Part shown: positions 1-32,000 of the stretch, piece by piece | Layout of the letters: the number at the start of each line of letters is the position of its first letter | How positions within the stretch are numbered: position 1 is the stretch's first letter | DNA from: Limnohabitans parvus II-B4 | GTDB taxonomy: Bacteria > Pseudomonadota > Gammaproteobacteria > Burkholderiales > Burkholderiaceae_C | Length of the DNA: 32,000 nucleotides | NCBI RefSeq assembly: GCF_003063455.1 | Contig: NZ_NESN01000005.1 | Location: 99,506-131,505, forward strand | Direction: 5' to 3' | Made by a program: the position numbers and the translations under genes | Notes under the pieces: generated by a model | Told to the model about the DNA's origin: nothing | Database searches by the model: none | What the model saw: only the letters and a program-made list of their open reading frames with translations

Positions 1-1115
1 GTGGCTTGTCCGTTGACGATACGGCGATAGTCACTGCGCTGCTGTTGGTAACCGATTTCGGAAAATACTGCCAACGTGGCATCAATTCGCTTTTCAAATG
101 CCACCCACAGGTTGGTGTTTTCGTAGCCCGGATAAAGGTAAGTGTCTCGCAGCTGGCTGGTCTGGCACTGGTGCCGTGGCCAACTTGTGTTTCTGCGGGT
201 CACGGTGTAATCGAAACCCGCAGGGCACAACGCTGGGTTGGTGCTGTTGCTCAGCAGTTGCGCCGGTGCGTTGTTCGGGATTATGTTCTGAGGCACAAAA
301 TACACTGGGTTGCCCTGTGCGTCTTCCCCATAAAGCTGTGGGCGAAGGTCTGTGTAAGCGCGGTCACGCATCCGCACCGGGTCACGTTGTTGCATTTCCA
401 GGTGCATGGACAAAGCGTAGCCATCCTGGTCCAGTTTGCCTTTGCCCAAGCTGATGCCTGCGCTGTAGCCATCGCCAGCACCTTGGGTGGTCAGTTTCTC
501 TGCACTCAAGCTGATTCCTGGGGCTTGCTGCAGCGTGATCAAATTGACAACGCCGGCGATCGCGTCACTGCCATAGATGGACGATGCACCGTCGGTCAGA
601 ATTTCGACCCGCTCAATGGCCCGCAGCGGCACCATCGACAAATCAACAGCAGTGCGGTCCACCTGAGGGCGCTGTTTGGCAAAAGAAGGGGCTCTGCGGC
701 CATTGATCAAGACCAGTGTGCCCGCTTCATAGCCATGAATCGCTGCAGATCGGTAGCCTCCTTGGCCGGAAATGTTGGTGCCGCCGGATTCGGTGTACGA
801 ATGCATCGATGACAGGCCCTGGATCAACTCGGGCACTGACTCTACCCCCATGCGCTCGATTTCCTTGCGGTCAATGACCCGCACTGGTAATGCTTCACGG
901 CTACGTGGGTTGATCACGCTGGAGCCGGTGATTTCCACCCGTCCAAATTGGCGGTGTTCGAGGGCTTGCTCGATCACCATGACCTCATGCTGAGCTTGTG
1001 CGCAAACAGGCCATAGGAGCACTGCGGCCAACCATCTCACCCAAAGACCGCATCCAAGGCAATCTAAGCCTAGCCACCGAGTTGTACTTGGTGCTTGATA
1101 CGCCATGTTTTTCAT
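1..1115 (-). CDS. TonB-dependent outer-membrane receptor, N-terminal portion (gene continues past the left edge)
   Basis: Open-ended, so absent from the ORF track. Hand translation of the reverse strand from the ATG (complement of 1113-1115) gives MKNMAYQ...RWLAAVLLWPVCAQAQHE, a signal peptide. Plug-domain signatures follow: RVEITGSSVINPR and ERVEILTDGASSIYGSDAIAGVVNLIT. Alternative starts are at 1106 or GTG 1040. Confidence 0.85.
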   Translation of the reverse strand, partial: MKNMAYQAPSTTRWLGLDCLGCGLWVRWLAAVLLWPVCAQAQHEVMVIEQALEHRQFGRVEITGSSVINPRSREALPVRVIDRKEIERMGVESVPELIQGLSSMHSYTESGGTNISGQGGYRSAAIHGYEAGTLVLINGRRAPSFAKQRPQVDRTAVDLSMVPLRAIERVEILTDGASSIYGSDAIAGVVNLITLQQAPGISLSAEKLTTQGAGDGYSAGISLGKGKLDQDGYALSMHLEMQQRDPVRMRDRAYTDLRPQLYGEDAQGNPVYFVPQNIIPNNAPAQLLSNSTNPALCPAGFDYTVTRRNTSWPRHQCQTSQLRDTYLYPGYENTNLWVAFEKRIDATLAVFSEIGYQQQRSDYRRIVNGQA

Positions 1116-1157
1116 CAGCAGCCCACGGTGAGAGTTTTTCTAAAGCAATTTTGAATT

Positions 1158-1176
1158 AAATTAGTTATTTATTATC
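1158..1176 (-). promoter_or_regulatory. Weak Fur-box-like AT-rich site upstream of the TonB-dependent receptor
   Basis: The reverse strand reads GATAATAAATAACTAATTT, about 10/19 matches to GATAATGATAATCATTATC. It lies 40-60 nt upstream of the receptor start. Confidence 0.25.
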
Positions 1177-1443
1177 CATTTTTATTTTGTGGTCAAAAAA
1201 ATGCCCCGAGCCTTGCGGCTTGGGGCAAATCCACCTTTTCAGAGGGTGGAGGAGACAATGGGGGCATGCAAAAAAGCACGCGTGTGCAGATTTTAGCTGG
1301 ATATTTGCTGCGTTGCAGCAAGTTGGGTGTATCAAATTGCAAAAACTTGCAAAGATCTTCATGTCAATCCGGTTTACGATCCGCTTCAAATTCACTTTTA
1401 ACGGTGCGCGCAAAGCTGCCGTACCCTTGCCAAGAAAGCACAT

Positions 1444-1896
1444 ATGGAATGCACAGTCACTTGGACCGGCGCTGCCGGCACCCGCTCCGGCATGGGGTTT
1501 TTGGCCGAAACAGGCTCAGGCCACGTGGTGGCCATGGACGGTGCCCCTGATGCCGCCAAACCCGAGAACGGCGGTCAAAACCTCGCTCCCCGCCCCATGG
1601 AAATGCTGCTGGCAGGTACCGGCGGATGCACGGCTTACGACGTGGTGCTCATCTTGAAGCGCGGCCGCCATGACGTGCGCGGCTGCAGCGTCAAAATCAG
1701 CAGCCAACGCGCCGAGGTCGACCCCAAGGTCTTCACCCGGATCAACATGCACTTCACCGTCACGGCCAAAGGCGTGCCCGCCAGCGCGGTGGAGCGAGCC
1801 ATTGCCATGAGCCACGACAAATACTGTTCGGCCAGCATCATGCTGAGCAAAACAGCCGAGATCACGACCAGTTTTGAAGTGGTGGAAGCCGTGTAA
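1444..1896 (+). CDS. OsmC/Ohr-family (peroxiredoxin-like) protein
   Basis: 150-aa ORF with two conserved Cys contexts (GGCTAYD and DKYCSAS) in the spacing typical of OsmC-fold proteins. High-GC host-type codon usage. Confidence 0.8.
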   Translation: MECTVTWTGAAGTRSGMGFLAETGSGHVVAMDGAPDAAKPENGGQNLAPRPMEMLLAGTGGCTAYDVVLILKRGRHDVRGCSVKISSQRAEVDPKVFTRINMHFTVTAKGVPASAVERAIAMSHDKYCSASIMLSKTAEITTSFEVVEAV

Positions 1897-1938
1897 AATT
1901 CAGAAAAATGGAATTGCTTTCCATAAATTCGGAAAATC

Positions 1939-3159
1939 ATGCTGGATCGCACACTCGCACAAGCCATTCGTCACGTTAGCCAAAACTTTCCTGTCTTGAT
2001 GGTCACAGGACCACGCCAAGTGGGGAAAACCACATTGCTAGAGATGTGCAGCGAAGGCAACAGGTCGTATGTCACGCTGGACGACATGGACATGCGCCGC
2101 CTCGCGCAACAAGACCCCGCCTTGTTTTTGCAGACTTGGCCTGCACCCGTCACTATCGACGAAGTGCAATACGCGCCTCAACTTTTCAGTGCCATCAAAA
2201 TGGCGGTGGACAAGGATCCGCGCAATGGACAGTTTTGGCTCACAGGCTCGCAAAAATTTCAACTCATGCAAGGCTTGACCGAAAGCTTGGCTGGGCGAGT
2301 GGCCATTGTGGATTTGTTGGGGCTGTCGCAGGCCGAGCAACAAGGACGAGCCAAGCAATCACAAGCTTTTATCCCAACCCCCGAATGGATCGCCCAAGCC
2401 CGTGCATTGGCCAAACCCATGACGCTCAAGGCTTTGTACGCACAAATTTGGATGGGCTCTTACCCCCGCTTGCAAACCCAAGGCGAGCAAAGCCGCGATG
2501 TTTTTTACCGATCGTATGTTCAAACCTATGTGCAGCGCGACGTGCGGGAGTTGCTCAAAGTATCAGACCCCTTGAGTTTTCACCGTTTCTTGGGCGTGGT
2601 AGCCGCCAGAACTGGGCAGTTGCTCAATTACGCCAATTTAGCCAATGAGTTGGACATCGACACCAAAACCGCCAAAGCCTGGTTGTCGGTTTTGGAGGCC
2701 TCCGGCCTTGTGTATTTGTTGCAGCCTTACCATCGCAACCTGACCAAACGCATGCTCAAGTCACCCAAGTTGTATTTTTTAGACACAGGTCTGGCCGCTT
2801 ACCTGACCAAATGGAGCACACCCGAAGCGCTGGAGGCGGGCAGCATGTCGGGCGCCATCCTAGAGACTTGGGCCGTGGCTGAAATCCTCAAAAGCTACTG
2901 GCACAACGGCAAAGAAGCGCCTCTGTACTTTTACCGTGACACCGATCAAAAAGAAATTGATCTGCTCATCGAATCGGACGATGTGATTTACCCGATCGAG
3001 ATCAAGAAAACCGGGACACCCTCCACGCAAGCCAGCAAGGCGTTTGCAGCCGCAGCCCATTTGGGCAAGACCGTGGGCCCGGGCGCTGTACTTTGTCTGA
3101 CGCCGCGCGACGTGCCTTTGTCGGACAGCGTCACGGCCATTCCCATGGGATATCTGTAA
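1939..3159 (+). CDS. AAA-family ATP-binding protein (AAA_14 plus DUF4143-type architecture)
   Basis: 406-aa ORF with Walker A GPRQVGKTTL near the N-terminus. Length and C-terminal region fit the DUF4143 ATPase family. Confidence 0.8.
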   Translation: MLDRTLAQAIRHVSQNFPVLMVTGPRQVGKTTLLEMCSEGNRSYVTLDDMDMRRLAQQDPALFLQTWPAPVTIDEVQYAPQLFSAIKMAVDKDPRNGQFWLTGSQKFQLMQGLTESLAGRVAIVDLLGLSQAEQQGRAKQSQAFIPTPEWIAQARALAKPMTLKALYAQIWMGSYPRLQTQGEQSRDVFYRSYVQTYVQRDVRELLKVSDPLSFHRFLGVVAARTGQLLNYANLANELDIDTKTAKAWLSVLEASGLVYLLQPYHRNLTKRMLKSPKLYFLDTGLAAYLTKWSTPEALEAGSMSGAILETWAVAEILKSYWHNGKEAPLYFYRDTDQKEIDLLIESDDVIYPIEIKKTGTPSTQASKAFAAAAHLGKTVGPGAVLCLTPRDVPLSDSVTAIPMGYL

Positions 3160-3182
3160 GTGGCTTAGCCAGCCAATGGGTG

Positions 3183-3809
3183 TCAAACCCGGTGCGCGAC
3201 CGTCGTCATCACCTTGGCGGCGGCCTGCATCAGGACTTTGACCGTGCCAGGCAGCTCCGTCGCCCCAGCCTTCATGGCCATCTGGGCGTGGGCGATCTCA
3301 TCGGTTTTCATTTGTGCCACGATAGCGCGTGACGCGCTGTCTGCTGCGGGCAGGCGGTCCATGTGGCTTTGCAAATGGGCTTCCACCTGCCGCTCGGTCT
3401 CGACCACAAAGCCCAAGCTCACCCGGTCGCCGCCCAGCTTGCCTGCGGCATAGCCTATGGCGAACGCACCGGCGTACCACAGCGGGTTCAAGAGAGAGGG
3501 GCGGTCGTTCAGGTCATCAAGCCGCTGCTTCGTCCAAGCCAAGTGGTCCGTTTCTTCGCGGCTGGCTTCGGCCAATTGGGCTCGCAAGGCGGGGTCTTGG
3601 CAGGCCAGGGCCTGACCGGTGTAGAGCGCCTGAGCGCACACTTCTCCCACATGGTTAACGCGCATCAGAGCGGCAGCCTCGCGGCGCTCGGTGTCAGACA
3701 TCTCAATGCCCATGGCTGGGGCTTGTGGCGTTGGGCGGCTGGCACGTGGTGCAGCCCACAAAGTGCGCAGGGCACTGTCAGCGGCAAGGATCAAAGCGTT
3801 GAGCGACAT
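3183..3809 (-). CDS. coq7: Demethoxyubiquinone hydroxylase (2-nonaprenyl-3-methyl-6-methoxy-1,4-benzoquinol hydroxylase), Coq7 family
   Basis: 208-aa ORF with di-iron carboxylate motifs typical of Coq7: [37 protein letters not shown]. Confidence 0.85.
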
Positions 3810-3924
3810 GCAGAAAGTTTACCCTTTCAGCCGTTGTGCCTCGTCGCAGGGTTGAAAGTCGGCATTCATGCCCAAAGGAAGATTGCACGCTTCATCTGCT
3901 TGATTGAATAGTCTTTTGAAGTTG

Positions 3925-3953
3925 TTGAATTTATTGATAAAAATCTTAAAAAT
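3925..3953 (+). promoter_or_regulatory. Candidate sigma70 promoter of the expressed porin (TTGAAT-N17-AAAAAT) in an AT-rich tract
   Basis: TTGAAT at 3925-3930, a 17-nt spacer, then AAAAAT at 3948-3953. This upstream region is unique to the first porin copy. A second candidate -10 (TTTAAAC near 4133-4142) also exists. Confidence 0.3.
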
Positions 3954-4156
3954 ATCCGGTGAAAGTGCCTGATTGGGGGTGTTTTGTTGCATCAATGCAA
4001 CGAAAAAGACCTTTATTCTTTGAATCGCTTGGAAAAGGCGGTTTGCTCTGGTGCAATACGCTCAACCTTCCGAAATTGGAGGTTGGCTTAGTGTTTAGAC
4101 AGGTGATGTTCACCCCACGAACCCCAAGCTCTTTTTTAAACTTTGGAGAACTCTCA

Positions 4157-5200
4157 ATGAAAAAAACTCTGATTGCTCTGGCTGCTGTTGCTGCCACCGG
4201 CGCTGCTTTCGCACAATCCACCGTGACTTTGTTCGGCGTGGCTGATACTGCCGTTACCTACACAAAAACAGGCGCAGCTAAGAAGACATCCATGACAACC
4301 AGCGGCCTGAACTCCAGCCGCATCGGTTTCCGTGGTGAAGAAGACTTGGGCGGCGGCATGAAAGCTGCCTTCCACATGGAAGCTGGCGTGAACACTGACA
4401 ACGGCACTGGCGCTGGCACAAACACAAACAACCAAGCTGCTGGTCAAATCGCAGGCACTACAACAGTTGGCTCGCAAGGCCTGACTTTCAACCGTCGCAT
4501 GACTGCCAGCTTGATGGGTGGTTTCGGCGAGTTGCGCGTTGGCCGTGACTACACACCTTTGTTCTGGAACCAGACTGTGTTTGATCCGTTCGGCACCAAC
4601 GGTGTTGGCGCATCGCAAGCCAACGCAGCTGCTAACCCAGCCTCTTTGGTTGTTGGCGTGCGTGCTTCCAACAGCATCGGCTACATGTCACCTTCTTTCA
4701 ACGGCTTCCAAGTCCAGTTGCAAACTTTCTTGGGTGAAAACGCATCCAACGACGCCGCTACCGGTAAAAACTCTGGTTCCGGCAATGGCCTGCGCGCCAC
4801 TTACGCTCAGGGTCCTGTGAGCCTTGCTTTGGCAACTGCCAAGTACGACACAGATTTGAACGTCAAACACGAAGGCACCAACTTCGGCGCTTCTTATGAT
4901 CTGGGCGTTGCCAAGATCATGGCTGTTTACTCGCAAGACCAAGACTCCACAAGCGGCGTTGACGCTGCCAAAGTCAAAGGTACTTTGATTGGCTTGACAG
5001 CTCCCCTGGGTGCTGGTGTTGCCAAGGCTGCATGGTCCAACTCCAAGCAAGGCGCTACAGTTGACACTGACAAATTTGCTGTTGGCTATGTTTACAACTT
5101 GAGCAAGCGTACAAGCATTTACACAACATTTGCTAACACCAAGCCAAAAACTGGCGACAAGACTACAGGTTTCGACCTGGGTCTGTCCCACTCCTTCTAA
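4157..5200 (+). CDS. Gram-negative general porin (Omp32/OmpC-like), the only copy with RBS, ATG and a complete signal peptide
   Basis: GGAGAA RBS at 4145-4150, ATG at 4157. Signal peptide MKKTLIALAAVAATGAAFA|QSTV. Conserved GFRGEEDLGGG motif and C-terminal ...GLSHSF (terminal Phe). The track ORF starting at 3959 is an in-frame upstream extension. Confidence 0.95.
   Translation: MKKTLIALAAVAATGAAFAQSTVTLFGVADTAVTYTKTGAAKKTSMTTSGLNSSRIGFRGEEDLGGGMKAAFHMEAGVNTDNGTGAGTNTNNQAAGQIAGTTTVGSQGLTFNRRMTASLMGGFGELRVGRDYTPLFWNQTVFDPFGTNGVGASQANAAANPASLVVGVRASNSIGYMSPSFNGFQVQLQTFLGENASNDAATGKNSGSGNGLRATYAQGPVSLALATAKYDTDLNVKHEGTNFGASYDLGVAKIMAVYSQDQDSTSGVDAAKVKGTLIGLTAPLGAGVAKAAWSNSKQGATVDTDKFAVGYVYNLSKRTSIYTTFANTKPKTGDKTTGFDLGLSHSF
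4173..4236 (+). repeat. Candidate att core copy 1 (attL-like), inside the signal-peptide codons of the expressed porin
   Basis: 64 bp identical to 11184-11247. The first 25 bp are identical to 25304-25328 and the first 12 bp (TTGCTCTGGCTG) to 18473-18484. All copies are in direct orientation. Confidence 0.6.
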
Positions 5201-5206
5201 TTTGAC

Positions 5207-5272
5207 GCTGGCGCAAGCCAGCTGAGAGTTAAAAGCTTAAAACCCCACCGTGGCAACACGGTGGGTTTTTTC
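5207..5272 (+). terminator. Porin terminator module: GNRA-looped hairpin plus rho-independent terminator
   Basis: GCTGGC-GCAA-GCCAGC at 5207-5222. Then CCCACCGTG-GCAA-CACGGTGGG at 5244-5265, followed by TTTTTT. Confidence 0.85.
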
Positions 5273-5347
5273 TTGCCTGCACGCTGTGCGGCAGTCATGA
5301 AACAACGGTGAGCAAGGGAAAACACTGGTGCTGCACAGTGTTGTTGC

Positions 5348-5356
5348 TGATAAATT
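5348..5356 (+). promoter_or_regulatory. Extended -10-like promoter (TGATAAATT) for the small basic-protein gene
   Basis: The same TGATAAAT motif sits at the same relative position in elements B (12444-12451) and C (19733-19740). It is preceded by the conserved inverted repeat AACACTG...CAGTGTT (5321-5342). Confidence 0.4.
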
Positions 5357-5389
5357 TAACAAATCAACAACACCAACTTGGAGCGAGAC

Positions 5390-5629
5390 ATGGCTACAGC
5401 AGCAGACTTGGCAGCAAAAAAGAAGGCGGCAGAAGATGCAACAGCGGCATATCAAGCAGCAGTTGATGCAGCACGCGAAGAAGATTTGAAGACTGCAAAG
5501 GCACTTATTGAATTGCACGAATTCAAAGTTGCAGACTTGAAGCCTGAACTGAAATTAACACGTACGCCAGCAAAGAAGGCTGCAACTAAAAAGCCTGCAG
5601 CCAAGAAGTCATCACGCCACAAAAGTTGA
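5390..5629 (+). CDS. Small coiled-coil protein with Lys/Ala/Pro/Thr-rich basic tail (resembles an H-NS N-terminal domain but lacks the canonical DNA-binding domain)
   Basis: GGAG RBS then ATG at 5390. The sequence MATAADLAAKKKAAED...ALIELHEFKVADLKPE...TPAKKAATKKPAAKKSSRHKS has paralogs at the same position in elements B and C. Confidence 0.7.
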   Translation: MATAADLAAKKKAAEDATAAYQAAVDAAREEDLKTAKALIELHEFKVADLKPELKLTRTPAKKAATKKPAAKKSSRHKS

Positions 5630-5672
5630 GCGCACTGATGCGCTGCATGCTCAGTACTCAGCGCAGATATGG

Positions 5673-6581
5673 TTGACGCGGATTGCCAAACGCATCGACG
5701 ATCTGCACTATCAAAACTTCCATGTGCCAGTGTTGCAGCACCAAGAGCGTGTGCTGCGCGAAATGGGCTGTAACCAACAGTACCAAGTTGGTCATGTACA
5801 TGCAGACGCTGACTACGTGGATGCACAAGAGCGGTACACATATACAACACCCACTTGGCCTTTGCGTGCAGAGTTGACGGCGCAGCAAGTTCAGCAACTG
5901 CAAGCCATCAACTCAGCAGTACGTGCAGCGCTGCAACACAGGACAATCACACTGTCGCAGCTGCGCCGTGCATTGACACCACAACAGTTGCAAGAGTTTG
6001 CAGCAAGTTTGGCAGATGTGCATGAACCCAGTGAAATCATGTACGGCGGCGGCATGCCAGAACCACTGCGCGACTACAACGCTGCATTGAGAGCAGCAGA
6101 TTTCGCATGGTCAAGATTTGAAGCACAACCAACAACACCAAGACACAACGCACTCAGCGTAAAAAAAGCAGGTGCGAGCATGGAAGATCGCGCCATCAGT
6201 TTATATGAACATGCGATTGAGCGGTTGGCTGACATTTTTACCAGTGCACAGCGTGGTGATTACGGTGCAGGCATGTATGGCGAGTTGCAAACATGGATGG
6301 ACAGAACAGTTGAGTTCGATTCGCTGATGCCGAATGCAGTTGACACCAATCCATATGCAATGCCGCGAGTGCGCGGGAGTAAATCACGTTATGCACAAGA
6401 CTCAGGATTGCCCAAGCTGAGCAAACGCATCAAGCGTGAGTACTGTGCATTGATTTCGCTTCTGGTTGCAGGATGTGAATTGGCGTTTGTGTTACCTGTG
6501 CAGAAACCACAAGCCATGACACATCAAGAACAACAGCAGCAGCGTGACAAGCTTCGCATGCTGTTGCGCAAGCTCAAGTGA
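5673..6581 (+). CDS. Hypothetical protein, 302 aa (paralog of 20103-20990)
   Basis: Long ORF. Shares blocks with the element C paralog: RIDDLHYQNF/RILELEYINY and PRVRGSKSRYAQDSGLPKLSKRIKREYCAL/PRVKGSTSHYALDAGLPKLSVRLKREQCVL. Start codon uncertain (TTG 5673). Confidence 0.65.
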   Translation: MTRIAKRIDDLHYQNFHVPVLQHQERVLREMGCNQQYQVGHVHADADYVDAQERYTYTTPTWPLRAELTAQQVQQLQAINSAVRAALQHRTITLSQLRRALTPQQLQEFAASLADVHEPSEIMYGGGMPEPLRDYNAALRAADFAWSRFEAQPTTPRHNALSVKKAGASMEDRAISLYEHAIERLADIFTSAQRGDYGAGMYGELQTWMDRTVEFDSLMPNAVDTNPYAMPRVRGSKSRYAQDSGLPKLSKRIKREYCALISLLVAGCELAFVLPVQKPQAMTHQEQQQQRDKLRMLLRKLK

Positions 6582-6590
6582 GTGTCGCTG

Positions 6591-7157
6591 TCAAACCATT
6601 TCCACAGCGTTGCGCTTCATGTCGTCGTTGACGTCGATGTATTTTTGGGTCACAGCAATGCTGCGGTGTCCCGCTAACTCAGCCAACACCCGCACGCCAA
6701 TGCCACGTGATGCCAGCAAAGTTATGAATGATCTCCTCATCGAATGTGAGCTGGCTCCAGCAATGCCCGCACGCTTGAACAAGTAGTGAAAGTGCTGCGC
6801 CATCACGTTGGCGCTGAAGCGCTTGCGCCCCGCAGTGATGAACAGGGGGTTGGTAGCTGGAACAAGTCCACGCAGGTCCAAGTAGGCTTGCAGTTCATCA
6901 CGAAGCTTCTGCGGCAAGAACACTGTGCGTGGATGACGTCCCTTGGTCTGCGCCGCAGTGAGGCGTATTTCTGCACGCACACTGCCATCTGTGTTGCGCA
7001 CGTCACCCACTGAGAGACTGGCGATTTCTCCTACGCGAACGCCTGACCACAAGCCTGTCAAAAACATCACTCTATTGCGCATGGCGTAGCTGCGCGGTTG
7101 GATGTATTGCAGCACTTGTTCAATTTCTGCAGGGGTCAGTGTTTTGGCTTGGCTCAT
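6591..7157 (-). CDS. Small (about 188 aa) tyrosine recombinase, catalytic domain only, FimB/FimE-like size
   Basis: Catalytic residue contexts: GVRVGEI (Arg), HSMRRSF (His-x-x-Arg), LAGHRSIAVTQKY (His and Tyr). Start chosen at MSQAKTLT by alignment with the B and C paralogs (MAQAK, MAAAK). Confidence 0.85.
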   Translation of the reverse strand: MSQAKTLTPAEIEQVLQYIQPRSYAMRNRVMFLTGLWSGVRVGEIASLSVGDVRNTDGSVRAEIRLTAAQTKGRHPRTVFLPQKLRDELQAYLDLRGLVPATNPLFITAGRKRFSANVMAQHFHYLFKRAGIAGASSHSMRRSFITLLASRGIGVRVLAELAGHRSIAVTQKYIDVNDDMKRNAVEMV

Positions 7158-7474
7158 GGTGTGTTGGGTGTTTTTCAAATCGTTGCAGTCCTTTTAGTGT
7201 GTTTGGTTTGATGTTTTTGGGCGACCAATGCCCCGAAAAAATCACGGGGCAAATTTCCGTAATGATTTCAACCAGGTAAACCTAATCGTGATTTCATTTG
7301 GTGCTGTATTTATGTCGCGCCGCATGCAAGTTGTGCGAACTGCGCTACATCTCGCCAGCGATTGCATAAAACAGCGCTGCAGCGCTTGTGCGGAGTTCCA
7401 GCTACGTGGGGTGCTGGACTGGCGTGATCGCTGCGCACAGCGCTGATTTGAGGTGTGGGCTGCTGTAGTGTGAG

Positions 7475-7509
7475 CACTGCGCCAGCAAGACGGGACTGCT
7501 GGCGCAGTG
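7475..7509. repeat. Perfect 13-bp-stem hairpin (CACTGCGCCAGCA-N9-TGCTGGCGCAGTG)
   Basis: Read directly. Lies in the 430-bp noncoding gap between the small recombinase and the 118-aa ORF. Confidence 0.6.
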
Positions 7510-7612
7510 TCCACACATGCATGCATGCCCCGCAGGGTACACGGGTTACAGGTCGCACGTGAGCACAAGAGAGTCAACACTGCGCTGATGTTCTACATCT
7601 AAACGCACTGAA

Positions 7613-7969
7613 ATGAATGAATTTGAACCAGCCCAACTCGATCTGTTCACAGGCACTGAGCGCTACTACCGTATCACTCGCAGGTGCTTGCTAACAGATG
7701 GCACCAAATACCTCGCAGATGCAGCAGGTGCCTATTGGCTCATGGATGCCATTGCCAGCCATTTGCATGAAATTGGAACTGCGGATTGGTTTGTGCTCGT
7801 GCGCATGCATGTAACCAACACTCATGCGGTCATGACCTACGAGGATGGTCGTGGTCATGAGCACGCAACTCAAGTGATTGGCTACACAGACTTTCCCATG
7901 GCTTCAGTGACCATTTACGCCTGCTGGGACAGTGAGCATTGGGTGCTGATGTTGCCCACTGAGTATTGA
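7613..7969 (+). CDS. Hypothetical protein, DUF6876-like (family common on plasmids and ICEs), present in element A only
   Basis: 118-aa ORF. LTDGTKYLADAAGAYWLMDAIASH and a C-terminal VLMLPTEY resemble my recollection of DUF6876 proteins. Confidence 0.5.
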   Translation: MNEFEPAQLDLFTGTERYYRITRRCLLTDGTKYLADAAGAYWLMDAIASHLHEIGTADWFVLVRMHVTNTHAVMTYEDGRGHEHATQVIGYTDFPMASVTIYACWDSEHWVLMLPTEY

Positions 7970-7984
7970 AGTGATTGCACAAAC

Positions 7985-8395
7985 CCCAAGCGAACTCGCG
8001 TTCGCTGTGCACTCGCATGATGCGTCGCTGTCGCTCTGCATCATGCTCTGCACTGAATTTTTCTTGAGCAGACATGTGAGCAGCTGTGAACGAAGCCGAA
8101 CATCACGCAGTGATGGGAGGGGTATTGGGCTCATTTAGATTAGATTGGACACACGACGGCTATAGCACGAGAGCCACTCTGGTGCTATCAGCCGCCGTGT
8201 CGTGTAGTGTCATTTGAGTTGAGTCGTACTACACGCTCGTAAAAGAGTTTTAAGGGAGGCAGATGTATTGAAACTCCCAGTTGCGCATCGCAACCACTCT
8301 GCGGCATCACCTATTGCTCACACACCTTTACGACGATGTGTGTAGGGCGGGGTCATTAGCCGTCATATTCCAACCCGCGTTTTTGCCATTTTTTG
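7985..8395 (+). ncRNA. Hairpin-rich conserved noncoding element (structured RNA or folded-ssDNA site), copy 1
   Basis: No conserved ORF. Alignable to 22025-22400 with compensatory changes in several stems. The last covarying stem is followed by a T-rich tract on the + strand (GCGGG...CCCGC GTTTTT), which weakly suggests + orientation. Confidence 0.55.
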
Positions 8396-8432
8396 GCGAG
8401 TGACTTACTCGCATGAATTCCTCAGCTGCAGA

Positions 8433-8753
8433 TCAGCCAGCGCTGCCCAATTTCCTTTTGATCAACTTGGCGTATTTGCGCTGAGCTTGTTTGGTGATGT
8501 TCAAGACCTTGAAGCACTGACCTTGCGTGATCTTGCTGCGCTTGGCGCCATTGGCTGCACGCAGAAAATTATTCAGCGTGGCTGCTTGGTTTTGCTCCAG
8601 CAGCTTGACATGATTTTTTAGCGTGTTTGTTGCCAGCTTTTGCGCTTGGAACAGCTCTGCAGTGCCCACATAGATTTGATTGGCGTTGATGCCATTGCTT
8701 TTGAGCCATGCATCTGTCTTCTGCCTGTCCGTGATGTTCTTGAATGTTTCCAT
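8433..8753 (-). CDS. Hypothetical protein, about 106 aa (paralog 22461-22781); one arm of a divergent switch
   Basis: METFKNITDRQKTDAWLKSNGINAN... aligns with MNNYKNFKDDGLTADWLRDNGINVQ... in element C. An ATAAAT hexamer lies 6 nt upstream of the ATG and there is no Shine-Dalgarno sequence. Confidence 0.6.
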   Translation of the reverse strand: METFKNITDRQKTDAWLKSNGINANQIYVGTAELFQAQKLATNTLKNHVKLLEQNQAATLNNFLRAANGAKRSKITQGQCFKVLNITKQAQRKYAKLIKRKLGSAG

Positions 8754-8820
8754 GCAAGTATTTATGAATGCCAAATAAGACCGTGCTTTTTTCGTGGCGA
8801 TATTTGGCATAAATACCTGC

Positions 8821-9009
8821 ATGCAAATACATGAAGTCGTGATCAAGCCCAAAACGCCAGAGCAGCACCGCATTGATACCCTCAAAGCCACCAAAGACAG
8901 GGCAGCGGATGCTCTGGCTGTAGAACGTCAGCGCCAAAAGATCAGCAAGGCGCAGAAGGCAATGAATGCCGCACAGCAGTCAGCCAGCGTCACGCCCAAC
9001 GTCCCGTAA
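8821..9009 (+). CDS. Small hypothetical protein, 62 aa, M-x-I-x-E-[IV] family; other arm of the divergent switch
   Basis: MQIHEVVIKPKTPEQHRIDTLK... resembles MRINEIINTIKPKPPMTPAQSRLNSLK (element C) and MKISEI... (element B). An ATAAAT hexamer lies 6 nt upstream of the ATG. Confidence 0.5.
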   Translation: MQIHEVVIKPKTPEQHRIDTLKATKDRAADALAVERQRQKISKAQKAMNAAQQSASVTPNVP

Positions 9010-9151
9010 CTGGACGTTGAGTGTCGTGCGGCACGTCACCTTGCATCATGCGCAGCACATGACCCGTCATGTTCGCGGGTTTCTGGTCGCTGATGCCATC
9101 AAATGATCACAAAATTGTCTGTGCTTTACAAACATTTGAAAGGAAGAGCAC

Positions 9152-9595
9152 ATGACAGCCATTTTGAACACACTCAAATTGACCGCAGCACGCAAAACCC
9201 GTGCACTGCCCACAGTGGTCAAGCGTCGCAACAAACTCTTGATCAAACTGGGCGAGCAGCGCATGCTGGCAGATGCACAGGCGCAAGGACTGCATTACAC
9301 CCCCACACGTTACCGCTCATTCAAAGACGCTGACACTGGCGCACGCATCGCCAAACAAGTACCTGTTCGCATCAAGCCATGGTTTTGGATTGGGGAAAAG
9401 GGAGAGTGCTTGCTGGCAATCAACTACGGCAGCAAGCAAATTGAACTGCAAAAAGGAAAAACTGCCATTGACGTGGGTGACGTTGCAAACCTGTGTGCCG
9501 TGCTGGACACAGTGATTGACGCTGTGAAAAACGGTGAACTTGATCCGCAGATTGAGTCAGCCAGCGTGAAACTGCGCGAAGGCTTCAAGAAATAA
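9152..9595 (+). CDS. Conserved 147-aa integrase-associated hypothetical protein
   Basis: AAAGGAAG RBS. Near-identical paralogs at 16428-16871 and 23264-23707. Convergent with the integrase, and its 3' end overlaps the integrase 3' end. Confidence 0.8.
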   Translation: MTAILNTLKLTAARKTRALPTVVKRRNKLLIKLGEQRMLADAQAQGLHYTPTRYRSFKDADTGARIAKQVPVRIKPWFWIGEKGECLLAINYGSKQIELQKGKTAIDVGDVANLCAVLDTVIDAVKNGELDPQIESASVKLREGFKK

Positions 9596-10940
9596 CGGAT
9601 GGGCTGTGCTGACGAGTCCTGCGACTTTGCAGCATGCCAATGTTCTGCTCGCCCGTTACCGTGCTGGCGTAGTGCTGGTTGATCATGTCCACACTGGTGC
9701 GTGCATTGCGTGCCAGTGTCAGCAAGTCAATGCCTTGTCCGTATAGCAAACGGAAGGTGATGCTGGAATGGCGCAGACTGTACAAGCTGCGCTCTTGTCC
9801 GTGCGCACCCAACTTCAACCCAGTGCGTGCCAAAACCCAGTTGAAATAAAACGCCAGCACCCAGTGCGCATAAGCACGATCACGCAAGTACGGCAGGAAC
9901 AGGTAGTTGTCTGGTGCTGCAAGGTTCTGTGCGCTGTAGTGCTGCGTGATCTGTTGATAGATGCGCACTGCAGGCTGCAGCGTGACGATGGGGCGTGAGT
10001 GGCTTTTTGTTTTGGGCAAGTTCAGGCGCAGGTAAGTGTTGTCATTGCGCACCACTTCTACGTGTCTGTGCTTGAGGGTTTTCAAATCGCTTGGGCGTAT
10101 GAAGCTGTTGACCATAAAACCAATGCACCACGCAACATCTGGCGGCATGGTGTACTCAGCTGAGCGCAAACGGTAGTTTTTGCGCAGTGTGCTGTCGCTG
10201 TCAGGGTGTCTGGTGTGCTGCAGCTTGCGAGCAGTGCGCATGATCTGCCAGTATTCAGTGGGTGTAAAAGCGCCGCGACTGTTGGTTTGTACTTTGATCT
10301 TGGGAAACTCTGGCAGCTTGTCCAGCGCATTCACTGCCACAGCCAGTGTCAATATCTTGCGCACAGCAACCAAGTACTGGCTGACGGTGATGGTTGAGAA
10401 ACTCTTGCTCAGGTACTGAGTGAATACCAGCAGTTCAGCGTGATCCACAGCAGCAGGTGATAGTTTGCCCCAGCGCGGCAGTATGTGTGCATCCAGTCTG
10501 TTGCGCAGCACTTTCAAGCTGCCTGCTGAAAACTCACCGCGCTCCACACGAGCTTGTTCGTTTGTGATCATTTGCGCTGCCATTGCAGCAAATGTTTTCT
10601 GGGGTTTGACTGCAGTGGTCGCGAGAGATACGACACCTTGTATTGGCGTTGGTTTAATGCGCAAACTGGCAGACTGCGCCAGCAGTTGCTCGTAAAAGTC
10701 ACGTGCAAAGCTTTGAGCCATGCGCAGGCTTTGCGTCTGTGTGCTGCGTCTGTGTGTGCGTCCTTCAATCCAGCAGCGCACTTGCCAAAACTTGCTGGCA
10801 GCTATTTTGAACACAGATAGTTTGCGGGGATAGCCAGGTACTGGTGTGATGGTCGCAGGAATGGGCACTGTGCGCTCACGTGCTTGAGTGCGTAGCACTG
10901 GGTCGTTGGCTGCAGCTGCGGTAAAAACGGTCAACATCAC
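9585..10940 (-). CDS. Tyrosine-type site-specific integrase (451 aa), element A
   Basis: C-terminal catalytic contexts FIRPSDL (Arg), YSLRHSSITF (Arg-His) and MINQHYAS (Tyr). Paralogs occur in elements B and C. Confidence 0.9.
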   Translation of the reverse strand: MMLTVFTAAAANDPVLRTQARERTVPIPATITPVPGYPRKLSVFKIAASKFWQVRCWIEGRTHRRSTQTQSLRMAQSFARDFYEQLLAQSASLRIKPTPIQGVVSLATTAVKPQKTFAAMAAQMITNEQARVERGEFSAGSLKVLRNRLDAHILPRWGKLSPAAVDHAELLVFTQYLSKSFSTITVSQYLVAVRKILTLAVAVNALDKLPEFPKIKVQTNSRGAFTPTEYWQIMRTARKLQHTRHPDSDSTLRKNYRLRSAEYTMPPDVAWCIGFMVNSFIRPSDLKTLKHRHVEVVRNDNTYLRLNLPKTKSHSRPIVTLQPAVRIYQQITQHYSAQNLAAPDNYLFLPYLRDRAYAHWVLAFYFNWVLARTGLKLGAHGQERSLYSLRHSSITFRLLYGQGIDLLTLARNARTSVDMINQHYASTVTGEQNIGMLQSRRTRQHSPSVIS

Positions 10941-11183
10941 TCAAGCGTACTGTTGTACATCGCAAATGCAACCGCGCACAAAAACGGTTGAAGCGATTAA
11001 CAGGCGTAGTCTTGCCGTGTTGTTGCCGTGCTGCACCGTGTGCATCCACGCTGATAAAAAGACATGCTGCACACTGAACAGTTGTACACCAGCAGGTTTG
11101 CAACAAGCGTCACTTTTAGGTTGGGTGAACCTTGGCGTGCTCTTTTAAACTTTTCGGAATTTTGTGAGGAAAATCAAGCATTG
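10941..11183. promoter_or_regulatory. Conserved arm between integrase start and att core (attP P-arm-like), junction A/B
   Basis: About 243 bp, conserved with 18229-18472 and 25057-25303. Two direct GTTGTACA repeats at 10952-10959 and 11081-11088, exactly 129 bp apart in all three arms. Confidence 0.55.
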
Positions 11184-12295
11184 TTGCTCTGGCTGCTGTT
11201 GCTGCCACCGGCGCTGCTTTCGCACAATCCACCGTGACTTTGTTCGGTGGCGCTGACCTGAACTACCGCTCTGTCACTTCCGGCGCGAACAAGTTCAGCG
11301 GTATGGCTCAAGACGGTATCTACTCCAGCCGTTTTGGCGTGATGGGTACTGAAGATCTGGGCGGCGGCTTGAAGGCTGGCTTCCACTTCGAAGGCGGCAT
11401 GGCTCCTGACGTCGGCACTTCAACTGGCTTCAACTTCACACGCAAGTCCACCATCGGTTTGTCCGGCGGTTTCGGTGAAGTCCGCTTCGGCCGTGACTAC
11501 ACCCCTATGTTTACGGTCGCTGGTATCGCTGATCCATTCGGCACCAACGGTGTGGGTTCTTCCTACAACGTTGCTAACGGTGTGACCTCAGATGGCGTGA
11601 TTGCTGCAGCTGGTTCATTTGCAACAGCTCAAGCTGCTGCTGCCGCAACAACACCTGCCTCCACAGTTGCAGCTGGCGCTGTTTACGCTGATCCAAACGC
11701 TGTTCGCGCTAACAACAGCATTGCTTACTACAGCCCATCTTTCAGTGGTTTCACTGTTAGCGGTATGTACAGCTTCGGTGGCGAGAACACCAACGTGGCC
11801 AAGAAAGCTGGCACTATGTCCAGCATCAAATTGGCTTACGCCAACGGTCCAGTTTCCGTTGCTTTCGGTAACCAAATCACCAAAGGTGGCGTTGCAACAA
11901 CTTCCGCTGCTGACACTGAAAAGTGGACAACCAACTTCTTGGCTGGTGCTTATGACCTGGGCGTTGCTAAGTTGAGCTTGGGTTACAAAACTGACAAGTT
12001 GTCATTTGCTGACGACGCAAGTGTGAAGTCCATGATTTACGGTGTTGCTGCTCCTATGGGTGCTGTGACTTTGAAGGCTTCTTACGTTACTGCTAAGGCT
12101 GACGGCGATAAAATGGCAAACCAGTTCGCCTTGGGTGCAGTGTATGACCTGAGCAAGCGCACTTCTGCCTACGCTACTTACTCAACTCTGAAGAACGAAG
12201 AAGGTTCTGGTAAGAGCGTTGGTTCCGCTGCAGCTAGCGATTTCACTGGCCTGCGTTCCAAAGGCTTCGAAATCGGCGTGAAGCACACTTTCTAA
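11180..12295 (+). CDS. Porin, full-length but start-less and promoter-less copy 2
   Basis: The frame is open from 11168, after an in-frame TGA at 11165-11167. It encodes ..IVALAAVAATGAAFA|QSTVTLFGG..., then GTEDLGGG, and ends GVKHTF. There is no in-frame ATG; the track ORF starts at GTG 11234, inside the mature protein. Confidence 0.8.
   Translation: MVALAAVAATGAAFAQSTVTLFGGADLNYRSVTSGANKFSGMAQDGIYSSRFGVMGTEDLGGGLKAGFHFEGGMAPDVGTSTGFNFTRKSTIGLSGGFGEVRFGRDYTPMFTVAGIADPFGTNGVGSSYNVANGVTSDGVIAAAGSFATAQAAAAATTPASTVAAGAVYADPNAVRANNSIAYYSPSFSGFTVSGMYSFGGENTNVAKKAGTMSSIKLAYANGPVSVAFGNQITKGGVATTSAADTEKWTTNFLAGAYDLGVAKLSLGYKTDKLSFADDASVKSMIYGVAAPMGAVTLKASYVTAKADGDKMANQFALGAVYDLSKRTSAYATYSTLKNEEGSGKSVGSAAASDFTGLRSKGFEIGVKHTF
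11184..11247 (+). repeat. Candidate att core copy 2
   Basis: 64/64 identical to 4173-4236. Divergence is abrupt on both sides. Confidence 0.6.
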
Positions 12296-12301
12296 TTCCC
12301 C

Positions 12302-12364
12302 GCTGGCGCAAGCCAGCTGAGAGTTAAAAGACAAAACCCACCGTGGCAACACGGTGGGTTTTTT
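12302..12364 (+). terminator. Porin terminator module, copy 2
   Basis: GCTGGC-GCAA-GCCAGC at 12302-12317. CCCACCGTG-GCAA-CACGGTGGG at 12337-12358, then TTTTTT. Confidence 0.85.
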
Positions 12365-12443
12365 ATTGGCTGAACGCTGTGCGTTGCAGTCAGCAAATAA
12401 CTGCACTCAAGGGAAAACACTGGTGCAGTGTTGGTGATGTTGC

Positions 12444-12451
12444 TGATAAAT
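12444..12451 (+). promoter_or_regulatory. Extended -10-like promoter TGATAAAT, element B
   Basis: Positional homolog of 5348-5356. Confidence 0.35.
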
Positions 12452-12485
12452 TGATAAATGTGACAACAACACATTGGAGACACAA

Positions 12486-12725
12486 ATGACAGCGACAAAT
12501 GATCCGCAACAGCAACTTGAAGAGATGATTGCTGCGCAGAAACTGCTTGAAGAACAAATCAAACAGCAACGTGAAGTTGCGCGGCAAGCAGCTTTGGAAT
12601 CAATCAAGCGTTTGTATGAGTCACATGCATTCGAATACAAAGATGTAAAAGACTTCATCAAATCAACTCCCGCTCGCAAGACAACGCCACGCAAAACAGC
12701 GACAAGAAAAAAGCGCAGCACATAA
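12486..12725 (+). CDS. Small coiled-coil protein with basic tail, element B paralog
   Basis: GGAGA RBS then ATG at 12486. Sequence MTATNDPQQQLEEMIAAQKLLEEQ...LYESHAFEYKDVKDFI...TPARKTTPRKTATRKKRST. Confidence 0.7.
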   Translation: MTATNDPQQQLEEMIAAQKLLEEQIKQQREVARQAALESIKRLYESHAFEYKDVKDFIKSTPARKTTPRKTATRKKRST

Positions 12726-12750
12726 AGGCGTTGGAAAACTGCTCAAAGAA

Positions 12751-12786
12751 AAACAGCGTCACGCTTTGTGTACGCTGTTTTTTTAT
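12751..12786. terminator. Hairpin terminator between convergent genes
   Basis: AAACAGCGT-N12-ACGCTGTTT followed by a T run on the + strand. The upstream A run could serve the minus-strand gene. Confidence 0.6.
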
Positions 12787-12803
12787 GTGTGCGTGCAATG
12801 GTG

Positions 12804-13163
12804 TCAGTTGGTGCGTGGTGCTTGGTGTGCTTTGAAAAGATTTTGCTGTGCTTTTTGCAGCTTGCTGCGTGCTTTGACTTGCTGGGCTTGTTGGTTGAGT
12901 TGTTTGGCACGGTCGCGCATGGATTTGACTTGAAGCTCTGCGGCGGACAACGGTGCGGTGGTTTCGTCAATCGCTTGTTCGCGTGCAAACGGTAGCAGGG
13001 ACAGAACATTTACTGCTCCGTACTTTTCCGCGAGCAAGATTTTGGCATGCATGAAGTCGTCAGCGAGTGTGACGATTCGAGCGGTGATGGTCAATTGGTT
13101 TTTAACAACACGAACGGTGGCAATGAATGACAGTAGTGAATGAGTAATTTCGCTGATCTTCAT
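12804..13163 (-). CDS. Hypothetical protein, 119 aa, M-x-I-x-E-I family (longer relative of the 62/63-aa proteins)
   Basis: MKISEI N-terminus. The C-terminal PLSAAELQVKSMRDRAKQLNQQAQQVKARSKLQKAQ resembles the Gln/Lys-rich tails of the A and C proteins. An ATAAAT hexamer lies 6 nt upstream of the ATG. Confidence 0.55.
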   Translation of the reverse strand: MKISEITHSLLSFIATVRVVKNQLTITARIVTLADDFMHAKILLAEKYGAVNVLSLLPFAREQAIDETTAPLSAAELQVKSMRDRAKQLNQQAQQVKARSKLQKAQQNLFKAHQAPRTN

Positions 13164-13394
13164 GCAATTATTTATCGCACTGGCACAAGTGCGGTGACTG
13201 CGCTAGCTGTGCGGTGTTGTGCTAGCGCAGTGCGTCGTGATGCGGTAGAAATTGATTGAGAAAAAATGAATGAAACAAGTGCAGCAGAGGAATGTGAAAA
13301 ATCAATTGCATCGGCGCAAGTTGCAGCGATGCGGTGCACACGAAATGAATTGGGAATATTGCACGAAAATTTGCACGGCAAAATGAATTGCAAA

Positions 13395-13700
13395 AATCAA
13401 TCTATTTGGTTTTGTTGCGAAACTATTTGGTTCTAAATAAATATCAATGAGTGACAAAAAAGAGAAGATCAATTCATAGTGTGGTTGTTTAGAGATGTGT
13501 GTGTACGAGTTTGTGTGTTTGTATGTGTGTGATGTGCAAGCAAGTGAAGCAATCGTTAATGATGTGTTGCGCTGCGCTTACACATCTGTGAGCTTCATTC
13601 GCTTCGCTCATTCGTCACAATTTTCTTCAACTGCATTTGGTCTCAATTGATGGAAGTGGGATATGTATTATTTGAAGAATTACTATATGTGTAAGACATT
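13395..13700. other. AT-rich noncoding region with iteron-like repeats and a TG-rich tract (candidate origin or control region of element B)
   Basis: CTATTTGGTT at 13402-13411 and 13423-13432, 21 bp apart. A (TG)n-like tract at about 13480-13537. No credible ORF. Confidence 0.35.
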
Positions 13701-13736
13701 TTTAATGTCGCACACAGTGCAGCATGGGAGCAGTGC

Positions 13737-15311
13737 ATGACTGCGCAAACAATCAAGCTCACAGCAAGTGACGCTGTTGCAGCAGCACTCAAACGTGCAA
13801 TGCCCAAAACAAACAAAGCGCAATTGGCATTGGCAAAGTACATCAGCGTGCTTGAGCAGCATTTGGAGCAATCGCTGCTGCACATGGATGACAACATGTA
13901 CAGGTTTTTCAGACACTTTTATGTGAGCACGCACGATTTGACGCTGCAAGTGGGGCAGTTTGTGATTGATGGCAAAAGGCAGTACTTGCACAAGTGGCTG
14001 GAGTCAAACCGTTTGAATCTTGTTGCTGTGGTTTCAACAGGACAAAAAGGCGGGGATTATTCCACGGTGCAACTGACGCGGTATGTGACCATGACTGATG
14101 CCATGGACATCAATCAATTGCGCAAGAAGACGATAAATGAATTGGATGCATTGCTCAAAGACAATTCACTGACGGATTCGGATTTCTTTTACAAGATATT
14201 TCCAGACTTTGCCGCAATGAGCAAAGCAGAAGTTGATGAAAACTACGATCTGTGTCCAGTGGATGTGGCATCACTCAAACAGTTCATTGTGTTCTTGACC
14301 AAACGAGCAAACAAGATGAACGATGTGCAGCGGCAGATGTTGGTGCGACAAGCACAAGCGATTGTGAGAATTGCACAAGCGGGCAGCAACACATTGCCCA
14401 TGAAAAAGAATCCCAGTCACTTTGGGCGCATGTACTACACGGGTGCACTGAATGTGCAATCAATTAGAACAGTGCTGCGTCATGCCATGCTGGGCGACTG
14501 CTATGAATACGACATCCGTTCAAGTGTTGTGGCATGGAAGCTGGGTTTTGCTTGGATGATTTGCGAGAAAAATGGAATCGTACCGCATGAGTTCAATGCG
14601 TCATTTGCAACTTGCTTGAGTTATTTGACGGACAAAAAAGCATTCAGAGAAACAATCAGGCAGCAGACATTTGGCGGCGGTACGCATATCAGCGCGGACA
14701 TGCAGCTGGATGTGGTCAAACAAGCACTGACTGCAATCAGCTTTGGCGCGAGAAAGACAACACAAGGTTGGATTGATCGCAGCGGCAAAGCATTTAATCC
14801 TGCAATCGTCAAAATCATTGCAGATGAGCACGCACGCAGCAACTTCTACGCTTGTGCTGAGGCAGCAGCGTATATGGACGAGAACAAGCGCATGGACGAG
14901 ATCATCACTGAGTATGCAAAAGAAAACGATCCAGCACTGCTCGCAGACACCGAACTGCAAACAGCATCAGGACGAATAAGCAAAAGCAAATTGATGTCGT
15001 TCTTGTATCAACAGTCAGAGTCAATTGTGATGGACATTGTTCGCAGAGAAGTTGGTGCGGTTTACAAAACAGTTTTGGCGAACGTGCATGATGCCATTTA
15101 CATCAATGAGCGGCTGCACAGTGCAGACAAGAAACGAATTGAACTGCTGATGCGCAGAGAAACGGGATTGCAGTTTTGGTATTTGGATGAAGAAAAAATT
15201 ACGGGCTACAAAGGTATTTCTGACGAAGTGCGCAAGGCAGAGCTGGCACACAAGGCGTTGATTGCGCAGCAAGAACAGTTGGCAAAGAGCTACGTGCCCA
15301 AAAACTTCTGA
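13737..15311 (+). CDS. 524-aa protein with family-A (PolI/T7-like) polymerase palm-and-fingers-like motifs; candidate minimal polymerase
   Basis: GGGAG RBS. FGRMYYTGALNVQSIRTVLRHAM...CYEYDIRSSVVAWKL resembles TGRLSS-PNLQNIP-IRxAF-DYSQIELRVLAH. KQALTAISFGARK resembles motif B (AKxINFG). ANVHDAIYI resembles motif C (QVHDE). Confidence 0.45.
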   Translation: MTAQTIKLTASDAVAAALKRAMPKTNKAQLALAKYISVLEQHLEQSLLHMDDNMYRFFRHFYVSTHDLTLQVGQFVIDGKRQYLHKWLESNRLNLVAVVSTGQKGGDYSTVQLTRYVTMTDAMDINQLRKKTINELDALLKDNSLTDSDFFYKIFPDFAAMSKAEVDENYDLCPVDVASLKQFIVFLTKRANKMNDVQRQMLVRQAQAIVRIAQAGSNTLPMKKNPSHFGRMYYTGALNVQSIRTVLRHAMLGDCYEYDIRSSVVAWKLGFAWMICEKNGIVPHEFNASFATCLSYLTDKKAFRETIRQQTFGGGTHISADMQLDVVKQALTAISFGARKTTQGWIDRSGKAFNPAIVKIIADEHARSNFYACAEAAAYMDENKRMDEIITEYAKENDPALLADTELQTASGRISKSKLMSFLYQQSESIVMDIVRREVGAVYKTVLANVHDAIYINERLHSADKKRIELLMRRETGLQFWYLDEEKITGYKGISDEVRKAELAHKALIAQQEQLAKSYVPKNF

Positions 15312-15642
15312 GTGTTGCGTTTGACTCACACTGCTGCAACAAAATATTATTGCGATTCAACTTAGAAAGTTGCATTGCACTTTGCGCTGCGCTGCTAGAC
15401 TTGTTTAAACAAGCTGTGCTGCGTTATTTTTGAAAATGCATACGCGGTATGCTGAGTGAGCCGTTAAGGGTTTGTGCGCTGTTTTGCGCAATCGCAGACC
15501 AAGTGAAATTACACTAATATTTGGTTTTGCAAAAAGGCAATACATTCGTACAAGTTTCAGGTGTGATTGTTTTGGTTGTCCGCGTAGATGTTTGGTTGCA
15601 CACTTGCATTGAATAAATATTTGATAGCAAGGAGTGGCAAAT

Positions 15643-16242
15643 ATGGCGCAAGCAAAGGTACTGACACAAGATGAAGTTGAACGAGTGATGCAATATCTCG
15701 GCAAGAAGCAGCACGCAATGAGAAACCAAGCAATGTTCTTGTTGACGCACGGATGTGGCGTGCGCATCAAAGAGTTGGTCAGCATGCGTATCTGTGATGT
15801 GTTGGAACGCAACGGCGATATCAAGCAAGAAGTCAATCTCAACAGAAACCAAACCAAGGGCGCTCGTGGGCGCACTGTGTATCTGGCTGACAAAATGCGT
15901 GATGTGATTCGCAACTATTTGCGCGAAAAATTTGGTGTGCAGGATTTATTGGCTGTGACCATGTCAAACACAAGTCGCGCACTGTTTGCTACGCAAAAGA
16001 GCGCTGACCGTGGGTTTTCTGCATCAACTGGCTGTCAAATGTTTCACTACTGGTACAAGGACTGTGACATTGTTCATGGCAGCAGTCACAGTGGTCGTCG
16101 TTCATTCATTACGAATTTGGCGAACAAAGGCGTGGCGATTCATGTGTTGAAAGAGTTGGCAGGACACAGATCTATTGTGGTCACCGAAAAGTACATTGCA
16201 AAGAATCCAACGGTGCTGCACGCAAGTGTCAACATGCTGTAA
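15643..16242 (+). CDS. Small (about 199 aa) tyrosine recombinase, element B paralog, on the opposite strand relative to A and C
   Basis: AAGGAG RBS. MAQAKVLTQDEVERVMQYL. Catalytic contexts GVRIKEL (Arg), HSGRRSF, LAGHRSIVVTEKY. Confidence 0.85.
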   Translation: MAQAKVLTQDEVERVMQYLGKKQHAMRNQAMFLLTHGCGVRIKELVSMRICDVLERNGDIKQEVNLNRNQTKGARGRTVYLADKMRDVIRNYLREKFGVQDLLAVTMSNTSRALFATQKSADRGFSASTGCQMFHYWYKDCDIVHGSSHSGRRSFITNLANKGVAIHVLKELAGHRSIVVTEKYIAKNPTVLHASVNML

Positions 16243-16264
16243 AAATACCATCTGCGTTTTTGCT

Positions 16265-16312
16265 GCAAATGTTGGTGCAGTTGTTGGTGCAAATGTTGGT
16301 GCAGTTGTTGGT
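16265..16312. repeat. Tandem repeat, 2 x 24 bp (4 x 12 bp GCA[AG][AT]TGTTGGT)
   Basis: GCAAATGTTGGTGCAGTTGTTGGT occurs twice back to back. An imperfect hairpin GTCATTTAAAG-N5-CTTTAATGAC follows. Confidence 0.8.
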
Positions 16313-16427
16313 GTCATTTAAAGCGACACTTTAATGACCCGCAATACTGAACGGAATTCGGTTGCTCACCCGTGGTGGTTGGGCACAAAATTGTCTGTGC
16401 TTTACAAACATTCGAAAGGAAAAGCAC

Positions 16428-16871
16428 ATGACAGCCATTCTGAACACATTGAAGTTGACTGCAGCCCGCAAGACACGTGCACTGCCTGACGTTGTCAAAC
16501 GCCGCAACAAGCTGCTGATTAAATTGGGCGAGCAGCGCATGTTGGCAGCTGCACAGGCGCAAGGGCAGCACTACACGCCCACACGCTTTCGCTCATTCGC
16601 AGATGCTGACACTGGTGCACGGGTTGTTAAACAAGTGCCTGTTCGCATCAAGCCGTGGTTTTGGACTGGAGAGAAGGGCGAGTGTTTGCTGGCTATCAAC
16701 TATGGCAGCAAGCAAATTGAACTGCAAAAGGGCAAGACTGCCATCGATGTTGGTGCAGTTGAGAACATATGCGCAGTCTTGGACACGGTGATTGATGCTG
16801 TGCGCAATGGTGAACTGGACACGCAGATTGAAAGTGCCAGTGTAAAACTGCGCGATGGATTCAAGAAATAA
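16428..16871 (+). CDS. Conserved 147-aa integrase-associated hypothetical protein, element B
   Basis: AAAGGA RBS then ATG at 16428. MTAILNTLKLTAARKTRALP... is nearly identical to 9152-9595. Confidence 0.8.
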   Translation: MTAILNTLKLTAARKTRALPDVVKRRNKLLIKLGEQRMLAAAQAQGQHYTPTRFRSFADADTGARVVKQVPVRIKPWFWTGEKGECLLAINYGSKQIELQKGKTAIDVGAVENICAVLDTVIDAVRNGELDTQIESASVKLRDGFKK

Positions 16872-18228
16872 CTGTGTGTGATAACTGGCTGTGCTGACGA
16901 GTACGGCGACTTTGCAGCATGCCAATGTTCTGCTCGCCCGTTACGGTGCTGGCGTAGTGCTGGTTGATCATGTCCACACTGGTACGTGCATTGCGTGCCA
17001 GTGTCAGCAAGTCAATGCCTTGTCCGTAGAGCAAGCGAAACGTGATGCTTGAATGGCGTAGGCTGTACAAGCTGCGCTCTTGTCCATGCGCACCCAGCTT
17101 TAATCCAGTGCGTGCCAATACCCAGTTGAAATAAAAGCTCAGCACCCAGTGCGCATAGGCGCGGTCACGCAGGTGCGGTAGAAACAAGTAGTCGTCTGGT
17201 GCAGCAAGGTTCCGTGCGCTGTGGTGTTGGGTCAGCTGCTGGTAAATGCGAACAGCAGGTTGTAGCGTGACGATGGGACGAGTGTGGCTTTTGGTTTTGG
17301 GTAGGTTCAGGCGCAGGTAGGTATTGCCGTTACGCACCACTTCCACGTGTCTGTGCTTGAGTGTTTTGAGGTCGCTTGGGCGTATGAAGCTGTTGACCAT
17401 AAAACCTATGACCCATGCAACATCTGGCGGCATGGTGTACTCAGCTGAGCGCAAGCGATAGCTTTTGCGCAGTGTGCTGTCGCTGTCAGGGTGTCGTGTG
17501 TTTTGCAGCTTGCGAGCAGTGCGCATGATCTGCCAGTACTCTGTGGGCGTGAATGCGCCGCGCGAGTTGGTTTGCACTCGAACTTTGGGAAACTCTGGCA
17601 ACTTGTCCAGCGCATTCACTGCCACAGCCAGTGTCAATATTTTGCGCACTGCAACCAAGTACTGGCTGACGGTGATGGTGGAAAAGCTCTTGCTCAGGTA
17701 CTGCGTGAATGCCAGCAGCTGTGCGTGGTCAATGTCCTCTGGTCGTTGTTTACCCCAGCGCGGCAAGATGTGTGCATCCAGTCTGTTGCGCAGAACTTTC
17801 AAGCTGCCTGAACTAAACTCGCCGCGCTCAACACGGGCATGCTCGTTTGTGAGCATCTGCGCTGCCATTGCAGCAAAGGTCAGCTGTGGTTTGACTGCGG
17901 TGATGTGAGAAACGACACAGGATGTTGATGTTGGTGTTGGCTCAGTGCGCAAACTGGCAGACTGCGCTAGCAATTGTTCATAAAAGTCACGTGCAAAGCT
18001 TTGTGCCATGCGCAGACTTTGCGTTTGTGTGCTGCGTCTGTGTGTACGTCCCGCAATCCAGCAGCGCACTTGCCAAAACTTGCTGGCAGCTATTTTGAAC
18101 ACTGATAGTTTGCGGGGATAACCTGGCACTGGTGTGATGGTTGTAGGAATGGGCACTGTGCGCTCACGTGCTTGAGTGCGCAGAACTGGGTCGTTGGCTG
18201 CGGCTGCGGTAAAAACGGTATGCATCAC
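16861..18228 (-). CDS. Tyrosine-type site-specific integrase (455 aa), element B
   Basis: Highly similar to 9585-10940 along the whole length, with the same catalytic contexts. Confidence 0.9.
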   Translation of the reverse strand: MMHTVFTAAAANDPVLRTQARERTVPIPTTITPVPGYPRKLSVFKIAASKFWQVRCWIAGRTHRRSTQTQSLRMAQSFARDFYEQLLAQSASLRTEPTPTSTSCVVSHITAVKPQLTFAAMAAQMLTNEHARVERGEFSSGSLKVLRNRLDAHILPRWGKQRPEDIDHAQLLAFTQYLSKSFSTITVSQYLVAVRKILTLAVAVNALDKLPEFPKVRVQTNSRGAFTPTEYWQIMRTARKLQNTRHPDSDSTLRKSYRLRSAEYTMPPDVAWVIGFMVNSFIRPSDLKTLKHRHVEVVRNGNTYLRLNLPKTKSHTRPIVTLQPAVRIYQQLTQHHSARNLAAPDDYLFLPHLRDRAYAHWVLSFYFNWVLARTGLKLGAHGQERSLYSLRHSSITFRLLYGQGIDLLTLARNARTSVDMINQHYASTVTGEQNIGMLQSRRTRQHSQLSHTVIS

Positions 18229-18472
18229 TCAAGCGTACTGTTGTACATCGCAAATGCAACCGCGCACAAAAACGGTTGATGCGTTTTACAGGCGCAGTCT
18301 TGCCGTGTCGTTGCCGTGCTGCACCGTTCGCATCCACATTGATAAAAAGACATGCAGCACACTTGCAAGTTGTACGCCAGCAGGTGTGCAACAAGCGTCA
18401 CTTTTAGGTTGGAAAAACCTTGGCGTGCTCTTGCGAACTTTTCGGATGCTCTAAGGAAAAATTAAGCTTTTG
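18229..18472. promoter_or_regulatory. Conserved arm, junction B/C
   Basis: GTTGTACA at 18240-18247 and GTTGTACG at 18369-18376, 129 bp apart. Conserved TGCAACAAG follows. Confidence 0.55.
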
Positions 18473-19581
18473 TTGCTCTGGCTGTTTTGACAGCTTCTGG
18501 CATTTCTTTCGCTCAATCTTCCGTGAGCATTTACGGTCGCCTTGATGTTGGCATGAACAACCAAAAGACAACTGGTACCACCACTATTGGTAGTGCTTCA
18601 ACTTCTACCTTTTACAAAGGCAACAACCTTGTGAATGAAGACGGTCTGTCGACAGGTCTCCTGGGCTTCAAGGGCACTGAAGACTTGGGCGGTGGCTTGA
18701 AGGCCAACTTCGTCCACGAAATGGACTTGGACTTGGACGTTGGCGCACTGGGCGTTGCCGCTGGTCGTGATTCAACTCTGGGCTTGTCTGGTGGTTTCGG
18801 CGAAATTCGCTTGGGCCGTTCATACACGCCTTTGTACTCCACCATTGGTGCCTCAGACGTTTTTGGCACAACAGGTGCTGGCACGGTCAACCAGTTCGGT
18901 ATGGCAGCTAATGCAGTTCGTGCTTCCAATGCATTCTTCTATGCATCACCTTCATTCAGCGGTTTGACCGTTCGCTTGATGGCCCAGCAAAACAATGCAC
19001 AAACAAACGCATCTGTTGGCGGAGCTGGTAAAACATCTGGCAACGGTTTTTCTGTGACCTACGCAGCAGGTCCTTTGATGTTGGCAGCAGCTACAGGCAC
19101 TGAAAAAGGTTCTTCTATTGACCGCGCTGGAGCCTTGTTCGCAGCAACTGCTGCAGCTGCAACTACAGCAGGAACAGCAACAGCAAACGCTAATGCCAAG
19201 TACACAGGTTCTGCCATTTCTGGTCAGTACGACATGGGTGTTGCCAAGTTCTTTGTTGGTTACACAACCACCAAGGATGACAACGACACGTCCGTTGCTG
19301 GCGGCGAGTTGACTATGAAAGAAACCAACTTTGGTGTTGCCGTACCAATGGGTGCATTGACATTGATGGCTGCTGTTGGCAACAACAAAGGTTCTATGGC
19401 AGGTGAACCAGTCACTGCCAAAGGTACTGACATGGCTGTTGGTGCAACCTATGCTTTGAGCAAGCGCACCACTGCTTACTTCAAGACTGGTACTTACAAC
19501 AAGTACAAAGCTTCTGATGTTGGTGGTTCTGAAGAAGTTAAGACAACCCGTACCAGCGTTGGCCTGCGTCACCTTTTCTAA
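18466..19581 (+). CDS. Porin, full-length but start-less and promoter-less copy 3 (most divergent)
   Basis: The frame is open from 18466, after an in-frame TAA at 18463-18465. It encodes AFVALAVLTASGISFA|QSSVSIYG..., then GTEDLGGG, and ends GLRHLF. The only candidate starts (TTG 18487, CTG) would give a signal peptide with no charged N-region. Confidence 0.8.
   Translation, partial: AFVALAVLTASGISFAQSSVSIYGRLDVGMNNQKTTGTTTIGSASTSTFYKGNNLVNEDGLSTGLLGFKGTEDLGGGLKANFVHEMDLDLDVGALGVAAGRDSTLGLSGGFGEIRLGRSYTPLYSTIGASDVFGTTGAGTVNQFGMAANAVRASNAFFYASPSFSGLTVRLMAQQNNAQTNASVGGAGKTSGNGFSVTYAAGPLMLAAATGTEKGSSIDRAGALFAATAAAATTAGTATANANAKYTGSAISGQYDMGVAKFFVGYTTTKDDNDTSVAGGELTMKETNFGVAVPMGALTLMAAVGNNKGSMAGEPVTAKGTDMAVGATYALSKRTTAYFKTGTYNKYKASDVGGSEEVKTTRTSVGLRHLF
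18473..18484 (+). repeat. Candidate att core copy 3 (12-bp TTGCTCTGGCTG)
   Basis: This 12-mer is the only stretch shared perfectly by all four porin 5' ends. Confidence 0.5.
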
Positions 19582-19587
19582 TCCCCT

Positions 19588-19656
19588 GCTGTCGTAAGAC
19601 AGCTTGAGATTTCGAAGAAATAAAAAACCCACCGTGGCAACACGGTGGGTTTTTTT
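19588..19656 (+). terminator. Porin terminator module, copy 3
   Basis: GCTGTC-GTAA-GACAGC at 19588-19603, with a compensatory G:C to T:A change relative to the other copies. CCCACCGTG-GCAA-CACGGTGGG at 19628-19649, then TTTTTTT. Confidence 0.85.
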
Positions 19657-19732
19657 GTTGCACATGCTGGCGCAGTCGCCACGAAACAACTGCACACAAG
19701 GGCAAACACTGATGCAGTGCTTGTGTCGCAAC

Positions 19733-19740
19733 TGATAAAT
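19733..19740 (+). promoter_or_regulatory. Extended -10-like promoter TGATAAAT, element C
   Basis: Positional homolog of 5348-5356. Confidence 0.35.
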
Positions 19741-19774
19741 TGACAGTATCAAACATCACAATCTGGAGTTGAAT

Positions 19775-20059
19775 ATGTCGGCAGAAAAACTTGATCCACG
19801 TGCAGCATTGGCAAAGATGGAAGCGGACGAAAAGTTGGCACGTGATGCTGCAGAAAATTTAAAAGTAGAAAATCAAAAGAAACGGAAAGAGTTGTTGGCG
19901 AGTTTGAAAGAAGCGGACTTGGCTGATGTGCGTGAGAAATGTAAATTGCACGGATTCAACGCAACAGACCTGCGCGGCTATTTGAAAGTAAAGGGGGCTA
20001 AAACTGCAACGCCTCGAAAAAGTACAGCAAAGAAAACCACAACTAAAAAAGCTTCATAA
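19775..20059 (+). CDS. Small coiled-coil protein with basic tail, element C paralog
   Basis: GGAG RBS then ATG at 19775. Sequence MSAEKLDPRAALAKMEADEKLARD...KCKLHGFNATDLRGYL...TPRKSTAKKTTTKKAS. Confidence 0.7.
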   Translation: MSAEKLDPRAALAKMEADEKLARDAAENLKVENQKKRKELLASLKEADLADVREKCKLHGFNATDLRGYLKVKGAKTATPRKSTAKKTTTKKAS

Positions 20060-20102
20060 CCAGTACGATGTTTTAGTTGAACAATACACTACGCAAAATC
20101 TC

Positions 20103-20990
20103 GTGCGTAGTGTGGTTGCGAGAATATTGGAACTTGAATACATCAACTACAGCATTCCACAACGCTTTGACACAGCAACTGACACGGTAGAAGACAGCAA
20201 CGGGCTTCGTGTGTGGATTGATTTTGAAGCAGAGCAACGTGCTGCAGACAGCGAAGTAGCAGATGAAGTAGCCGCTGCTGCGCTGACATGGCAGTTCAAG
20301 GATGAACTAACTGCTGATGAGTACAACAGGCTCGCGCTGCTGAACAAACTGCTGACGCAGCAACTGAACGGCAAGACTGTAGGCAAAGCTACGATTGAAC
20401 GAGCACTGATGGGAGGTGAGTTTGCTGACTACGAACACAGTTTGACGCAGCCAATTACATCAGCAGAGTTGCTCTACGCTGAAGGCGTGCCTGATGTGCT
20501 CAAACGCTACAACATCAAGTTGCGTGAAGCAGACTTCCAGTACAACAAGTACGAGCGGCTGGCAGACTTGAAAAGTGTTGGACGTGCGAATTACAAACGC
20601 GACACACTATCTAAAACGTACAACAAGTCAGAACACTTGTATGAACTCGCACTGGAATACTTGCAGGAGCAGATTGAGCTGTCGCAGCAAAATGGAGAAG
20701 GTGACAGGTTGACGCGATGGCTTGACCGTGACGTTGACTTTACTACGGCAGGAAATCTTGGTATTGATGTTGACGGAGTGCCGCGAGTTAAAGGCAGCAC
20801 CAGTCACTACGCACTTGACGCTGGTTTGCCCAAGCTCAGTGTGCGCTTAAAGCGTGAACAATGTGTGCTGCAGAGCTTGCTGCGTGCCGCAGTAGCGTGT
20901 GCGTATGTGCCAGAAGTTGTTGCAGTGGTGCAGGTGCAGCCAAAGTTGAAGACGCTTGACATGAGCAAGCTACATCCAGAGCGTGATTAA
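20103..20990 (+). CDS. Hypothetical protein, 295 aa (paralog of 5673-6581)
   Basis: Shared sequence blocks with the element A protein. The GTG start at 20103 lies inside the 9-bp-stem hairpin CACTACGCA-N8-TGCGTAGTG (20087-20112). Confidence 0.65.
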   Translation: MRSVVARILELEYINYSIPQRFDTATDTVEDSNGLRVWIDFEAEQRAADSEVADEVAAAALTWQFKDELTADEYNRLALLNKLLTQQLNGKTVGKATIERALMGGEFADYEHSLTQPITSAELLYAEGVPDVLKRYNIKLREADFQYNKYERLADLKSVGRANYKRDTLSKTYNKSEHLYELALEYLQEQIELSQQNGEGDRLTRWLDRDVDFTTAGNLGIDVDGVPRVKGSTSHYALDAGLPKLSVRLKREQCVLQSLLRAAVACAYVPEVVAVVQVQPKLKTLDMSKLHPERD

Positions 20991-21559
20991 ACCAACTCAA
21001 CAGCACGGCGTTTGACGTCATCGTTGACTGAAACATAACGCTGCGTTGTTGTGATGCTCTTATGCCCCGCCAGTGCAGCAAGTACGAACACTGACACGCC
21101 TTTGCCAGCCAATGAAGTCAGGAAAAATTTGCGACCACTGTGTGAACTTGCACCTTTGATGCCTGCATTCCTGTACATCCAGTAAAAATACTGTGTCAAT
21201 GTGTTGGCACTGAATGGACGGCGTGGACCGCGATGTGTTGTGAACAAGGGCTGCTCAATGTCAATCCATTTGCGTGAGTGAATATACGCAGCAAGTTCAG
21301 TGCACAGCAGGTTGTTTAAGAACACAGTGCGAGCGTGTCCGTGTTTGACGCGATGTGCTGCCAGTAGAACTTCGCTGCGCAGCGTGCCATCGTTGTCCAG
21401 CACATCGCTCAGTTTCAAATCAGCAACTTCGCTCACACGCATGCCTGCGTTGGTTGTGAGTAAGAACATCATGCGATTGCGTACTGCGTTGGCGTTGACT
21501 GCGATGTACGCAAGTGCTCGTTCAATTTCTGCATGTGTCAATGATTTTGCTGCTGCCAT
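20987..21559 (-). CDS. Small (about 190 aa) tyrosine recombinase, element C paralog
   Basis: GGAGA RBS then ATG at 21559 (MAAAKSLTHAEIERALAYI). Catalytic contexts GMRVSEV, HSGRKFF, LAGHKSITTTQRY. The longer track ORF (to 21688) is an upstream extension. Confidence 0.85.
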   Translation of the reverse strand: MAAAKSLTHAEIERALAYIAVNANAVRNRMMFLLTTNAGMRVSEVADLKLSDVLDNDGTLRSEVLLAAHRVKHGHARTVFLNNLLCTELAAYIHSRKWIDIEQPLFTTHRGPRRPFSANTLTQYFYWMYRNAGIKGASSHSGRKFFLTSLAGKGVSVFVLAALAGHKSITTTQRYVSVNDDVKRRAVELV

Positions 21560-22024
21560 GTTGTTCTCCAAATAATGTTGCTGATTTAAGTATGTTGTCT
21601 TTGGTGCTGGTTGGACAAGAAAAACCTGATGTATTGGCGGTGTATTGGTGATCTGTTGAATAACAAGCGGTTGTTGTGCCGTCCACACAGTTCATGCATT
21701 CTCTTATCTCGTGTATTTATTCATCGCACTGTGCAGTTGAGCAGCGTTTGACGTGCAAGCAGGTGCAGACTGCGTAAAACGCCCTACAGCGCACTGACAG
21801 CAGCGCCAGCATCGCAACGGGCAAGGCGCACCAAACGAACGCTTGTGCGTTGGATTTGACGTGCTGCTGCGTGTTGCTGCCCAAATCTCATCTGCTGCCA
21901 CAAAAAATCTGCTGCGTAATTTCTGCGTGGTTGCGAGATCTCGATTGTTGGTGATTTGCTCTAACACTGGTGTTGAACAAGAGTGTGGTCATACTTTCGT
22001 ATGACCTGTGTTGTTCTGTGCTGT

Positions 22025-22400
22025 GTAGAGCGAACTTGACGTTCGCTTGTGTGTCGCTTGTCGCTCACACAAGTTGCTTCGCATTCGTGTGTGATAACTG
22101 AACTGATGAATGAAAGCCGAACAGCACGAAGTGATGTGAGGGGTATTGGGTTGATTTAGATTGAACGAGCGCACGACGGCTATAGCACGAGAAAAAATCT
22201 TGGTGCTATTAGCCGCCGTTTCGCATAGTTTGATTTGAGTATCACTTCACTACACGACTGCAATAGAGTTTCTTGGAAGACTGATGTATTGAAACTTCCA
22301 GTTGCATCACGCAACTACTCTGTGGCATCACCTATGGATCACACGCTATTGCAACAACGTGTGTAGGGCAGGGTCATTAGCCGTCATATTCCCCCCTGCG
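22025..22400 (+). ncRNA. Hairpin-rich conserved noncoding element, copy 2
   Basis: Aligns with 7985-8395. Stems are preserved by compensatory substitutions. No conserved ORF. Confidence 0.55.
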
Positions 22401-22460
22401 TTTGTTCCCTTTGTTGGCAAGTGGATAATCTTGCGTTGAATGTGTGTGTGAATGCTGCTG

Positions 22461-22781
22461 TTAAACAGCTTGACGCTGGCGTCTGCGCTGTTTGTACAAG
22501 CCACGCTTGACACGTGCGCAGAGATTGAGAACGCTGTAGCACAGACCGTCCGTGATCTTGCCACGCTTGTTGTTGTCCGCGTAGCAACGCCTGAAGTGTT
22601 CCAGCAGCCGTTTGCTTGCGTTGTCCAGTTGCGCACTGTGTTGCTCAAGCAGGTGCGTTGCCGCTTGTTGTGCCTGTAGCGTTTTGGCGTTGGTGCTGGC
22701 GAATGTTTGTACGTTGATGCCGTTGTCACGCAGCCAGTCCGCTGTAAGTCCGTCATCTTTGAAGTTCTTGTAGTTGTTCAT
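22461..22781 (-). CDS. Hypothetical protein, about 106 aa (paralog of 8433-8753)
   Basis: MNNYKNFKDDGLTADWLRDNGINVQ.... A CTAAAT hexamer lies 6 nt upstream of the ATG. Confidence 0.6.
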   Translation of the reverse strand: MNNYKNFKDDGLTADWLRDNGINVQTFASTNAKTLQAQQAATHLLEQHSAQLDNASKRLLEHFRRCYADNNKRGKITDGLCYSVLNLCARVKRGLYKQRRRQRQAV

Positions 22782-22863
22782 GCAGTTATTTAGCATCGAC
22801 AAAAGAAATGCCTGCAAATAATGGCTGAATATTTGGAGAGAACAAGTTGCTGGTAAATACAGT

Positions 22864-23055
22864 ATGCGGATCAATGAAATCATCAACACCATCAAGCCCA
22901 AGCCACCCATGACGCCAGCGCAGTCAAGACTAAACAGTTTGAAGCAAGGGGTGCAGCGCAGTCAACAACAACTGCAAGCAGAGCGTGAGCAGCAAAGGCA
23001 AAAGAAGGCGAGTGAAAAACAAGCGGATCTGACACGTCAAGCCGCAACACTGTAA
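22864..23055 (+). CDS. Small hypothetical protein, 63 aa, M-x-I-x-E-I family
   Basis: MRINEIINTIKPKPPMTPAQSRLNSLK.... A TAAATA motif lies immediately upstream of the ATG. Confidence 0.5.
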   Translation: MRINEIINTIKPKPPMTPAQSRLNSLKQGVQRSQQQLQAEREQQRQKKASEKQADLTRQAATL

Positions 23056-23263
23056 GCATGATCGATGTTGAAACCAGCTAAAAGCGTGGCCAGATCATGA
23101 AAATATCATGCAAAAAATAAATGGTAGACAACACGCATGACAGGCATAGCAAAAATACATTGACCAATACACCGCCAAAAGATCGGTGCATTCAGCAGCG
23201 GTTGTCCAAGATGCAGTGTGAACATAAAGTTGTGGCTGTCAAACGCACACAAAGGAGAAAGCA

Positions 23264-23707
23264 ATGACAGCGATCATGAGCACATTGAAGTTGACAGCGG
23301 CACGCAAAACACGAGCACTGCCAGATGTTGTGAAACGCAGAAATAAACTGCTGATGAAACTGGGTGAGCAGCGCATGTTGGCAGCTGCACAAGCGCAAGG
23401 CGAGCACTACACACCCACTCGACTGCGTTCGTACAAACATGCAGACACTGGAATACGGATCATGAAAGAAGTGCCTGTTCGCATCAAGCCGTGGTATTGG
23501 ACAGGAGAAAAAGGTGAGATGTTGCTGGCCATCAACTACGGCAGCAAACAAATTGAGTTGCAAAAAGGCAAGACAGCGATTGATGTGGGTGAAGCTGCAA
23601 ATCTGTGCAAAGTGTTGGACACCGTGATTGATGCGGTGCGTAATGGTGAATTAGACACGCAGATTGAAAGTGCCAGCGTCAAGTTGCGTGAAGGCTTTAA
23701 GAAATAA
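23264..23707 (+). CDS. Conserved 147-aa integrase-associated hypothetical protein, element C
   Basis: AAAGGAGA RBS. MTAIMSTLKLTAARKTRALPDVVKRRNKLL.... Confidence 0.8.
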   Translation: MTAIMSTLKLTAARKTRALPDVVKRRNKLLMKLGEQRMLAAAQAQGEHYTPTRLRSYKHADTGIRIMKEVPVRIKPWYWTGEKGEMLLAINYGSKQIELQKGKTAIDVGEAANLCKVLDTVIDAVRNGELDTQIESASVKLREGFKK

Positions 23708-23712
23708 CAACT

Positions 23713-25056
23713 TCAAGACGCGGGCAGCTGACGGCTGCGTCTGCTTTGCAGCATGCCAATGTTTTGCTCGCCAGTGACAGTGCTGGCGTAGTGCTGGTTG
23801 ATCATGTCAACACTGGTTCGTGCGTTGCGTGCCAGTGTCAGCAAGTCAATGCCTTGTCCGTACAGCAAGCGAAACGTGATGCTGGAGTGACGCAGGCTGT
23901 ACAAGCTGCGCTCTTGTCCGTGTGCACCCAGTTTAAGTCCTGTCTTGGCCAAAACCCAGTTGAAGTAAAACGCCAAGACCCAGTGTGCGTAGTGACGATC
24001 TTGTAAATGCGGCAAGAACAAGTAATCGTCTGGCTTGGTTAAATCTGTTGCGCTGTAGTGTTTGCACATCTGCTGGTAAATGCGAACAGCAGGTTGCAGC
24101 GTGACAATGGGTTTGGTGTGGCTTTTGGTTTTGGGCAAGTTAAGACGCAGGTAAGTGTTGTCGTTCCGTACCACTTCAACGTGTCTGTGTTTGAGCGTCT
24201 TTAAGTCGCTGGGTCGTATAAAGCTGTTGACCATGAAACCAATGCACCAAGCAACATCAGGTGGCATGGTGTTTTCTGCAGCACGTAGTCTAAAATTCTT
24301 ACGCAGTGCAGTGTCACTGTCTGGATGTCTGGTGTTTTGCAGTTGACGTGCAGTGCGCATGATGCGCCAGTATTCTGTGGGTGTAAATGCGCCGCGACTG
24401 TTGGTTTGCACTTTGATCTTGGGAAACTCTGGCAGCTTGTGCAGTGTGTCAACTGCAACAGCCATGGTCAGTACCTTGCGAACTGCCACCAAGTACTGGC
24501 TGACAGTGATGGTGGAAAAACTCTTGCTCAAGTACTGCGTGAATGACAAAAGCTGTGCGTGATCTACGGCAGAAGCTGGCATCGTGCCCCAGCGCGGCAG
24601 TATGTGTGCATCCAAACGGTTGCGTAGCACTTTGAAACTTCCAGCACTGAATTCACCACGATCAACACGTGCTTGTTCATTGGCCATCATCTGCGCTGCC
24701 AGTGCTGCAAATGTGTGTTGTGGTTTGACAGTGCGTGGTGTGTGCTGCACATCTTCAAGTTTGTTGGTGACAGATGGCGGCAAACTGGCGGACTGCGCTA
24801 GCAGTTGTTCATAAAACGTTCGCGCATAACTTTGAGCCATACGCAGGCTTTGTGTTTGAGTGCTGCGCCTGTGTGTGCGTCCCGCAACCCAGCAGCGCAC
24901 TTGCCAGAACTTGCTGGCAGCGATTTTGAATACTGACAATTTGCGGGGATAGCCTGGCACAGGTGTGATGGTGGCAGGAATGGGCACGGTGCGTTCGCGT
25001 TGTTTGCTGTGCATGAGCGTGTCGTTTGCGGCTTGTGCAGTAGAAAAGGTGTGCAT
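23713..25056 (-). CDS. Tyrosine-type site-specific integrase (447 aa), element C
   Basis: Paralog of the A and B integrases with the same catalytic contexts. Confidence 0.9.
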   Translation of the reverse strand: MHTFSTAQAANDTLMHSKQRERTVPIPATITPVPGYPRKLSVFKIAASKFWQVRCWVAGRTHRRSTQTQSLRMAQSYARTFYEQLLAQSASLPPSVTNKLEDVQHTPRTVKPQHTFAALAAQMMANEQARVDRGEFSAGSFKVLRNRLDAHILPRWGTMPASAVDHAQLLSFTQYLSKSFSTITVSQYLVAVRKVLTMAVAVDTLHKLPEFPKIKVQTNSRGAFTPTEYWRIMRTARQLQNTRHPDSDTALRKNFRLRAAENTMPPDVAWCIGFMVNSFIRPSDLKTLKHRHVEVVRNDNTYLRLNLPKTKSHTKPIVTLQPAVRIYQQMCKHYSATDLTKPDDYLFLPHLQDRHYAHWVLAFYFNWVLAKTGLKLGAHGQERSLYSLRHSSITFRLLYGQGIDLLTLARNARTSVDMINQHYASTVTGEQNIGMLQSRRSRQLPAS

Positions 25057-25303
25057 TGCTCAAGCGTACTGTTGTACATCGCAAATGCAACCGCACACAG
25101 AAACGCTTGACAGGATTTACGGCTGCAGATTTGCCGTGTCGCTGCCGTGCTGTTCCGTTGCGTGCCGTACAGAAAAACAGTGCAGCTGATGCATGAAAAG
25201 TTGTACACCTGCTGATGTGCAACAAGGGTCAGTTGCAGTGTGGTTGTACCTTGGTGCGCCCTCGATAACCTTTCGGATACTTGATGGAAAAATAAAACAT
25301 TGT
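25057..25303. promoter_or_regulatory. Conserved arm, junction C/porin 4 (attR-like)
   Basis: GTTGTACA at 25071-25078 and 25200-25207, 129 bp apart. Confidence 0.55.
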
Positions 25304-26244
25304 TTGCTCTGGCTGCTGTTGCTGCCACTTCCGCTTTCGCTCAATCCACCGTGACTATGTACGGCGTGGTTGACGCTGGTATCACTAAAGGCGCTACTAC
25401 AACCACCTTCACAGGCGGCGGTATCAACGCTACTCCACGTCTGGGTTTCAAAGGCGAAGAAGACCTGGGTGGCGGCTTGAAGGCTGTGTTTCAAGTCGAA
25501 ACAGGTCTGAACAGCGGCAAAGAAGCTGCTTCTTCCATCGGTGACCGTGGCGCCTTCGTGGGCTTGACTGGTGCTTTCGGTACCGTGACCATGGGTTCCA
25601 GCGTCCTGACACCTTCGTTTTACGCTCGTGCTGCAACTGACCCATCTACAACCAACAACTACAGCATTGTCAAGTACGCTGGCGCTGCTCGTTTGGACAA
25701 CAGCATCAACTACACCAGCCCAGTTTGGAATGGTTTGACTGTGCGTGCCTCGATGGTGCAGAAAAATGACAACACTGCAAACAGCGCAAGCAAAGGTGCT
25801 AACGACATTTCTGCTGTGTATGCAAACGGTCCTTTGACATTGGCTGCTTCTGCTTCTAACAGCGGTTACGACAAGGGCAACTTCGTTGGTGCTGCTTATG
25901 ATCTGGGCATGGTTAAGCTGTTTGCCAACTCGGTAAAAGTTGCTGGTACTGCTGCTGTAGCTTACGTTGCCAGCAACATTGCTGACGACACAACAGCTAA
26001 CACAGCTGGCTCCGAAGATGTGGCTGCCACAGCTTCTGCCAAGTACACCAGCTACGGCGTGTCCGCACCTTTCGGCGCTTGGACTCTGCAAGCCGACATG
26101 CGCACAAAGAAAGGCGCAGCTGATGACACATACGTTTTGTCCGCACAATACGCTCTGAGCAAGCGCACCAGCTTCACCGCCTACACAGCTAAGACTGAAG
26201 GCGCAAAAGCTGCACTGGGTGCTGGCGTTCGCCACAACTTCTAA
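25300..26244 (+). CDS. Porin, full-length but start-less copy 4; candidate ancestral resident porin displaced from its promoter
   Basis: The frame is open from 25285, after an in-frame TGA at 25282-25284. It encodes KNKTLFALAAVAATSAFA|QSTVTMYG..., then GEEDLGGG, and ends GVRHNF. The nearby ATG at 25284 is out of frame (ATG GAA AAA TAA). High-GC host DNA follows directly. Confidence 0.8.
   Translation: MFALAAVAATSAFAQSTVTMYGVVDAGITKGATTTTFTGGGINATPRLGFKGEEDLGGGLKAVFQVETGLNSGKEAASSIGDRGAFVGLTGAFGTVTMGSSVLTPSFYARAATDPSTTNNYSIVKYAGAARLDNSINYTSPVWNGLTVRASMVQKNDNTANSASKGANDISAVYANGPLTLAASASNSGYDKGNFVGAAYDLGMVKLFANSVKVAGTAAVAYVASNIADDTTANTAGSEDVAATASAKYTSYGVSAPFGAWTLQADMRTKKGAADDTYVLSAQYALSKRTSFTAYTAKTEGAKAALGAGVRHNF
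25304..25328 (+). repeat. Candidate att core copy 4 (attR-like)
   Basis: 25/25 identical to 4173-4197. Confidence 0.55.
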
Positions 26245-26250
26245 TTCCCC

Positions 26251-26315
26251 GCTGGCGCAAGCCAGTTGAGGTTTAAAAGACTAAAAACCCACCGTGGCAA
26301 CACGGTGGGTTTTTT
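26251..26315 (+). terminator. Porin terminator module, copy 4
   Basis: GCTGGC-GCAA-GCCAGT at 26251-26266, where one G:U wobble is valid only on the + strand RNA. CCCACCGTG-GCAA-CACGGTGGG at 26288-26309, then TTTTT. Confidence 0.85.
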
Positions 26316-26338
26316 CTTGCCTGCATGCTGTGCTGCAG

Positions 26339-26572
26339 TCAGCAAAAAAGCTCATCGTCCTGTTGCTGGACGTTCAGTGTGTGAGCCGCATCAAACAGTG
26401 GCTGCCACTGCCCAGCAGCCACAGCCTCTTCCATGCGCTGCTGTTGAACTGAACGCCAGACCATGAGCTCAGTCATGGGCGGAACACTTGGGAATGTGCC
26501 CACAGCTGCATTTTGAGCAAGGTGGTTCGCCCGTACCAGCATTCGTGACACTGCCACCTTCATGCCATTCAC
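26339..26572 (-). CDS. Hypothetical small protein (77 aa), host-side; weak call
   Basis: ORF with host-like GC. I recognise no motif. Its stop codon lies at the edge of the homology shared with the element copies. Confidence 0.25.
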   Translation of the reverse strand: MNGMKVAVSRMLVRANHLAQNAAVGTFPSVPPMTELMVWRSVQQQRMEEAVAAGQWQPLFDAAHTLNVQQQDDELFC

Positions 26573-26623
26573 ACGCGGGAGGGTGTGTTGGGGGCCCTTC
26601 TCCGATGGCGGCTTCTCTCCCGA

Positions 26624-27598
26624 TTACTGCAGGGGTATGCCCGCCCGTTGAATCACATCGCTCCAGCGTTTGATGTCACTGTCCAGCAACTGCGCCAATT
26701 GCGCAGGTGTGCTGGCTTTGGCTTCGACGTTGAAGCCTGCCAGACGCTGGACCATCTCAGGCTCTGACAGCACTTTGGCCATTTCGGTGCTCAGGCGGTC
26801 GACGATGGCTTTGGGGGTTTTGGCGGGCGCAGCCAATGCGTTCCACGACGATACGTTGAAATTGCTCAGCCCCGGCAGTTCTCGCACCACCGGCACTTGC
26901 GGCTGGTCTTTGGGCCGCGACGCGCCCATCACCCCCAGCAGGCGAACCGCTTTGGCGTTGATCTGCGGCTTGAGCGGTCCCAGAATTTCAACCACCGCAT
27001 CGACTTGACCACCGCGCAAGGCATTGATCACTGCGGGCGTGCCGTTGTAGGGAATGATCTGAGTGATCAGATTGGCTTGGCTGCGAAAAAGCTCTGCCGC
27101 CAGGTGTTGGGTGCTGCCGATGTTGATGGTGCCGATGTTCAGCTTGCCCGGATTGCCCCGCCCAAAACTGACCAGCTCGGCCAGCGTTTTGTGCGGTGAC
27201 GACTCGGGGACCACGATGGCGATGTCGAACAGGCCCAGCAAGGAAACGGGTGCAAAGTCGGTGCGCGGGTTGAAGGGCAGTGTCTTGAACAAGCCCGCAC
27301 TCACTGCCGTGCCGTTGGACATCAGCAGCAAGGTGTGGCCGTCGGGTGCGGCTTTGGCCACCAGTTCGCCTGCCACGATGCCGCCCGCGCCAGGCCGGTT
27401 GTCAATCACCACAGCTTGCCCCAGGCTCTCGGACAGTTTTTGGGCCACGGCGCGTGCCGTCAGATCGGCCACGCCGCCAGCGCCAAAGGGCACCACGATT
27501 TTGAGCGGCTTGGAAGGGAAAGCTGATTGAGCCTGTGCCCAGCCTGCAGGCAGTGTGCTCAAAGCCAAGGATTGCAGCAAATGACGGCGGTTGAACAT
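26624..27598 (-). CDS. Bug-family (TctC-like) tripartite tricarboxylate transporter substrate-binding protein
   Basis: Start chosen at MFNRRHLLQSLALSTLPAGWAQA (signal peptide). Contains PFGAGGVADL and DNRPGAGG motifs, and the length is typical of the Bug family. Confidence 0.85.
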   Translation of the reverse strand: MFNRRHLLQSLALSTLPAGWAQAQSAFPSKPLKIVVPFGAGGVADLTARAVAQKLSESLGQAVVIDNRPGAGGIVAGELVAKAAPDGHTLLLMSNGTAVSAGLFKTLPFNPRTDFAPVSLLGLFDIAIVVPESSPHKTLAELVSFGRGNPGKLNIGTINIGSTQHLAAELFRSQANLITQIIPYNGTPAVINALRGGQVDAVVEILGPLKPQINAKAVRLLGVMGASRPKDQPQVPVVRELPGLSNFNVSSWNALAAPAKTPKAIVDRLSTEMAKVLSEPEMVQRLAGFNVEAKASTPAQLAQLLDSDIKRWSDVIQRAGIPLQ

Positions 27599-27693
27599 GG
27601 AGATGCTTCCAGAATGAATAAATTGAAAAATGAATGAAAATTGATATTCAATGCAAGACGCCATTGTCTTGCATCGGTGTTGAGGGAGCATTC

Positions 27694-28449
27694 ATGGTTT
27701 TTACGGGGTCATGGGGCTGGAGTGCTGTAGGCGTGCTGTGCCTTGCTGTTCTGAGCGGATGCGCCAGCCATGGCGTAAGTGATAGAGCGTCTGTACCTGA
27801 GGCTTCGATGCCAGCGTCAGGCGGCTTGCATTTTCGCCCGCAAGACAAAGCGCAATGGGAGGCAGTGTCTTTGCCCGGCAAGTTGCGCACAGCGTTCAAG
27901 CTGGAAAAACATGGCCATCGCCACGCGCTGCAAGCCCATGCGCAATCCTCGGCCAGCTTGATGCGACAGCGCGTGAATGTGGCACCAGAGAAGTTGGGGC
28001 GTCTGCAGTTTGAGTGGCAAGTGGACAACCTGATGCCTGGCGCTGACATGGCCGAGTCGGGGCGTGGTGATTCCCCGGTGCGTTTGATTTTGGCCTTTGA
28101 CGGCGACCGCAGCCGTTTTTCAGCCAAGAATGCCATGCTCAGTGACTTGACCGAAGCGCTCACAGGCGAGCCATTGCCCTACGCCACCTTGATGTATGTG
28201 TGGTCCAACCACCACCCGATAGATTCGGTCATCGTCAACCCGCGCACCGACCGTGTGCGGAAAATGGTGGTCGAGTCTGGCGGCGCCAGACTCAAACAGT
28301 GGCTGTTATACCAACGCGATGTAAAGGCTGATTTTGAAAAAGCGTTTGGCGAAGCGCCCGGCGCTTTGGTGGGGGTGGCCATCATGACCGACTCTGACAA
28401 CACCCGCAGCAATGTGCGGGCTTGGTACGGCGACATCCGTTTCGACTGA
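27694..28449 (+). CDS. DUF3047-family protein, probable lipoprotein
   Basis: GAGGGAG RBS then ATG at 27694. Lipobox LSGC. SASLMRQRV, SPVRLILAFDGD and LMYVWSN blocks as I remember them for DUF3047. Confidence 0.6.
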   Translation: MVFTGSWGWSAVGVLCLAVLSGCASHGVSDRASVPEASMPASGGLHFRPQDKAQWEAVSLPGKLRTAFKLEKHGHRHALQAHAQSSASLMRQRVNVAPEKLGRLQFEWQVDNLMPGADMAESGRGDSPVRLILAFDGDRSRFSAKNAMLSDLTEALTGEPLPYATLMYVWSNHHPIDSVIVNPRTDRVRKMVVESGGARLKQWLLYQRDVKADFEKAFGEAPGALVGVAIMTDSDNTRSNVRAWYGDIRFD

Positions 28450-28568
28450 AATCGCACCAGTCTTGTGCGCGACACCTGATTTGGGGGAATTCCCTCTCCC
28501 TGACGCGGGCGTGAATGTTGCATAGTGTTCACCTTTGAACAACACAATTCACGATCAAGGTGACTTTG

Positions 28569-30176
28569 ATGAAGAATGCTTCAAGTTTGACGATTCGCAC
28601 CAGTGCGCTGGTGCTGTCTTTGGGTTTGGCTGGCCTGATGGCGGCCACGGCGGTACAGGCCAAACCCTTCAAATGGTCCAGCGCCAGCGACATCCCGACG
28701 CTCGACATCCATTCGCAAAACAACGCATTGGGCAATGGCGTGCACGCGGCCATTTTTGACTCGCTGGTGTACTACAACAGCAAAACTTTCAAGGTCGAGC
28801 CGAAATTGGCCACATCCTGGAAAGAAATGTCGGGCACGCAGTACCGTTTCAATTTGCGCAAAGGCGTCAAGTTCAGCGACGGCTCGGCCCTGACGGCCGA
28901 CGATGTGGTGTTTTCTCTGGAGCGTGCCCGCGCCAAGACTTCCAACTTCAACGTCTACACCCAAGGCTTCAGCAAAGTGGTGAAGGTGGACGCCAACACG
29001 GTCGACATCCTCTTGAGTGGCCCCAATCCGGTGCTGCTGAACCAGCTGACCGAGTTGCGCATCATGAGCAAGGCCTGGGCAGAAAAGAACAAGTCGGTTG
29101 AACCCAAAGACTCCAAGTCCAAGGAAGAAAACTTTGCCCACCGCAACGCCATGGGCAGCGGGGCGTATATGGTCAAAGAGTGGCAGCCCGACCAAAAGCT
29201 GGTGTTGGTGAAAAACCCCAACTGGTGGGGTTGGGCAGATGCTGCCACCAACGTGACCGAGGTGATCTACACGCCTATCAAAAACGAGGCCACACGCGCT
29301 GCGGCTTTGTTGTCGGGTGAAATCGATTTTGTGCTGGACCCCAGCCCTCAAGACCTGGGCCGCATGCGAACCAACGCCAATCTGAAGGTGATTGATGGGG
29401 TAGAGAACCGCACCATCTTTTTGGGCATGGACCAAAACCGTGCCGAGTTGCCCGGCTCCAACGTCAAGGGCAAAAACCCGCTCAAGGACGTGAAAGTGCG
29501 CAAAGCGCTTTACCAGGCGATCGACATTGACACCATCCACCGCGTGACCATGCGCGGCTTGTCACAAAACACGGGGGCACTGGTGGCACCTCAGGTCAAT
29601 GGCTGGACCGAAGGGGTGAACAAGCGTTTCCCGTATTCGCAAGAAGATGCCAAAAAACTGTTGGCCGAAGCCGGTTACCCGCAAGGTTTTGAAGTCGACT
29701 TTGCTTGCCCCAACAACCGCTATATCAACGACGAAGAAATCTGCCAAGCCATCACCGCCATGTGGGCCAAAGTGGGTGTCAAAGCCAAGCTGCGCACGCT
29801 GCCGTTGGTGACTTATTTCCCCATGATTCAGCGCTACGAAGCCAGTATTTACATGCTGGGATGGGGCGTGCCCACTTTTGACGGCTTGTACAGCCTGCAA
29901 TCGCTGGTGCGCACCGTGGGCACCGGGGGTGACGGCAACTACAACGTGGGCCGCTACACCAACCAGCGCATGGACTATGTGGTGGACCGCATCAAGACCG
30001 AAACCGATTTGCCCGTGCGCAACCGCCTGCTGACCGAAGGCCTGCAACTGCAAAATGACACGGTGGCGCACATCCCGCTGCACAACCAAGTGATCCCTTG
30101 GGCCATGAAGAAAAACGTCGAGGTGGTGCACCGCCCCGATAACCGCCTCGACTGGACGCTGATCAAGGTCAATTGA
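28569..30176 (+). CDS. ABC transporter substrate-binding protein, family 5 (peptide/nickel, DppA/OppA-like)
   Basis: Signal peptide MKNASSLTIRTSALVLSLGLAGLMAATAVQA. Length and motifs such as FKLRKGVKFSDGS-like (FNLRKGVKFSDGSALTADDVVFS) fit the family. Confidence 0.9.
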   Translation: MKNASSLTIRTSALVLSLGLAGLMAATAVQAKPFKWSSASDIPTLDIHSQNNALGNGVHAAIFDSLVYYNSKTFKVEPKLATSWKEMSGTQYRFNLRKGVKFSDGSALTADDVVFSLERARAKTSNFNVYTQGFSKVVKVDANTVDILLSGPNPVLLNQLTELRIMSKAWAEKNKSVEPKDSKSKEENFAHRNAMGSGAYMVKEWQPDQKLVLVKNPNWWGWADAATNVTEVIYTPIKNEATRAAALLSGEIDFVLDPSPQDLGRMRTNANLKVIDGVENRTIFLGMDQNRAELPGSNVKGKNPLKDVKVRKALYQAIDIDTIHRVTMRGLSQNTGALVAPQVNGWTEGVNKRFPYSQEDAKKLLAEAGYPQGFEVDFACPNNRYINDEEICQAITAMWAKVGVKAKLRTLPLVTYFPMIQRYEASIYMLGWGVPTFDGLYSLQSLVRTVGTGGDGNYNVGRYTNQRMDYVVDRIKTETDLPVRNRLLTEGLQLQNDTVAHIPLHNQVIPWAMKKNVEVVHRPDNRLDWTLIKVN

Positions 30177-31156
30177 TGTTTGCTTTTATTTTGCAGCGGC
30201 TGATCCAGGCCGTGGTCGTCATGGTCACGGTCGCCTTCATCGCCTTTTTGCTGTTTCAGTATGTGGGTGATCCGGTGGTGTTCTTGCTGGGGCAAGACGC
30301 GACGCCCGATCAGATCAAGGAATTGCGACAGGGCTTGGGCTTGGACCAGCCTTTCTTTGTGCAGTTCTGGCACTTTTTGTCCAATGCGGTGCAAGGTGAA
30401 TTTGGCTTGAGCTTGCGTCAAGGCTCCAAGGTCTCGCGCCTGATCGCCGAGCGATTGCCTGCCACTTTGGAATTGGCCTTGGTGGCCGCCACGCTGGCGC
30501 TGGTCATTGGCATTCCCATGGGGGTGTATGCGGCCTTGCGCCGAGGCACTTGGGCCAGTCAGCTGCTCATGACGGTGTCGCTGCTGGGGGTGTCCTTGCC
30601 CACTTTCTTGATCGGCATTTTGCTGATCTTGGTGTTTGCGGTGATGCTCGGCTGGTTCCCTAGCTTTGGTCGGGGCGAGGTGGTGCAGATGGGGTGGTGG
30701 TCGAGCGGCTTGATGACGGCCAAGGGCTGGCACCACATCGTGCTGCCCGCCGTGACGCTGGCGATTTTTCAGCTCACGCTCATCATGCGTTTGGTGCGTG
30801 CCGAGATGCTGGAGGTGCTGCGCACCGACTACATCAAGTTCGCCCGCGCCCGCGGTTTGTCCAACCGTGCCATCCATTTTGGTCATGCCCTCAAAAACAC
30901 CTTGGTGCCGGTGCTCACCATCACTGGTTTGCAATTGGGCGGCTTGATCGCATTTGCCATCATCACCGAGACGGTGTTCCAGTGGCCCGGCATGGGTCTG
31001 TTGTTCATTCAGGCGGTCACGTTTGCCGACATCCCGGTCATGGCCGCTTATTTGTGCCTGATCGCGCTGATCTTTGTGGTCATCAACCTGATCGTTGATT
31101 TGCTTTACTTTGTGGTTGATCCGCGCCTGCGTGTGGGCAAACCTGGGGGGCACTGA
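30173..31156 (+). CDS. ABC transporter permease (DppB/OppB-like)
   Basis: 4-bp overlap with the binding-protein gene. Multi-span hydrophobic protein with the typical N-terminus MFAFILQRLIQAVVVM and the EAA-like loop TDYIKFARARGLS. Confidence 0.9.
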   Translation: MMFAFILQRLIQAVVVMVTVAFIAFLLFQYVGDPVVFLLGQDATPDQIKELRQGLGLDQPFFVQFWHFLSNAVQGEFGLSLRQGSKVSRLIAERLPATLELALVAATLALVIGIPMGVYAALRRGTWASQLLMTVSLLGVSLPTFLIGILLILVFAVMLGWFPSFGRGEVVQMGWWSSGLMTAKGWHHIVLPAVTLAIFQLTLIMRLVRAEMLEVLRTDYIKFARARGLSNRAIHFGHALKNTLVPVLTITGLQLGGLIAFAIITETVFQWPGMGLLFIQAVTFADIPVMAAYLCLIALIFVVINLIVDLLYFVVDPRLRVGKPGGH

Positions 31157-31158
31157 GC

Positions 31159-32000
31159 ATGGGCGCTTCTTTGCAATCGGTCTTGGGGCGGGGTGCTGCG
31201 TTTGCCCGCATCGCCCAGTTCCACCCCGAGCTCACGGCGTTTCGGCGTGACCTGCACGCCCACCCCGAGCTGGGCTTTGAAGAGGTTTACACCTCGGCAC
31301 GCGTGGCCGAAATGCTCAAGGTCTGCGGCGTGGACAGCATCCACGCCGGCATTGGCAAAACAGGTGTTGTCGCTTTGGTCCACGGACAAGGCCGCTCGGC
31401 CAGCAACCCGGGCCGCATGATCGGTTTGCGCGCTGACATGGACGCGTTGCCGCTGACCGAGTTCAACGAATGCACCTGGAAATCGGGCACACCCGGTCTC
31501 ATGCATGGCTGCGGCCACGACGGCCATACCGCCATGCTGATGGGCGCGGCCCGTTACCTGGCCGAAACCCGGCGCTTTGACGGCACGGCGGTGTTGATTT
31601 TTCAGCCCGGTGAAGAAGGCTACGCGGGTGCCCGTGCCATGATGGAAGACGGCTTGTTTGAGCGCTTTCCGTGCGAGCAGGTCTATGCCCAGCACAACTC
31701 GCCAGAAACCCCCTTGGGGGTGATCGGCATCACCCCCGGCCCTATGCAGGCGGCGGTGGACCGGATCGAAATTTTGATTCGCGGCAAAGGCGGTCATGGC
31801 GCACGGCCTCACCAAGCCATCGACCCCGTGTTGGTGGCGGGGCACATCATCACGGCGGCACAGAGTGTGGTGTCACGCAGCTTGTCGGCGTTTGACCAAG
31901 CGGTGGTCAGCATTTGCTCCATGCAAGGCGGCAACCCCGGTGCGATGAGCGTGATCCCCGGAGAGGTGACTTTGGTGGGCACGGTGCGCACTTACAGCGA
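31159..32000 (+). CDS. M20D-family amidohydrolase (hippurate hydrolase / N-acyl-amino-acid amidohydrolase-like), 5' part; runs off the right edge
   Basis: Open-ended, so absent from the track. Hand translation gives MGASLQS...FRRDLHAHPELGFEE...GLRADMDALP...MHGCGHDGHTAML...FQPGEEG. Confidence 0.85.
   Translation, partial: MGASLQSVLGRGAAFARIAQFHPELTAFRRDLHAHPELGFEEVYTSARVAEMLKVCGVDSIHAGIGKTGVVALVHGQGRSASNPGRMIGLRADMDALPLTEFNECTWKSGTPGLMHGCGHDGHTAMLMGAARYLAETRRFDGTAVLIFQPGEEGYAGARAMMEDGLFERFPCEQVYAQHNSPETPLGVIGITPGPMQAAVDRIEILIRGKGGHGARPHQAIDPVLVAGHIITAAQSVVSRSLSAFDQAVVSICSMQGGNPGAMSVIPGEVTLVGTVRTYS

What the first reader, a model, noticed from the sequence alone, without database searches (positions are those of the whole stretch)
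4157..26315. Tandem array of three ~7 kb integrase elements inserted inside the signal-peptide codons of a porin gene, each bringing its own start-less porin
What the sequence shows:
- Four diverged Omp32-type porin ORFs lie in the same orientation at about 7-kb intervals.
- Only the first has a unique upstream region, a GGAGAA RBS, an ATG and a Lys-rich signal-peptide N-region.
- The DNA between consecutive porins is a repeated gene set that ends with a minus-strand tyrosine integrase and a conserved ~243-bp arm abutting the next porin.
- All four porin 5' ends share a direct TTGCTCTGGCTG core.

The simplest model is serial integration of circular elements (attP = arm-core-porin) into the core within the resident porin leader.
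- Each integration fuses the incoming porin to the host promoter, RBS, ATG and the first 5-6 codons.
- Each integration pushes the previous porin downstream, where it becomes silent.
- Under this model porin 4 (25300-26244), next to the host flank, is the ancestral gene.

Because the cores are direct repeats, integrase-mediated deletion would switch expression to a downstream porin. The array could therefore also act as a cassette-type porin variation system. Plausible payoffs are changed phage-receptor, antigen or permeability properties.

I know of phage-encoded porins and of 5'-end swapping by inversion (the Mycoplasma vsa locus). I do not know of elements that hijack a porin promoter and signal-peptide start in this way.
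Basis: partly seen in the sequence, partly recalled or inferred. Interest (0 to 1): 0.92.

Follow-up and report, generated by a model that had tools for sequence, protein, structure and literature searches.

The report
Mobile elements that swap a bacterium's porin
Three 7-kb integrase-bearing mobile elements sit head to tail inside the first codons of the main outer-membrane pore gene of a freshwater bacterium; each plugs its own pore gene into the host's start signals and silences the previous one, a way of changing the cell surface that I could not find described.

Summary
The window comes from Limnohabitans parvus. It holds four Omp32-type porin ORFs about 7 kb apart, three minus-strand tyrosine integrases, three conserved 243-247-nt arms, and a 12-nt core (TTGCTCTGGCTG) at every porin 5' end.

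- The core lies in signal-peptide codons that are conserved in porins beside coq7 across Comamonadaceae, including element-free genomes. It therefore serves as attB.
- Two contigs share 100% identical host flank and integrase-adjacent porin but carry different elements. Identity breaks 3 nt before the core.
- Two other contigs share a 99.96% identical element, including the coq7-side porin, but abut different resident porins.
- Of 88 relatives, 61 displaced porins have no in-frame start and 20 have only TTG. Most are still intact.

Corrections and limits:
- Porin 4 is probably not ancestral. It is followed by a remnant of an element gene, so a fourth, decayed element likely brought it.
- Porin cargo and backbone reassort at the conserved porin terminator.
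- Excision, switching and expression are untested.

Verdict: a new variant of site-specific genomic islands that replace their target gene. Interest is high.

The parts
3183..3809 (-). coq7 (host left flank), divergent from the porin
   Evidence: PF03232 COQ7, E 1.6e-43. The divergent coq7-porin arrangement is conserved across Comamonadaceae.
3810..4172 (+). Host porin promoter region, 5'UTR, RBS GGAGAA (4145-4150), ATG (4157) and the first five codons (MKKTL). This is the host half of attL.
   Evidence: About 98% identical to the leader of L090, with identity breaking at the end of the core. The leader is conserved in element-free genomes.
4173..4184 (+). Core copy 1 (attL crossover region) in signal-peptide codons 6-9
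4157..5200 (+). Porin 1: cargo of element 1 fused to the host start signals, and presumably the only expressed porin
   Evidence: Porin_4, E 7e-55. Omp32 (1e54), E 2e-37.
4173..11183 (.). Element 1 (7011 bp): porin 1 body, terminator, backbone, integrase 1 and arm 1
   Evidence: Repeat spacing. Boundaries inferred from the core breakpoints seen in relatives.
5244..5271 (+). Porin terminator copy 1; identical copies at 12337-12364, 19628-19655 and 26288-26315
   Evidence: The native porin 3'UTR is also present in element-free L003.
5390..5629 (+). Small Lys-rich protein, the first backbone gene; counterparts at 12486-12725 and 19775-20059
   Evidence: (D12). No family hit.
5673..6581 (+). 302-aa protein of unknown function; counterpart at 20103-20990 in element 3
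   Evidence: No Pfam or NCBIfam hit.
6591..7178 (-). Small tyrosine recombinase (catalytic domain only) of element 1; counterparts at 15634-16242 (+) and 20987-21688 (-)
   Evidence: PF00589, E 5e-27, 1e-26 and 2e-26. XerA/XerC-like.
7613..7969 (+). DUF6876 protein (element 1 only)
   Evidence: PF21781, E 7e-30
9152..9595 (+). DUF6641 protein, convergent with the integrase; counterparts at 16428-16871 and 23264-23707
   Evidence: PF20346, E 9e-11, and phrog_31551, E 2e-27. Next to the integrase in most relatives with 60% or more integrase identity.
9585..10940 (-). Integrase 1 (tyrosine recombinase, 450/451 aa)
   Evidence: 100% identical to the NCBI 'site-specific integrase [Limnohabitans parvus]'. 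phrog_1 integrase, E 8e-18. The AF2 model hits only tyrosine recombinases. R282, K312, R390, H391, H423 and Y424 are invariant.
10941..11183 (+). Arm 1, the element-side arm of attR, with two GTTGTACA..TGCAAC motifs and a degenerate pseudo-leader
11184..11195 (+). Core copy 2
11186..12295 (+). Porin 2: start-less and intact
   Evidence: Porin_4, E 5e-50. In-frame TGA just upstream of the core.
11184..18472 (.). Element 2 (7289 bp)
   Evidence: Its backbone is 96% identical to L090 and 92-93% to L002, from the porin stop codon to the core.
13737..15311 (+). 524-aa protein of unknown function (element 2; also in L002 and L172)
   Evidence: No family hit.
16861..18228 (-). Integrase 2
18229..18472 (+). 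Arm 2
18473..18484 (+). Core copy 3
18475..19581 (+). Porin 3: start-less and intact
18473..25303 (.). Element 3 (6831 bp)
23713..25056 (-). Integrase 3
25057..25303 (+). Arm 3
25304..25315 (+). Core copy 4
25306..26244 (+). Porin 4: start-less and intact; the last porin of the array
   Evidence: Porin_4, E 3e-36
26342..26575 (-). Remnant (78 codons, residues 223-300, 77% identical) of the element gene 'ORF300'. It marks a decayed fourth element whose cargo was porin 4.
   Evidence: The full gene lies next to the cargo porin in L096 and L120. Remnants of other lengths occur in L087, L110 and L092.
26624..27691 (-). Bug/TctC-family binding protein (host right flank)
   Evidence: PF03401, E 3e-65

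Best explanation
The window holds three complete copies, and one decayed copy, of a family of about 7-kb site-specific integrative elements. Their attachment site is a 12-nt stretch, (A)TTGCTCTGGCTG, in codons 6-9 of the signal peptide of Omp32-type porin genes.

Structure of an element:
- a porin gene lacking promoter, RBS, ATG and the first five codons;
- the native-type porin terminator;
- a variable backbone with a small recombinase, DUF6641 and unknown genes;
- a tyrosine integrase;
- an arm of about 245 nt.

Proposed mechanism:
- In the circular form, the arm, the core and the porin 5' end together would form attP (inferred).
- Integrase-mediated crossover within the core joins the element's porin to the host promoter, RBS, ATG and MKKTL.
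- The resident porin is left behind the arm with no start. This arrangement is shown by comparative junctions.
- The cell therefore keeps one functional but different major porin. This is the known 'attP carries a replacement for the target gene' logic, stretched to a whole, 31-40%-identical allele.
- Repeated integration builds a head-to-tail array of silent but intact porins.
- Excision between direct cores would re-expose the next porin (inferred).
- Homologous recombination between the conserved porin terminators re-pairs porins with backbones. It can even send the element away with the host's old porin (inferred from the breakpoints).

The likely payoff is a changed phage-receptor, predator or permeability surface (not tested).
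For: 1. attB is real and conserved. The leader ATGAAAAAA(T/A)C(T/C)CTGA|TTGCTCTGGCTG is found in porins beside coq7 across Comamonadaceae, with or without elements. L003 is an element-free coq7-porin-hydrolase-Bug site.

2. The structure recurs. In 88 loci whose integrase is 55-100% identical, a core lies 225-340 nt upstream of the integrase start and is followed by the rest of a porin signal peptide. Complete single elements lie between the coq7-side porin and a second porin in L001, L002, L005, L090, L094, L112, L121, L128 and L162.

3. Same host, different element. L089 and L100 are 100% identical over more than 3 kb of host flank and integrase-adjacent porin. Arm and integrase are only 70-92% identical and the backbones beyond differ. 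The last arm difference is 3 nt before the core.

4. Same element, different resident.
- L139 and L140 are 99.96% identical over 9.4 kb, including the coq7-side porin. Identity breaks about 45 nt past the core, and the resident porins are 38% identical.
- Four further lineages with 98-100% identical integrase and arm abut different porins: L106/107/108, L119/120, L165/167 and the identical-Int P0105 set. In the P0105 set the differences begin at core position 6.

5. attL. The window and L090 share the host leader at about 98% identity up to core position 11, then diverge into different porins.

6. State of the displaced porins.
- 61 of 88 have no in-frame start between the upstream stop and the core, and 20 have only TTG.
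- 47 of the 53 complete ones are at least 290 aa long and end in Phe.

7. The integrase is a tyrosine recombinase. The arms carry a motif pair found nowhere else in the window.

8. The elements have 43-53% GC against 57-62% in the flanks. Integrase relatedness does not track coq7 relatedness.
Against: - No excised circle, empty-site read or junction heterogeneity within one strain was seen. No contig had circular ends.
- No gene for transfer, packaging or clear replication was recognised, so the route between cells is unknown.
- In older relatives with 92-96% identical backbones (window element 2, L090, L002), the coq7-side porin is not linked to the backbone. Identity stops at the porin stop codon. 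Taken alone, this would fit an attachment site at the terminator.
- The only element-free Limnohabitans porin resembles porin 1 more than porin 4.
- Expression of porin 1 alone is assumed, not measured.
Confidence: 0.85

Rival explanations
1. Terminator-site model. The elements integrate at or just after the conserved porin terminator. Each unit would then be backbone, integrase, arm and a start-less porin. Porin 1 would be the native gene, and porins 2-4 would be permanently silent cargo.
For: - Backbones 92-96% identical in the window (element 2), L090 and L002 end at the stop codon of different coq7-side porins.
- The terminator region is a direct repeat of about 80-120 nt at both ends of each unit.
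- Porin 1 is the porin most like native porins of element-free genomes.
- Marine relatives of the integrase sit just downstream of a porin 3' end.
Against: - L089 and L100 show the integrase-adjacent porin staying with the host flank at 100% identity while the element differs, with the break at the core.
- L139 and L140 show the coq7-side porin staying with the element.
- Five near-identical integrase/arm lineages abut different porins.
- The core keeps a fixed distance from the integrase start in relatives down to about 60% integrase identity.
- The model gives no reason for a mobile element to carry a porin that can never be expressed.
- The terminator is native 3'UTR, present in element-free loci, so it can act as a substrate for ordinary homologous recombination.
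Confidence: 0.05
2. Domesticated switch. The units are no longer mobile between cells. They would be a chromosomal, recombinase-driven porin phase-variation locus, with the integrases kept by the host to reorder or delete cassettes.
For: - No transfer, packaging or clear replication genes were found.
- There are no hits in IMG/VR or the phage collection.
- Most displaced porins stay intact.
- The direct cores would allow deletion switching.
Against: - Presence/absence polymorphism exists, and different elements occupy the site in an identical host background.
- Integrase relatedness does not follow host relatedness, and three integrase lineages share one genome.
- GC content is low relative to the flanks.
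- Backbones are highly variable.
- Other porin loci are also occupied (L114, L115, L178, L186).
Confidence: 0.08
3. Local tandem duplication. One ancestral porin-integrase unit was amplified in place by unequal crossing-over and then diverged.
For: The head-to-tail arrangement with about 7-kb periodicity.
Against: - The units differ by 9-24% in integrase DNA (over the 300-nt segments compared) and 60-69% in porin protein, and they have different gene content and a different orientation of the small recombinase.
- Element 2 is closer (96%) to an element in another genome (L090) than to its neighbours.
- Relatives mostly carry single copies.
Confidence: 0.02

Closest known systems
Genomic islands and prophages whose attP carries a replacement for the part of the target gene they displace (tRNA/tmRNA-targeting islands; prophage e14 at icd)
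   Same: - A tyrosine integrase lies next to an att site inside a conserved gene.
- The identity block starts at the crossover and runs towards the gene's 3' end.
- The target gene stays functional after integration.
- Tandem occupancy of one site is known for such islands.
- PMC10111431 describes replacement sequences with identity blocks up to about 250 bp.
   Different: - The replacement here is essentially the whole gene (about 1.0-1.1 kb, everything after codon 5).
- It is a 31-40%-identical allele rather than a near copy, so integration changes the product instead of preserving it.
- The element relies on the host promoter, RBS and start codon.
- The displaced copy is a complete silent gene, not a short fragment.
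SXT/R391 elements integrating in the 5' end of prfC (from my own knowledge)
   Same: Integration occurs in the first codons of a protein gene, and gene function is preserved.
   Different: SXT supplies a new promoter and 5' end to the resident gene. Here the host supplies the 5' end and the element supplies the gene body. Only the relative L124 keeps an intact leader in its arm.
Expression-site/silent-cassette surface variation (Mycoplasma pulmonis vsa, hsdS shufflons, Bacteroides SusC/D invertible loci, Neisseria pilE/pilS; from my own knowledge)
   Same: One expressed surface-protein gene holds the only promoter and 5' end, alongside an archive of silent 5'-less alleles. In the site-specific examples a tyrosine recombinase acts inside the 5' coding region.
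   Different: - Those systems use inverted repeats and inversion (or gene conversion) with one chromosomal recombinase.
- Here all sites are direct repeats.
- Every cassette is a separate mobile element with its own integrase.
- Switching would occur by excision or integration.
Integrons
   Same: Promoterless units are inserted site-specifically next to a fixed promoter, and expression depends on position in the array.
   Different: There is no attC hairpin, no single platform integrase and no Pc/attI platform. Units are about 7 kb with their own integrase. The fusion is translational, inside a signal peptide.
Phage-encoded porins and lysogenic conversion of receptors (e.g. PA-2 Lc, nmpC; from my own knowledge)
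   Same: A mobile element changes the host's major porin, which is plausibly a defence against other phages.
   Different: - Those are full prophages whose porin has its own expression signals at a separate locus.
- Here no phage structural genes were found.
- The porin has no signals of its own.

Membership tests
Site-specific integrative genomic island with intragenic attB and a replacement sequence | Encodes a tyrosine recombinase with the catalytic residues | tested here: met
   phrog_1 integrase, E 8e-18. The AF2 model (pLDDT 62; catalytic core 70-90) matches only tyrosine recombinases, such as Tn1549 Int, Cre, XerA and lambda Int, at probability 1.00. R282, K312, R390, H391, H423 and Y424 are invariant in 26 homologues.
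Site-specific integrative genomic island with intragenic attB and a replacement sequence | Short direct repeats (att core) at both ends, with one end next to the integrase | tested here: met
   The 12-nt core occurs four times in the window. It lies 225-340 nt from the integrase start in 88 relatives.
Site-specific integrative genomic island with intragenic attB and a replacement sequence | Presence/absence polymorphism at the same site, with breakpoints at the core | tested here: met
   Element-free L003. L089/L100 and L139/L140 break at the core. The attL break is shown.
Site-specific integrative genomic island with intragenic attB and a replacement sequence | The target gene is reconstituted after integration | tested here: met
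   Host ATG plus five codons are joined in frame to a full-length porin with a normal signal peptide. Function of the fusion was not measured.
Site-specific integrative genomic island with intragenic attB and a replacement sequence | Excision to a circular form and re-integration | not testable with these tools
   No circular contigs were found, and no read data are available.
Integron | A single platform integrase with attI and Pc; cassettes bounded by attC hairpins | tested here: not met
   Each unit has its own 450-aa integrase. The junctions are a 12-nt coding-sequence core, not attC.
Invertible expression-site systems (shufflon, vsa, hsdS) | Inverted repeat sites and inversion of 5' ends | tested here: not met
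   All four cores, and all porins and integrases, are in direct orientation.
Prophage with a conversion porin | Phage structural, lysis or packaging genes; porin with its own expression signals | tested here: not met
   Of the 10 backbone ORFs scanned, PHROGs hits were integrases, phrog_31551 (unknown function) and one marginal unknown-function hit. No match in 50,697 phage records or IMG/VR. The porins lack starts.
Conjugative or mobilizable element (ICE/IME) | Relaxase, oriT, or coupling protein and T4SS genes | tested here: not met
   No such Pfam or NCBIfam hits for the window ORFs tested. oriT cannot be assessed.
Phage satellite (PICI-like) | Integrase plus primase/replication module and helper-interference or packaging genes, with helper dependence | tested here: inconclusive
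   The size (about 7 kb) and the integrase fit. Only an RFC/clamp-loader-like ATPase, in the L096-type backbone, hints at replication. No packaging genes were recognised and no helper is known.

The most novel reading that the evidence does not exclude
The array may be more than a graveyard of past insertions. It could be a working, integrase-driven archive of porins.
- Excision or re-integration at any of the direct cores would change which porin is fused to the single expression site.
- Recombination between the conserved terminators would let an element leave with the host's previous porin.
- Together these would trade whole major-porin alleles through freshwater Comamonadaceae populations as a population-level defence against phages or grazers.
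Probability: 0.35. Interest if true: 0.9.

Novelty: new variant of a known kind. Interest (0 to 1): 0.82.

Why it matters
The major porin is the main gate for nutrients and a common phage receptor, and in planktonic bacteria it is expected to be under strong diversifying pressure. Four points follow from this locus.
- A dedicated mobile-element family exchanges the whole porin allele in a single recombination step. It uses the host's own promoter and signal-peptide start, so no regulatory rewiring is needed.
- The old allele is kept as an intact silent copy.
- The 'replacement sequence' principle of genomic islands is extended from preserving a gene to deliberately changing it.
- It gives a concrete mechanism for porin hypervariability. 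Closely related hosts carry porins that are 31-40% identical.

The system offers a natural integrase/att pair that makes in-frame fusions at a secretion signal. The family is abundant in lake metagenomes, with 3183 integrase relatives. Its ecological effect on phage-host dynamics can therefore be tested directly.

Tried and rejected
- **Terminator-site model.** I took this seriously because 92-96% identical backbones end at the porin stop codon. I rejected it after the reciprocal natural experiments L089/L100 and L139/L140.
- **Local duplication.** Rejected because element 2 is closer to L090 than to its neighbours.
- **Correlation of integrase identity with porin identity over 18 complete elements.** It was weak for both porins (Spearman 0.30 and 0.27) and therefore uninformative. 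Only near-identical pairs were decisive.
- **Circular contigs.** None were found.
- **Other collections.** IMG/VR and the phage collection gave no relatives. Plasmids gave only 26%-identical integrases.
- **Exact-protein look-ups.** Look-ups of coq7, porin 1 and integrase 3 found nothing, so no second assembly of the strain could be compared.
- **Promoter scan.** It was uninformative, with 1 hit against 4.9 expected.
- **Repeat and iteron search in the backbone intergenic regions.** It found nothing convincing.
- **PDB sequence search for the integrase.** It found nothing; the fold search was needed.
- **Literature.** Five searches found no description of porin-targeting integrative elements. 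Mageeney et al. 2020 is not held.
Using the element-free L003 porin to decide which porin is ancestral was rejected, because the alleles move between roles.

Full report
**What is in the window**

The window is from Limnohabitans parvus. Integrase 1 is 100% identical to the NCBI 'site-specific integrase [Limnohabitans parvus]' on a 348-kb contig.

Between coq7 (3183-3809, minus strand) and a Bug/TctC gene (26624-27691, minus strand) lie four plus-strand porin ORFs. They are at 4157-5200, 11186-12295, 18475-19581 and 25306-26244.
- All four match PF13609. Porin 1 matches Omp32 (PDB 1e54) at 2e-37.
- They are only 31-40% identical to each other in protein. Large insertions and deletions lie between conserved blocks.
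- The start-to-start spacings of their 5' ends are 7011, 7289 and 6831 nt.

Each interval ends with a DUF6641 gene, a minus-strand integrase of about 450 aa, and a conserved arm of 243-247 nt.

The 12-mer TTGCTCTGGCTG sits at 4173, 11184, 18473 and 25304. None of 100 shuffles reached that count.

Upstream of the first copy is unique DNA with GGAGAA, ATG and MKKTL. Upstream of the other three copies is the arm.
- Porin 2 has an in-frame TGA shortly before the core, and porin 3 has a TAA.
- Porin 4 has only a TTG with no charged N-region.

- Each unit also carries a small, catalytic-domain-only tyrosine recombinase (PF00589).
- The backbones are only partly alike.
- All four porins are followed by an identical 28-nt terminator.

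**The attachment site is a conserved piece of porin signal peptide**

A scan of reference genomes with coq7 returned 80 loci.
- In most Comamonadaceae, coq7 is divergently adjacent to a porin.
- The leader of that porin reads ATGAAAAAA(T/A)C(T/C)CTGA|TTGCTCTGGCTG or a near variant. This holds whether or not an integrase is nearby.
- One Limnohabitans genome (L003) has an element-free arrangement: coq7, porin, a hydrolase gene, then Bug.

Several other genomes and metagenome contigs have exactly one element at the site. Examples are L001, L002, L005, L090, L094 and L112.

**The structure is a family trait**

The integrase has 3183 relatives, mostly in lake metagenomes. I examined 113 integrase copies on fetched loci.
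- 88 have a recognisable core 225-340 nt upstream of the integrase start. The core is followed by the remainder of a porin signal peptide.
- Of these 88 integrase-adjacent porins, 61 have no in-frame start between the upstream stop and the core, and 20 have only TTG.
- One relative, L124, retains a native RBS and ATG.
- 47 of the 53 porins that are complete on their contig are at least 290 aa long and end in the usual C-terminal Phe.

**Which porin belongs to the element?**

Two models fit the repeat structure. In the rival model, crossover occurs at the terminator and the integrase-adjacent porin is cargo. Natural experiments decide between them.

- **Same host, different element.** L089 and L100 come from sister samples. 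They are 100% identical through more than 3 kb of host flank and the whole integrase-adjacent porin. Identity then drops to 70-92% through the arm and integrase, and the backbones beyond are unrelated. The last arm difference is 3 nt before the core.
- **Same element, different resident.** L139 and L140 are 99.96% identical over 9.4 kb, from the coq7-side porin to about 45 nt past the core. They then continue into porins that are only 38% identical.
- **More lineages of the same kind.** Four further lineages with 98-100% identical integrase and arm abut different porins. In the set sharing an identical integrase protein (P0105), the differences begin at core position 6.
- **The attL side.** The window and L090 share the host leader at about 98% identity up to core position 11, then diverge.
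- **Linkage of the coq7-side porin.** In all three pairs at 99% identity or more that reach it, this porin lies inside the identity block.

The junction between element and host DNA therefore lies within the core on both sides. The coq7-side porin travels with the element, and the integrase-adjacent porin is the displaced resident.

**Reassortment at the terminator**

Between older relatives, the porin-backbone linkage is broken.
- Window element 2, L090 and L002 share backbones at 92-96% identity from the porin stop codon to the core. Their coq7-side porins are only about 35-37% identical.
- The terminator region is native porin 3'UTR. One hairpin, GCTGGCGCAAGCCAGC, is conserved as far as Variovorax. 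The terminator itself is present in element-free L003.
- Similar porin alleles occur as cargo in one genome and as resident in another.

I infer ordinary homologous recombination between these direct repeats of about 80-120 nt. In an array, that recombination re-pairs a porin with the next backbone. In a single insertion, it would release a circle of backbone, arm, core and resident porin. The element would then leave with the host's old porin and leave its own behind. This is an inference from breakpoints, not something observed.

**Porin 4 is probably not ancestral**

Window 26342-26575 (minus strand) lies directly after porin 4's terminator. It encodes the last 78 residues of 'ORF300', at 77% identity.
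- In L096 and L120, ORF300 is the backbone gene next to the cargo porin. It belongs to a module with an RFC-like ATPase and a 262-aa protein. L124 carries the same module, but its locus ends within ORF300 before any porin.
- Remnants of other lengths (137, 43 and 40 residues) follow the last porin in L087, L110 and L092.

The array is therefore three intact elements plus the stump of a fourth. Porin 4 was the cargo of that fourth element. The truly ancestral porin has been deleted.

**The recombinase and the arms**

The integrase has no Pfam hit above threshold and no PDB sequence hit. Three lines of evidence identify it as a tyrosine recombinase.
- It matches phrog_1 integrase at 8e-18.
- Its AF2 model has mean pLDDT 62, with the catalytic region at 70-90. 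The model retrieves only tyrosine recombinases at probability 1.00.
- The R, K, R-H and H-Y residues are invariant in 26 homologues.

The arms carry two copies of GTTGTACA-N-TGCAAC, a motif pair found nowhere else in the window. It is a candidate arm-type binding site or operator. The 35 nt before the core look like a mutated, frame-shifted copy of the native leader.

**What the elements are not**

- Among the 10 backbone ORFs scanned against PHROGs and the ORFs scanned against Pfam and NCBIfam, I found no phage structural, relaxase, T4SS or recognised replication-initiator genes.
- There are no relatives in IMG/VR or in 50,697 phage records, and only 26%-identical integrases on plasmids.
- GC content is 43-53% against 57-62% in the flanks.

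How the elements move between cells is unknown.

**Comparison with known systems**

The logic is that of islands whose attP carries a replacement for the displaced part of the target gene. For icd and tRNA genes, identity blocks of up to about 250 bp have been described (PMC10111431). This locus differs in three ways.
- The replacement is the whole gene after codon 5, and it is a highly divergent allele.
- It is expressed entirely from host signals.
- The displaced copy is a complete silent gene.

Functionally the array resembles expression-site/silent-cassette systems, but it uses direct repeats and self-mobile cassettes. Five literature searches found no description of porin-targeting elements.

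**Verdict**

The finding is real, and the central interpretation is supported (confidence about 0.85). The locus is a new variant of a known kind of element. It is abundant in nature and gives a directly testable mechanism for exchange of the major porin. Switching by excision, silence of the downstream porins and the selective benefit remain to be shown.

Noticed in passing
window 1196-1257 (-): Rfam RF02278 'Betaproteobacteria toxic small RNA', 54 bits (gathering score 50), in the host flank left of coq7.
   Followed up: no
window 26342-26575 (-): A 78-codon C-terminal remnant of an element backbone gene (ORF300 of L096) lies between porin 4's terminator and the Bug gene. Remnants of different lengths occupy the same position in L087, L110 and L092.
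   Followed up: yes
window 6591-7178 (-), 15634-16242 (+), 20987-21688 (-): Every element carries a second, small tyrosine recombinase (195-233 aa, catalytic domain only, XerA/XerC-like). It is inverted in element 2. In relatives such as L172, a serine resolvase (PF00239) takes its place. Its role is unknown; resolution, directionality or terminator recombination are possibilities.
   Followed up: partly
L134, L144-L147, L153, L154, L159 (marine metagenome contigs): Integrase relatives (~60-64% identical) lie about 300 nt downstream of the 3' end of a co-oriented porin, not upstream of a porin 5' end. A sister lineage may therefore use the porin 3' end or terminator.
   Followed up: no
L016, L017, L020, L026, L064 (Variovorax), about 11400-13900: An integrase-like ORF (382 aa in L016, ~43-46% identical across the five loci) is convergent with a second porin on the other side of coq7. 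In L016 it is followed by type II secretion pseudopilin genes. It may be a relic or a domesticated copy.
   Followed up: partly
L004, L012, L036, L078: Three to five tandem porin paralogues lie next to coq7 with no integrase between them. In these genomes porin multiplicity at the locus arises without the elements, or after their loss.
   Followed up: no
L124, about 1260-1520: The arm of this 69%-identical relative keeps an intact native leader (GGAGAACTTCTCAAATGAAAAAATCCCTAG) in frame with the integrase-adjacent porin. In the other relatives whose arms were read the corresponding stretch is mutated or frame-shifted.
   Followed up: partly
window 5201-5305 and equivalents; L003 8470-8615: The porin 3'UTR has two hairpins. 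GCTGGCGCAAGCCAGC is conserved from Limnohabitans to Variovorax. The first about 130 nt of the element backbone (GCAAGGGAAAACAC...GCTGATAAATT) resemble the native sequence downstream of the porin in element-free L003. This suggests the cargo was captured from native loci.
   Followed up: partly
L163-L191 (contigs carrying identical integrase proteins): Many independent assemblies end at or within ~25-45 nt past the arm/core boundary (contigs start 248-257 or 293 nt upstream of the integrase). This is expected if the sequence beyond is a repeat (attL/attR) or is variable in the population.
   Followed up: partly
L114, L115: Two elements in inverted orientation occupy two different porin loci that flank the Bug gene. 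L178 and L186 show occupied porins in other genomic contexts. Any porin with the conserved leader may therefore be a target.
   Followed up: no
window 10952-11104, 18240-18260, 25071-25223: The motif pair GTTGTRSA-N6-11-TRCAAC occurs only in the arms, with 5 matches against 0.07 expected. One copy lies directly upstream of the integrase start.
   Followed up: partly
window 1939-3159 (+): An AAA_14/DUF4143 ATPase gene lies in the host flank. An 83%-identical copy lies next to coq7 in L010.
   Followed up: no

What the first reader, a model, noticed from the sequence alone, without database searches (positions are those of the whole stretch)
4173..4236. Graded direct-repeat identity at the four porin 5' ends pinpoints a candidate crossover core
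- 4173-4236 and 11184-11247 are identical over 64 bp, with abrupt divergence on both sides.
- Copy 4 shares the first 25 bp.
- Copy 3 shares only the first 12 bp, TTGCTCTGGCTG.

A short segment common to all partners, flanked by partner-specific sequence, is what a tyrosine-recombinase overlap or core region looks like. The longer 64-bp identity suggests a recent exchange or gene conversion between copies 1 and 2.
Basis: seen in the sequence. Interest (0 to 1): 0.65.

Follow-up and report, generated by a model that had tools for sequence, protein, structure and literature searches.

The report
Attachment-site core of porin-swapping genomic islands
The 12-base repeat at the start of four porin genes is most likely the crossover site where three small mobile islands inserted one after another into a freshwater bacterium's major porin gene, each fusing its own start-less porin to the host promoter and pushing the previous porin out of expression.

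Summary
4173-4236 equals 11184-11247 (64/64). Copy 4 shares 25 nt. TTGCTCTGGCTG is exact at all four porin 5' ends.

The window (Limnohabitans-like) holds three tandem ~7-kb integrative islands. Each has a ~450-aa tyrosine integrase gene starting ~245 bp from the 12-mer. Only porin 1 keeps a ribosome-binding site, ATG and codons MKKTL. Porins 2-4 start at the 12-mer behind an integrase-side arm with no usable start.

Comparative evidence places the crossover inside the 12-mer:
- In 21 complete islands from other genomes and metagenomes, identity between the two bounding sites nearly always begins at base 1 and runs 10 to over 150 nt rightwards. Bases 2-10 always match within an island.
- An island-free relative (L167) equals the left arm of attL plus the right arm of attR, in this window and in L093.

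The 64-bp block is one case of a partner-specific extended identity block (median 31 nt against 12 for non-partners). Its cause is unresolved.

No description of porin-targeting islands turned up in the searched literature, so I file this as a new variant of gene-targeting integrative islands.

The parts
4173..4184 (+). Core copy 1: attL of island 1. The chromosomal B arm joins island-1 porin here.
   Evidence: Upstream 50 nt is 100% identical to the empty site L167, and sequence after about +14 diverges.
11184..11195 (+). Core copy 2: attR of island 1 and attL of island 2.
18473..18484 (+). Core copy 3: attR of island 2 and attL of island 3.
25304..25315 (+). Core copy 4: attR of island 3, followed by the resident-type porin.
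   Evidence: The left side is unlike L167 (0.30), while the right side matches it at 0.92 over +13..+72.
4173..4236 (+). 64-nt extended identity block of island 1; its twin is 11184-11247.
   Evidence: Partner-specific extended blocks are common in this island family.
4128..4172 (+). Chromosomal B arm: GGAGAA ribosome-binding site, ATG at 4157 and codons MKKTL(I). This is the only expression site in the array.
   Evidence: 27 of 29 B-type sites have ATG plus a ribosome-binding site.
4157..5200 (+). Porin 1 (347 aa, Porin_4), the copy in the expressed position.
11183..12295 (+). Porin 2: intact reading frame with no start codon. An in-frame TGA lies at 11165 and the first start codon is the GTG at 11234, inside the mature protein.
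18472..19581 (+). Porin 3: intact but start-less. An in-frame TAA lies three codons before the core.
25303..26244 (+). Porin 4: displaced copy of resident type. It is 74.5% (aa) identical to the porin of the empty site L167 and 89.7% to L166, where that allele sits next to coq7 with the native start.
9585..10940 (-). Large tyrosine integrase of island 1 (about 450 aa).
   Evidence: PHROG 1 integrase, E 8e-18. Sub-threshold Pfam Phage_int_M and SAM_5 hits. Conserved RHSSITFR and HY motifs.
16861..18228 (-). Large integrase of island 2 (92% aa identity to integrase 1).
23713..25056 (-). Large integrase of island 3 (83% aa identity to integrase 1).
10941..11183 (+). P arm of island 1. It carries two candidate arm-type sites, GTTGTACRYC-N5-8-TGCAAC, at 10952-10972 and 11081-11104. 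Its last ~45 nt resemble a porin leader with the ribosome-binding site and ATG destroyed.
18229..18472 (+). P arm of island 2 (motifs at 18240-18260 and 18369-18392).
25057..25303 (+). P arm of island 3 (motifs at 25071-25091 and 25200-25223).
9152..9595 (+). DUF6641 gene, convergent with and overlapping the integrase 3' end. Together with the integrase it forms the universal island core. Copies also lie at 16362-16871 and 23264-23707.
5201..5271 (+). Conserved 3' module of the porin cassette: two GCAA-loop hairpins, the second being a terminator (CCCACCGTGGCAACACGGTGGG followed by T6). Other copies end at 12364, 19655 and 26315.

Best explanation
TTGCTCTGGCTG lies in codons 6-9 (I/V-A-L-A) of the porin signal peptide. 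I read it as the common core of the attachment sites of a family of small integrative islands.

**Island anatomy.** Each island is about 4-10 kb and about 7 kb in this window. Its order is: core, start-less porin cassette, terminator, variable cargo, DUF6641 gene, large tyrosine integrase gene, P arm.

**Proposed reaction.**
1. The integrase recombines the island's P-arm/core/porin site with the same core in the chromosomal porin gene next to coq7.
2. Strand exchange falls within about bases 2-10/11 of the 12-mer.
3. The resident promoter, ribosome-binding site, ATG and codons MKKTL become fused in frame to the island's porin.
4. The resident porin is left behind the island, next to a P arm that has no usable start.

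Three successive integrations produced the array of four porins, of which only porin 1 sits in the expressed position.

**The 64-bp identity.** This is the extended identity block of island 1. Such blocks are anchored at the core and run only into the homologous porin side.

**What is shown and what is inferred.**
- Shown: the sequence anatomy, the junction positions, the attB/attL/attR triad and the distribution across genomes.
- Inferred: catalysis by the large integrase, silence of the displaced copies, the order of integrations, and the origin of the extended block. Candidate origins are gene conversion, Holliday-junction migration into the homologous side, or earlier capture of host sequence.
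For: **Anatomy in the window**.

**Integrase and porin travel together.**
- A divergent porin 5' end lies a few hundred bp (about 250-450) upstream of the integrase in most of the 80 genome loci that have enough flank.
- The same holds in metagenome loci.

**Junction positions.**
- 21 complete islands: the left boundary of attL/attR identity is at base 1, right runs span 10 to over 150 nt, and bases 2-10 are concordant in all pairs across six core variants.
- 37 pairs with the same left arm but different porins: the first mismatch falls at +11..+15 in 31.

**Triad against the empty site L167.**
- L093 attL: 100% on the left and 0.27 on the right.
- L093 attR: 0.30 on the left; core identical, then 0.85 over +13..+72.
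- The window's copy 1 and copy 4 behave the same way.
- Porin 4 is homologous to the L167 porin over its whole length.

**Expression signals.** Of 90 integrase-proximal sites, 55 have no in-frame start, 26 have only GTG/TTG without a ribosome-binding site, and 2 have ATG with one. Of 29 promoter-side sites, 27 have ATG with a ribosome-binding site.

**Catalyst.** The minimal island L151 has only a porin, DUF6641 and the large integrase. Candidate arm-type repeats occur twice in each P arm and nowhere else in the window.

**Literature.** Identity blocks that extend beyond the ~7-bp core, where the island carries replacement gene sequence, are described in PMC10111431.
Against: - There is no experimental or read-level evidence of excision or circular forms. 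No circular contigs were found.
- No inverted core-type binding sites were recognised around the 12-mer.
- The integrase misses Pfam PF00589 at threshold, has no PDB sequence relative, and its AlphaFold model was unusable (pLDDT 41).
- Porin bodies are not linked to the island interior on either side, even at 96.6% interior identity. A second exchange process must therefore operate at the conserved 3' module.
- The array alone is ambiguous about phase. The choice rests mainly on one empty-site relative whose flanks are 79-93% identical to the occupied loci.
Confidence: 0.8

Rival explanations
1. Phase-shifted model. The integrase, or another recombinase, crosses over in the conserved 3' module (terminator hairpin plus about 45 nt). 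The leftmost porin would then be the native gene. The islands would carry start-less porins as internal cargo, and the 12-mer would be only the point where homology between porin genes begins.
For: - The array is formally (porin, terminator, cargo, integrase, P arm) x3 plus one more porin and terminator, so either phase fits it.
- 28-29 nt of the hairpin are identical in all four copies, and the last ~120 nt are 0.7-0.9 identical.
- Islands 92.7-96.6% identical to island 2 share sequence from the terminator (12284) onwards but not the porin to its left.
- In 2 of 3 pairs with the same cargo but different porins, the break lies within 5-14 nt of the hairpin.
Against: - The empty site L167 matches attL only to the left of the core and attR only to its right. 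Its porin is of the type of the window's rightmost porin, not the leftmost.
- The junction between P arm and porin sits at the same nucleotide (give or take one) in islands whose P arms and porins are otherwise unrelated.
- Integrase-proximal porins are unrelated among islands with 100% identical P arms.
- Start-less yet intact porin frames only make sense if they are, or recently were, joined to an expression site through the core.
- Hairpin variants show compensatory stem changes, as expected for a terminator.
Confidence: 0.08
2. Homologous (RecA-dependent) recombination or gene conversion among paralogous porin genes explains all the repeats. The 12-mer is merely the most conserved part of the signal peptide and has no site-specific role.
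For: - Signal-peptide DNA is conserved: 0.67-1.0 identity in the first 60 nt.
- Extended, partner-specific identity of 31-150 nt looks like conversion tracts.
- Porin bodies behave as freely exchanged cassettes bounded by conserved ends.
Against: - Seven of 21 islands share only 10-12 nt between their ends. By general knowledge this is below the roughly 20-30 bp needed for efficient RecA exchange.
- The sequence to the left of the core is non-homologous between the arms (0.12-0.5 in most units, 0.70 between copies 3 and 4, which both carry P arms). Even so, the switch occurs at one fixed nucleotide in many lineages.
- An integrase gene with conserved spacing and repeated arm motifs always accompanies the site.
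Confidence: 0.05
3. The core is a real site-specific crossover, but the enzyme is the small FimB/FimE-sized tyrosine recombinase carried by the islands, alone or together with the large one.
For: - All three islands encode one (PF00589, E about 1e-26). It gives a full-length match to the tyrosine-type DNA invertase model PRK09870 (E 6e-11).
- It is present in 20 of 22 listed units.
Against: - It is absent from L151 and L163, which have normal ends.
- Its position and orientation vary, whereas the large integrase keeps a fixed distance and orientation relative to the core.
- The loci were retrieved using the large integrase, so the comparison is biased in its favour.
Confidence: 0.05

Closest known systems
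dusA-specific integrase (DAI) islands and prophages (Farrugia et al. 2015, PMC4482086)
   Same: - A tyrosine integrase family dedicated to one conserved site in the 5' end of a protein-coding gene across many genera.
- Direct repeats at both island ends.
- The island supplies sequence that keeps the target gene functional.
   Different: - In the dusA case the island replaces the short 5' end and supplies promoter signals, and the chromosomal gene body stays in use.
- Here the chromosome keeps only the promoter and five codons. The island replaces the whole rest of the gene with a divergent allele (about 30-37% aa identity), and the old body remains as a silent copy.
Islands and prophages that carry replacement gene ends, with extended att identity blocks (icd/e14, tRNA genes, fis PICIs; PMC10111431)
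   Same: - A crossover core of about 7 bp lies inside a longer identity block that extends towards the replaced gene part.
- The core is localised by comparing diverse instances.
- Tandem islands occur at one site.
   Different: - The replaced part is an entire ~1-kb outer-membrane protein gene that is hypervariable rather than conserved.
- As a result the identity block decays abruptly after 10-150 nt.
Expression-site switching by tyrosine recombinases within 5' coding regions (Mycoplasma pulmonis vsa/HvsR; Bacteroides fragilis SusC/SusD shufflons).
   Same: - One promoter plus a 5' coding leader serves several start-less surface-protein genes.
- The recombination site lies in the region coding the leader or signal peptide.
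   Different: - Those systems work by inversion among resident silent genes using a dedicated invertase.
- Here the sites are direct repeats, each silent gene is separated by a mobile island with its own integrase, and the alleles arrive horizontally.
Integrons
   Same: A fixed promoter upstream of an array of promoterless cassettes inserted by a tyrosine recombinase, with the first cassette expressed.
   Different: - Each unit here carries its own integrase and cargo.
- The junction is an in-frame fusion inside a coding sequence.
- No attC-type folded single-strand site is evident.
Phage-encoded porins as lysogenic conversion (PA-2 Lc/NmpC). Recalled from memory.
   Same: A mobile element changes which porin the host displays.
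   Different: Those porins are complete genes with their own promoters, located away from the attachment site. They do not physically replace the host gene.

Membership tests
Tyrosine-recombinase attachment site (att core of an integrative island) | The same short sequence occurs as a direct repeat at both ends of the inserted DNA. | tested here: met
   The 12-mer is exact at all four junctions. 21 further islands have matching cores at both ends.
Tyrosine-recombinase attachment site (att core of an integrative island) | The unoccupied site (attB) equals the left arm of attL plus the right arm of attR. | tested here: met
   L167 against L093 and against the window. The relatives are only 79-93% identical in their flanks, so this is not a same-strain comparison.
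Tyrosine-recombinase attachment site (att core of an integrative island) | Identity in the overlap region is kept between partner sites while it varies among lineages. | tested here: met
   Bases 2-10 are identical in all 21 pairs, and six variants exist among pairs.
Tyrosine-recombinase attachment site (att core of an integrative island) | An integrase gene lies adjacent to one att site. | tested here: met
   The integrase start lies about 245 bp from the core in all three islands, and at a similar short distance in most related loci.
Tyrosine-recombinase attachment site (att core of an integrative island) | Inverted core-type binding sites flank a 6-8 bp overlap. | tested here: inconclusive
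   Inspection of the aligned B and P arms showed no convincing dyad. Only a shared AAAC-W-Y-TG-N stretch to the left of the core was seen.
Tyrosine-recombinase attachment site (att core of an integrative island) | Arm-type repeats are present in attP. | tested here: inconclusive
   Two copies of GTTGTACRYC-N5-8-TGCAAC lie at -232 and -103 in each P arm, giving 6 matches against 0.01 expected. Binding was not tested, and none lie on the porin side.
Tyrosine-recombinase attachment site (att core of an integrative island) | Excision and integration demonstrably occur at the core. | not testable with these tools
   No circular contigs were found among the 167 loci. Reads or experiments are needed.
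Tyrosine recombinase superfamily (the large ~450-aa protein) | A catalytic domain with the R..K..HxxR..H/W..Y residues and the corresponding fold. | tested here: inconclusive
   PHROG 1 integrase, E 8e-18 over residues 41-411. Invariant R282, R390-H391..R397 and H423-Y424 in the alignment. Pfam PF00589 appears only sub-threshold in homologues. No PDB hit. The structure model was unusable.
Integron | attC-type imperfect palindromes bound each cassette, with a single IntI next to attI. | tested here: not met
   Every unit has its own integrase. The 3' hairpins are GNRA-loop terminators with a U-run. The best integron-integrase match of the small recombinase is far below cut-off.
Prophage or phage satellite | Virion, packaging or replication genes are present, or relatives occur in viral collections. 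| tested here: not met
   The only PHROG functional hits are integrases. No relative was found in IMG/VR contigs.

The most novel reading that the evidence does not exclude
The locus may be a horizontally fed porin-switching system.

- One fixed expression site (promoter plus MKKTL) would serve an array of silent, intact porin cassettes.
- Integrase-mediated excision, deletion between any two cores, or re-integration would change the displayed porin on ecological time scales.
- Integrase crossover at the 5' core combined with homologous exchange at the conserved 3' terminator module would let the islands trade porins with their hosts.
- That would make these islands dedicated shuttles of receptor diversity, probably as phage or grazer evasion, across freshwater Burkholderiales.
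Probability: 0.3. Interest if true: 0.85.

Novelty: new variant of a known kind. Interest (0 to 1): 0.68.

Why it matters
Porins are major phage receptors and nutrient gates. Limnohabitans, Polaromonas, Rhodoferax and their relatives are dominant freshwater bacteria.

This island family is abundant: its integrase has more than 3,000 homologues in public data. It installs a new porin by in-frame fusion and keeps the old one as a silent spare. That would be a direct, mobile mechanism for the extreme porin diversity seen at this locus, where alleles share about 30% identity between strains whose islands are 96% identical.

It also provides:
- a precisely bounded minimal att core of at most 10-11 bp, with natural variants, for an uncharacterised integrase clade;
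- a natural in-frame promoter-capture design that could be useful for engineering.

Tried and rejected
- **Exact-protein look-ups** of the window's coq7 and right-flank proteins found nothing.
- **Circular contigs**: a search for terminal overlaps among all loci found none.
- **Viral collection**: the integrase profile has no relatives in IMG/VR.
- **PDB sequence searches** with the integrase and with its profile gave no hits.
- **AlphaFold2** on a 12-sequence alignment gave pLDDT 41, so I ran no fold search.
- **Cargo function**: PADLOC and PHROGs gave nothing usable for the island cargo.
- **Linkage test**: I expected porins to travel with the island interior. Porins proved unlinked on both sides, so the choice between crossover phases had to come from the empty-site comparison instead.
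- **Palindrome at 7468-7516** as a possible second recombination site related to the post-terminator segment: it occurs only in island 1, so I dropped it.
- **tRNA-linked site**: the window has no tRNA genes.
- **Literature**: searches for porin-targeting islands returned nothing relevant. The TIGER paper could not be retrieved.

Full report
**1. Observation**

- The two 64-nt stretches 4173-4236 and 11184-11247 are identical.
- Base -1 differs between them, and the next 40 nt to the left are 45% identical.
- To the right, mismatches start at +65 and the genes fall to about 45-49% identity.
- Copy 4 (25304) shares 25 nt with copy 1. Copy 3 (18473) shares 12 nt.
- TTGCTCTGGCTG occurs exactly four times in the window, always at a porin 5' end. 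Shuffles give 0.39 hits expected at up to one mismatch.

**2. Anatomy of the window**

The four genes are Porin_4 family porins. Together with their surroundings they form three tandem units of 7011, 7289 and 6831 bp, plus a fourth porin.

Each unit reads, in order:
1. core;
2. porin;
3. a conserved 3' module with two GCAA-loop hairpins, the second a terminator;
4. variable cargo of unknown function;
5. a FimB-sized tyrosine recombinase;
6. a DUF6641 gene;
7. a ~450-aa integrase on the minus strand;
8. a 245-bp arm leading to the next core.

The three integrases are 83-92% identical at the protein level.

Only copy 1 is preceded by GGAGAA, ATG and codons MKKTL(I). Copies 2-4 are preceded by the integrase-side P arm:
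- Copy 2 has an in-frame TGA at 11165 and no start before a GTG inside the mature protein.
- Copy 3 has a TAA three codons upstream of the core.
- Copy 4 has only a TTG without a ribosome-binding site.

All four reading frames are intact and end in the C-terminal Phe.

The last ~45 nt of the P arms resemble the native porin leader, but with the ribosome-binding site and ATG destroyed.

Each P arm carries two copies of GTTGTACRYC-N5-8-TGCAAC, at -232 and -103 from the core. That makes six matches in the window against 0.01 expected. They are candidate arm-type sites.

**3. Distribution**

- The integrase has more than 3,000 homologues in the protein collection, mostly from metagenomes.
- 80 genome loci were retrieved from Limnohabitans, Polaromonas, Rhodoferax, Polynucleobacter and Ramlibacter, plus other Burkholderiales MAGs. 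A further 80 metagenome loci were also retrieved.
- Wherever enough flank exists, a porin 5' end diverges from the integrase a few hundred bp (about 250-450) upstream.
- None of the elements has relatives in IMG/VR or recognisable phage genes.

**4. Where is the crossover?**

The array by itself is ambiguous. It can be read in two ways:
- units inserted at the 5' core, which makes the rightmost porin the old resident (model A);
- units inserted at the conserved 3' module, which makes the leftmost porin the resident (model B).

Four results bear on this.

*(a) Junctions of 21 non-redundant complete islands.*
- Identity between the two bounding sites starts at base 1 of the 12-mer. The left run is 0 in 18 of 22 listed units.
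- The identity extends 10, 11, 11, 11, 12, 12, 12, 19, 19, 25, 31, 31, 31, 40, 46, 47, 50, 50, 64, 76 and at least 150 nt to the right.
- Bases 2-10 agree within every pair, although six variants occur among pairs: TGCTCTGGC, CGCTTTGGC, CGCTCTGGC, TGCTTTGGC, TGCCCTGGC and TGCTATCGC.

*(b) Pairs with the same left arm.* There are 37 pairs of sites whose left arms are 97-100% identical but whose porins are unrelated. The first mismatch lies at +11..+15 in 31 of them. Examples with 100% identical P arms joined to different porins are L002/L081/L095/L097 and L109/L110/L111.

*(c) Two strains of one species.* L084 and L085 are identical up to the last base of the 12-mer. They differ in the porin body and re-converge at the terminator and cargo.

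*(d) An island-free relative, L167.* Its order is coq7, promoter, porin, right flank.

Identity to L167 in four segments:

| Site | -50..-1 | core | +13..+72 | +73..+110 |
|---|---|---|---|---|
| L093 left (attL) | 1.00 | 0.92 | 0.27 | 0.37 |
| L093 right (attR) | 0.30 | 1.00 | 0.85 | 0.29 |
| Window copy 1 | 1.00 | 1.00 | 0.40 | 0.34 |
| Window copy 4 | 0.30 | 1.00 | 0.92 | 0.84 |

- L093 carries a single island that is 96% identical to island 2.
- Porin 4 is homologous to the L167 porin over its whole length (74.5% aa). Porins 1-3 are about 30% identical to it.
- L166 carries an 89.7% identical porin-4 allele directly beside coq7, with the native start.

This is the attB = B + B' relation expected for model A. 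It bounds the exchange to bases 1-11 in L093. Taken over all islands, the bound is about bases 2-10.

Shared identity of 10-12 nt is too short for RecA-dependent exchange (general knowledge), so a site-specific reaction is required.

The minimal island, L151 (3.97 kb), has only a porin, DUF6641 and the large integrase. That points to the large enzyme as the catalyst.

**5. Consequence**

Integration fuses the island's start-less porin in frame to the resident promoter and first five codons. The resident porin is disconnected from its expression signals.

Start signals across non-redundant sites:

| Site type | n | ATG with ribosome-binding site | ATG without one | GTG/TTG only, no ribosome-binding site | No in-frame start before a stop |
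|---|---|---|---|---|---|
| Integrase-proximal (P) | 90 | 2 | 7 | 26 | 55 |
| Promoter-side (B) | 29 | 27 | 2 | 0 | 0 |

Silence of copies 2-4 is inferred, not measured. No sigma-70 consensus match was found upstream of porin 1 or of porin 2, so the promoter itself is also inferred.

**6. The 64-nt block**

- Partner sites have much longer identity runs (median 31 nt, with 52% at least 31) than non-partner sites with the same core (median 12 nt, with 1% at least 31). Mann-Whitney p = 5e-5.
- The graded identity is therefore real and specific to the two ends of one island. It is not simply signal-peptide conservation.
- It always extends into the homologous porin side. This matches the known behaviour of identity blocks when an island carries replacement gene sequence (PMC10111431).
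- The abrupt ends suggest recombination breakpoints. Three candidate causes remain, and I could not separate them:
  - gene conversion between the tandem copies;
  - migration of the recombination intermediate into the homologous side;
  - earlier homologous excision that captured host 5' sequence.

**7. An unexpected feature**

- Porin bodies are linked neither to the island interior on their right nor to the P arm on their left. This holds even between islands with 96.6% identical interiors, such as island 2 and L093.
- Both ends of the cassette are conserved: the first 60 nt, and the last ~120 nt including 28-29 invariant hairpin bases.
- The window's fourth terminator is followed by about 35-45 nt that are island-like.
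- A second exchange process, probably homologous recombination at the 3' module, would explain this shuffling of porins between islands and hosts. That is inference.

**8. Comparison with known systems**

- The closest described family is the dusA-specific integrases. They target the 5' end of a protein-coding gene and replace that end (PMC4482086).
- Here the polarity is reversed. The chromosome keeps only the expression signals, and the island replaces nearly the whole gene with a divergent allele.
- Tandem islands and extended identity blocks are both known (PMC10111431).
- Expression-site systems (vsa, SusC/D shufflons, integrons) are functional analogies, not relatives.
- Searches of the held literature found no description of porin-targeting islands. 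This does not exclude a description elsewhere.

**9. Verdict**

- As an att core, the feature is an ordinary kind of thing. The system it belongs to appears to be an undescribed and widespread variant with clear ecological interest.

Noticed in passing
window 6591-7178 (-), 15634-16242 (+), 20987-21688 (-): Each island also encodes a 195-233-aa tyrosine recombinase with a catalytic domain only. It resembles FimB/FimE-type DNA invertases over its full length (PRK09870, E 6e-11). Its orientation differs between islands. It is present in 20 of 22 listed units. Its substrate is unknown.
   Followed up: partly
window 5201-5271, 12296-12364, 19582-19655, 26245-26315; 85 instances in the related loci: The porin 3' module has two GCAA-tetraloop hairpins. 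The terminator stem-loop CCCACCGTGGCAACACGGTGGG is identical in all four copies. In other genomes it varies by compensatory stem changes. It marks the right-hand boundary of the swappable porin cassette.
   Followed up: partly
window 26316-26349: The 35-45 nt after the fourth terminator still resemble the sequence after the island terminators, and are absent from the empty site L167. This may be a scar showing that porin 4 itself once arrived on an island.
   Followed up: partly
window 7468-7516: A near-perfect 20-nt inverted repeat with a 9-nt spacer (GTGTGAGCACTGCGCCAGCA / TGCTGGCGCAGTGTCCACAC) lies between the small recombinase gene and the DUF6876 gene of island 1. It is not found in the other islands.
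   Followed up: partly
window 1939-3159 (+): The left chromosomal flank encodes an AAA_14/DUF4143 ATPase that matches the PADLOC candidate defence family PDC-S01 (E 2e-118).
   Followed up: no
window 16256-16303: There are three to four tandem copies of a 12-nt unit (GCAAATGTTGGT-like) just downstream of the small recombinase gene of island 2.
   Followed up: no
L001 (porins at 3191 and 11609 in window orientation) and L141 (350 and 7307): In these two islands the expressed and displaced porins are 92% and 95% identical over their whole length. Either the island brought nearly the same allele it displaced, or the copies have been homogenised.
   Followed up: partly
L051, L056, L060, L064 (Ramlibacter and related MAGs): Distant integrases (45-49% identity) are arranged differently. 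The integrase gene is convergent with, and directly downstream of, a porin that has the native start. No porin lies upstream of the integrase, and a second porin lies divergently about 1.8 kb away.
   Followed up: no
L151, unit 4606-8574 (window orientation): This is the smallest complete unit, at 3.97 kb. It contains a porin, DUF6641 and the large integrase only, which suggests the minimal mobile module.
   Followed up: partly
L153, displaced porin at 11386: The integrase-proximal porin frame ends after about 122 codons. It is the only clearly disrupted displaced porin among the complete units.
   Followed up: no
window 5390-5629, 12486-12725, 19775-20059: The first gene after each porin terminator is a small (about 80-95 aa) lysine/alanine-rich protein. 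It is preceded by a conserved leader (GTGTTGTTGCTGATAAATT...GGAG), and no family matched it.
   Followed up: no

What the first reader, a model, noticed from the sequence alone, without database searches (positions are those of the whole stretch)
7985..8395. Hairpin-rich ~400-nt noncoding element with compensatory substitutions between its two copies
Regions 7985-8395 (element A) and 22025-22400 (element C) lack a conserved ORF but align well. Paired positions co-vary between the copies:
- AGCGAAC-loop-GTTCGCT is kept in both, with different loops.
- GCATGATGC...GCATCATGC (A) corresponds to CTTGTGTG...CACACAAG (C), around the same loop TCGCT(T)GTCGCT.
- GGGAG...CTCCC corresponds to GGAAG...CTTCC, around the loop GATGTATTGAAA.
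- CACACA...TGTGTG corresponds to CACACG...CGTGTG.
- GCGGG...CCCGC corresponds to GCAGGG...CCCTGC, followed by a T-rich tract.
- GGCTATAGCAC...GTGCTAT(C/T)AGCC is conserved.
- A possible long-range pairing joins GACGGCTA (about 8153) and TAGCCGTC (about 8358).

I cannot match this to any RNA family I know. Candidate roles are a regulatory or replication-primer RNA, a folded single-strand origin, or a folded-DNA recombination substrate for the small recombinase.
Basis: seen in the sequence. Interest (0 to 1): 0.8.

Follow-up and report, generated by a model that had tools for sequence, protein, structure and literature searches.

The report
New structured noncoding element of phages
The two look-alike noncoding stretches are copies of a real, previously uncatalogued, about 430-base folded element (most likely an RNA with a pseudoknot) that always sits next to one small protein gene in phages and phage-like mobile elements of freshwater bacteria; what it does is still unknown.

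Summary
Both copies (7989-8412 and 22029-22440) belong to a family recovered in over 150 public loci: freshwater Betaproteobacteria genomes, lake metagenomes and IMG/VR phage contigs. 116 copies are less than 97% identical.

A covariance model of the 3' half hits every locus tested, and only these two places in the window. On 100 copies, 92% of cells pair (70% in shuffles, 28-46% with slid partners) and 25 of 28 pairs show compensatory changes. A 7-bp pseudoknot occurs in 46 sequence versions, almost always Watson-Crick. A 22-nt hairpin loop and an 11-nt arm are nearly invariant.

- **Not known or coding:** no Rfam family matches and no ORF is conserved.
- **Constant partner:** a convergent 106-aa basic helical protein gene (143 of 158 loci), not the small recombinase. 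Element B has the recombinase but neither the fold nor this gene, and phage copies lack the recombinase.
- **Strand unresolved:** G-U and A-C mispairs are about equally rare. Thermodynamics and gene layout lean towards the minus strand.

My best reading is a new phage/satellite structured RNA acting with the small protein. A single-stranded-DNA role is not excluded.

The parts
7989..8006 (.). H1: palindrome AGCGAAC-N4-GTTCGCT. The sequence is conserved and only the loop varies. Present in about half of the family.
   Evidence: 99% paired in 28 copies but nearly invariant. 33 of 40 four-base loops read GNNA on the minus strand.
8007..8053 (.). H2: outer helix 8007-8011/8049-8053 and variable inner helix 8015-8023/8038-8046. 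The conserved 14-nt loop GTCGCTGTCGCTCT (8024-8037) holds two TCGCT repeats.
   Evidence: All 9 inner pairs occur as more than one Watson-Crick type. The loop motif TCGCTNTCGCTC with a different stem is also present in IMG/VR copies.
8101..8115 (.). H3: CATCAC-GCA-GTGATG, a variable stem.
   Evidence: 97% paired; 4 of 6 pairs occur as several Watson-Crick types.
8151..8200 (.). H4: long imperfect hairpin. The 5' arm ACGACGGCTAT (8152-8162) is nearly invariant. The 3' arm and the apical part vary.
   Evidence: GACGGCTA is present 180-250 nt upstream of the loop 20-mer in 108 of 116 copies. Changes in the arm are compensated within H4. The apical extension varies with compensation.
8201..8235 (.). 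H5: CGTGTAGT/ACTACACG, with the core CGTGT/ACACG conserved.
   Evidence: Alignments; 76% paired on an unrefined alignment against 15-47% when slid.
8237..8333 (.). Pseudoknot: 8237-8243 (TCGTAAA) pairs with 8327-8333 (TTTACGA), which lies in the loop of H8.
   Evidence: Found by RNAalifold. 6 of 7 pairs are compensatory in the seed. 46 different 7-mers occur in 70 distinct copies, with 477 Watson-Crick pairs, 1 G-U and 6 A-C.
8244..8300 (.). Three-way junction: P3 (8244-8248/8296-8300) encloses H6 and the variable H7 (8280-8285/8289-8294). H6 is 8254-8258/8274-8278 and has a conserved 15-nt loop. The invariant CTGCGGC (8299-8305) follows.
   Evidence: P3 is 94.9% paired and H6 95.2% paired, with compensatory changes in 5 of 5 and 4 of 5 pairs.
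8310..8346 (.). P5 (8310-8313/8343-8346) stacked on H8 (8319-8324/8337-8342).
   Evidence: P5 is 97.4% paired and H8 93.3% paired. All 10 pairs show compensatory changes.
8347..8378 (.). H9: 5-bp stem GCGGG/CCCGC around a 22-nt loop. The loop holds most of the 20-mer GGGTCATTAGCCGTCATATT (8350-8369).
   Evidence: 99.8% paired; 3 of 5 pairs are compensatory. The 20-mer is identical in 11 of 11 protein-ascertained copies. It is found in 27 genomes, at least 120 metagenome contigs and 9 IMG/VR contigs.
8379..8412 (.). T-rich tract (8379-8395) followed by hairpin H10 (8396-8401/8407-8412).
   Evidence: On average 5.0 T in the 10 nt after H9, against 2.2 A before it. The H10 stem varies with compensation and its loop is conserved. 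In some phage copies this part lies inside the end of the small ORF.
8433..8753 (-). Gene of the 106-aa basic, all-helical protein ('p106'), the constant neighbour, lying tail-to-tail with the element.
   Evidence: 186 homologues. 143 of 158 loci have a family member ending within 130 nt of the 20-mer. The AlphaFold model has pLDDT 82 and five helices, with no significant fold match.
22029..22440 (.). Second copy (element C). H1 is at 22029-22047 and H2 at 22046-22073. The 3' domain at 22257-22407 is offset by +14021 from copy A.
   Evidence: Covariance-model hit of 163.7 bits at 22257-22407; alignment.
22461..22781 (-). p106 homologue next to the second copy.
   Evidence: Aligned with the family.

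Best explanation
**What it is.** A new family of about 430-nt, multi-helix, pseudoknotted structured elements, most likely an RNA. It forms a fixed two-part module with the gene of a small basic helical protein (p106). The module is carried by tailed phages and by small phage-like integrative elements of freshwater Betaproteobacteria.

**Most likely mechanism, with shown and inferred steps marked.**
1. *Shown:* the sequence folds as a single strand into H1-H5, a pseudoknotted three-way-junction core and the H9 hairpin with its invariant loop.
2. *Inferred from gene layout, folding energies and consensus energy:* the functional strand is the window's minus strand. It is made as the 3' extension of the p106 mRNA, because no terminator separates the two and in some phages the ORF runs into the first hairpins.
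3. *Inferred, untested:* the folded RNA works together with p106 as a ribonucleoprotein. Its invariant loops serve as contact surfaces for p106 or a conserved host factor, in phage or satellite regulation or interference.

It is not a substrate of the small recombinase.
For: **Structure is real.**
- Seed alignment: 96% paired and 18 of 35 pairs compensatory.
- 100 copies: 92.3% paired against 69.8% in shuffles, and 25 of 28 pairs compensatory.
- Pseudoknot: 46 sequence versions.
- 5' hairpins also co-vary.

**New family.** Rfam gives nothing at gathering scores or at E up to 10.

**Noncoding.** ORFs from the only conserved ATG run 8-127 aa and are not conserved beyond 8 residues.

**Module with p106.**
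- 143 of 158 loci carry the gene next to the element.
- Element B lacks both the fold and p106.

**Phage carriage.** L170 has tail-fibre, J-like and baseplate genes on both sides of the element.

**Minus strand.**
- The composition-controlled z-score is more negative on the minus strand in 16 of 20 diverse copies, mean -3.5 against -2.25.
- MFE is lower on the minus strand in 90 of 116 copies.
- Consensus energy is -27.6 (minus) against -21.1 (plus).
- H1 loops read GNNA on the minus strand in 33 of 40 cases.
- The p106-like ORF overlaps H10 and the T-tract in L164 and L166.
- No sigma-70-like promoter was found at the plus-strand 5' side.
Against: - Wobble pairs do not mark a strand. On the plus-strand model there are 48 G-U and 75 A-C cells.
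- Some helices (P2a, H3, P3) show G-U on the plus strand.
- The pseudoknot is almost purely Watson-Crick, which is unusual for an RNA and fits DNA or two functional strands.
- A conserved T-rich tract follows H9 on the plus strand, as at an intrinsic terminator.
- In copy A, a plus-strand gene (DUF6876) ends 19 nt before H1, so the plus strand is probably transcribed there too.
- There is no expression data, and no evidence that p106 binds RNA. Its fold matches nothing known.
- The invariance of the 20-mer is partly an ascertainment effect, because most loci were fetched with it.
Confidence: 0.4

Rival explanations
1. It is an independent plus-strand small-RNA gene. Transcription starts near H1/H2 and stops at the H9 hairpin plus U-tract (about 8385-8395), convergent with p106. 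The RNA would act in trans, or as an antisense partner of the 3' end of the p106 mRNA.
For: - The tract after H9 is T-rich (5.0 of 10 nt) across the family.
- G-U pairs on the plus strand occur in P2a, H3 and P3: 7, 11 and 19 cells, against 0, 2 and 6 A-C cells.
- In phage L170 this orientation matches the flanking tail genes.
- In copy A the DUF6876 gene reads into it.
Against: - No conserved promoter lies upstream.
- Terminator-like hairpins sit directly before H1/H2 in several contexts.
- The H9 loop of 22 nt is far larger than usual terminator loops (one search found no terminator there).
- Folding statistics favour the other strand.
- The T-tract codes for lysine-rich ORF ends in some phages.
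Confidence: 0.25
2. It is a DNA-level cis element that works as folded single-stranded DNA, or needs both strands to fold. Examples would be a single-strand initiation site, a replication origin or a packaging signal of the phage or satellite.
For: - Helices are kept almost strictly Watson-Crick. G-T and A-C are about equally rare (48 against 75 cells). The pseudoknot has 477 Watson-Crick pairs, 1 G-U and 6 A-C.
- An invariant 8-mer occurs once on each strand.
- There are three TCGCT repeats and a sequence-conserved palindrome, H1.
- Elements A and C have no recognisable replication protein.
Against: - A 7-bp pseudoknot, a three-way junction and fixed short helices with conserved loops are typical of RNA tertiary folds. 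They are not known for single-strand origins.
- In L170 it lies among tail genes, in an accessory-gene position rather than at a genome end or a replication module.
- No promoter-like hexamers occur in the stems.
- No plasmid or isolated-phage relative exists.
Confidence: 0.2
3. It is a recombination site for the adjacent small (about 190-aa) tyrosine recombinase. This could be a folded attC-like substrate, or a fimS-like invertible segment bounded by the inverted 8-mers.
For: - A FimB/FimE-sized recombinase gene lies nearby in A and C.
- Inverted GACGGCTA copies lie about 200 bp apart.
Against: - Element B has the recombinase without the element.
- IMG/VR copies were tblastn-negative for the recombinase; L170 ORFs gave no recombinase family hit.
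- All 116 copies are collinear.
- The predicted inverted junction gives 0 hits in IMG/VR, where the normal junction gives 9.
- Covariation of internal helices is not needed for inversion.
Confidence: 0.03

Closest known systems
Large 'ornate' phage-associated noncoding RNAs of unknown function (GOLLD, ROOL, HEARO; Rfam; PMC5737381, PMC12286853)
   Same: It is several hundred nucleotides long with many co-varying helices and a pseudoknot. It is carried by phages, prophages and lake metagenomes, and its function is not obvious from context.
   Different: There is no sequence or structure match to any of their covariance models. It is smaller (about 430 nt). It is tied to one small protein gene rather than to tRNA clusters. 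Self-assembly is untested.
Antisense and immunity RNAs of plasmids and satellites (ColE1 RNA I/RNA II with Rom; P4 CI RNA, P1/P7 c4 RNA)
   Same: It is a hairpin-rich noncoding region of a small mobile replicon. A short sequence and its complement occur in the same region (GACGGCTA/TAGCCGTC). A small helical protein gene lies next to it. Both strands appear constrained to Watson-Crick pairing.
   Different: The C4 and other Rfam models do not match. The complementary 8-mers are invariant across elements rather than diverging into specificity types. The core has a three-way junction and a pseudoknot. No replication function has been shown.
Single-strand origins and initiation signals (ssoA/ssoU of rolling-circle plasmids, ssi/Frpo of conjugative plasmids, G4/M13 complementary-strand origins)
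   Same: They are noncoding regions of 150-400 nt made of several hairpins whose pairing is kept by compensatory change. Strict Watson-Crick pairing is expected for DNA.
   Different: No rolling-circle Rep or relaxase is present. No promoter-like stem was found. It has a pseudoknot and a junction architecture, and it occurs inside a tailed-phage tail-gene region.
Diversity-generating retroelement RNA (avd - template repeat - spacer RNA)
   Same: A small basic helical-bundle protein gene is directly followed by structured noncoding RNA, in phage tail-fibre regions. Avd was the top Foldseek PDB hit, though not a significant one.
   Different: No reverse transcriptase appears in any locus. There is no template/variable repeat pair. 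The Avd match has E = 2.1 and TM 0.33, so it is not significant.

Membership tests
Any Rfam 15 RNA family | Score at or above the family's gathering threshold for its covariance model | tested here: not met
   The whole window at gathering scores gives only RF02278, at 1196-1257. Region 7900-8500 at E up to 10 gives two chance-level hits. Ten homologous loci at E up to 5 give nothing in the element.
Intrinsic (Rho-independent) terminator, for H9 plus the T-tract | G+C-rich stem, short loop (3-8 nt), then a U-run | tested here: inconclusive
   The stem and the T-rich tract are conserved. But the loop is 22 nt and invariant, and the consensus scan did not call a terminator there.
Integron attC-like or CTX-like folded single-strand recombination site | Co-occurs with, and depends on, its tyrosine recombinase | tested here: not met
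   Element B has the recombinase without the element. IMG/VR phage loci have the element but were tblastn-negative for the recombinase. L170 ORFs gave no recombinase family hit.
fimS-type invertible switch | The segment between inverted repeats is found in both orientations | tested here: not met
   116 copies are collinear. The inverted-junction pattern ACGACGGCTAATGACCC gives 0 hits in IMG/VR against 9 for the normal junction. Genome and metagenome collections could not be rescanned.
Single-strand origin or ssi / Frpo | Works as single-stranded DNA in one orientation, with promoter-like -35/-10 boxes formed in a stem, on a replicon that passes through a single-stranded stage | not testable with these tools
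   There are no promoter-like sites in 7500-9200 and no Rep or relaxase gene. Function as DNA cannot be tested in silico. Strict Watson-Crick pairing is compatible with it.
Structured noncoding RNA (general) | Compensatory base changes keep the helices, beyond shuffled and slid controls | tested here: met
   
Structured noncoding RNA (general) | G-U tolerated far more than A-C on one strand; a transcript exists | tested here: inconclusive
   G-U 48 against A-C 75 cells, and the helices disagree with each other. No expression data are available.
Protein-coding small ORF | An open frame of conserved length and sequence | tested here: not met
   ORFs from the conserved ATG run 8-127 aa and diverge after 8 residues. 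The variation is compensatory in stems rather than periodic with codons.

The most novel reading that the evidence does not exclude
The element is an assembling phage RNA of a new class. Its two invariant, mutually complementary 8-mers (GACGGCUA in H4 and UAGCCGUC in the H9 loop) would pair between molecules. That would build a multimeric RNA or RNA-p106 particle, in the manner of phi29 pRNA rings or ROOL/GOLLD cages. This would explain why local covariation ignores the 8-mers and why they never change. Alternatively, both strands are functional, which would explain the wobble-free helices.
Probability: 0.1. Interest if true: 0.85.

Novelty: new member of a known kind. Interest (0 to 1): 0.7.

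Why it matters
**For RNA biology.** Large noncoding elements with complex folds are rare, and each has tended to reveal new biochemistry. This one is abundant in lakes and spans several genera of freshwater Betaproteobacteria and their phages. It has unusually clean covariation, including a hypervariable but strictly Watson-Crick pseudoknot, and it has an obligate small-protein partner. Cultured carriers exist, for example Limnohabitans strains MMS-10A-192, 2KL-51 and Rim47, so it is directly testable.

**For phage and satellite biology.** It marks a module shared between tailed phages and 7-kb integrative elements that swap the host's porin gene. That points to a phage-satellite or superinfection-exclusion system that has not been described.

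Tried and rejected
**Searches that found nothing.**
- blastn of the element against PLSDB plasmids and GenBank phages, and the phage-type copy against phages at E up to 10, gave only noise.
- tRNA/tmRNA scan: none.
- Consensus scans found no sigma-70-like promoter in 7500-9200 and only one weak minus-strand match near copy C. Neither scan called a terminator at H9. Inspection of 60 upstream regions showed no conserved promoter.
- Full-text searches for DUF6641, DUF6876, and Polynucleobacter or Limnohabitans RNA motifs gave no prior description.

**Protein annotation.**
- Pfam, PHROGs and PADLOC on the neighbouring proteins recognise only integrase, DUF6876 and DUF6641.
- The AlphaFold model of p106 compared with PDB and BFVD gave no significant match.

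**Strand tests that stayed ambiguous.**
- G-U against A-C counts.
- GNRA/UNCG tetraloop census.

**Specific ideas rejected.**
- The invariant loop as antisense to the DUF6641 start codon: only 7 of 9 bases match.
- A small peptide 'MTANDP...'.
- An invertible switch.
- A diversity-generating retroelement: no reverse transcriptase and no repeat pair.

**Technical misses.** One MAFFT run and one clustering script timed out.

Full report
**1. Setting**

The window holds three tandem integrative elements of about 7 kb. All are inserted at the same 73-nt repeat, with copies starting at 4173, 11184, 18473 and 25301. That repeat is the signal-peptide coding part of a porin gene.

Each element carries:
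- its own porin body;
- a large tyrosine integrase (9585-10940, 16861-18228 and 23713-25056, all on the minus strand);
- a DUF6641 gene;
- a small tyrosine recombinase of about 190 aa.

Elements A and C contain the reported noncoding stretch. Element B does not.

The two copies align at 80% mean column identity. The differences between A and C fall on both sides of the stems.

**3. Relatives**

- *By neighbouring protein.* The minus-strand ORF next to the element (p106; 8433-8753) has 186 homologues. Contigs encoding nine of them all carry the noncoding element.
- *By the 20-mer.* In that protein-ascertained set the 20-mer GGGTCATTAGCCGTCATATT was identical in 11 of 11 copies. Scanning with it returned:
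  - 27 genomes (Limnohabitans, Polynucleobacter, Polaromonas, Oxalobacteraceae, Rhodocyclales, Methylopumilus, Neisseriaceae and others);
  - 9 IMG/VR contigs.
- *Diversity.* 116 full-length copies are less than 97% identical to each other.
- *Caveat.* The later loci were chosen by the exact 20-mer, so its invariance is partly built in.

**4. Structure (coordinates of copy A)**

| Part | Coordinates | Note |
|---|---|---|
| H1 | 7989-8006 | conserved palindrome |
| H2 | 8007-8053 | loop GTCGCTGTCGCTCT |
| H3 | 8101-8115 | variable stem |
| H4 | 8151-8200 | 5' arm ACGACGGCTAT nearly invariant |
| H5 | 8201-8235 | core CGTGT/ACACG |
| Pseudoknot | 8237-8243 with 8327-8333 | found by RNAalifold |
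| P3 | 8244-8248 / 8296-8300 | encloses H6 and H7 |
| H6 | 8254-8278 | conserved loop |
| H7 | 8280-8294 | variable |
| CTGCGGC | 8299-8305 | invariant |
| P5 and H8 | 8310-8346 | stacked helices |
| H9 | 8347-8378 | 22-nt loop |
| T-rich tract | 8379-8395 | |
| H10 | 8396-8412 | |

- *Seed alignment of 20 copies*: 96% of cells pair, against 85.5% in shuffles and 27-45% when slid. 18 of 35 pairs show compensatory changes.
- *Covariance model R1* (152 positions): it hit 100 of 100 expected places, and in the window only 8236-8386 and 22257-22407.
- *Resulting alignment of 100 copies*:
  - 92.3% of cells pair, against 69.8% in shuffles and 28-46% when slid;
  - 615 double-change cells are seen, against 158 expected;
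  - 25 of 28 pairs are compensatory;
  - H9 is 99.8% paired.
- *Pseudoknot*: 46 different 7-mers in 70 distinct copies, with 477 Watson-Crick pairs, 1 G-U and 6 A-C.
- *5' hairpins*: they also co-vary. H2's inner helix has several pair types at all 9 positions, and H3 is 97% paired.
- *IMG/VR copies*: they keep H2's loop, H4 and the whole 3' domain with different stems.

**5. Not known, not coding**

Rfam 15 gives no match at gathering scores or at lax E-values, in the window or in ten homologous loci. There are no plasmid or isolated-phage matches.

The reverse strand of the invariant loop contains an ATG. ORFs from it run 8-127 aa and diverge after 8 residues.

**6. What it travels with**

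- *p106.* Of 158 loci with enough flank, 150 have a convergent ORF ending within 130 nt of the 20-mer. 143 of those match a p106 profile. Most of the rest carry a short basic ORF in the same position, possibly a distant relative.
- *Small recombinase.* It is not a constant partner. Element B has it without the element, and IMG/VR loci have the element but were tblastn-negative for it.
- *Phage context.* IMG/VR locus L170 is a genuine tailed phage. Tail-fibre, J-like, baseplate-hub and fibre-assembly genes flank the module. This is an accessory-gene position.
- *p106 fold.* The protein is predicted to be five helices (pLDDT 82) with a long basic C-terminal helix. No significant match was found in PDB or BFVD.

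**7. The two invariant 8-mers**

GACGGCTA occurs only inside the two copies, once on each strand of each copy. That is 4 matches against 0.3 expected.

Three lineages have changed the H4 copy:
- GGTGGCTA in L029;
- GACAGCTA in L034 and L128;
- GACGGCAA in L075, L143 and L149.

In each case the compensating change is in H4's own 3' arm, while the loop copy stays the same. So the local hairpin is supported and the long-range pairing is not. The 20-mer ascertainment prevents a fair test of the loop side.

No inverted-junction sequence was found, and all copies are collinear. An invertible switch is therefore unlikely.

**8. Which strand, and RNA or DNA?**

This is the main open point.

- *Wobble evidence is ambiguous.*
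  - On the plus-strand model there are 48 G-U and 75 A-C cells among 2457 Watson-Crick cells.
  - P2a, H3 and P3 favour the plus strand, while H8 and the pseudoknot favour the minus strand.
  - A hairpin census shows no wobble enrichment.
  - Such symmetry is unusual for an RNA. It fits single-stranded DNA or two functional strands.
- *Evidence for the minus strand.*
  - Composition-controlled z-scores: 16 of 20 diverse copies, mean -3.5 against -2.25.
  - MFE: lower on the minus strand in 90 of 116 copies.
  - Consensus energy: -27.6 against -21.1.
  - H1 loops read GNNA on the minus strand in 33 of 40 cases.
  - The p106 gene lies directly upstream on that strand with no terminator. In L164 and L166 it even overlaps H10 and the T-tract.
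- *Evidence for the plus strand.*
  - The T-rich tract after H9 (5.0 of 10 nt).
  - Co-orientation with the tail genes in L170.
  - The DUF6876 gene ends 19 nt before H1 in copy A.

The pseudoknot, the three-way junction and the fixed short helices with conserved loops argue for an RNA-type tertiary fold rather than a DNA site.

**9. Verdict**

| Claim | Probability |
|---|---|
| A real, new structured element | above 0.95 |
| It is an RNA | about 0.7 |
| Minus-strand RNA co-transcribed with p106 and acting with it | about 0.4 |
| Independent plus-strand RNA | about 0.25 |
| DNA-level or single-stranded-DNA cis element | about 0.2 |
| Recombinase substrate | about 0.03 |

It is a new family within the known category of large structured noncoding elements of phages and mobile elements. 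Its function remains to be found by experiment.

Noticed in passing
window 4173-25373 (att repeats at 4173-4245, 11184-11256, 18473-18545, 25301-25373): Three tandem integrative elements of about 7 kb are all inserted in the signal-peptide coding part of one porin gene. Each carries its own porin body. The host promoter and signal peptide would therefore drive the most recently inserted porin, which amounts to serial porin replacement. The same arrangement (integrase next to a porin gene) recurs in related loci.
   Followed up: partly
window 1196-1257 (- strand): A match to Rfam RF02278, the Betaproteobacteria toxic small RNA: 54.1 bits against a gathering score of 50, full length.
   Followed up: no
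window 21987-22006; related loci L023, L030, L046, L086, L100, L129, L146, L149, L153: An 8-bp hairpin GGTCATAC-TTTC-GTATGACC sits just left of copy C. In related loci it occurs in both orientations, with the loop reading TTTC or GAAA on the same strand. It behaves like a small independent palindromic unit.
   Followed up: no
window 13737-15311 (+), element B: A 524-aa ORF occupies the place where A and C carry the 302/295-aa protein, p106 and the structured element. It has no Pfam, PHROG or PADLOC match. It may be an alternative module.
   Followed up: partly
L170 5128-8704 (IMG/VR UViG_3300023119_000224): In a tailed-phage contig, the element and a p106 homologue sit between J-like tail genes and the tail-fibre genes, next to an HNH-endonuclease-like ORF. 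This is a typical accessory-gene ('moron') position.
   Followed up: partly
L112 792-817: Only the H9-type hairpin is present here: the same 20-mer loop, a 4-bp stem and a T-run. The rest of the fold is absent and the context is unrelated. This terminal hairpin may therefore work as a module of its own.
   Followed up: no
window 8821-9010 (+): A conserved ORF of about 62 aa lies between p106 and the DUF6641 gene, divergent from p106. It is called in most related loci and its function is unknown.
   Followed up: no
window 7613-7969 (+): A DUF6876 gene is present only in element A and a few loci (L001, L002). It is inserted between the small recombinase gene and the structured element and ends 19 nt before H1.
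   Followed up: no

What the first reader, a model, noticed from the sequence alone, without database searches (positions are those of the whole stretch)
11140..11250. Downstream porin copies keep intact full-length ORFs but have a disabled version of the RBS and ATG, with an in-frame stop just upstream
The expressed leader reads AAACTTTGGAGAACTCTCAATGAAAAAAACTCTGATTGCTCTGG. The three other copies read:
- AAACTTTTCGGAATTTTGTGAGGAAAATCAAGCATTGTTGCTCTGG (copy 2)
- GAACTTTTCGGATGCTCTAAGGAAAAATTAAGCTTTTGTTGCTCTGG (copy 3)
- AACCTTTCGGATACTTGATGGAAAAATAAAACATTGTTTGCTCTGG (copy 4)

These are recognisably related to the expressed leader, but none has an in-frame ATG. Copy 4 has an ATG shifted out of frame that stops after three codons. 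In-frame stops sit at 11165-11167, 18463-18465 and 25282-25284.

All three ORFs still run uninterrupted for about 315-370 codons. Each keeps the AFA|QS cleavage site, the EDLGGG motif and the terminal Phe required for outer-membrane assembly. Intact but unexpressible ORFs argue for periodic expression after recombination rather than decay.
Basis: seen in the sequence. Interest (0 to 1): 0.8.

Follow-up and report, generated by a model that had tools for sequence, protein, structure and literature searches.

The report
Recombinase-switched porin gene cassettes
The three "start-less" porin genes are intact spare bodies of the cell's major outer-membrane pore; each sits behind its own integrase and a 12-base recombination site inside the signal-peptide code, so DNA recombination rather than decay probably decides which porin is made.

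Summary
Window porins P2, P3 and P4 are intact Omp32-type ORFs with no in-frame ATG, no good RBS and an in-frame stop just upstream. The cause is not point-mutational disabling.

- **Local structure.** Each silent copy lies 230-250 nt from a divergently transcribed tyrosine integrase of about 450 aa. It begins at a 12-nt core, TTGCTCTGGCTG (signal-peptide codons 6-10). This core occurs exactly four times in the window, all on the + strand.
- **Relatives.** I examined the window plus 82 related loci from freshwater Comamonadaceae. All 42 integrase-adjacent porins lack a start; 38 of these are complete and intact. Of 38 other porins, 32 begin MKK… (Fisher p = 1e-16).
- **Site occupancy.** Relatives show the same COQ7-porin site empty (Limnohabitans Hippo3, with a P2-type porin that has an ATG) or carrying one module.
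- **Inversion.** In Ramlibacter-type relatives the cores are inverted. The leader-bearing segment is found in both orientations.
- **Selection.** dN/dS of silent copies is 0.12-0.18. Variation is concentrated in the external loops.

Best reading: this is a recombinase-driven porin-switching and porin-replacement system. In this window it is built from three tandem integrative modules of about 7 kb. Excision between direct cores would fuse the single leader to the next porin body. I found no published description. Activity, directionality and the role of the 3′ block remain inferred.

The parts
3810..4156 (+). Chromosomal expression site: the COQ7-porin intergenic leader, with SD GGAGA at 4145-4149.
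   Evidence: Read directly. Syntenic with the leader of the empty site L081 and of L001-L003, L077 and L082.
4157..5200 (+). P1, the only porin joined to a promoter/SD/ATG (MKKTLI…). Omp32-type Porin_4.
   Evidence: 76% aa identity to the first porin of L001.
4173..4184 (+). Core 1, TTGCTCTGGCTG, in signal-peptide codons 6-10. attL-like junction (leader | core).
   Evidence: This 12-mer occurs exactly 4 times in the window, all on the + strand. Junction analysis.
5188..5305 (+). 3′ identity block of P1: the last 12 nt of the CDS, the terminator hairpin and about 35 nt beyond. Its counterparts lie at 12284-12400, 19575-19690 and 26232-26349.
   Evidence: This is the right-hand breakpoint of the exchanged porin cassette.
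5306..9107 (.). Variable cargo of module 1. It holds a 302-aa ORF (5673-6581), a small tyrosine recombinase (6591-7178, -), DUF6876 (7613-7969) and a 153-aa ORF (8433-8894, -).
9152..9595 (+). DUF6641 protein of module 1. Copies also lie at about 16428-16871 and 23264-23707.
   Evidence: Pfam PF20346 at 8.6e-11. It is next to the integrase in every direct-type locus examined here (L001, L002, L082, L113, L163-L165).
9585..10940 (-). Integrase 1, a tyrosine recombinase of about 450 aa. It is 100% identical to the NCBI entry 'site-specific integrase [Limnohabitans parvus]'.
   Evidence: (PHROG_1, 8e-18).
10941..11183 (+). Element-side arm 1 (pseudo-leader). It holds two GTTGTACA-N-TGCAAC motifs (10952, 11081) and two GCCGT repeats (11014, 11025). 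It ends in the start-less mimic of the leader.
11184..11195 (+). Core 2.
   Evidence: The 66 nt from this point on are identical to P1.
11168..12295 (+). P2, a silent porin body (open from 11168; TGA at 11165-67).
   Evidence: 85.4% nt / 91% aa identical to the sole, ATG-bearing porin of the empty site in Limnohabitans sp. Hippo3.
12401..16383 (.). Variable cargo of module 2. It holds a 524-aa ORF (13737-15311) and a small tyrosine recombinase (15634-16242, +).
   Evidence: The module is 92.7% identical over 6 kb to the L002 module.
16861..18228 (-). Integrase 2.
   Evidence: 92% aa identity to integrase 1.
18229..18472 (+). Element-side arm 2 (pseudo-leader).
18473..18484 (+). Core 3.
18466..19581 (+). 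P3, a silent porin body (TAA at 18463-65).
19691..23250 (.). Variable cargo of module 3. It holds a 295-aa ORF (20103-20990), a small tyrosine recombinase (20987-21688, -) and a 149-aa ORF (22461-22910, -).
   Evidence: The module is 83-91% identical to the L001 module.
23713..25056 (-). Integrase 3.
25057..25303 (+). Element-side arm 3 (pseudo-leader), with the out-of-frame ATG at 25284.
25304..25315 (+). Core 4.
25285..26244 (+). P4, a silent porin body (TGA at 25282-84). It is followed by the chromosomal genes TctC (26624-27691, -) and DUF3047.
   Evidence: A P4-type porin (85% nt identity) sits in the first, ATG-bearing position in L087.

Best explanation
The window (Limnohabitans parvus II-B4) carries one porin expression site and four exchangeable porin bodies.

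**Expression site.** The COQ7-side leader supplies the promoter, the SD, the ATG and the first codons, MKKTLI.

**Recombination site.** A lineage-specific tyrosine integrase recombines at a short core, TTGCTCTGGCTG, inside the signal-peptide coding sequence.

**Modules.** Each ~7-kb unit is an integrative module. Read along the + strand it consists of:
- a porin body;
- a conserved 3′ block;
- variable cargo, including a small second recombinase;
- a DUF6641 gene;
- the integrase;
- an arm with repeated motifs;
- the core.

**Effect of integration.** Integration at the core hands the chromosomal leader and start to one porin body. The porin that was previously expressed is left behind the integrase arm, without promoter, SD or ATG. 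Three modules have accumulated in tandem here, so P1 is expressed and P2-P4 are stored.

**Reversal.** Recombination between two direct cores would excise the intervening module or modules as a circle. That would fuse the leader in frame to P2, P3 or P4.

**What is shown**
- the anatomy;
- sharp junctions at the core in many genomes;
- empty, single and multiple occupancy of the same site;
- inversion of the leader segment between inverted cores in related genomes;
- intactness and purifying selection of the silent copies;
- loop-focused variation.

**What is inferred**
- that the integrase catalyses these events;
- that they occur on ecological time scales;
- that a second exchange at the 3′ block, by homologous recombination or by the small recombinase, completes a true cassette swap;
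- that the benefit is escape from phages or other agents that recognise the porin.
For: 1. **Repeat structure.** A 2.1-kb block is repeated three times directly upstream of P2, P3 and P4. It comprises DUF6641, the integrase and the intergenic arm. The integrase identity rests.
2. **Core count.** The 12-nt core occurs exactly 4 times in the window, all on the + strand, at the four porin 5′ ends.
3. **Start status.** 42 of 42 integrase-adjacent porins lack a start and 38 of them are intact. 32 of 38 other porins start MKK. Fisher p = 1.3e-16.
4. **Sharp junction.** The junction falls at the core in every locus. In distant members (L008, L048, L030, L052) the left side is unrelated to a leader, as expected for attP/attB arms.
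5. **Occupancy of the same site.**
   - Empty in Hippo3 (L081), with a P2-type porin carrying an ATG.
   - Empty in at least 10 metagenome loci.
   - One module in L001, L002, L003 (a complete genome), L077, L082 and L164.
   - Two or more integrases in L044 and in strain MMS-10A-192.
   -.
6. **Inversion.** In Ramlibacter-type loci the two cores are inverted. The OsmC-COQ7-leader segment lies in opposite orientations in L053, L061 and L063 versus L058 and L059, while the flanks stay collinear. Further inverted-type loci are L104, L118, L125, L130 and L133.
7. **Both states per type.** P2-type and P4-type porins occur both silent and with a start.
8. **Selection.** dN/dS is 0.12 for silent versus expressed and 0.18 for silent versus silent.
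9. **Where variation lies.** Mean pairwise identity of the four window porins is 0.83 in periplasmic turns, 0.33 in strands and 0.15 in external loops.
10. **Arm motifs.** The integrase-to-core arm is conserved and carries repeated motifs.
Against: - There is no direct evidence of recombination within a population. I found no circular junction, no contig with terminal repeats, and I had no read-level data.
- Porin bodies are not linked to the neighbouring module on either side:
  - The L002 module is 92.7% identical to module 2, but both flanking porins are under 35% identical.
  - The first porins of L082 and L002 are 99% identical although different modules lie downstream.
- A simple 'element carries its own porin' model is therefore incomplete. 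A second exchange point at the 3′ block is needed.
- P2, not the last copy P4, is the orthologue of the Hippo3 resident porin. Explaining this requires later homologous recombination between arrays.
- The integrase does not reach Pfam PF00589 gathering, its AF2 model was poor, and it has no match in the PDB.
- In most but not all loci, attL and attR are identical for 50-150 nt to the right of the core. Site-specific recombination alone does not explain this.
- The elements show no recognisable transfer or replication genes.
Confidence: 0.68

Rival explanations
1. The modules insert at the 3′ terminator block of the resident porin. Each brings a 5′-truncated porin next to its integrase. On this reading the first porin is the resident one, and the start-less copies are passenger genes that are never joined to the leader.
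For: - Similarity of the P4 3′ flank to the other copies ends about 105 nt after the stop codon, while P1-P3 continue into conserved module sequence.
- High identity between the L002 module and window module 2 begins at the 3′ block.
- Nearly identical first porins in L082 and L002 are followed by different modules.
- The arrangement P1-like / module / P2-like recurs in both L001 and the window.
Against: - It does not explain why 38 of 38 passenger porins are intact with dN/dS of 0.12-0.18.
- It does not explain why the same types occur with true starts elsewhere.
- It does not explain why the break with the leader sits at one conserved core in lineages whose integrases are only about 50% identical.
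- It does not explain why inverted cores flank an invertible leader segment in relatives.
- The integrase would lie about 1.4 kb from one end of its element and about 4 kb from the other.
Confidence: 0.12
2. The copies are silent donors for RecA-dependent gene conversion into the expression site, in the manner of pilS/pilE or relapsing-fever Borrelia vmp. The conserved signal-peptide block and 3′ block would serve as upstream and downstream homology. The integrases would be irrelevant hitch-hikers.
For: - Every porin in a locus shares a near-identical 5′ block and a 3′ block of about 100 nt around a highly divergent centre.
- A recently exchanged segment runs exactly from the core to the stop codon.
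Against: - The association of start-less porins with a divergent integrase at a fixed distance of 225-300 nt is perfect, 42 of 42.
- The conserved arm carries repeated motifs.
- The inversion polymorphism lies exactly between inverted cores.
- Some neighbouring copies share only 12 nt at the 5′ side. That is too short for efficient RecA exchange.
Confidence: 0.1
3. All four porins are made. The downstream copies are translated from non-canonical or weak starts (ATT at 11180, CTG or TTG at 18478/18487, TTG at 25300). They would give short signal peptides without a charged N-region.
For: - PGAP annotates P2 from ATT (P0121).
- GAGG lies 10 nt upstream of that ATT.
- The silent copy in L077 has an in-frame ATG two codons before the core.
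- Purifying selection is compatible with expression.
Against: - No start position or SD is conserved among the pseudo-leaders.
- The candidate starts delete the Lys-rich N-region. For P3 they also delete much of the hydrophobic core.
- No promoter was recognisable, although the scan also failed on the true leader.
- No Rfam element lies in the arms.
- The same alleles carry normal MKK starts when they are first in line.
Confidence: 0.08
4. The downstream copies are dead duplicates (pseudogenes) or assembly artefacts.
For: They lack starts and have an in-frame stop upstream.
Against: - All 38 complete silent copies across many genera are intact. The only short one contains a masked N-run.
- dN/dS is 0.12-0.18.
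- The architecture recurs in a complete genome (L003) and in dozens of independent assemblies.
Confidence: 0.02

Closest known systems
Mycoplasma pulmonis vsa and M. agalactiae vpma site-specific inversion switches (summarised in PMC4534519)
   Same: - A single expression site carries the promoter and the N-terminal coding DNA.
- Silent genes lack both.
- A short recombination site lies inside the 5′ coding region of every copy.
- A dedicated tyrosine recombinase is encoded at the locus.
- The Ramlibacter-type relatives found here (L053, L058 and others) work in this geometry.
   Different: - In the window all sites are direct, so the expected product is excision and integration, not inversion.
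- Every silent copy has its own integrase plus several kb of variable cargo.
- The target is a general-diffusion porin of a free-living freshwater bacterium.
- The site lies in the signal peptide of an Omp32-type β-barrel protein.
Borrelia hermsii vmp7/vmp26 activation by deletion between a short direct repeat (as described in PMC4534519)
   Same: A downstream start-less gene is activated by deleting the expressed gene between short direct repeats located a few codons into the ORF.
   Different: - The Borrelia event is not tied to a dedicated recombinase or to a mobile module.
- It is irreversible.
- Here each interval carries an integrase, and the excised circle could in principle re-integrate.
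Integrative elements that target a gene and restore it (tRNA/tmRNA-targeting islands; regulatory-switch prophages and skin/nifD-type elements). This comparison rests on my own knowledge.
   Same: - The integrase lies at the element edge.
- Direct repeats flank the element, with an identity block that runs from the crossover into the gene.
- Empty sites exist in relatives.
- The target gene remains functional after insertion.
   Different: - The replaced part is almost the whole gene, and it is a divergent allele (about 30% aa identity) rather than an identical copy. Insertion therefore changes the product.
- The displaced body is kept intact.
- Modules accumulate in tandem.
Integrons (own knowledge; NCBIfam integron-integrase models scored far below cut-off)
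   Same: - An array of promoter-less cassettes is expressed only from one fixed upstream site.
- A tyrosine recombinase is involved.
- Cassette order determines expression.
   Different: - There is no attC hairpin, no attI/Pc platform and no IntI.
- Cassettes lack their own start and are fused in frame.
- Each cassette carries its own integrase.
Bacteroides SusC/SusD-family outer-membrane protein shufflons (cited in PMC9881135)
   Same: Tyrosine-recombinase-driven exchange of outer-membrane protein genes behind one promoter.
   Different: - They work by inversion only.
- They involve a different protein family and a different phylum.
- PMC9881135, a systematic survey of gene-altering inversions, does not mention porins at all.

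Membership tests
Omp32-type general porin (Porin_4) | Match to PF13609, homology to Omp32, a 16-strand barrel and a C-terminal Phe. | tested here: met
   - PF13609 at 7e-55 for P1.
- P2 matches PDB 1E54 at 5e-42.
- The AF2 model of P2 has pLDDT 78 and shows 16 strands with short turns and long loops.
- All four porins end in Phe.
Tyrosine recombinase / phage-type integrase (the ~450-aa protein) | Sequence membership in an integrase profile. | tested here: met
   - PHROG_1 integrase at 8.4e-18 over residues 41-411.
- The NCBI and UniRef names are 'site-specific integrase' and 'Tyr recombinase domain'.
- Homologues carry PF22022 and PF13102.
Tyrosine recombinase / phage-type integrase (the ~450-aa protein) | The catalytic R…K…HxxR…H/W…Y set, and the fold. 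| tested here: inconclusive
   - hhalign against the PF00589-positive small recombinases aligns IRPSDL (Arg), TKSH (Lys) and YSLRHS (Arg). The probability is only 21%.
- Pfam PF00589 is not reached.
- The PDB profile search gave nothing.
- The AF2 model has pLDDT 45 and is unusable.
Integrative element with attL/attR | Integrase at the edge, direct repeats of the target at both ends, and an empty site in relatives. | tested here: met
   - The integrase lies 230-250 nt from the core.
- The core is repeated directly.
- Empty sites are L081, L083, L089, L091, L094, L111, L114 and L121.
- Single-module sites are L001-L003, L077, L082 and L164.
Integrative element with attL/attR | Observed excision or a circular form. 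| not testable with these tools
   No read-level data were available. No contig showed terminal repeats. There are no relatives in IMG/VR, the phage set or the plasmid set.
Expression-site switch by site-specific inversion (vsa/vpma type) | One expression site with promoter and N-terminal codons, silent copies that lack them, and a shared short site in the 5′ coding region. | tested here: met
Expression-site switch by site-specific inversion (vsa/vpma type) | Sites in inverted orientation, with both orientations observed. | tested here: not met
   In the window all four cores are on the + strand. The feature is met only in relatives: L053, L061 and L063 versus L058 and L059.
Integron | IntI-type integrase, attI with Pc, and attC hairpins on the cassettes. 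| tested here: not met
   - The integron-integrase models score 53 and 24 bits against cut-offs of 265 and 435, and only for the small recombinase.
- Cassette ends are a signal-peptide core and a terminator block, not attC.
RecA-dependent silent-cassette gene conversion (pilS/vls/msp2 type) | Donor copies with conserved flanking homology and no dedicated recombinase. | tested here: inconclusive
   Conserved 5′ and 3′ blocks exist, and cassette-sized exchanges have occurred. However, a dedicated integrase accompanies every silent copy. RecA dependence is not testable here.

The most novel reading that the evidence does not exclude
This may be a previously undescribed family of tyrosine recombinases, widespread in freshwater Comamonadaceae, whose recombination site lies in frame inside the signal-peptide code of the major porin gene.

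- In some genera it would act as a two-porin inversion switch.
- In Limnohabitans it would be packaged into small self-contained modules that carry out a two-step cassette exchange.
  - Step 1: integrate at the 5′ core.
  - Step 2: resolve at the 3′ block.
- The host's surface porin would be swapped, and the element would leave with the old one.
- Tandem arrays like this window would then be porin libraries readable by excision, in effect an integron-like store of phage-receptor variants.
Probability: 0.4. Interest if true: 0.88.

Novelty: new variant of a known kind. Interest (0 to 1): 0.78.

Why it matters
- **Ecology.** Limnohabitans and its relatives are among the most abundant freshwater bacterioplankton and are under heavy phage and grazer pressure. 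Their major porin is an obvious receptor.
- **What it would explain.** A dedicated recombinase system that swaps the whole porin body while keeping old versions intact could account for the extreme porin diversity at this locus, about 30% aa identity between neighbours. It would be a new, genetically tractable route to surface variation in free-living bacteria, not only in pathogens.
- **A new kind of target.** It shows a recombination site embedded in frame in a signal peptide. This lets a mobile module capture a host promoter and start codon for its own gene.
- **Annotation.** Gene callers currently label these copies 'hypothetical protein' from an ATT start, or extend them upstream. Such calls are probably wrong.

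Tried and rejected
- **Integrase structure.** The AlphaFold model had pLDDT 45 and was unusable, so I ran no fold search. A profile search against PDB sequences gave nothing.
- **Phage, virus or plasmid origin.** The integrase has no relatives in IMG/VR or the phage collection. In plasmids there are only hits of at most about 50% identity, and about 26% where most of the protein is covered.
- **Cargo function.** No convincing PHROG, NCBIfam or PADLOC assignment was obtained. The only PADLOC hit was a marginal PDC-S62 match at E = 8e-4 for the 119-aa ORF.
- **Promoters.** The promoter scan found nothing, even in the true leader, so it is uninformative.
- **RNA elements.** Rfam found no RNA element in the arms.
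- **Circular forms.** No held contig has terminal repeats.
- **A site for the small recombinase.** The palindromic motif in the 3′ block has no inverted partner in the window.
- **Which porin travels with which module.** Linkage is broken on both sides. The strict 'element carries the left porin' and 'element carries the right porin' models are therefore both rejected as complete accounts.
- **Programmed frameshift or mini-ORF re-initiation at ATGG/GGAAAAAT.** I considered this and dropped it, because the ATG and the frame are not conserved among pseudo-leaders.
- **Literature.** Seven full-text searches and two papers read found no description of porin-targeting recombinases.
Full report
**1. 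Observation.**

The window holds four Omp32-type porin genes on the + strand (Porin_4; P2 matches PDB 1E54 at 5e-42).
- P1 (4157-5200) has GGAGA seven nt before its ATG and starts MKKTLIALAAVAATGAAFA|QS.
- P2, P3 and P4 are open only from 11168, 18466 and 25285. These positions directly follow in-frame TGA, TAA and TGA.
- None of the three has an in-frame ATG before the cleavage site.
- All keep the cleavage site, the EDLGGG motif and a terminal Phe.
- The 50 nt upstream of the shared sequence resemble the true leader, at 60-66% identity. At most 2 of 1000 shuffles reach this score for copies 2 and 3, and 22 of 1000 for copy 4.

**2. What surrounds the copies.**

A self-comparison shows that each silent copy is preceded by the same 2.1-kb block, at 78-86% identity. 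The block contains:
- a DUF6641 gene;
- a divergently transcribed ORF of about 450 aa;
- an arm of about 245 nt.

The ORF is 100% identical to 'site-specific integrase [Limnohabitans parvus]'. It matches PHROG_1 integrase at 8e-18. Its IRPSDL, TKSH and YSLRHS motifs align to the catalytic Arg, Lys and Arg of the PF00589-positive small recombinases also present in the window.

The window therefore consists of a chromosomal left flank (OsmC, an AAA_14 ATPase and COQ7), then P1, then three modules of about 7 kb each ending at the next porin, and then the chromosomal genes TctC, DUF3047 and a peptide ABC operon. Each module contains a 3′ block, variable cargo with a small recombinase, DUF6641, the integrase and the arm.

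The 12-mer TTGCTCTGGCTG (codons 6-10) occurs exactly four times, all on the + strand, at the four porin 5′ ends. To its left, P1 carries the leader and P2-P4 carry the integrase arm. To its right, P1 and P2 are identical for 66 nt.

**3. Relatives.**

The integrase family has more than 3000 homologues. It is found in Limnohabitans, Polaromonas, Rhodoferax, Hylemonella, Ramlibacter and many Comamonadaceae MAGs. I found none in IMG/VR, the phage set or (closely) the plasmid set.

I scored every porin in the window plus 82 loci:
- All 42 porins whose core lies within 600 nt of a divergent integrase start lack an MKK start.
  - 38 are complete and uninterrupted.
  - 3 run off their contig.
  - 1 contains a masked N-run.
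- 32 of the 38 other porins start MKK….
- The remaining six are the silent partners of inverted-type loci.
- Fisher p = 1.3e-16.

The break between 'leader' and 'non-leader' sequence is always at the core. In the more distant loci (L008, L048, L030, L052) the left side has no resemblance to a leader. That is what attP/attB arms look like, and not what a mutated start looks like.

**4. Polymorphism of the site.**

The same COQ7-porin-DUF3047 site shows several states.
- **Empty:** Limnohabitans sp. Hippo3 (L081). Its single porin is P2-type and starts MKKTLIALA. It is 85.4% nt / 91% aa identical to window P2, the same divergence as the flanks at 82.6-84.6%.
- **Empty in metagenomes:** at least ten COQ7 loci (L083, L089, L091, L094, L111, L114, L121 and others).
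- **One module:** L001, L002, L003 (a complete genome), L077, L082 and L164.
- **Two or more integrases:** L044 and strain MMS-10A-192.
- **Either position:** P2-type and P4-type porins occur both first in line with a start and behind an integrase without one.

**5. Inversion in relatives.**

In Ramlibacter-type loci the integrase is about 48-50% identical to the window's. It sits next to two porin bodies whose cores are inverted (about CTAGYTGCYYTGGCTG).

The 1.8-kb OsmC-COQ7-leader segment between the cores is inverted in L053 relative to L058 and L059, while the flanks are collinear. The leader is joined to the right porin in L053, L061 and L063 and to the left porin in L058 and L059.

Tail-to-tail and long-range inverted arrangements also exist (L052, L104, L118, L125, L130, L133).

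This is the signature of a site-specific switch acting at the signal-peptide core. It makes the same activity the most economical explanation for the direct-repeat arrays.

**6. Are the silent copies maintained?**
- dN/dS is 0.12 for silent P2 versus the expressed Hippo3 porin.
- It is 0.18 for silent versus silent, and 0.19 for expressed versus expressed.
- I mapped variation on an AF2 model of P2 (pLDDT 78, 16 strands). Mean pairwise identity of the four window porins is 0.83 in periplasmic turns, 0.33 in strands and 0.15 in external loops. Nearly all indels fall in loops L2, L3, L5 and L6.

The copies are therefore functional porins that differ where the cell meets the outside.

**7. Mechanism and its limits.**

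The best-supported model is that the integrase recombines cores. Integration puts one body behind the leader and strands the previous one behind the arm. Recombination between direct cores would excise modules as circles and fuse the leader to a downstream body.

The arm carries two GTTGTACA-N-TGCAAC motifs and two or three GCCGT repeats. It also has an invariant GGAAAAAT…TGTTT just left of the core, which mimics ATGAAAAAAACTCTGATT without the ATG. This may reflect a shared recombinase-binding half-site. That is inference.

The simple model is incomplete.
- Modules that are 87-94% identical are flanked by unrelated porins on both sides.
- The first porins of L082 and L002 are 99% identical from the core to the stop codon. 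Their COQ7 flanks are about 84% identical and their downstream modules differ.
- All porins within a locus also share a near-identical 3′ block of about 100 nt.

Porin bodies therefore behave as cassettes with two exchange points, the core and the 3′ block. One hypothesis that fits is a two-step swap: integration at the core, then resolution at the 3′ block by homologous recombination or by the small recombinase. The chromosome would keep the new porin and the module would leave with the old one. I found no direct support for a specific site in the 3′ block.

**8. Rivals.**
- Insertion at the 3′ block with never-expressed passenger porins fits some breakpoints. It does not fit the intactness, the selection, the state-switching of alleles, the core junction or the inversions.
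- Pure RecA gene conversion fits the conserved flanks. It does not fit the perfect association with integrases or the inversions.
- Leaky translation from ATT, TTG or CTG cannot be excluded. PGAP uses ATT for P2, and L077 has an in-frame ATG. However, no start is conserved, and the resulting signal peptides would lack the charged N-region.
- Decay or assembly artefact is contradicted.

**9. Comparison with known systems.**

Functionally this is closest to two systems described in PMC4534519:
- the mycoplasma vsa/vpma expression-site switches;
- the Borrelia hermsii vmp7/vmp26 deletion.

It also resembles gene-restoring integrative elements and integrons. It differs in several ways:
- it uses direct sites in this genome;
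- it gives each silent copy its own integrase and cargo;
- it places the site in frame in a signal peptide;
- it targets a general porin.

A systematic survey of gene-altering inversions does not mention porins (PMC9881135). Seven full-text searches found no description. I therefore rate it a new variant of a known kind.

**10. Verdict.**

Interest is high. The decisive experiments are junction PCR or long reads and a recombination assay.

Noticed in passing
window 1196-1257 (-): Rfam match to the Betaproteobacteria toxic small RNA (RF02278): 54 bits against a gathering score of 50, E = 2e-8. It lies upstream of OsmC. The same stretch is conserved in L001, L002, L077 and L081-L083.
   Followed up: no
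window 6591-7178 (-), 15634-16242 (+), 20987-21688 (-): Each module carries a second, small tyrosine recombinase of 195-233 aa that consists of the catalytic domain only (PF00589, E about 1e-27). It is in the size class of FimB/FimE- and Xer-type enzymes. Its site and role are unknown. It might act at the 3′ block.
   Followed up: partly
window 5188-5305, 12284-12400, 19575-19690, 26232-26349; L082 3492-4370 vs L002: Porin bodies are cassettes. Each has a 3′ identity block of about 100 nt, made of the last codons plus the hairpin AAACCCACCGTGGCAACACGGTGGGTTTTTT. This block is shared by all porins of a locus. A 99%-identical body was exchanged between genomes whose flanks are only about 84% identical.
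   Followed up: yes
L053, L058, L059, L061, L063, L052, L104, L118, L125, L130, L133: Relatives have inverted cores, giving an invertible OsmC-COQ7-leader segment or tail-to-tail porin pairs next to a homologous integrase. This looks like a two-porin inversion switch in Ramlibacter-like bacteria.
   Followed up: yes
L077 15953-21350; L163/L164 vs window 27800-32000: The peptide ABC operon to the right of the porin locus is inverted relative to the porin in some Limnohabitans loci. This hints at larger inversions anchored at this locus.
   Followed up: no
window 26624-27691 (-): The TctC (Bug-family) gene between the last porin and DUF3047 is present in the window, L001, L002, L089 and L094. 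It is absent in L081, L082 and L083. This presence/absence polymorphism lies at the right edge of the array.
   Followed up: no
window 11180 (P2); L001 8525-9868: Public annotations guess at starts for the silent copies. PGAP calls P2 a 'hypothetical protein' from an ATT start (MVALAAV…). JGI extends the L001 silent copy to 447 aa from an upstream ATG.
   Followed up: partly
window 5306-9107, 12401-16383, 19691-23250; L164, L165: The module cargo is highly variable between loci: a 302-aa ORF with DUF6876; a 524-aa ORF; 437-aa and 599-aa ORFs; or 237-, 357- and 264-aa ORFs. None has a recognisable function, and no transfer, replication or defence genes were identified.
   Followed up: partly
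window 1939-3159 (+): An AAA_14/DUF4143 ATPase gene lies between OsmC and COQ7 in the window and in Hippo3 (L081). It is absent at that position in L001, L002 and L082.
   Followed up: no

What the first reader, a model, noticed from the sequence alone, without database searches (positions are those of the whole stretch)
13737..15311. Minimal (524 aa) family-A-polymerase-like protein in element B, in place of the 302-aa protein and structured-element module of A and C
The protein shows an ordered set of motifs that resemble PolI/T7-type polymerases:
- FGRMYY..LNVQSI..LRHAM then YEYDIRSSVVAW, compared with TGRLSS-PNLQNIP-IRxAF-DYSQIELRVLAH (pre-motif A and motif A)
- KQALTAISFG, compared with motif B AKxINFG
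- NVHDAIYI, compared with motif C VHDE

I see no exonuclease domain. An AT-rich region with iteron-like repeats lies just upstream. If real, element B encodes its own very small polymerase, which would imply an episomal replicative phase. It would also mean the A/C and B central regions are alternative replication modules.
Basis: inference. Interest (0 to 1): 0.65.

Follow-up and report, generated by a model that had tools for sequence, protein, structure and literature searches.

The report
Minimal exonuclease-less PolA-like polymerase on island
A small integrated mobile element in a freshwater betaproteobacterium carries a real, strongly conserved 524-residue enzyme with the catalytic core of DNA polymerase I and no proofreading domain; it belongs to a large, so far unnamed branch of the polymerases that mobile elements and viruses use to start copying their own DNA.

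Summary
The ORF (13737-15311 +, 524 aa) is real and under strong purifying selection. An AlphaFold model (pLDDT 83) matches only family-A DNA polymerases among its top 50 PDB hits. A 120-sequence family profile aligns to a PolA polymerase-domain profile at 93% probability (E = 3.6e-7). The predicted active-site residues are essentially invariant: R231, D259, K328, F336/G337, Q425, H451/D452. There is no exonuclease domain.

The closest known class is TV-Pol, the transposon/virus minimal A-family polymerases, whose one characterized member (SCCmec CCPol) is a primase-polymerase. The family here is unannotated, has about 823 clusters at 50% identity, and occurs in integrase islands of freshwater Burkholderiales and, more distantly, in tailed phages.

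It differs from Pol I and CCPol in three ways. It lacks the steric-gate Glu, the motif C Glu and the O-helix Arg. It also has no helicase or SSB partner.

The extensions are weaker. The upstream region is AT-rich and conserved, but it is not an iteron array. No episomal form was found. The 302-aa protein of elements A and C is mutually exclusive with the polymerase, but its function is unknown.

The parts
13737..15311 (+). Gene for the 524-aa exonuclease-less family-A-like (TV-Pol-like) polymerase
   Evidence: ORF; 312+ homologs; 823 clusters at 50% identity; AF2 pLDDT 83; Foldseek top 50 PDB hits all family-A DNA polymerases; hhalign to PolA profile 93%, E=3.6e-7; dN/dS 0.07-0.09
13737..14126 (+). 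N-terminal mixed alpha/beta domain (aa 1-130), variable across the family; no conserved acidic residues, so not an active exonuclease
   Evidence: Secondary structure of the model; many distant representatives align only from about aa 140-165 onward; the only >=90% conserved N-terminal positions are M1 and Y35
14133..14381 (+). Helical region (aa 133-215) ending in two long helices, the probable thumb
   Evidence: Model helices H177-189 and H196-215 directly precede the Arg hairpin; assignment by analogy to the TV-Pol/PolI topology described in PMC2579912 (inference)
14391..14438 (+). Beta-hairpin carrying FGRxYY with R231 (equivalent to E. coli Pol I R668 in TGRLSS)
   Evidence: Strands E219-226 and E232-234; R231 120/120; aligned to R668 by hhalign
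14469..14540 (+). LRxA helix (R248) and motif A strand ending in catalytic D259, then DIRSSVVAWK; position D+5 is Val/Ala rather than the steric-gate Glu
   Evidence: E255-260 followed by H263-278; D259 119/120, R248 120/120, position 264 is V80/A30/S6/E1. hhalign mis-registers this short strand, so D259=D705 is inferred from topology and invariance
14694..14753 (+). O-helix / motif B: K328 (=K758) and F336-G337 (=Y766-G767); no Arg at the R754-equivalent position 324
   Evidence: H320-335; K328 119/120, F336 and G337 120/120, position 324 variable; register from the profile-profile alignment
14982..15059 (+). Helix with YQxxE: Q425 (=Q849) and invariant E428
   Evidence: H416-441; Q425 119/120, E428 120/120; aligned to Q849
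15072..15104 (+). Motif C hairpin VHDA: H451-D452 (=H881-D882); the E883-equivalent is Ala/Gly
   Evidence: E446-450 and E453-456; H451 and D452 120/120, position 453 is A95/G14/C6/S4; aligned to VHDE
13164..13736 (.). AT-rich intergenic region upstream of the polymerase gene with blocks conserved in close relatives; candidate promoter/operator and possibly origin
   Evidence: GC 40.7%; invariant 25-35 nt blocks in four loci whose proteins are 75-80% identical; upstream AT-richer than the gene in 74 of 79 loci
13399..13432 (+). Two ATTTGGTT boxes 21 bp apart, the only clear direct repeat conserved in the clade
   Evidence: D12; conserved in L001, L008, L009 and L105
13695..13709 (.). Palindrome GACATTTTTAATGTC inside an invariant block about 30 nt upstream of the start codon; likely operator
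   Evidence: Sequence; invariant block GAAGAATTACTATATGTGTAAGACATTT in four loci
15634..16242 (+). Short (202 aa) catalytic-domain-only tyrosine recombinase, directly downstream of the polymerase in this clade
   Evidence: PF00589 E=1e-26; Xer/Fim-type NCBIfam hits; present in 49 of 84 polymerase loci and in elements A and C
16362..16871 (+). DUF6641 protein (likely start at 16428), an island backbone gene
   Evidence: PF20346; phrog_31551; next to the polymerase in 61 of 84 loci but absent from phage contigs and present in polymerase-less A and C
16861..18228 (-). Large (455 aa) tyrosine integrase of element B
   Evidence: Weak Phage_int_M/SAM_5 and PHROG integrase hits; three paralogous copies in the window
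12474..12725 (+). Small protein with a coiled-coil N-terminus and basic tail at the left end of the island (counterparts in A and C)
   Evidence: 82% identical homolog in L001
12804..13163 (-). 119-aa protein of unknown function, part of the B-type centre
   Evidence: homologs in L001, L008, L010
12327..12364 (.). Terminator hairpin after the porin gene, repeated at every island junction; probable att core region
   Evidence: Four copies (D10); terminator-like

Best explanation
The gene encodes an active, exonuclease-less nucleotide polymerase of the family-A (Pol I) lineage. It belongs to the class of minimal polymerases carried by transposons, islands and viruses (TV-Pol-like).

Shown: it has the palm/fingers/thumb fold of Pol I. 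It retains the primer-terminus Arg hairpin, both metal-binding Asp residues, the O-helix Lys and aromatic-Gly pair, and the Q and H minor-groove residues. It is under strong purifying selection. It sits in the core of small tyrosine-integrase islands of freshwater Burkholderiales, and distant relatives sit in tailed phages.

Inferred: after the island is excised as a circle by its integrase, this enzyme starts DNA synthesis on the element. It most likely acts as a primase-polymerase, as shown for the SCCmec TV-Pol CCPol. Initiation may occur at the conserved AT-rich region just upstream of its own gene, after which the host helicase and replisome take over, since the island encodes no helicase. 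The short second tyrosine recombinase could then resolve multimers.

The active site lacks the steric-gate Glu and the motif C Glu and has Phe at the Tyr766/Tyr639 position. This suggests relaxed sugar selectivity, meaning it may be able to start with or incorporate ribonucleotides. This too is inference.
For: Fold: AF2 model pLDDT 83. Foldseek against PDB gives 31 hits at E<=1e-3 and a top 50 made up entirely of family-A DNA polymerases: Taq, Klenow, Bst, apicoplast Pol, DpoZ, Pol theta. In BFVD the best annotated matches are virophage TVpol-helicase proteins (Zamilon, E=2.3e-8, rmsd 4.5-6 A over about 335 columns), ahead of phage PolA. Sputnik V13-type proteins are defined as TVpol fusions in PMC2579912 and PMC3671162.

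Sequence: hhalign of the 120-member family profile against an 8-member PolA polymerase-domain profile gives 93% probability, E=3.6e-7 over 201 columns. It pairs R231=R668, K328=K758, F336G337=Y766G767, Q425=Q849 and H451D452=H881D882. Reference numbering was verified on real sequences.

Conservation: these residues are 119-120 of 120, and dN/dS is 0.07-0.09.

Context: integrase, short recombinase and DUF6641 are neighbours in 84 loci, with a resolvase neighbour in L004. Relatives occur on phage contigs with terminase, portal, capsid and tail genes.

Precedent: CCPol is a TV-Pol that is an active polymerase and, with a partner, a primase for SCCmec replication (PMC7581432). The gene is displaced by another gene on an otherwise shared backbone.
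Against: No direct evidence of replication or of a free circular form. Every recovered context is integrated and there are no plasmid or cultured-phage hits. No helicase, OB-fold/SSB partner or recognisable initiator is encoded in the island. The polymerase-less sister islands A and C keep the same backbone, so the polymerase is not required for island maintenance. The upstream repeats are too few to call an iteron origin. Plain HMMER profiles see no PolA relationship, and the motif A strand is mis-registered in the hhalign alignment. Primase activity in CCPol needs a partner protein that has no evident counterpart here.
Confidence: 0.6

Rival explanations
1. It is a DNA polymerase used for something other than element replication. 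Examples are repair or damage-tolerance synthesis that benefits the host or island, or gap filling linked to integration and excision. It would then be cargo or an accessory rather than a replication initiator.
For: No helicase, SSB or initiator partner in the island. Only integrated copies were seen. Sister islands do without it. Island-encoded primase-polymerases with repair roles are reported (title and abstract of PMC9751324). Diverged phage PolAs have been suggested to act in repair (PMC11348598).
Against: It occupies the conserved core of very small (6-12 kb) islands rather than a variable cargo slot. The upstream non-coding blocks are conserved with it. Its nearest structural relatives are virophage replication proteins. 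The only characterized relative functions in element replication (PMC7581432).
Confidence: 0.17
2. It is a minimal single-subunit RNA polymerase, or a strictly RNA-primer-making primase, descended from the PolA/T7 lineage. It would transcribe element genes or make RNA primers.
For: Position D259+5 is Val/Ala rather than the steric-gate Glu (E710 in Pol I, Gly in T7 RNAP). Motif C is HD[A/G], like T7 RNAP HDS and unlike HDE in DNA polymerases. The TV-Pol paper places the class near the split between DNA and RNA polymerases.
Against: No T7-like RNAP appears among the top 50 PDB fold matches. hhalign to an equally built profile of 8 phage single-subunit RNAP catalytic regions is insignificant (E=0.05, 1%), against E=3.6e-7 and 93% for PolA. 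At 524 aa it has no promoter-recognition N-terminal domain or specificity loop. The Tyr639-equivalent is Phe, which does not favour rNTP selection (established T7 RNAP Y639F biochemistry, from my own knowledge).
Confidence: 0.1
3. It is the effector or sensor of an unrecognised anti-phage defence or inter-element conflict system carried by the island, making DNA or an oligonucleotide product in response to infection.
For: Small integrase islands often carry defence cargo. In distant loci the neighbours include a zeta-toxin/AAA_33-like protein. p119 has a weak PADLOC hit (PDC-S62, E=8e-4).
Against: The polymerase, DUF6641, p302 and the short recombinase have no PADLOC match. Relatives are encoded by tailed phages themselves. 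The gene pairs with recombinases rather than with nucleases or other effectors.
Confidence: 0.07
4. The resemblance is superficial: the protein is not a polymerase, or is an inactive polymerase-like scaffold.
For: No Pfam, NCBIfam, PHROG or PDB sequence hit. TM-scores to Pol I are only about 0.35. The O-helix Arg and the motif C Glu are missing.
Against: All 50 top fold hits belong to one enzyme family. The profile-profile match is significant and collinear over five motifs. Every residue needed for metal binding and primer-terminus contact is 119-120 of 120 conserved, which is not expected of a pseudoenzyme.
Confidence: 0.04

Closest known systems
TV-Pol (transposon-virus polymerase) family, Iyer, Abhiman & Aravind 2008 (PMC2579912); includes the N-terminal domain of Sputnik V13-type virophage replication proteins
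   Same: A 400-600 aa minimal family-A catalytic core with no nuclease domain or nuclease linkage. Thumb helices, a beta-hairpin with an invariant Arg, two palm Asp and a fingers Lys. Standalone form in mobile elements with lambda-type integrases or resolvases, and also in phages. Virophage TVpol proteins are the best annotated structural matches.
   Different: Only the Lys of the defining RxxxK fingers motif is conserved. The N-terminal domain is mixed alpha/beta rather than the all-helical TV-PolN domain described. There is no D5/S3 helicase fusion or neighbour. A sequence-profile link to a presumed founding member (Ma-LMM01 MAP_030) is only borderline (E=9e-4), and I could not confirm that gene's identity as a TV-Pol.
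CCPol-MP-Cch2 primase/helicase module of SCCmec and the Pol-SSB pairs of Bacillota islands (PMC7581432, PMC10061031)
   Same: An exonuclease-less A-family polymerase encoded in the conserved core of a chromosomally integrated island that inserts at a fixed gene end and forms tandem arrays. The two catalytic Asp residues are required there and conserved here.
   Different: CCPol is recognisably PolA by sequence (15-22% identity, 'PolA' domain call) and keeps the steric-gate Glu and Phe762; this family does not. CCPol works with an OB-fold partner and a helicase encoded immediately downstream. Here the downstream genes are a short tyrosine recombinase or DUF6641, and there is no helicase. The recombinase type also differs (tyrosine versus large serine), as do the hosts (Burkholderiales versus Bacillota).
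Bacterial DNA polymerase I polymerase domain / phage PolA (Pfam PF00476)
   Same: Same fold and the same collinear motif set: R668, D705, K758, Y766-G767, Q849, H881-D882 equivalents.
   Different: No 5'-3' or 3'-5' exonuclease. No PF00476 hit even at E<=10. E710, R754 and E883 equivalents are absent. About 330-aa conserved core with a shorter link between the LRxA helix and motif A.
divPolA1/divPolA2 diverged phage PolAs (PMC11348598)
   Same: Highly diverged PolA-like proteins detected mainly by structure, lacking an active exonuclease, with an altered or replaced thumb or N-terminal domain.
   Different: Those occur in 80+ kb phages alongside a regular replicative polymerase.

Membership tests
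Family A DNA polymerase (Pol I-like polymerase domain) | Right-hand palm/fingers/thumb fold of the Pol I type | tested here: met
   AF2 model pLDDT 83. Foldseek top 50 PDB hits are all family-A DNA polymerases, best E=3.8e-5, probability 1.00.
Family A DNA polymerase (Pol I-like polymerase domain) | Sequence-profile match to the family (Pfam PF00476 or equivalent) | tested here: inconclusive
   No PF00476 hit at E<=10 and no PDB hit by hmmsearch. However, hhalign profile-profile to 8 PolA polymerase domains gives 93% probability, E=3.6e-7.
Family A DNA polymerase (Pol I-like polymerase domain) | Two catalytic Asp (motif A D705, motif C D882 in E. coli numbering) | tested here: met
   D259 119/120 and D452 120/120. 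D452 is aligned to D882. D259=D705 is inferred from the strand-Asp-helix topology because hhalign mis-registers that strand.
Family A DNA polymerase (Pol I-like polymerase domain) | Motif B O-helix RxxxKxxxFxxxYG | tested here: not met
   K328 and F336-G337 are conserved and aligned to K758 and Y766-G767. The R754-equivalent (position 324) is variable and the F762-equivalent is Thr.
Family A DNA polymerase (Pol I-like polymerase domain) | Template-directed DNA synthesis | not testable with these tools
   Needs a biochemical assay.
TV-Pol (PMC2579912) | Minimal 400-600 aa polymerase core with no nuclease domain or nuclease gene linkage | tested here: met
   524 aa. No conserved acidic N-terminal residues. 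No nuclease among neighbours.
TV-Pol (PMC2579912) | [quoted passage not shown] | tested here: met
   Hairpin E219-226/E232-234 with R231 120/120. D259 and D452 as above.
TV-Pol (PMC2579912) | Fingers module with a conserved Asp and an RxxxK motif | tested here: not met
   Only one basic residue (K328) on the helix in either possible register. D299 is only 60/120.
TV-Pol (PMC2579912) | Residence in mobile elements or viruses next to a lambda-type integrase, gamma-delta resolvase, transposase or D5-like helicase | tested here: met
   Integrase and short tyrosine recombinase. Resolvase in L004/L005. Tailed-phage contigs. No D5 helicase seen.
TV-Pol (PMC2579912) | Detectable sequence relationship to founding members (Sputnik V13, SCCmec CCPol, Ma-LMM01, Brucella elements) | tested here: inconclusive
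   Founding sequences were not retrievable. The presumed Ma-LMM01 member MAP_030 family gives hhalign E=9e-4, 22%, and that family is itself not verifiable as PolA-like. By structure, virophage TVpol proteins are the best annotated hits.
CCPol-MP(SSB)-helicase primase module (PMC7581432, PMC10061031) | Operon of polymerase, small OB-fold ssDNA-binding partner, then helicase | tested here: not met
   Downstream genes are a tyrosine recombinase and DUF6641. No helicase in the island. DUF6641 also occurs without the polymerase (A, C) and is absent from phage contigs. The fold of DUF6641 was not determined.
CCPol-MP(SSB)-helicase primase module (PMC7581432, PMC10061031) | Conservation of the Pol I ribonucleotide-discriminating residues (E710, F762) | tested here: not met
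   Equivalents are V/A264 and T332.
T7-like single-subunit RNA polymerase | Sequence or fold closer to RNAP than to DNAP; promoter-binding N-terminal domain and specificity loop | tested here: not met
   hhalign to the RNAP profile E=0.05, 1%. No RNAP in the top 50 fold hits. The protein is only 524 aa.

The most novel reading that the evidence does not exclude
This is a distinct, previously unnamed branch of the PolA/TV-Pol lineage, with about 823 clusters at 50% identity in abundant freshwater Burkholderiales and their phages. On this reading it works as a self-sufficient origin-specific initiator-primase. A single ~330-aa catalytic core plus a variable N-terminal domain would recognise the conserved AT-rich region next to its own gene and start synthesis de novo, without a dedicated helicase or SSB partner. 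Its RNAP-like active-site substitutions (no steric-gate Glu, HD[A/G], Phe at the Tyr position) would let it begin with ribonucleotides. That would make it a functional intermediate between Pol I-type DNA polymerases and T7-type RNA polymerases.
Probability: 0.25. Interest if true: 0.75.

Novelty: new member of a known kind. Interest (0 to 1): 0.5.

Why it matters

This family is large, entirely unannotated and invisible to Pfam, NCBIfam and PHROGs. It occurs in some of the most abundant freshwater bacterioplankton (Limnohabitans, Polynucleobacter and relatives) and in their phages. Its active site departs from Pol I at exactly the positions that govern sugar selection.

Naming it would fix hundreds of 'hypothetical protein' calls and would flag a class of tiny tandem integrase islands as potentially self-replicating. 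It would also provide a compact, partner-less candidate for testing how A-family enzymes acquire de novo initiation. If it simply turns out to be another TV-Pol, it remains a useful annotation but not a surprise.

Tried and rejected
1. Single-sequence and HMMER-profile searches found nothing meaningful. This covers Pfam, PHROGs, NCBIfam and PADLOC, PDB sequences, and a local hmmsearch against Pol I, T7 DNAP, T7 RNAP and Ma-LMM01 ORFs. The weak Birnavirus RdRp palm hit (E=0.014, aa 153-219) lies outside the catalytic region and was dismissed.

2. Sputnik (EU606015) is not in the collections, and the TV-Pol paper's supplement with gene identifiers is not held. I guessed Ma-LMM01 MAP_030 (506 aa, next to IS605-type transposases) as its TV-Pol. 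Its family shares a collinear motif set with this one, but the statistics are borderline and it is not itself demonstrably PolA-like. That lead is left as inconclusive.

3. DUF6641 as a CCPol-MP-like obligate partner was rejected. It is present in polymerase-less islands and absent from phage contigs.

4. Identifying the 302-aa protein of A and C failed. It gives a confident helical model but has no structural neighbour (best E=1.2) and no family hits.

5. The search for episomal forms found none. L014 (10.4 kb stand-alone record) has no terminal overlap. Three 13-15 kb metagenomic contigs are chromosomal. There are no plasmid or cultured-phage matches.

6. Iterons: repeat families upstream of the gene are no larger than in shuffles across 41 loci.

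7. Rfam found nothing in element B.

8. The conserved C-terminal YxPKNF tail is clade-specific (2 of 120).

9. Single-sequence hhalign against Klenow suggested the register K328=R754. The profile-profile alignment supports K328=K758 instead.
Full report
**1. Observation**

The ORF at 13737-15311 (+) is exactly as described: ATG start, 524 aa, with a GGGAG box 7 nt upstream. All quoted motifs are present.

The gene is clearly real.
- It has more than 312 homologs in the 90%-clustered protein collection, nearly all 510-535 aa and all unannotated.
- An exhaustive profile search of 1.84 billion representatives finds 823 clusters at 50% identity.
- dN/dS against two relatives is 0.07-0.09.

**2. 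Setting**

- a Porin_4 gene followed by a shared terminator hairpin;
- a small protein with a coiled-coil and a basic tail;
- a variable centre;
- DUF6641;
- a ~450-aa tyrosine integrase on the minus strand.

B is 76-86% identical in nucleotides to A and C at 12298-12479 and 16384-18465, and unrelated at 12480-16383. The B centre holds a 119-aa ORF (minus strand), a 573-bp AT-rich spacer, the polymerase gene and a 202-aa catalytic-domain-only tyrosine recombinase. A and C also carry a short recombinase, on the other strand, but have a 302/295-aa protein where B has the polymerase.

**3. What the protein is**

Single-sequence and HMMER-profile searches are blank: Pfam, PHROGs, NCBIfam, PADLOC and PDB sequences. 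Structure and profile-profile comparison are decisive.

*Fold.* An AlphaFold2 model built on 27 homologs has mean pLDDT 83. In Foldseek against the PDB, all 50 top matches are family-A DNA polymerases: Taq, Klenow, Bst, apicoplast Pol, DpoZ, G20c Pol I and Pol theta. 31 hits have E<=1e-3, and the best is 3.8e-5. TM-scores are modest (~0.35), as expected when domains are missing and subdomain angles differ.

*Viral structures.* In the BFVD library the three best hits are uncharacterized Caudovirales proteins of 400-547 aa (E down to 1.9e-28, 25% identity). Virophage and polinton-like-virus 'DNA replication' or 'helicase/primase/polymerase' proteins follow (Zamilon E=2.3e-8, rmsd 4.5-6 A over ~335 columns), and ordinary phage PolA comes only after those.

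*Sequence.* I built a 120-sequence alignment of diverse representatives. I also built a reference profile of eight PolA polymerase domains: E. coli Pol I 520-928, T7 gp5 and six phage enzymes. hhalign gives 93% probability and E=3.6e-7 over 201 columns. An equally built profile of eight T7-like RNAP catalytic regions gives E=0.05 and 1% probability.

**4. Active site**

I checked the reference numbering on the real sequences. The profile-profile alignment gives these pairs, with conservation in the 120 representatives:

| This protein | E. coli Pol I | Motif | Conservation |
|---|---|---|---|
| R231 | R668 | FGRxYY vs TGRLSS | 120/120 |
| K328 | K758 | O-helix | 119/120 |
| F336-G337 | Y766-G767 | O-helix | 120/120 each |
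| Q425 | Q849 | YQxxE helix | 119/120 |
| H451-D452 | H881-D882 | motif C | 120/120 each |
| D259 | D705 (inferred) | motif A | 119/120 |

D259 sits at the end of predicted strand 255-260, immediately before helix 263-278. That is the strand-Asp-helix arrangement of D705. hhalign places a gap there and mis-registers this short strand, so D259=D705 rests on topology and invariance rather than on the alignment.

Three positions differ systematically from Pol I:
- The steric-gate Glu (E710, D+5) is Val/Ala: 110 of 120, with Glu once.
- The motif C Glu (E883) is Ala/Gly/Cys/Ser.
- The O-helix Arg (R754) has no conserved counterpart.

The first two differences resemble T7 RNAP (Gly542, Ser813).

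The N-terminal ~130 residues form a mixed alpha/beta domain with no conserved acidic residues. This domain varies or is absent in distant members, whose matches begin at about residue 140-165. There is therefore no exonuclease, and the conserved core is about 330 residues.

**5. Distribution and context**

Eighty-one genomic loci were recovered from the species-representative genome set, 79 of them distinct. They come from Limnohabitans, Polynucleobacter, Rhodoferax, Comamonadaceae, Oxalobacteraceae and other freshwater Burkholderiales. Contigs reach 2.4 Mb, and some genomes hold several copies.

Across the 84 loci held at that point, neighbours were as follows:

| Neighbour | Loci |
|---|---|
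| DUF6641, usually immediately downstream | 61 |
| Short recombinase | 49 |
| Large integrase within 8 kb | 24 |

One lineage sits next to a serine resolvase. Fourteen IMG/VR loci carry relatives at 25-31% identity. The two whose neighbours I scanned against PHROGs are genuine tailed phages: L088 has terminase, portal and major head genes, and L100 has tail genes. No helicase or primase neighbour was recognised.

DUF6641 is not found on those phage contigs, and it is present in polymerase-less islands. It is therefore island backbone, not an obligate polymerase partner. There is no match in cultured-phage or plasmid collections and none to defence-system models.

**6.

*(a) Upstream region.* The spacer 13164-13736 is 40.7% GC against 52% for the window. 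Upstream regions are AT-richer than the gene in 74 of 79 loci.

In the window's clade, ~340 bp upstream are strikingly conserved, with invariant 25-35-nt blocks. These include two ATTTGGTT boxes 21 bp apart and the palindrome GACATTTTTAATGTC.

Repeat content is only mildly above shuffles (k=10 with one mismatch: 40 pairs against 17 +/- 7). Across 41 loci the largest repeat family is 2-3 copies, the same as in shuffles. The region is a conserved cis-acting element, either promoter/operator or possibly an origin. It is not a classical iteron array.

*(b) Episomal phase.* This is not shown.
- Three further 13-15 kb metagenomic contigs are chromosomal.
- A 10.4 kb stand-alone record (L014) has no terminal overlap.

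*(c) Alternative modules.* The displacement pattern is real.
- None of the 84 polymerase loci contains a p302 homolog.
- Three p302-bearing contigs, plus A and C, share the backbone of small protein, short recombinase, DUF6641 and integrase next to a porin gene, and all lack the polymerase.

However, p302 has no detectable family and no structural neighbour (best Foldseek E=1.2). It does have 227+ homologs, a confident helical model at pLDDT 87, and an invariant PRVxGSxS...GLPKLS motif. Whether it is a replication protein cannot be said.

**7. Comparison with what is known**

Iyer, Abhiman and Aravind (2008, PMC2579912) defined TV-Pol as follows:
- 400-600-residue minimal family-A cores with no nuclease;
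- thumb helices, an Arg-bearing hairpin, two palm Asp, and a fingers HTH with RxxxK;
- found in bacterial mobile elements with lambda-type integrases, resolvases or transposases, or fused or linked to D5-like helicases in viruses such as Sputnik.

They predicted primase-polymerase activity. Yutin et al. (PMC3671162) confirm the TVpol-S3H architecture of virophage V13-type proteins.

The only characterized member, SCCmec CCPol, is an active exonuclease-less polymerase. It becomes a primase when bound to a small OB-fold partner, and it works with the Cch2 helicase at an iteron-containing origin (PMC7581432, PMC10061031).

The protein here meets most TV-Pol criteria: size, absence of a nuclease, the hairpin Arg, the two Asp, the mobile-element context, and its best annotated structural neighbours.

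It fails the RxxxK criterion, since only the Lys is present. Its N-terminal domain is not the all-helical TV-PolN. It lacks the helicase and SSB partners.

I could not obtain bona fide founding sequences to test membership by sequence. My guess at the Ma-LMM01 member (MAP_030) gave only a borderline link (E=9e-4) and could not itself be verified.

I therefore file it as a new, unannotated member of a known kind: TV-Pol-like minimal A-family polymerases of mobile elements. Whether it is a distinct branch remains open.

**8. Mechanism**

*Shown:* an intact, conserved Pol I-type active site in a protein encoded in the core of small integrase islands and in phages.

*Inferred:*
- After integrase-mediated excision, the enzyme initiates DNA synthesis on the circular island, by analogy with CCPol. 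It probably acts as a primase-polymerase at or near the conserved AT-rich region upstream of its gene.
- The host helicase and replisome then continue synthesis.
- The short Xer/Fim-like recombinase may resolve multimers.
- The missing steric-gate and motif C Glu residues, together with Phe336, suggest relaxed rNTP/dNTP discrimination.

*Rivals,* with my estimates:

| Rival | Estimate |
|---|---|
| Non-replicative repair or gap-filling polymerase | 0.17 |
| Minimal RNA polymerase or RNA primase | 0.10 |
| Defence-related polymerase | 0.07 |
| Not an active polymerase | 0.04 |

**9. Verdict**

The replication-biology extensions are plausible but unproven, and the kind of enzyme is already known.

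Interest is moderate. The family is large, ecologically prominent and completely unannotated, and its active site has unusual features. It is not a conceptual surprise.

Noticed in passing
window 3959-5200, ~11160-12295, 18487-19581, 25300-26244 (porins); hairpins at 5234-5271, 12327-12364, 19618-19655, 26278-26315: Each of the three tandem islands is separated by a complete, divergent Porin_4 gene that ends in the same terminator hairpin. Integrase-to-porin adjacency recurs in L001, L013, L104 and L107. The islands either carry a porin gene as cargo or target porin 3' ends, which could diversify outer-membrane porins (phage receptors or nutrient channels).
   Followed up: partly
window 5673-6581 (+) and 20103-20990 (+): The 302/295-aa proteins of elements A and C (33% identical to each other) belong to a family of 227+ unannotated homologs. 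They give a confident, mostly helical AF2 model (pLDDT 87) with an invariant PRVxGSxS...GLPKLS motif, yet have no structural neighbour in the PDB (best E=1.2) and no family hit. This is an orphan fold that is mutually exclusive with the polymerase.
   Followed up: partly
window 15634-16242 (+), 6591-7178 (-), 20987-21688 (-): Every island, whether polymerase-type or p302-type, encodes a second, short (~195-233 aa) tyrosine recombinase made of the catalytic domain only (best matches XerC/D and Fim-type invertases), in addition to the ~450-aa integrase. Possible multimer resolvase, invertase or directionality factor.
   Followed up: partly
window 12480-18465 versus L001 and L013: Element B is a mosaic. 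Its polymerase is 80% identical to L001's but its integrase only 59%, whereas L013 has an integrase at 77% and DUF6641 at 79% but a polymerase at 37%. In close relatives DUF6641 lies divergently upstream of the polymerase; in B that copy is gone, and a downstream copy 86% identical in nucleotides to element A's is present. This suggests recombination between array neighbours.
   Followed up: partly
window 16362-16871 (+), 9152-9595 (+), 23264-23707 (+): DUF6641 (also phrog_31551, unknown function) is a constant backbone gene of these islands, and no paper in the library mentions it. Its fold and role are unknown.
   Followed up: partly
window 12474-12725 (+), ~5390-5626 (+), ~19775-20056 (+): The first gene of each island encodes a ~80-93-aa protein with a coiled-coil N-terminus and a Lys/Arg/Thr/Pro-rich tail reminiscent of histone H1 or AT-hook tails. 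Possibly a nucleoid-associated or anti-silencing factor.
   Followed up: no
window 1196-1257 (-): Rfam RF02278, Betaproteobacteria toxic small RNA, 54.1 bits (gathering score 50), E=2.2e-8. It lies outside the islands.
   Followed up: no
L014 (OZ248410.1, 10,397 bp): A stand-alone 10.4 kb record in a long-read Burkholderiaceae assembly carries the polymerase, DUF6641 and the short recombinase, with no hit to the large integrase. It could be an excised circle or just a short contig; there is no terminal overlap to decide.
   Followed up: partly
L088, L094, L096, L100 (IMG/VR contigs): Relatives of the polymerase at 25-31% identity are encoded by 26-42 kb viral contigs; the two scanned, L088 and L100, carry tailed-phage genes. 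The gene sits between the tail and terminase modules with no recognisable helicase or primase nearby, so it may be these phages' only replication protein.
   Followed up: partly
window 15291-15311 (aa 518-524): The extreme C-terminus Y-x-P-K-N-F is conserved in the close clade but not family-wide (2 of 120). It may be a clade-specific partner-binding tail.
   Followed up: yes
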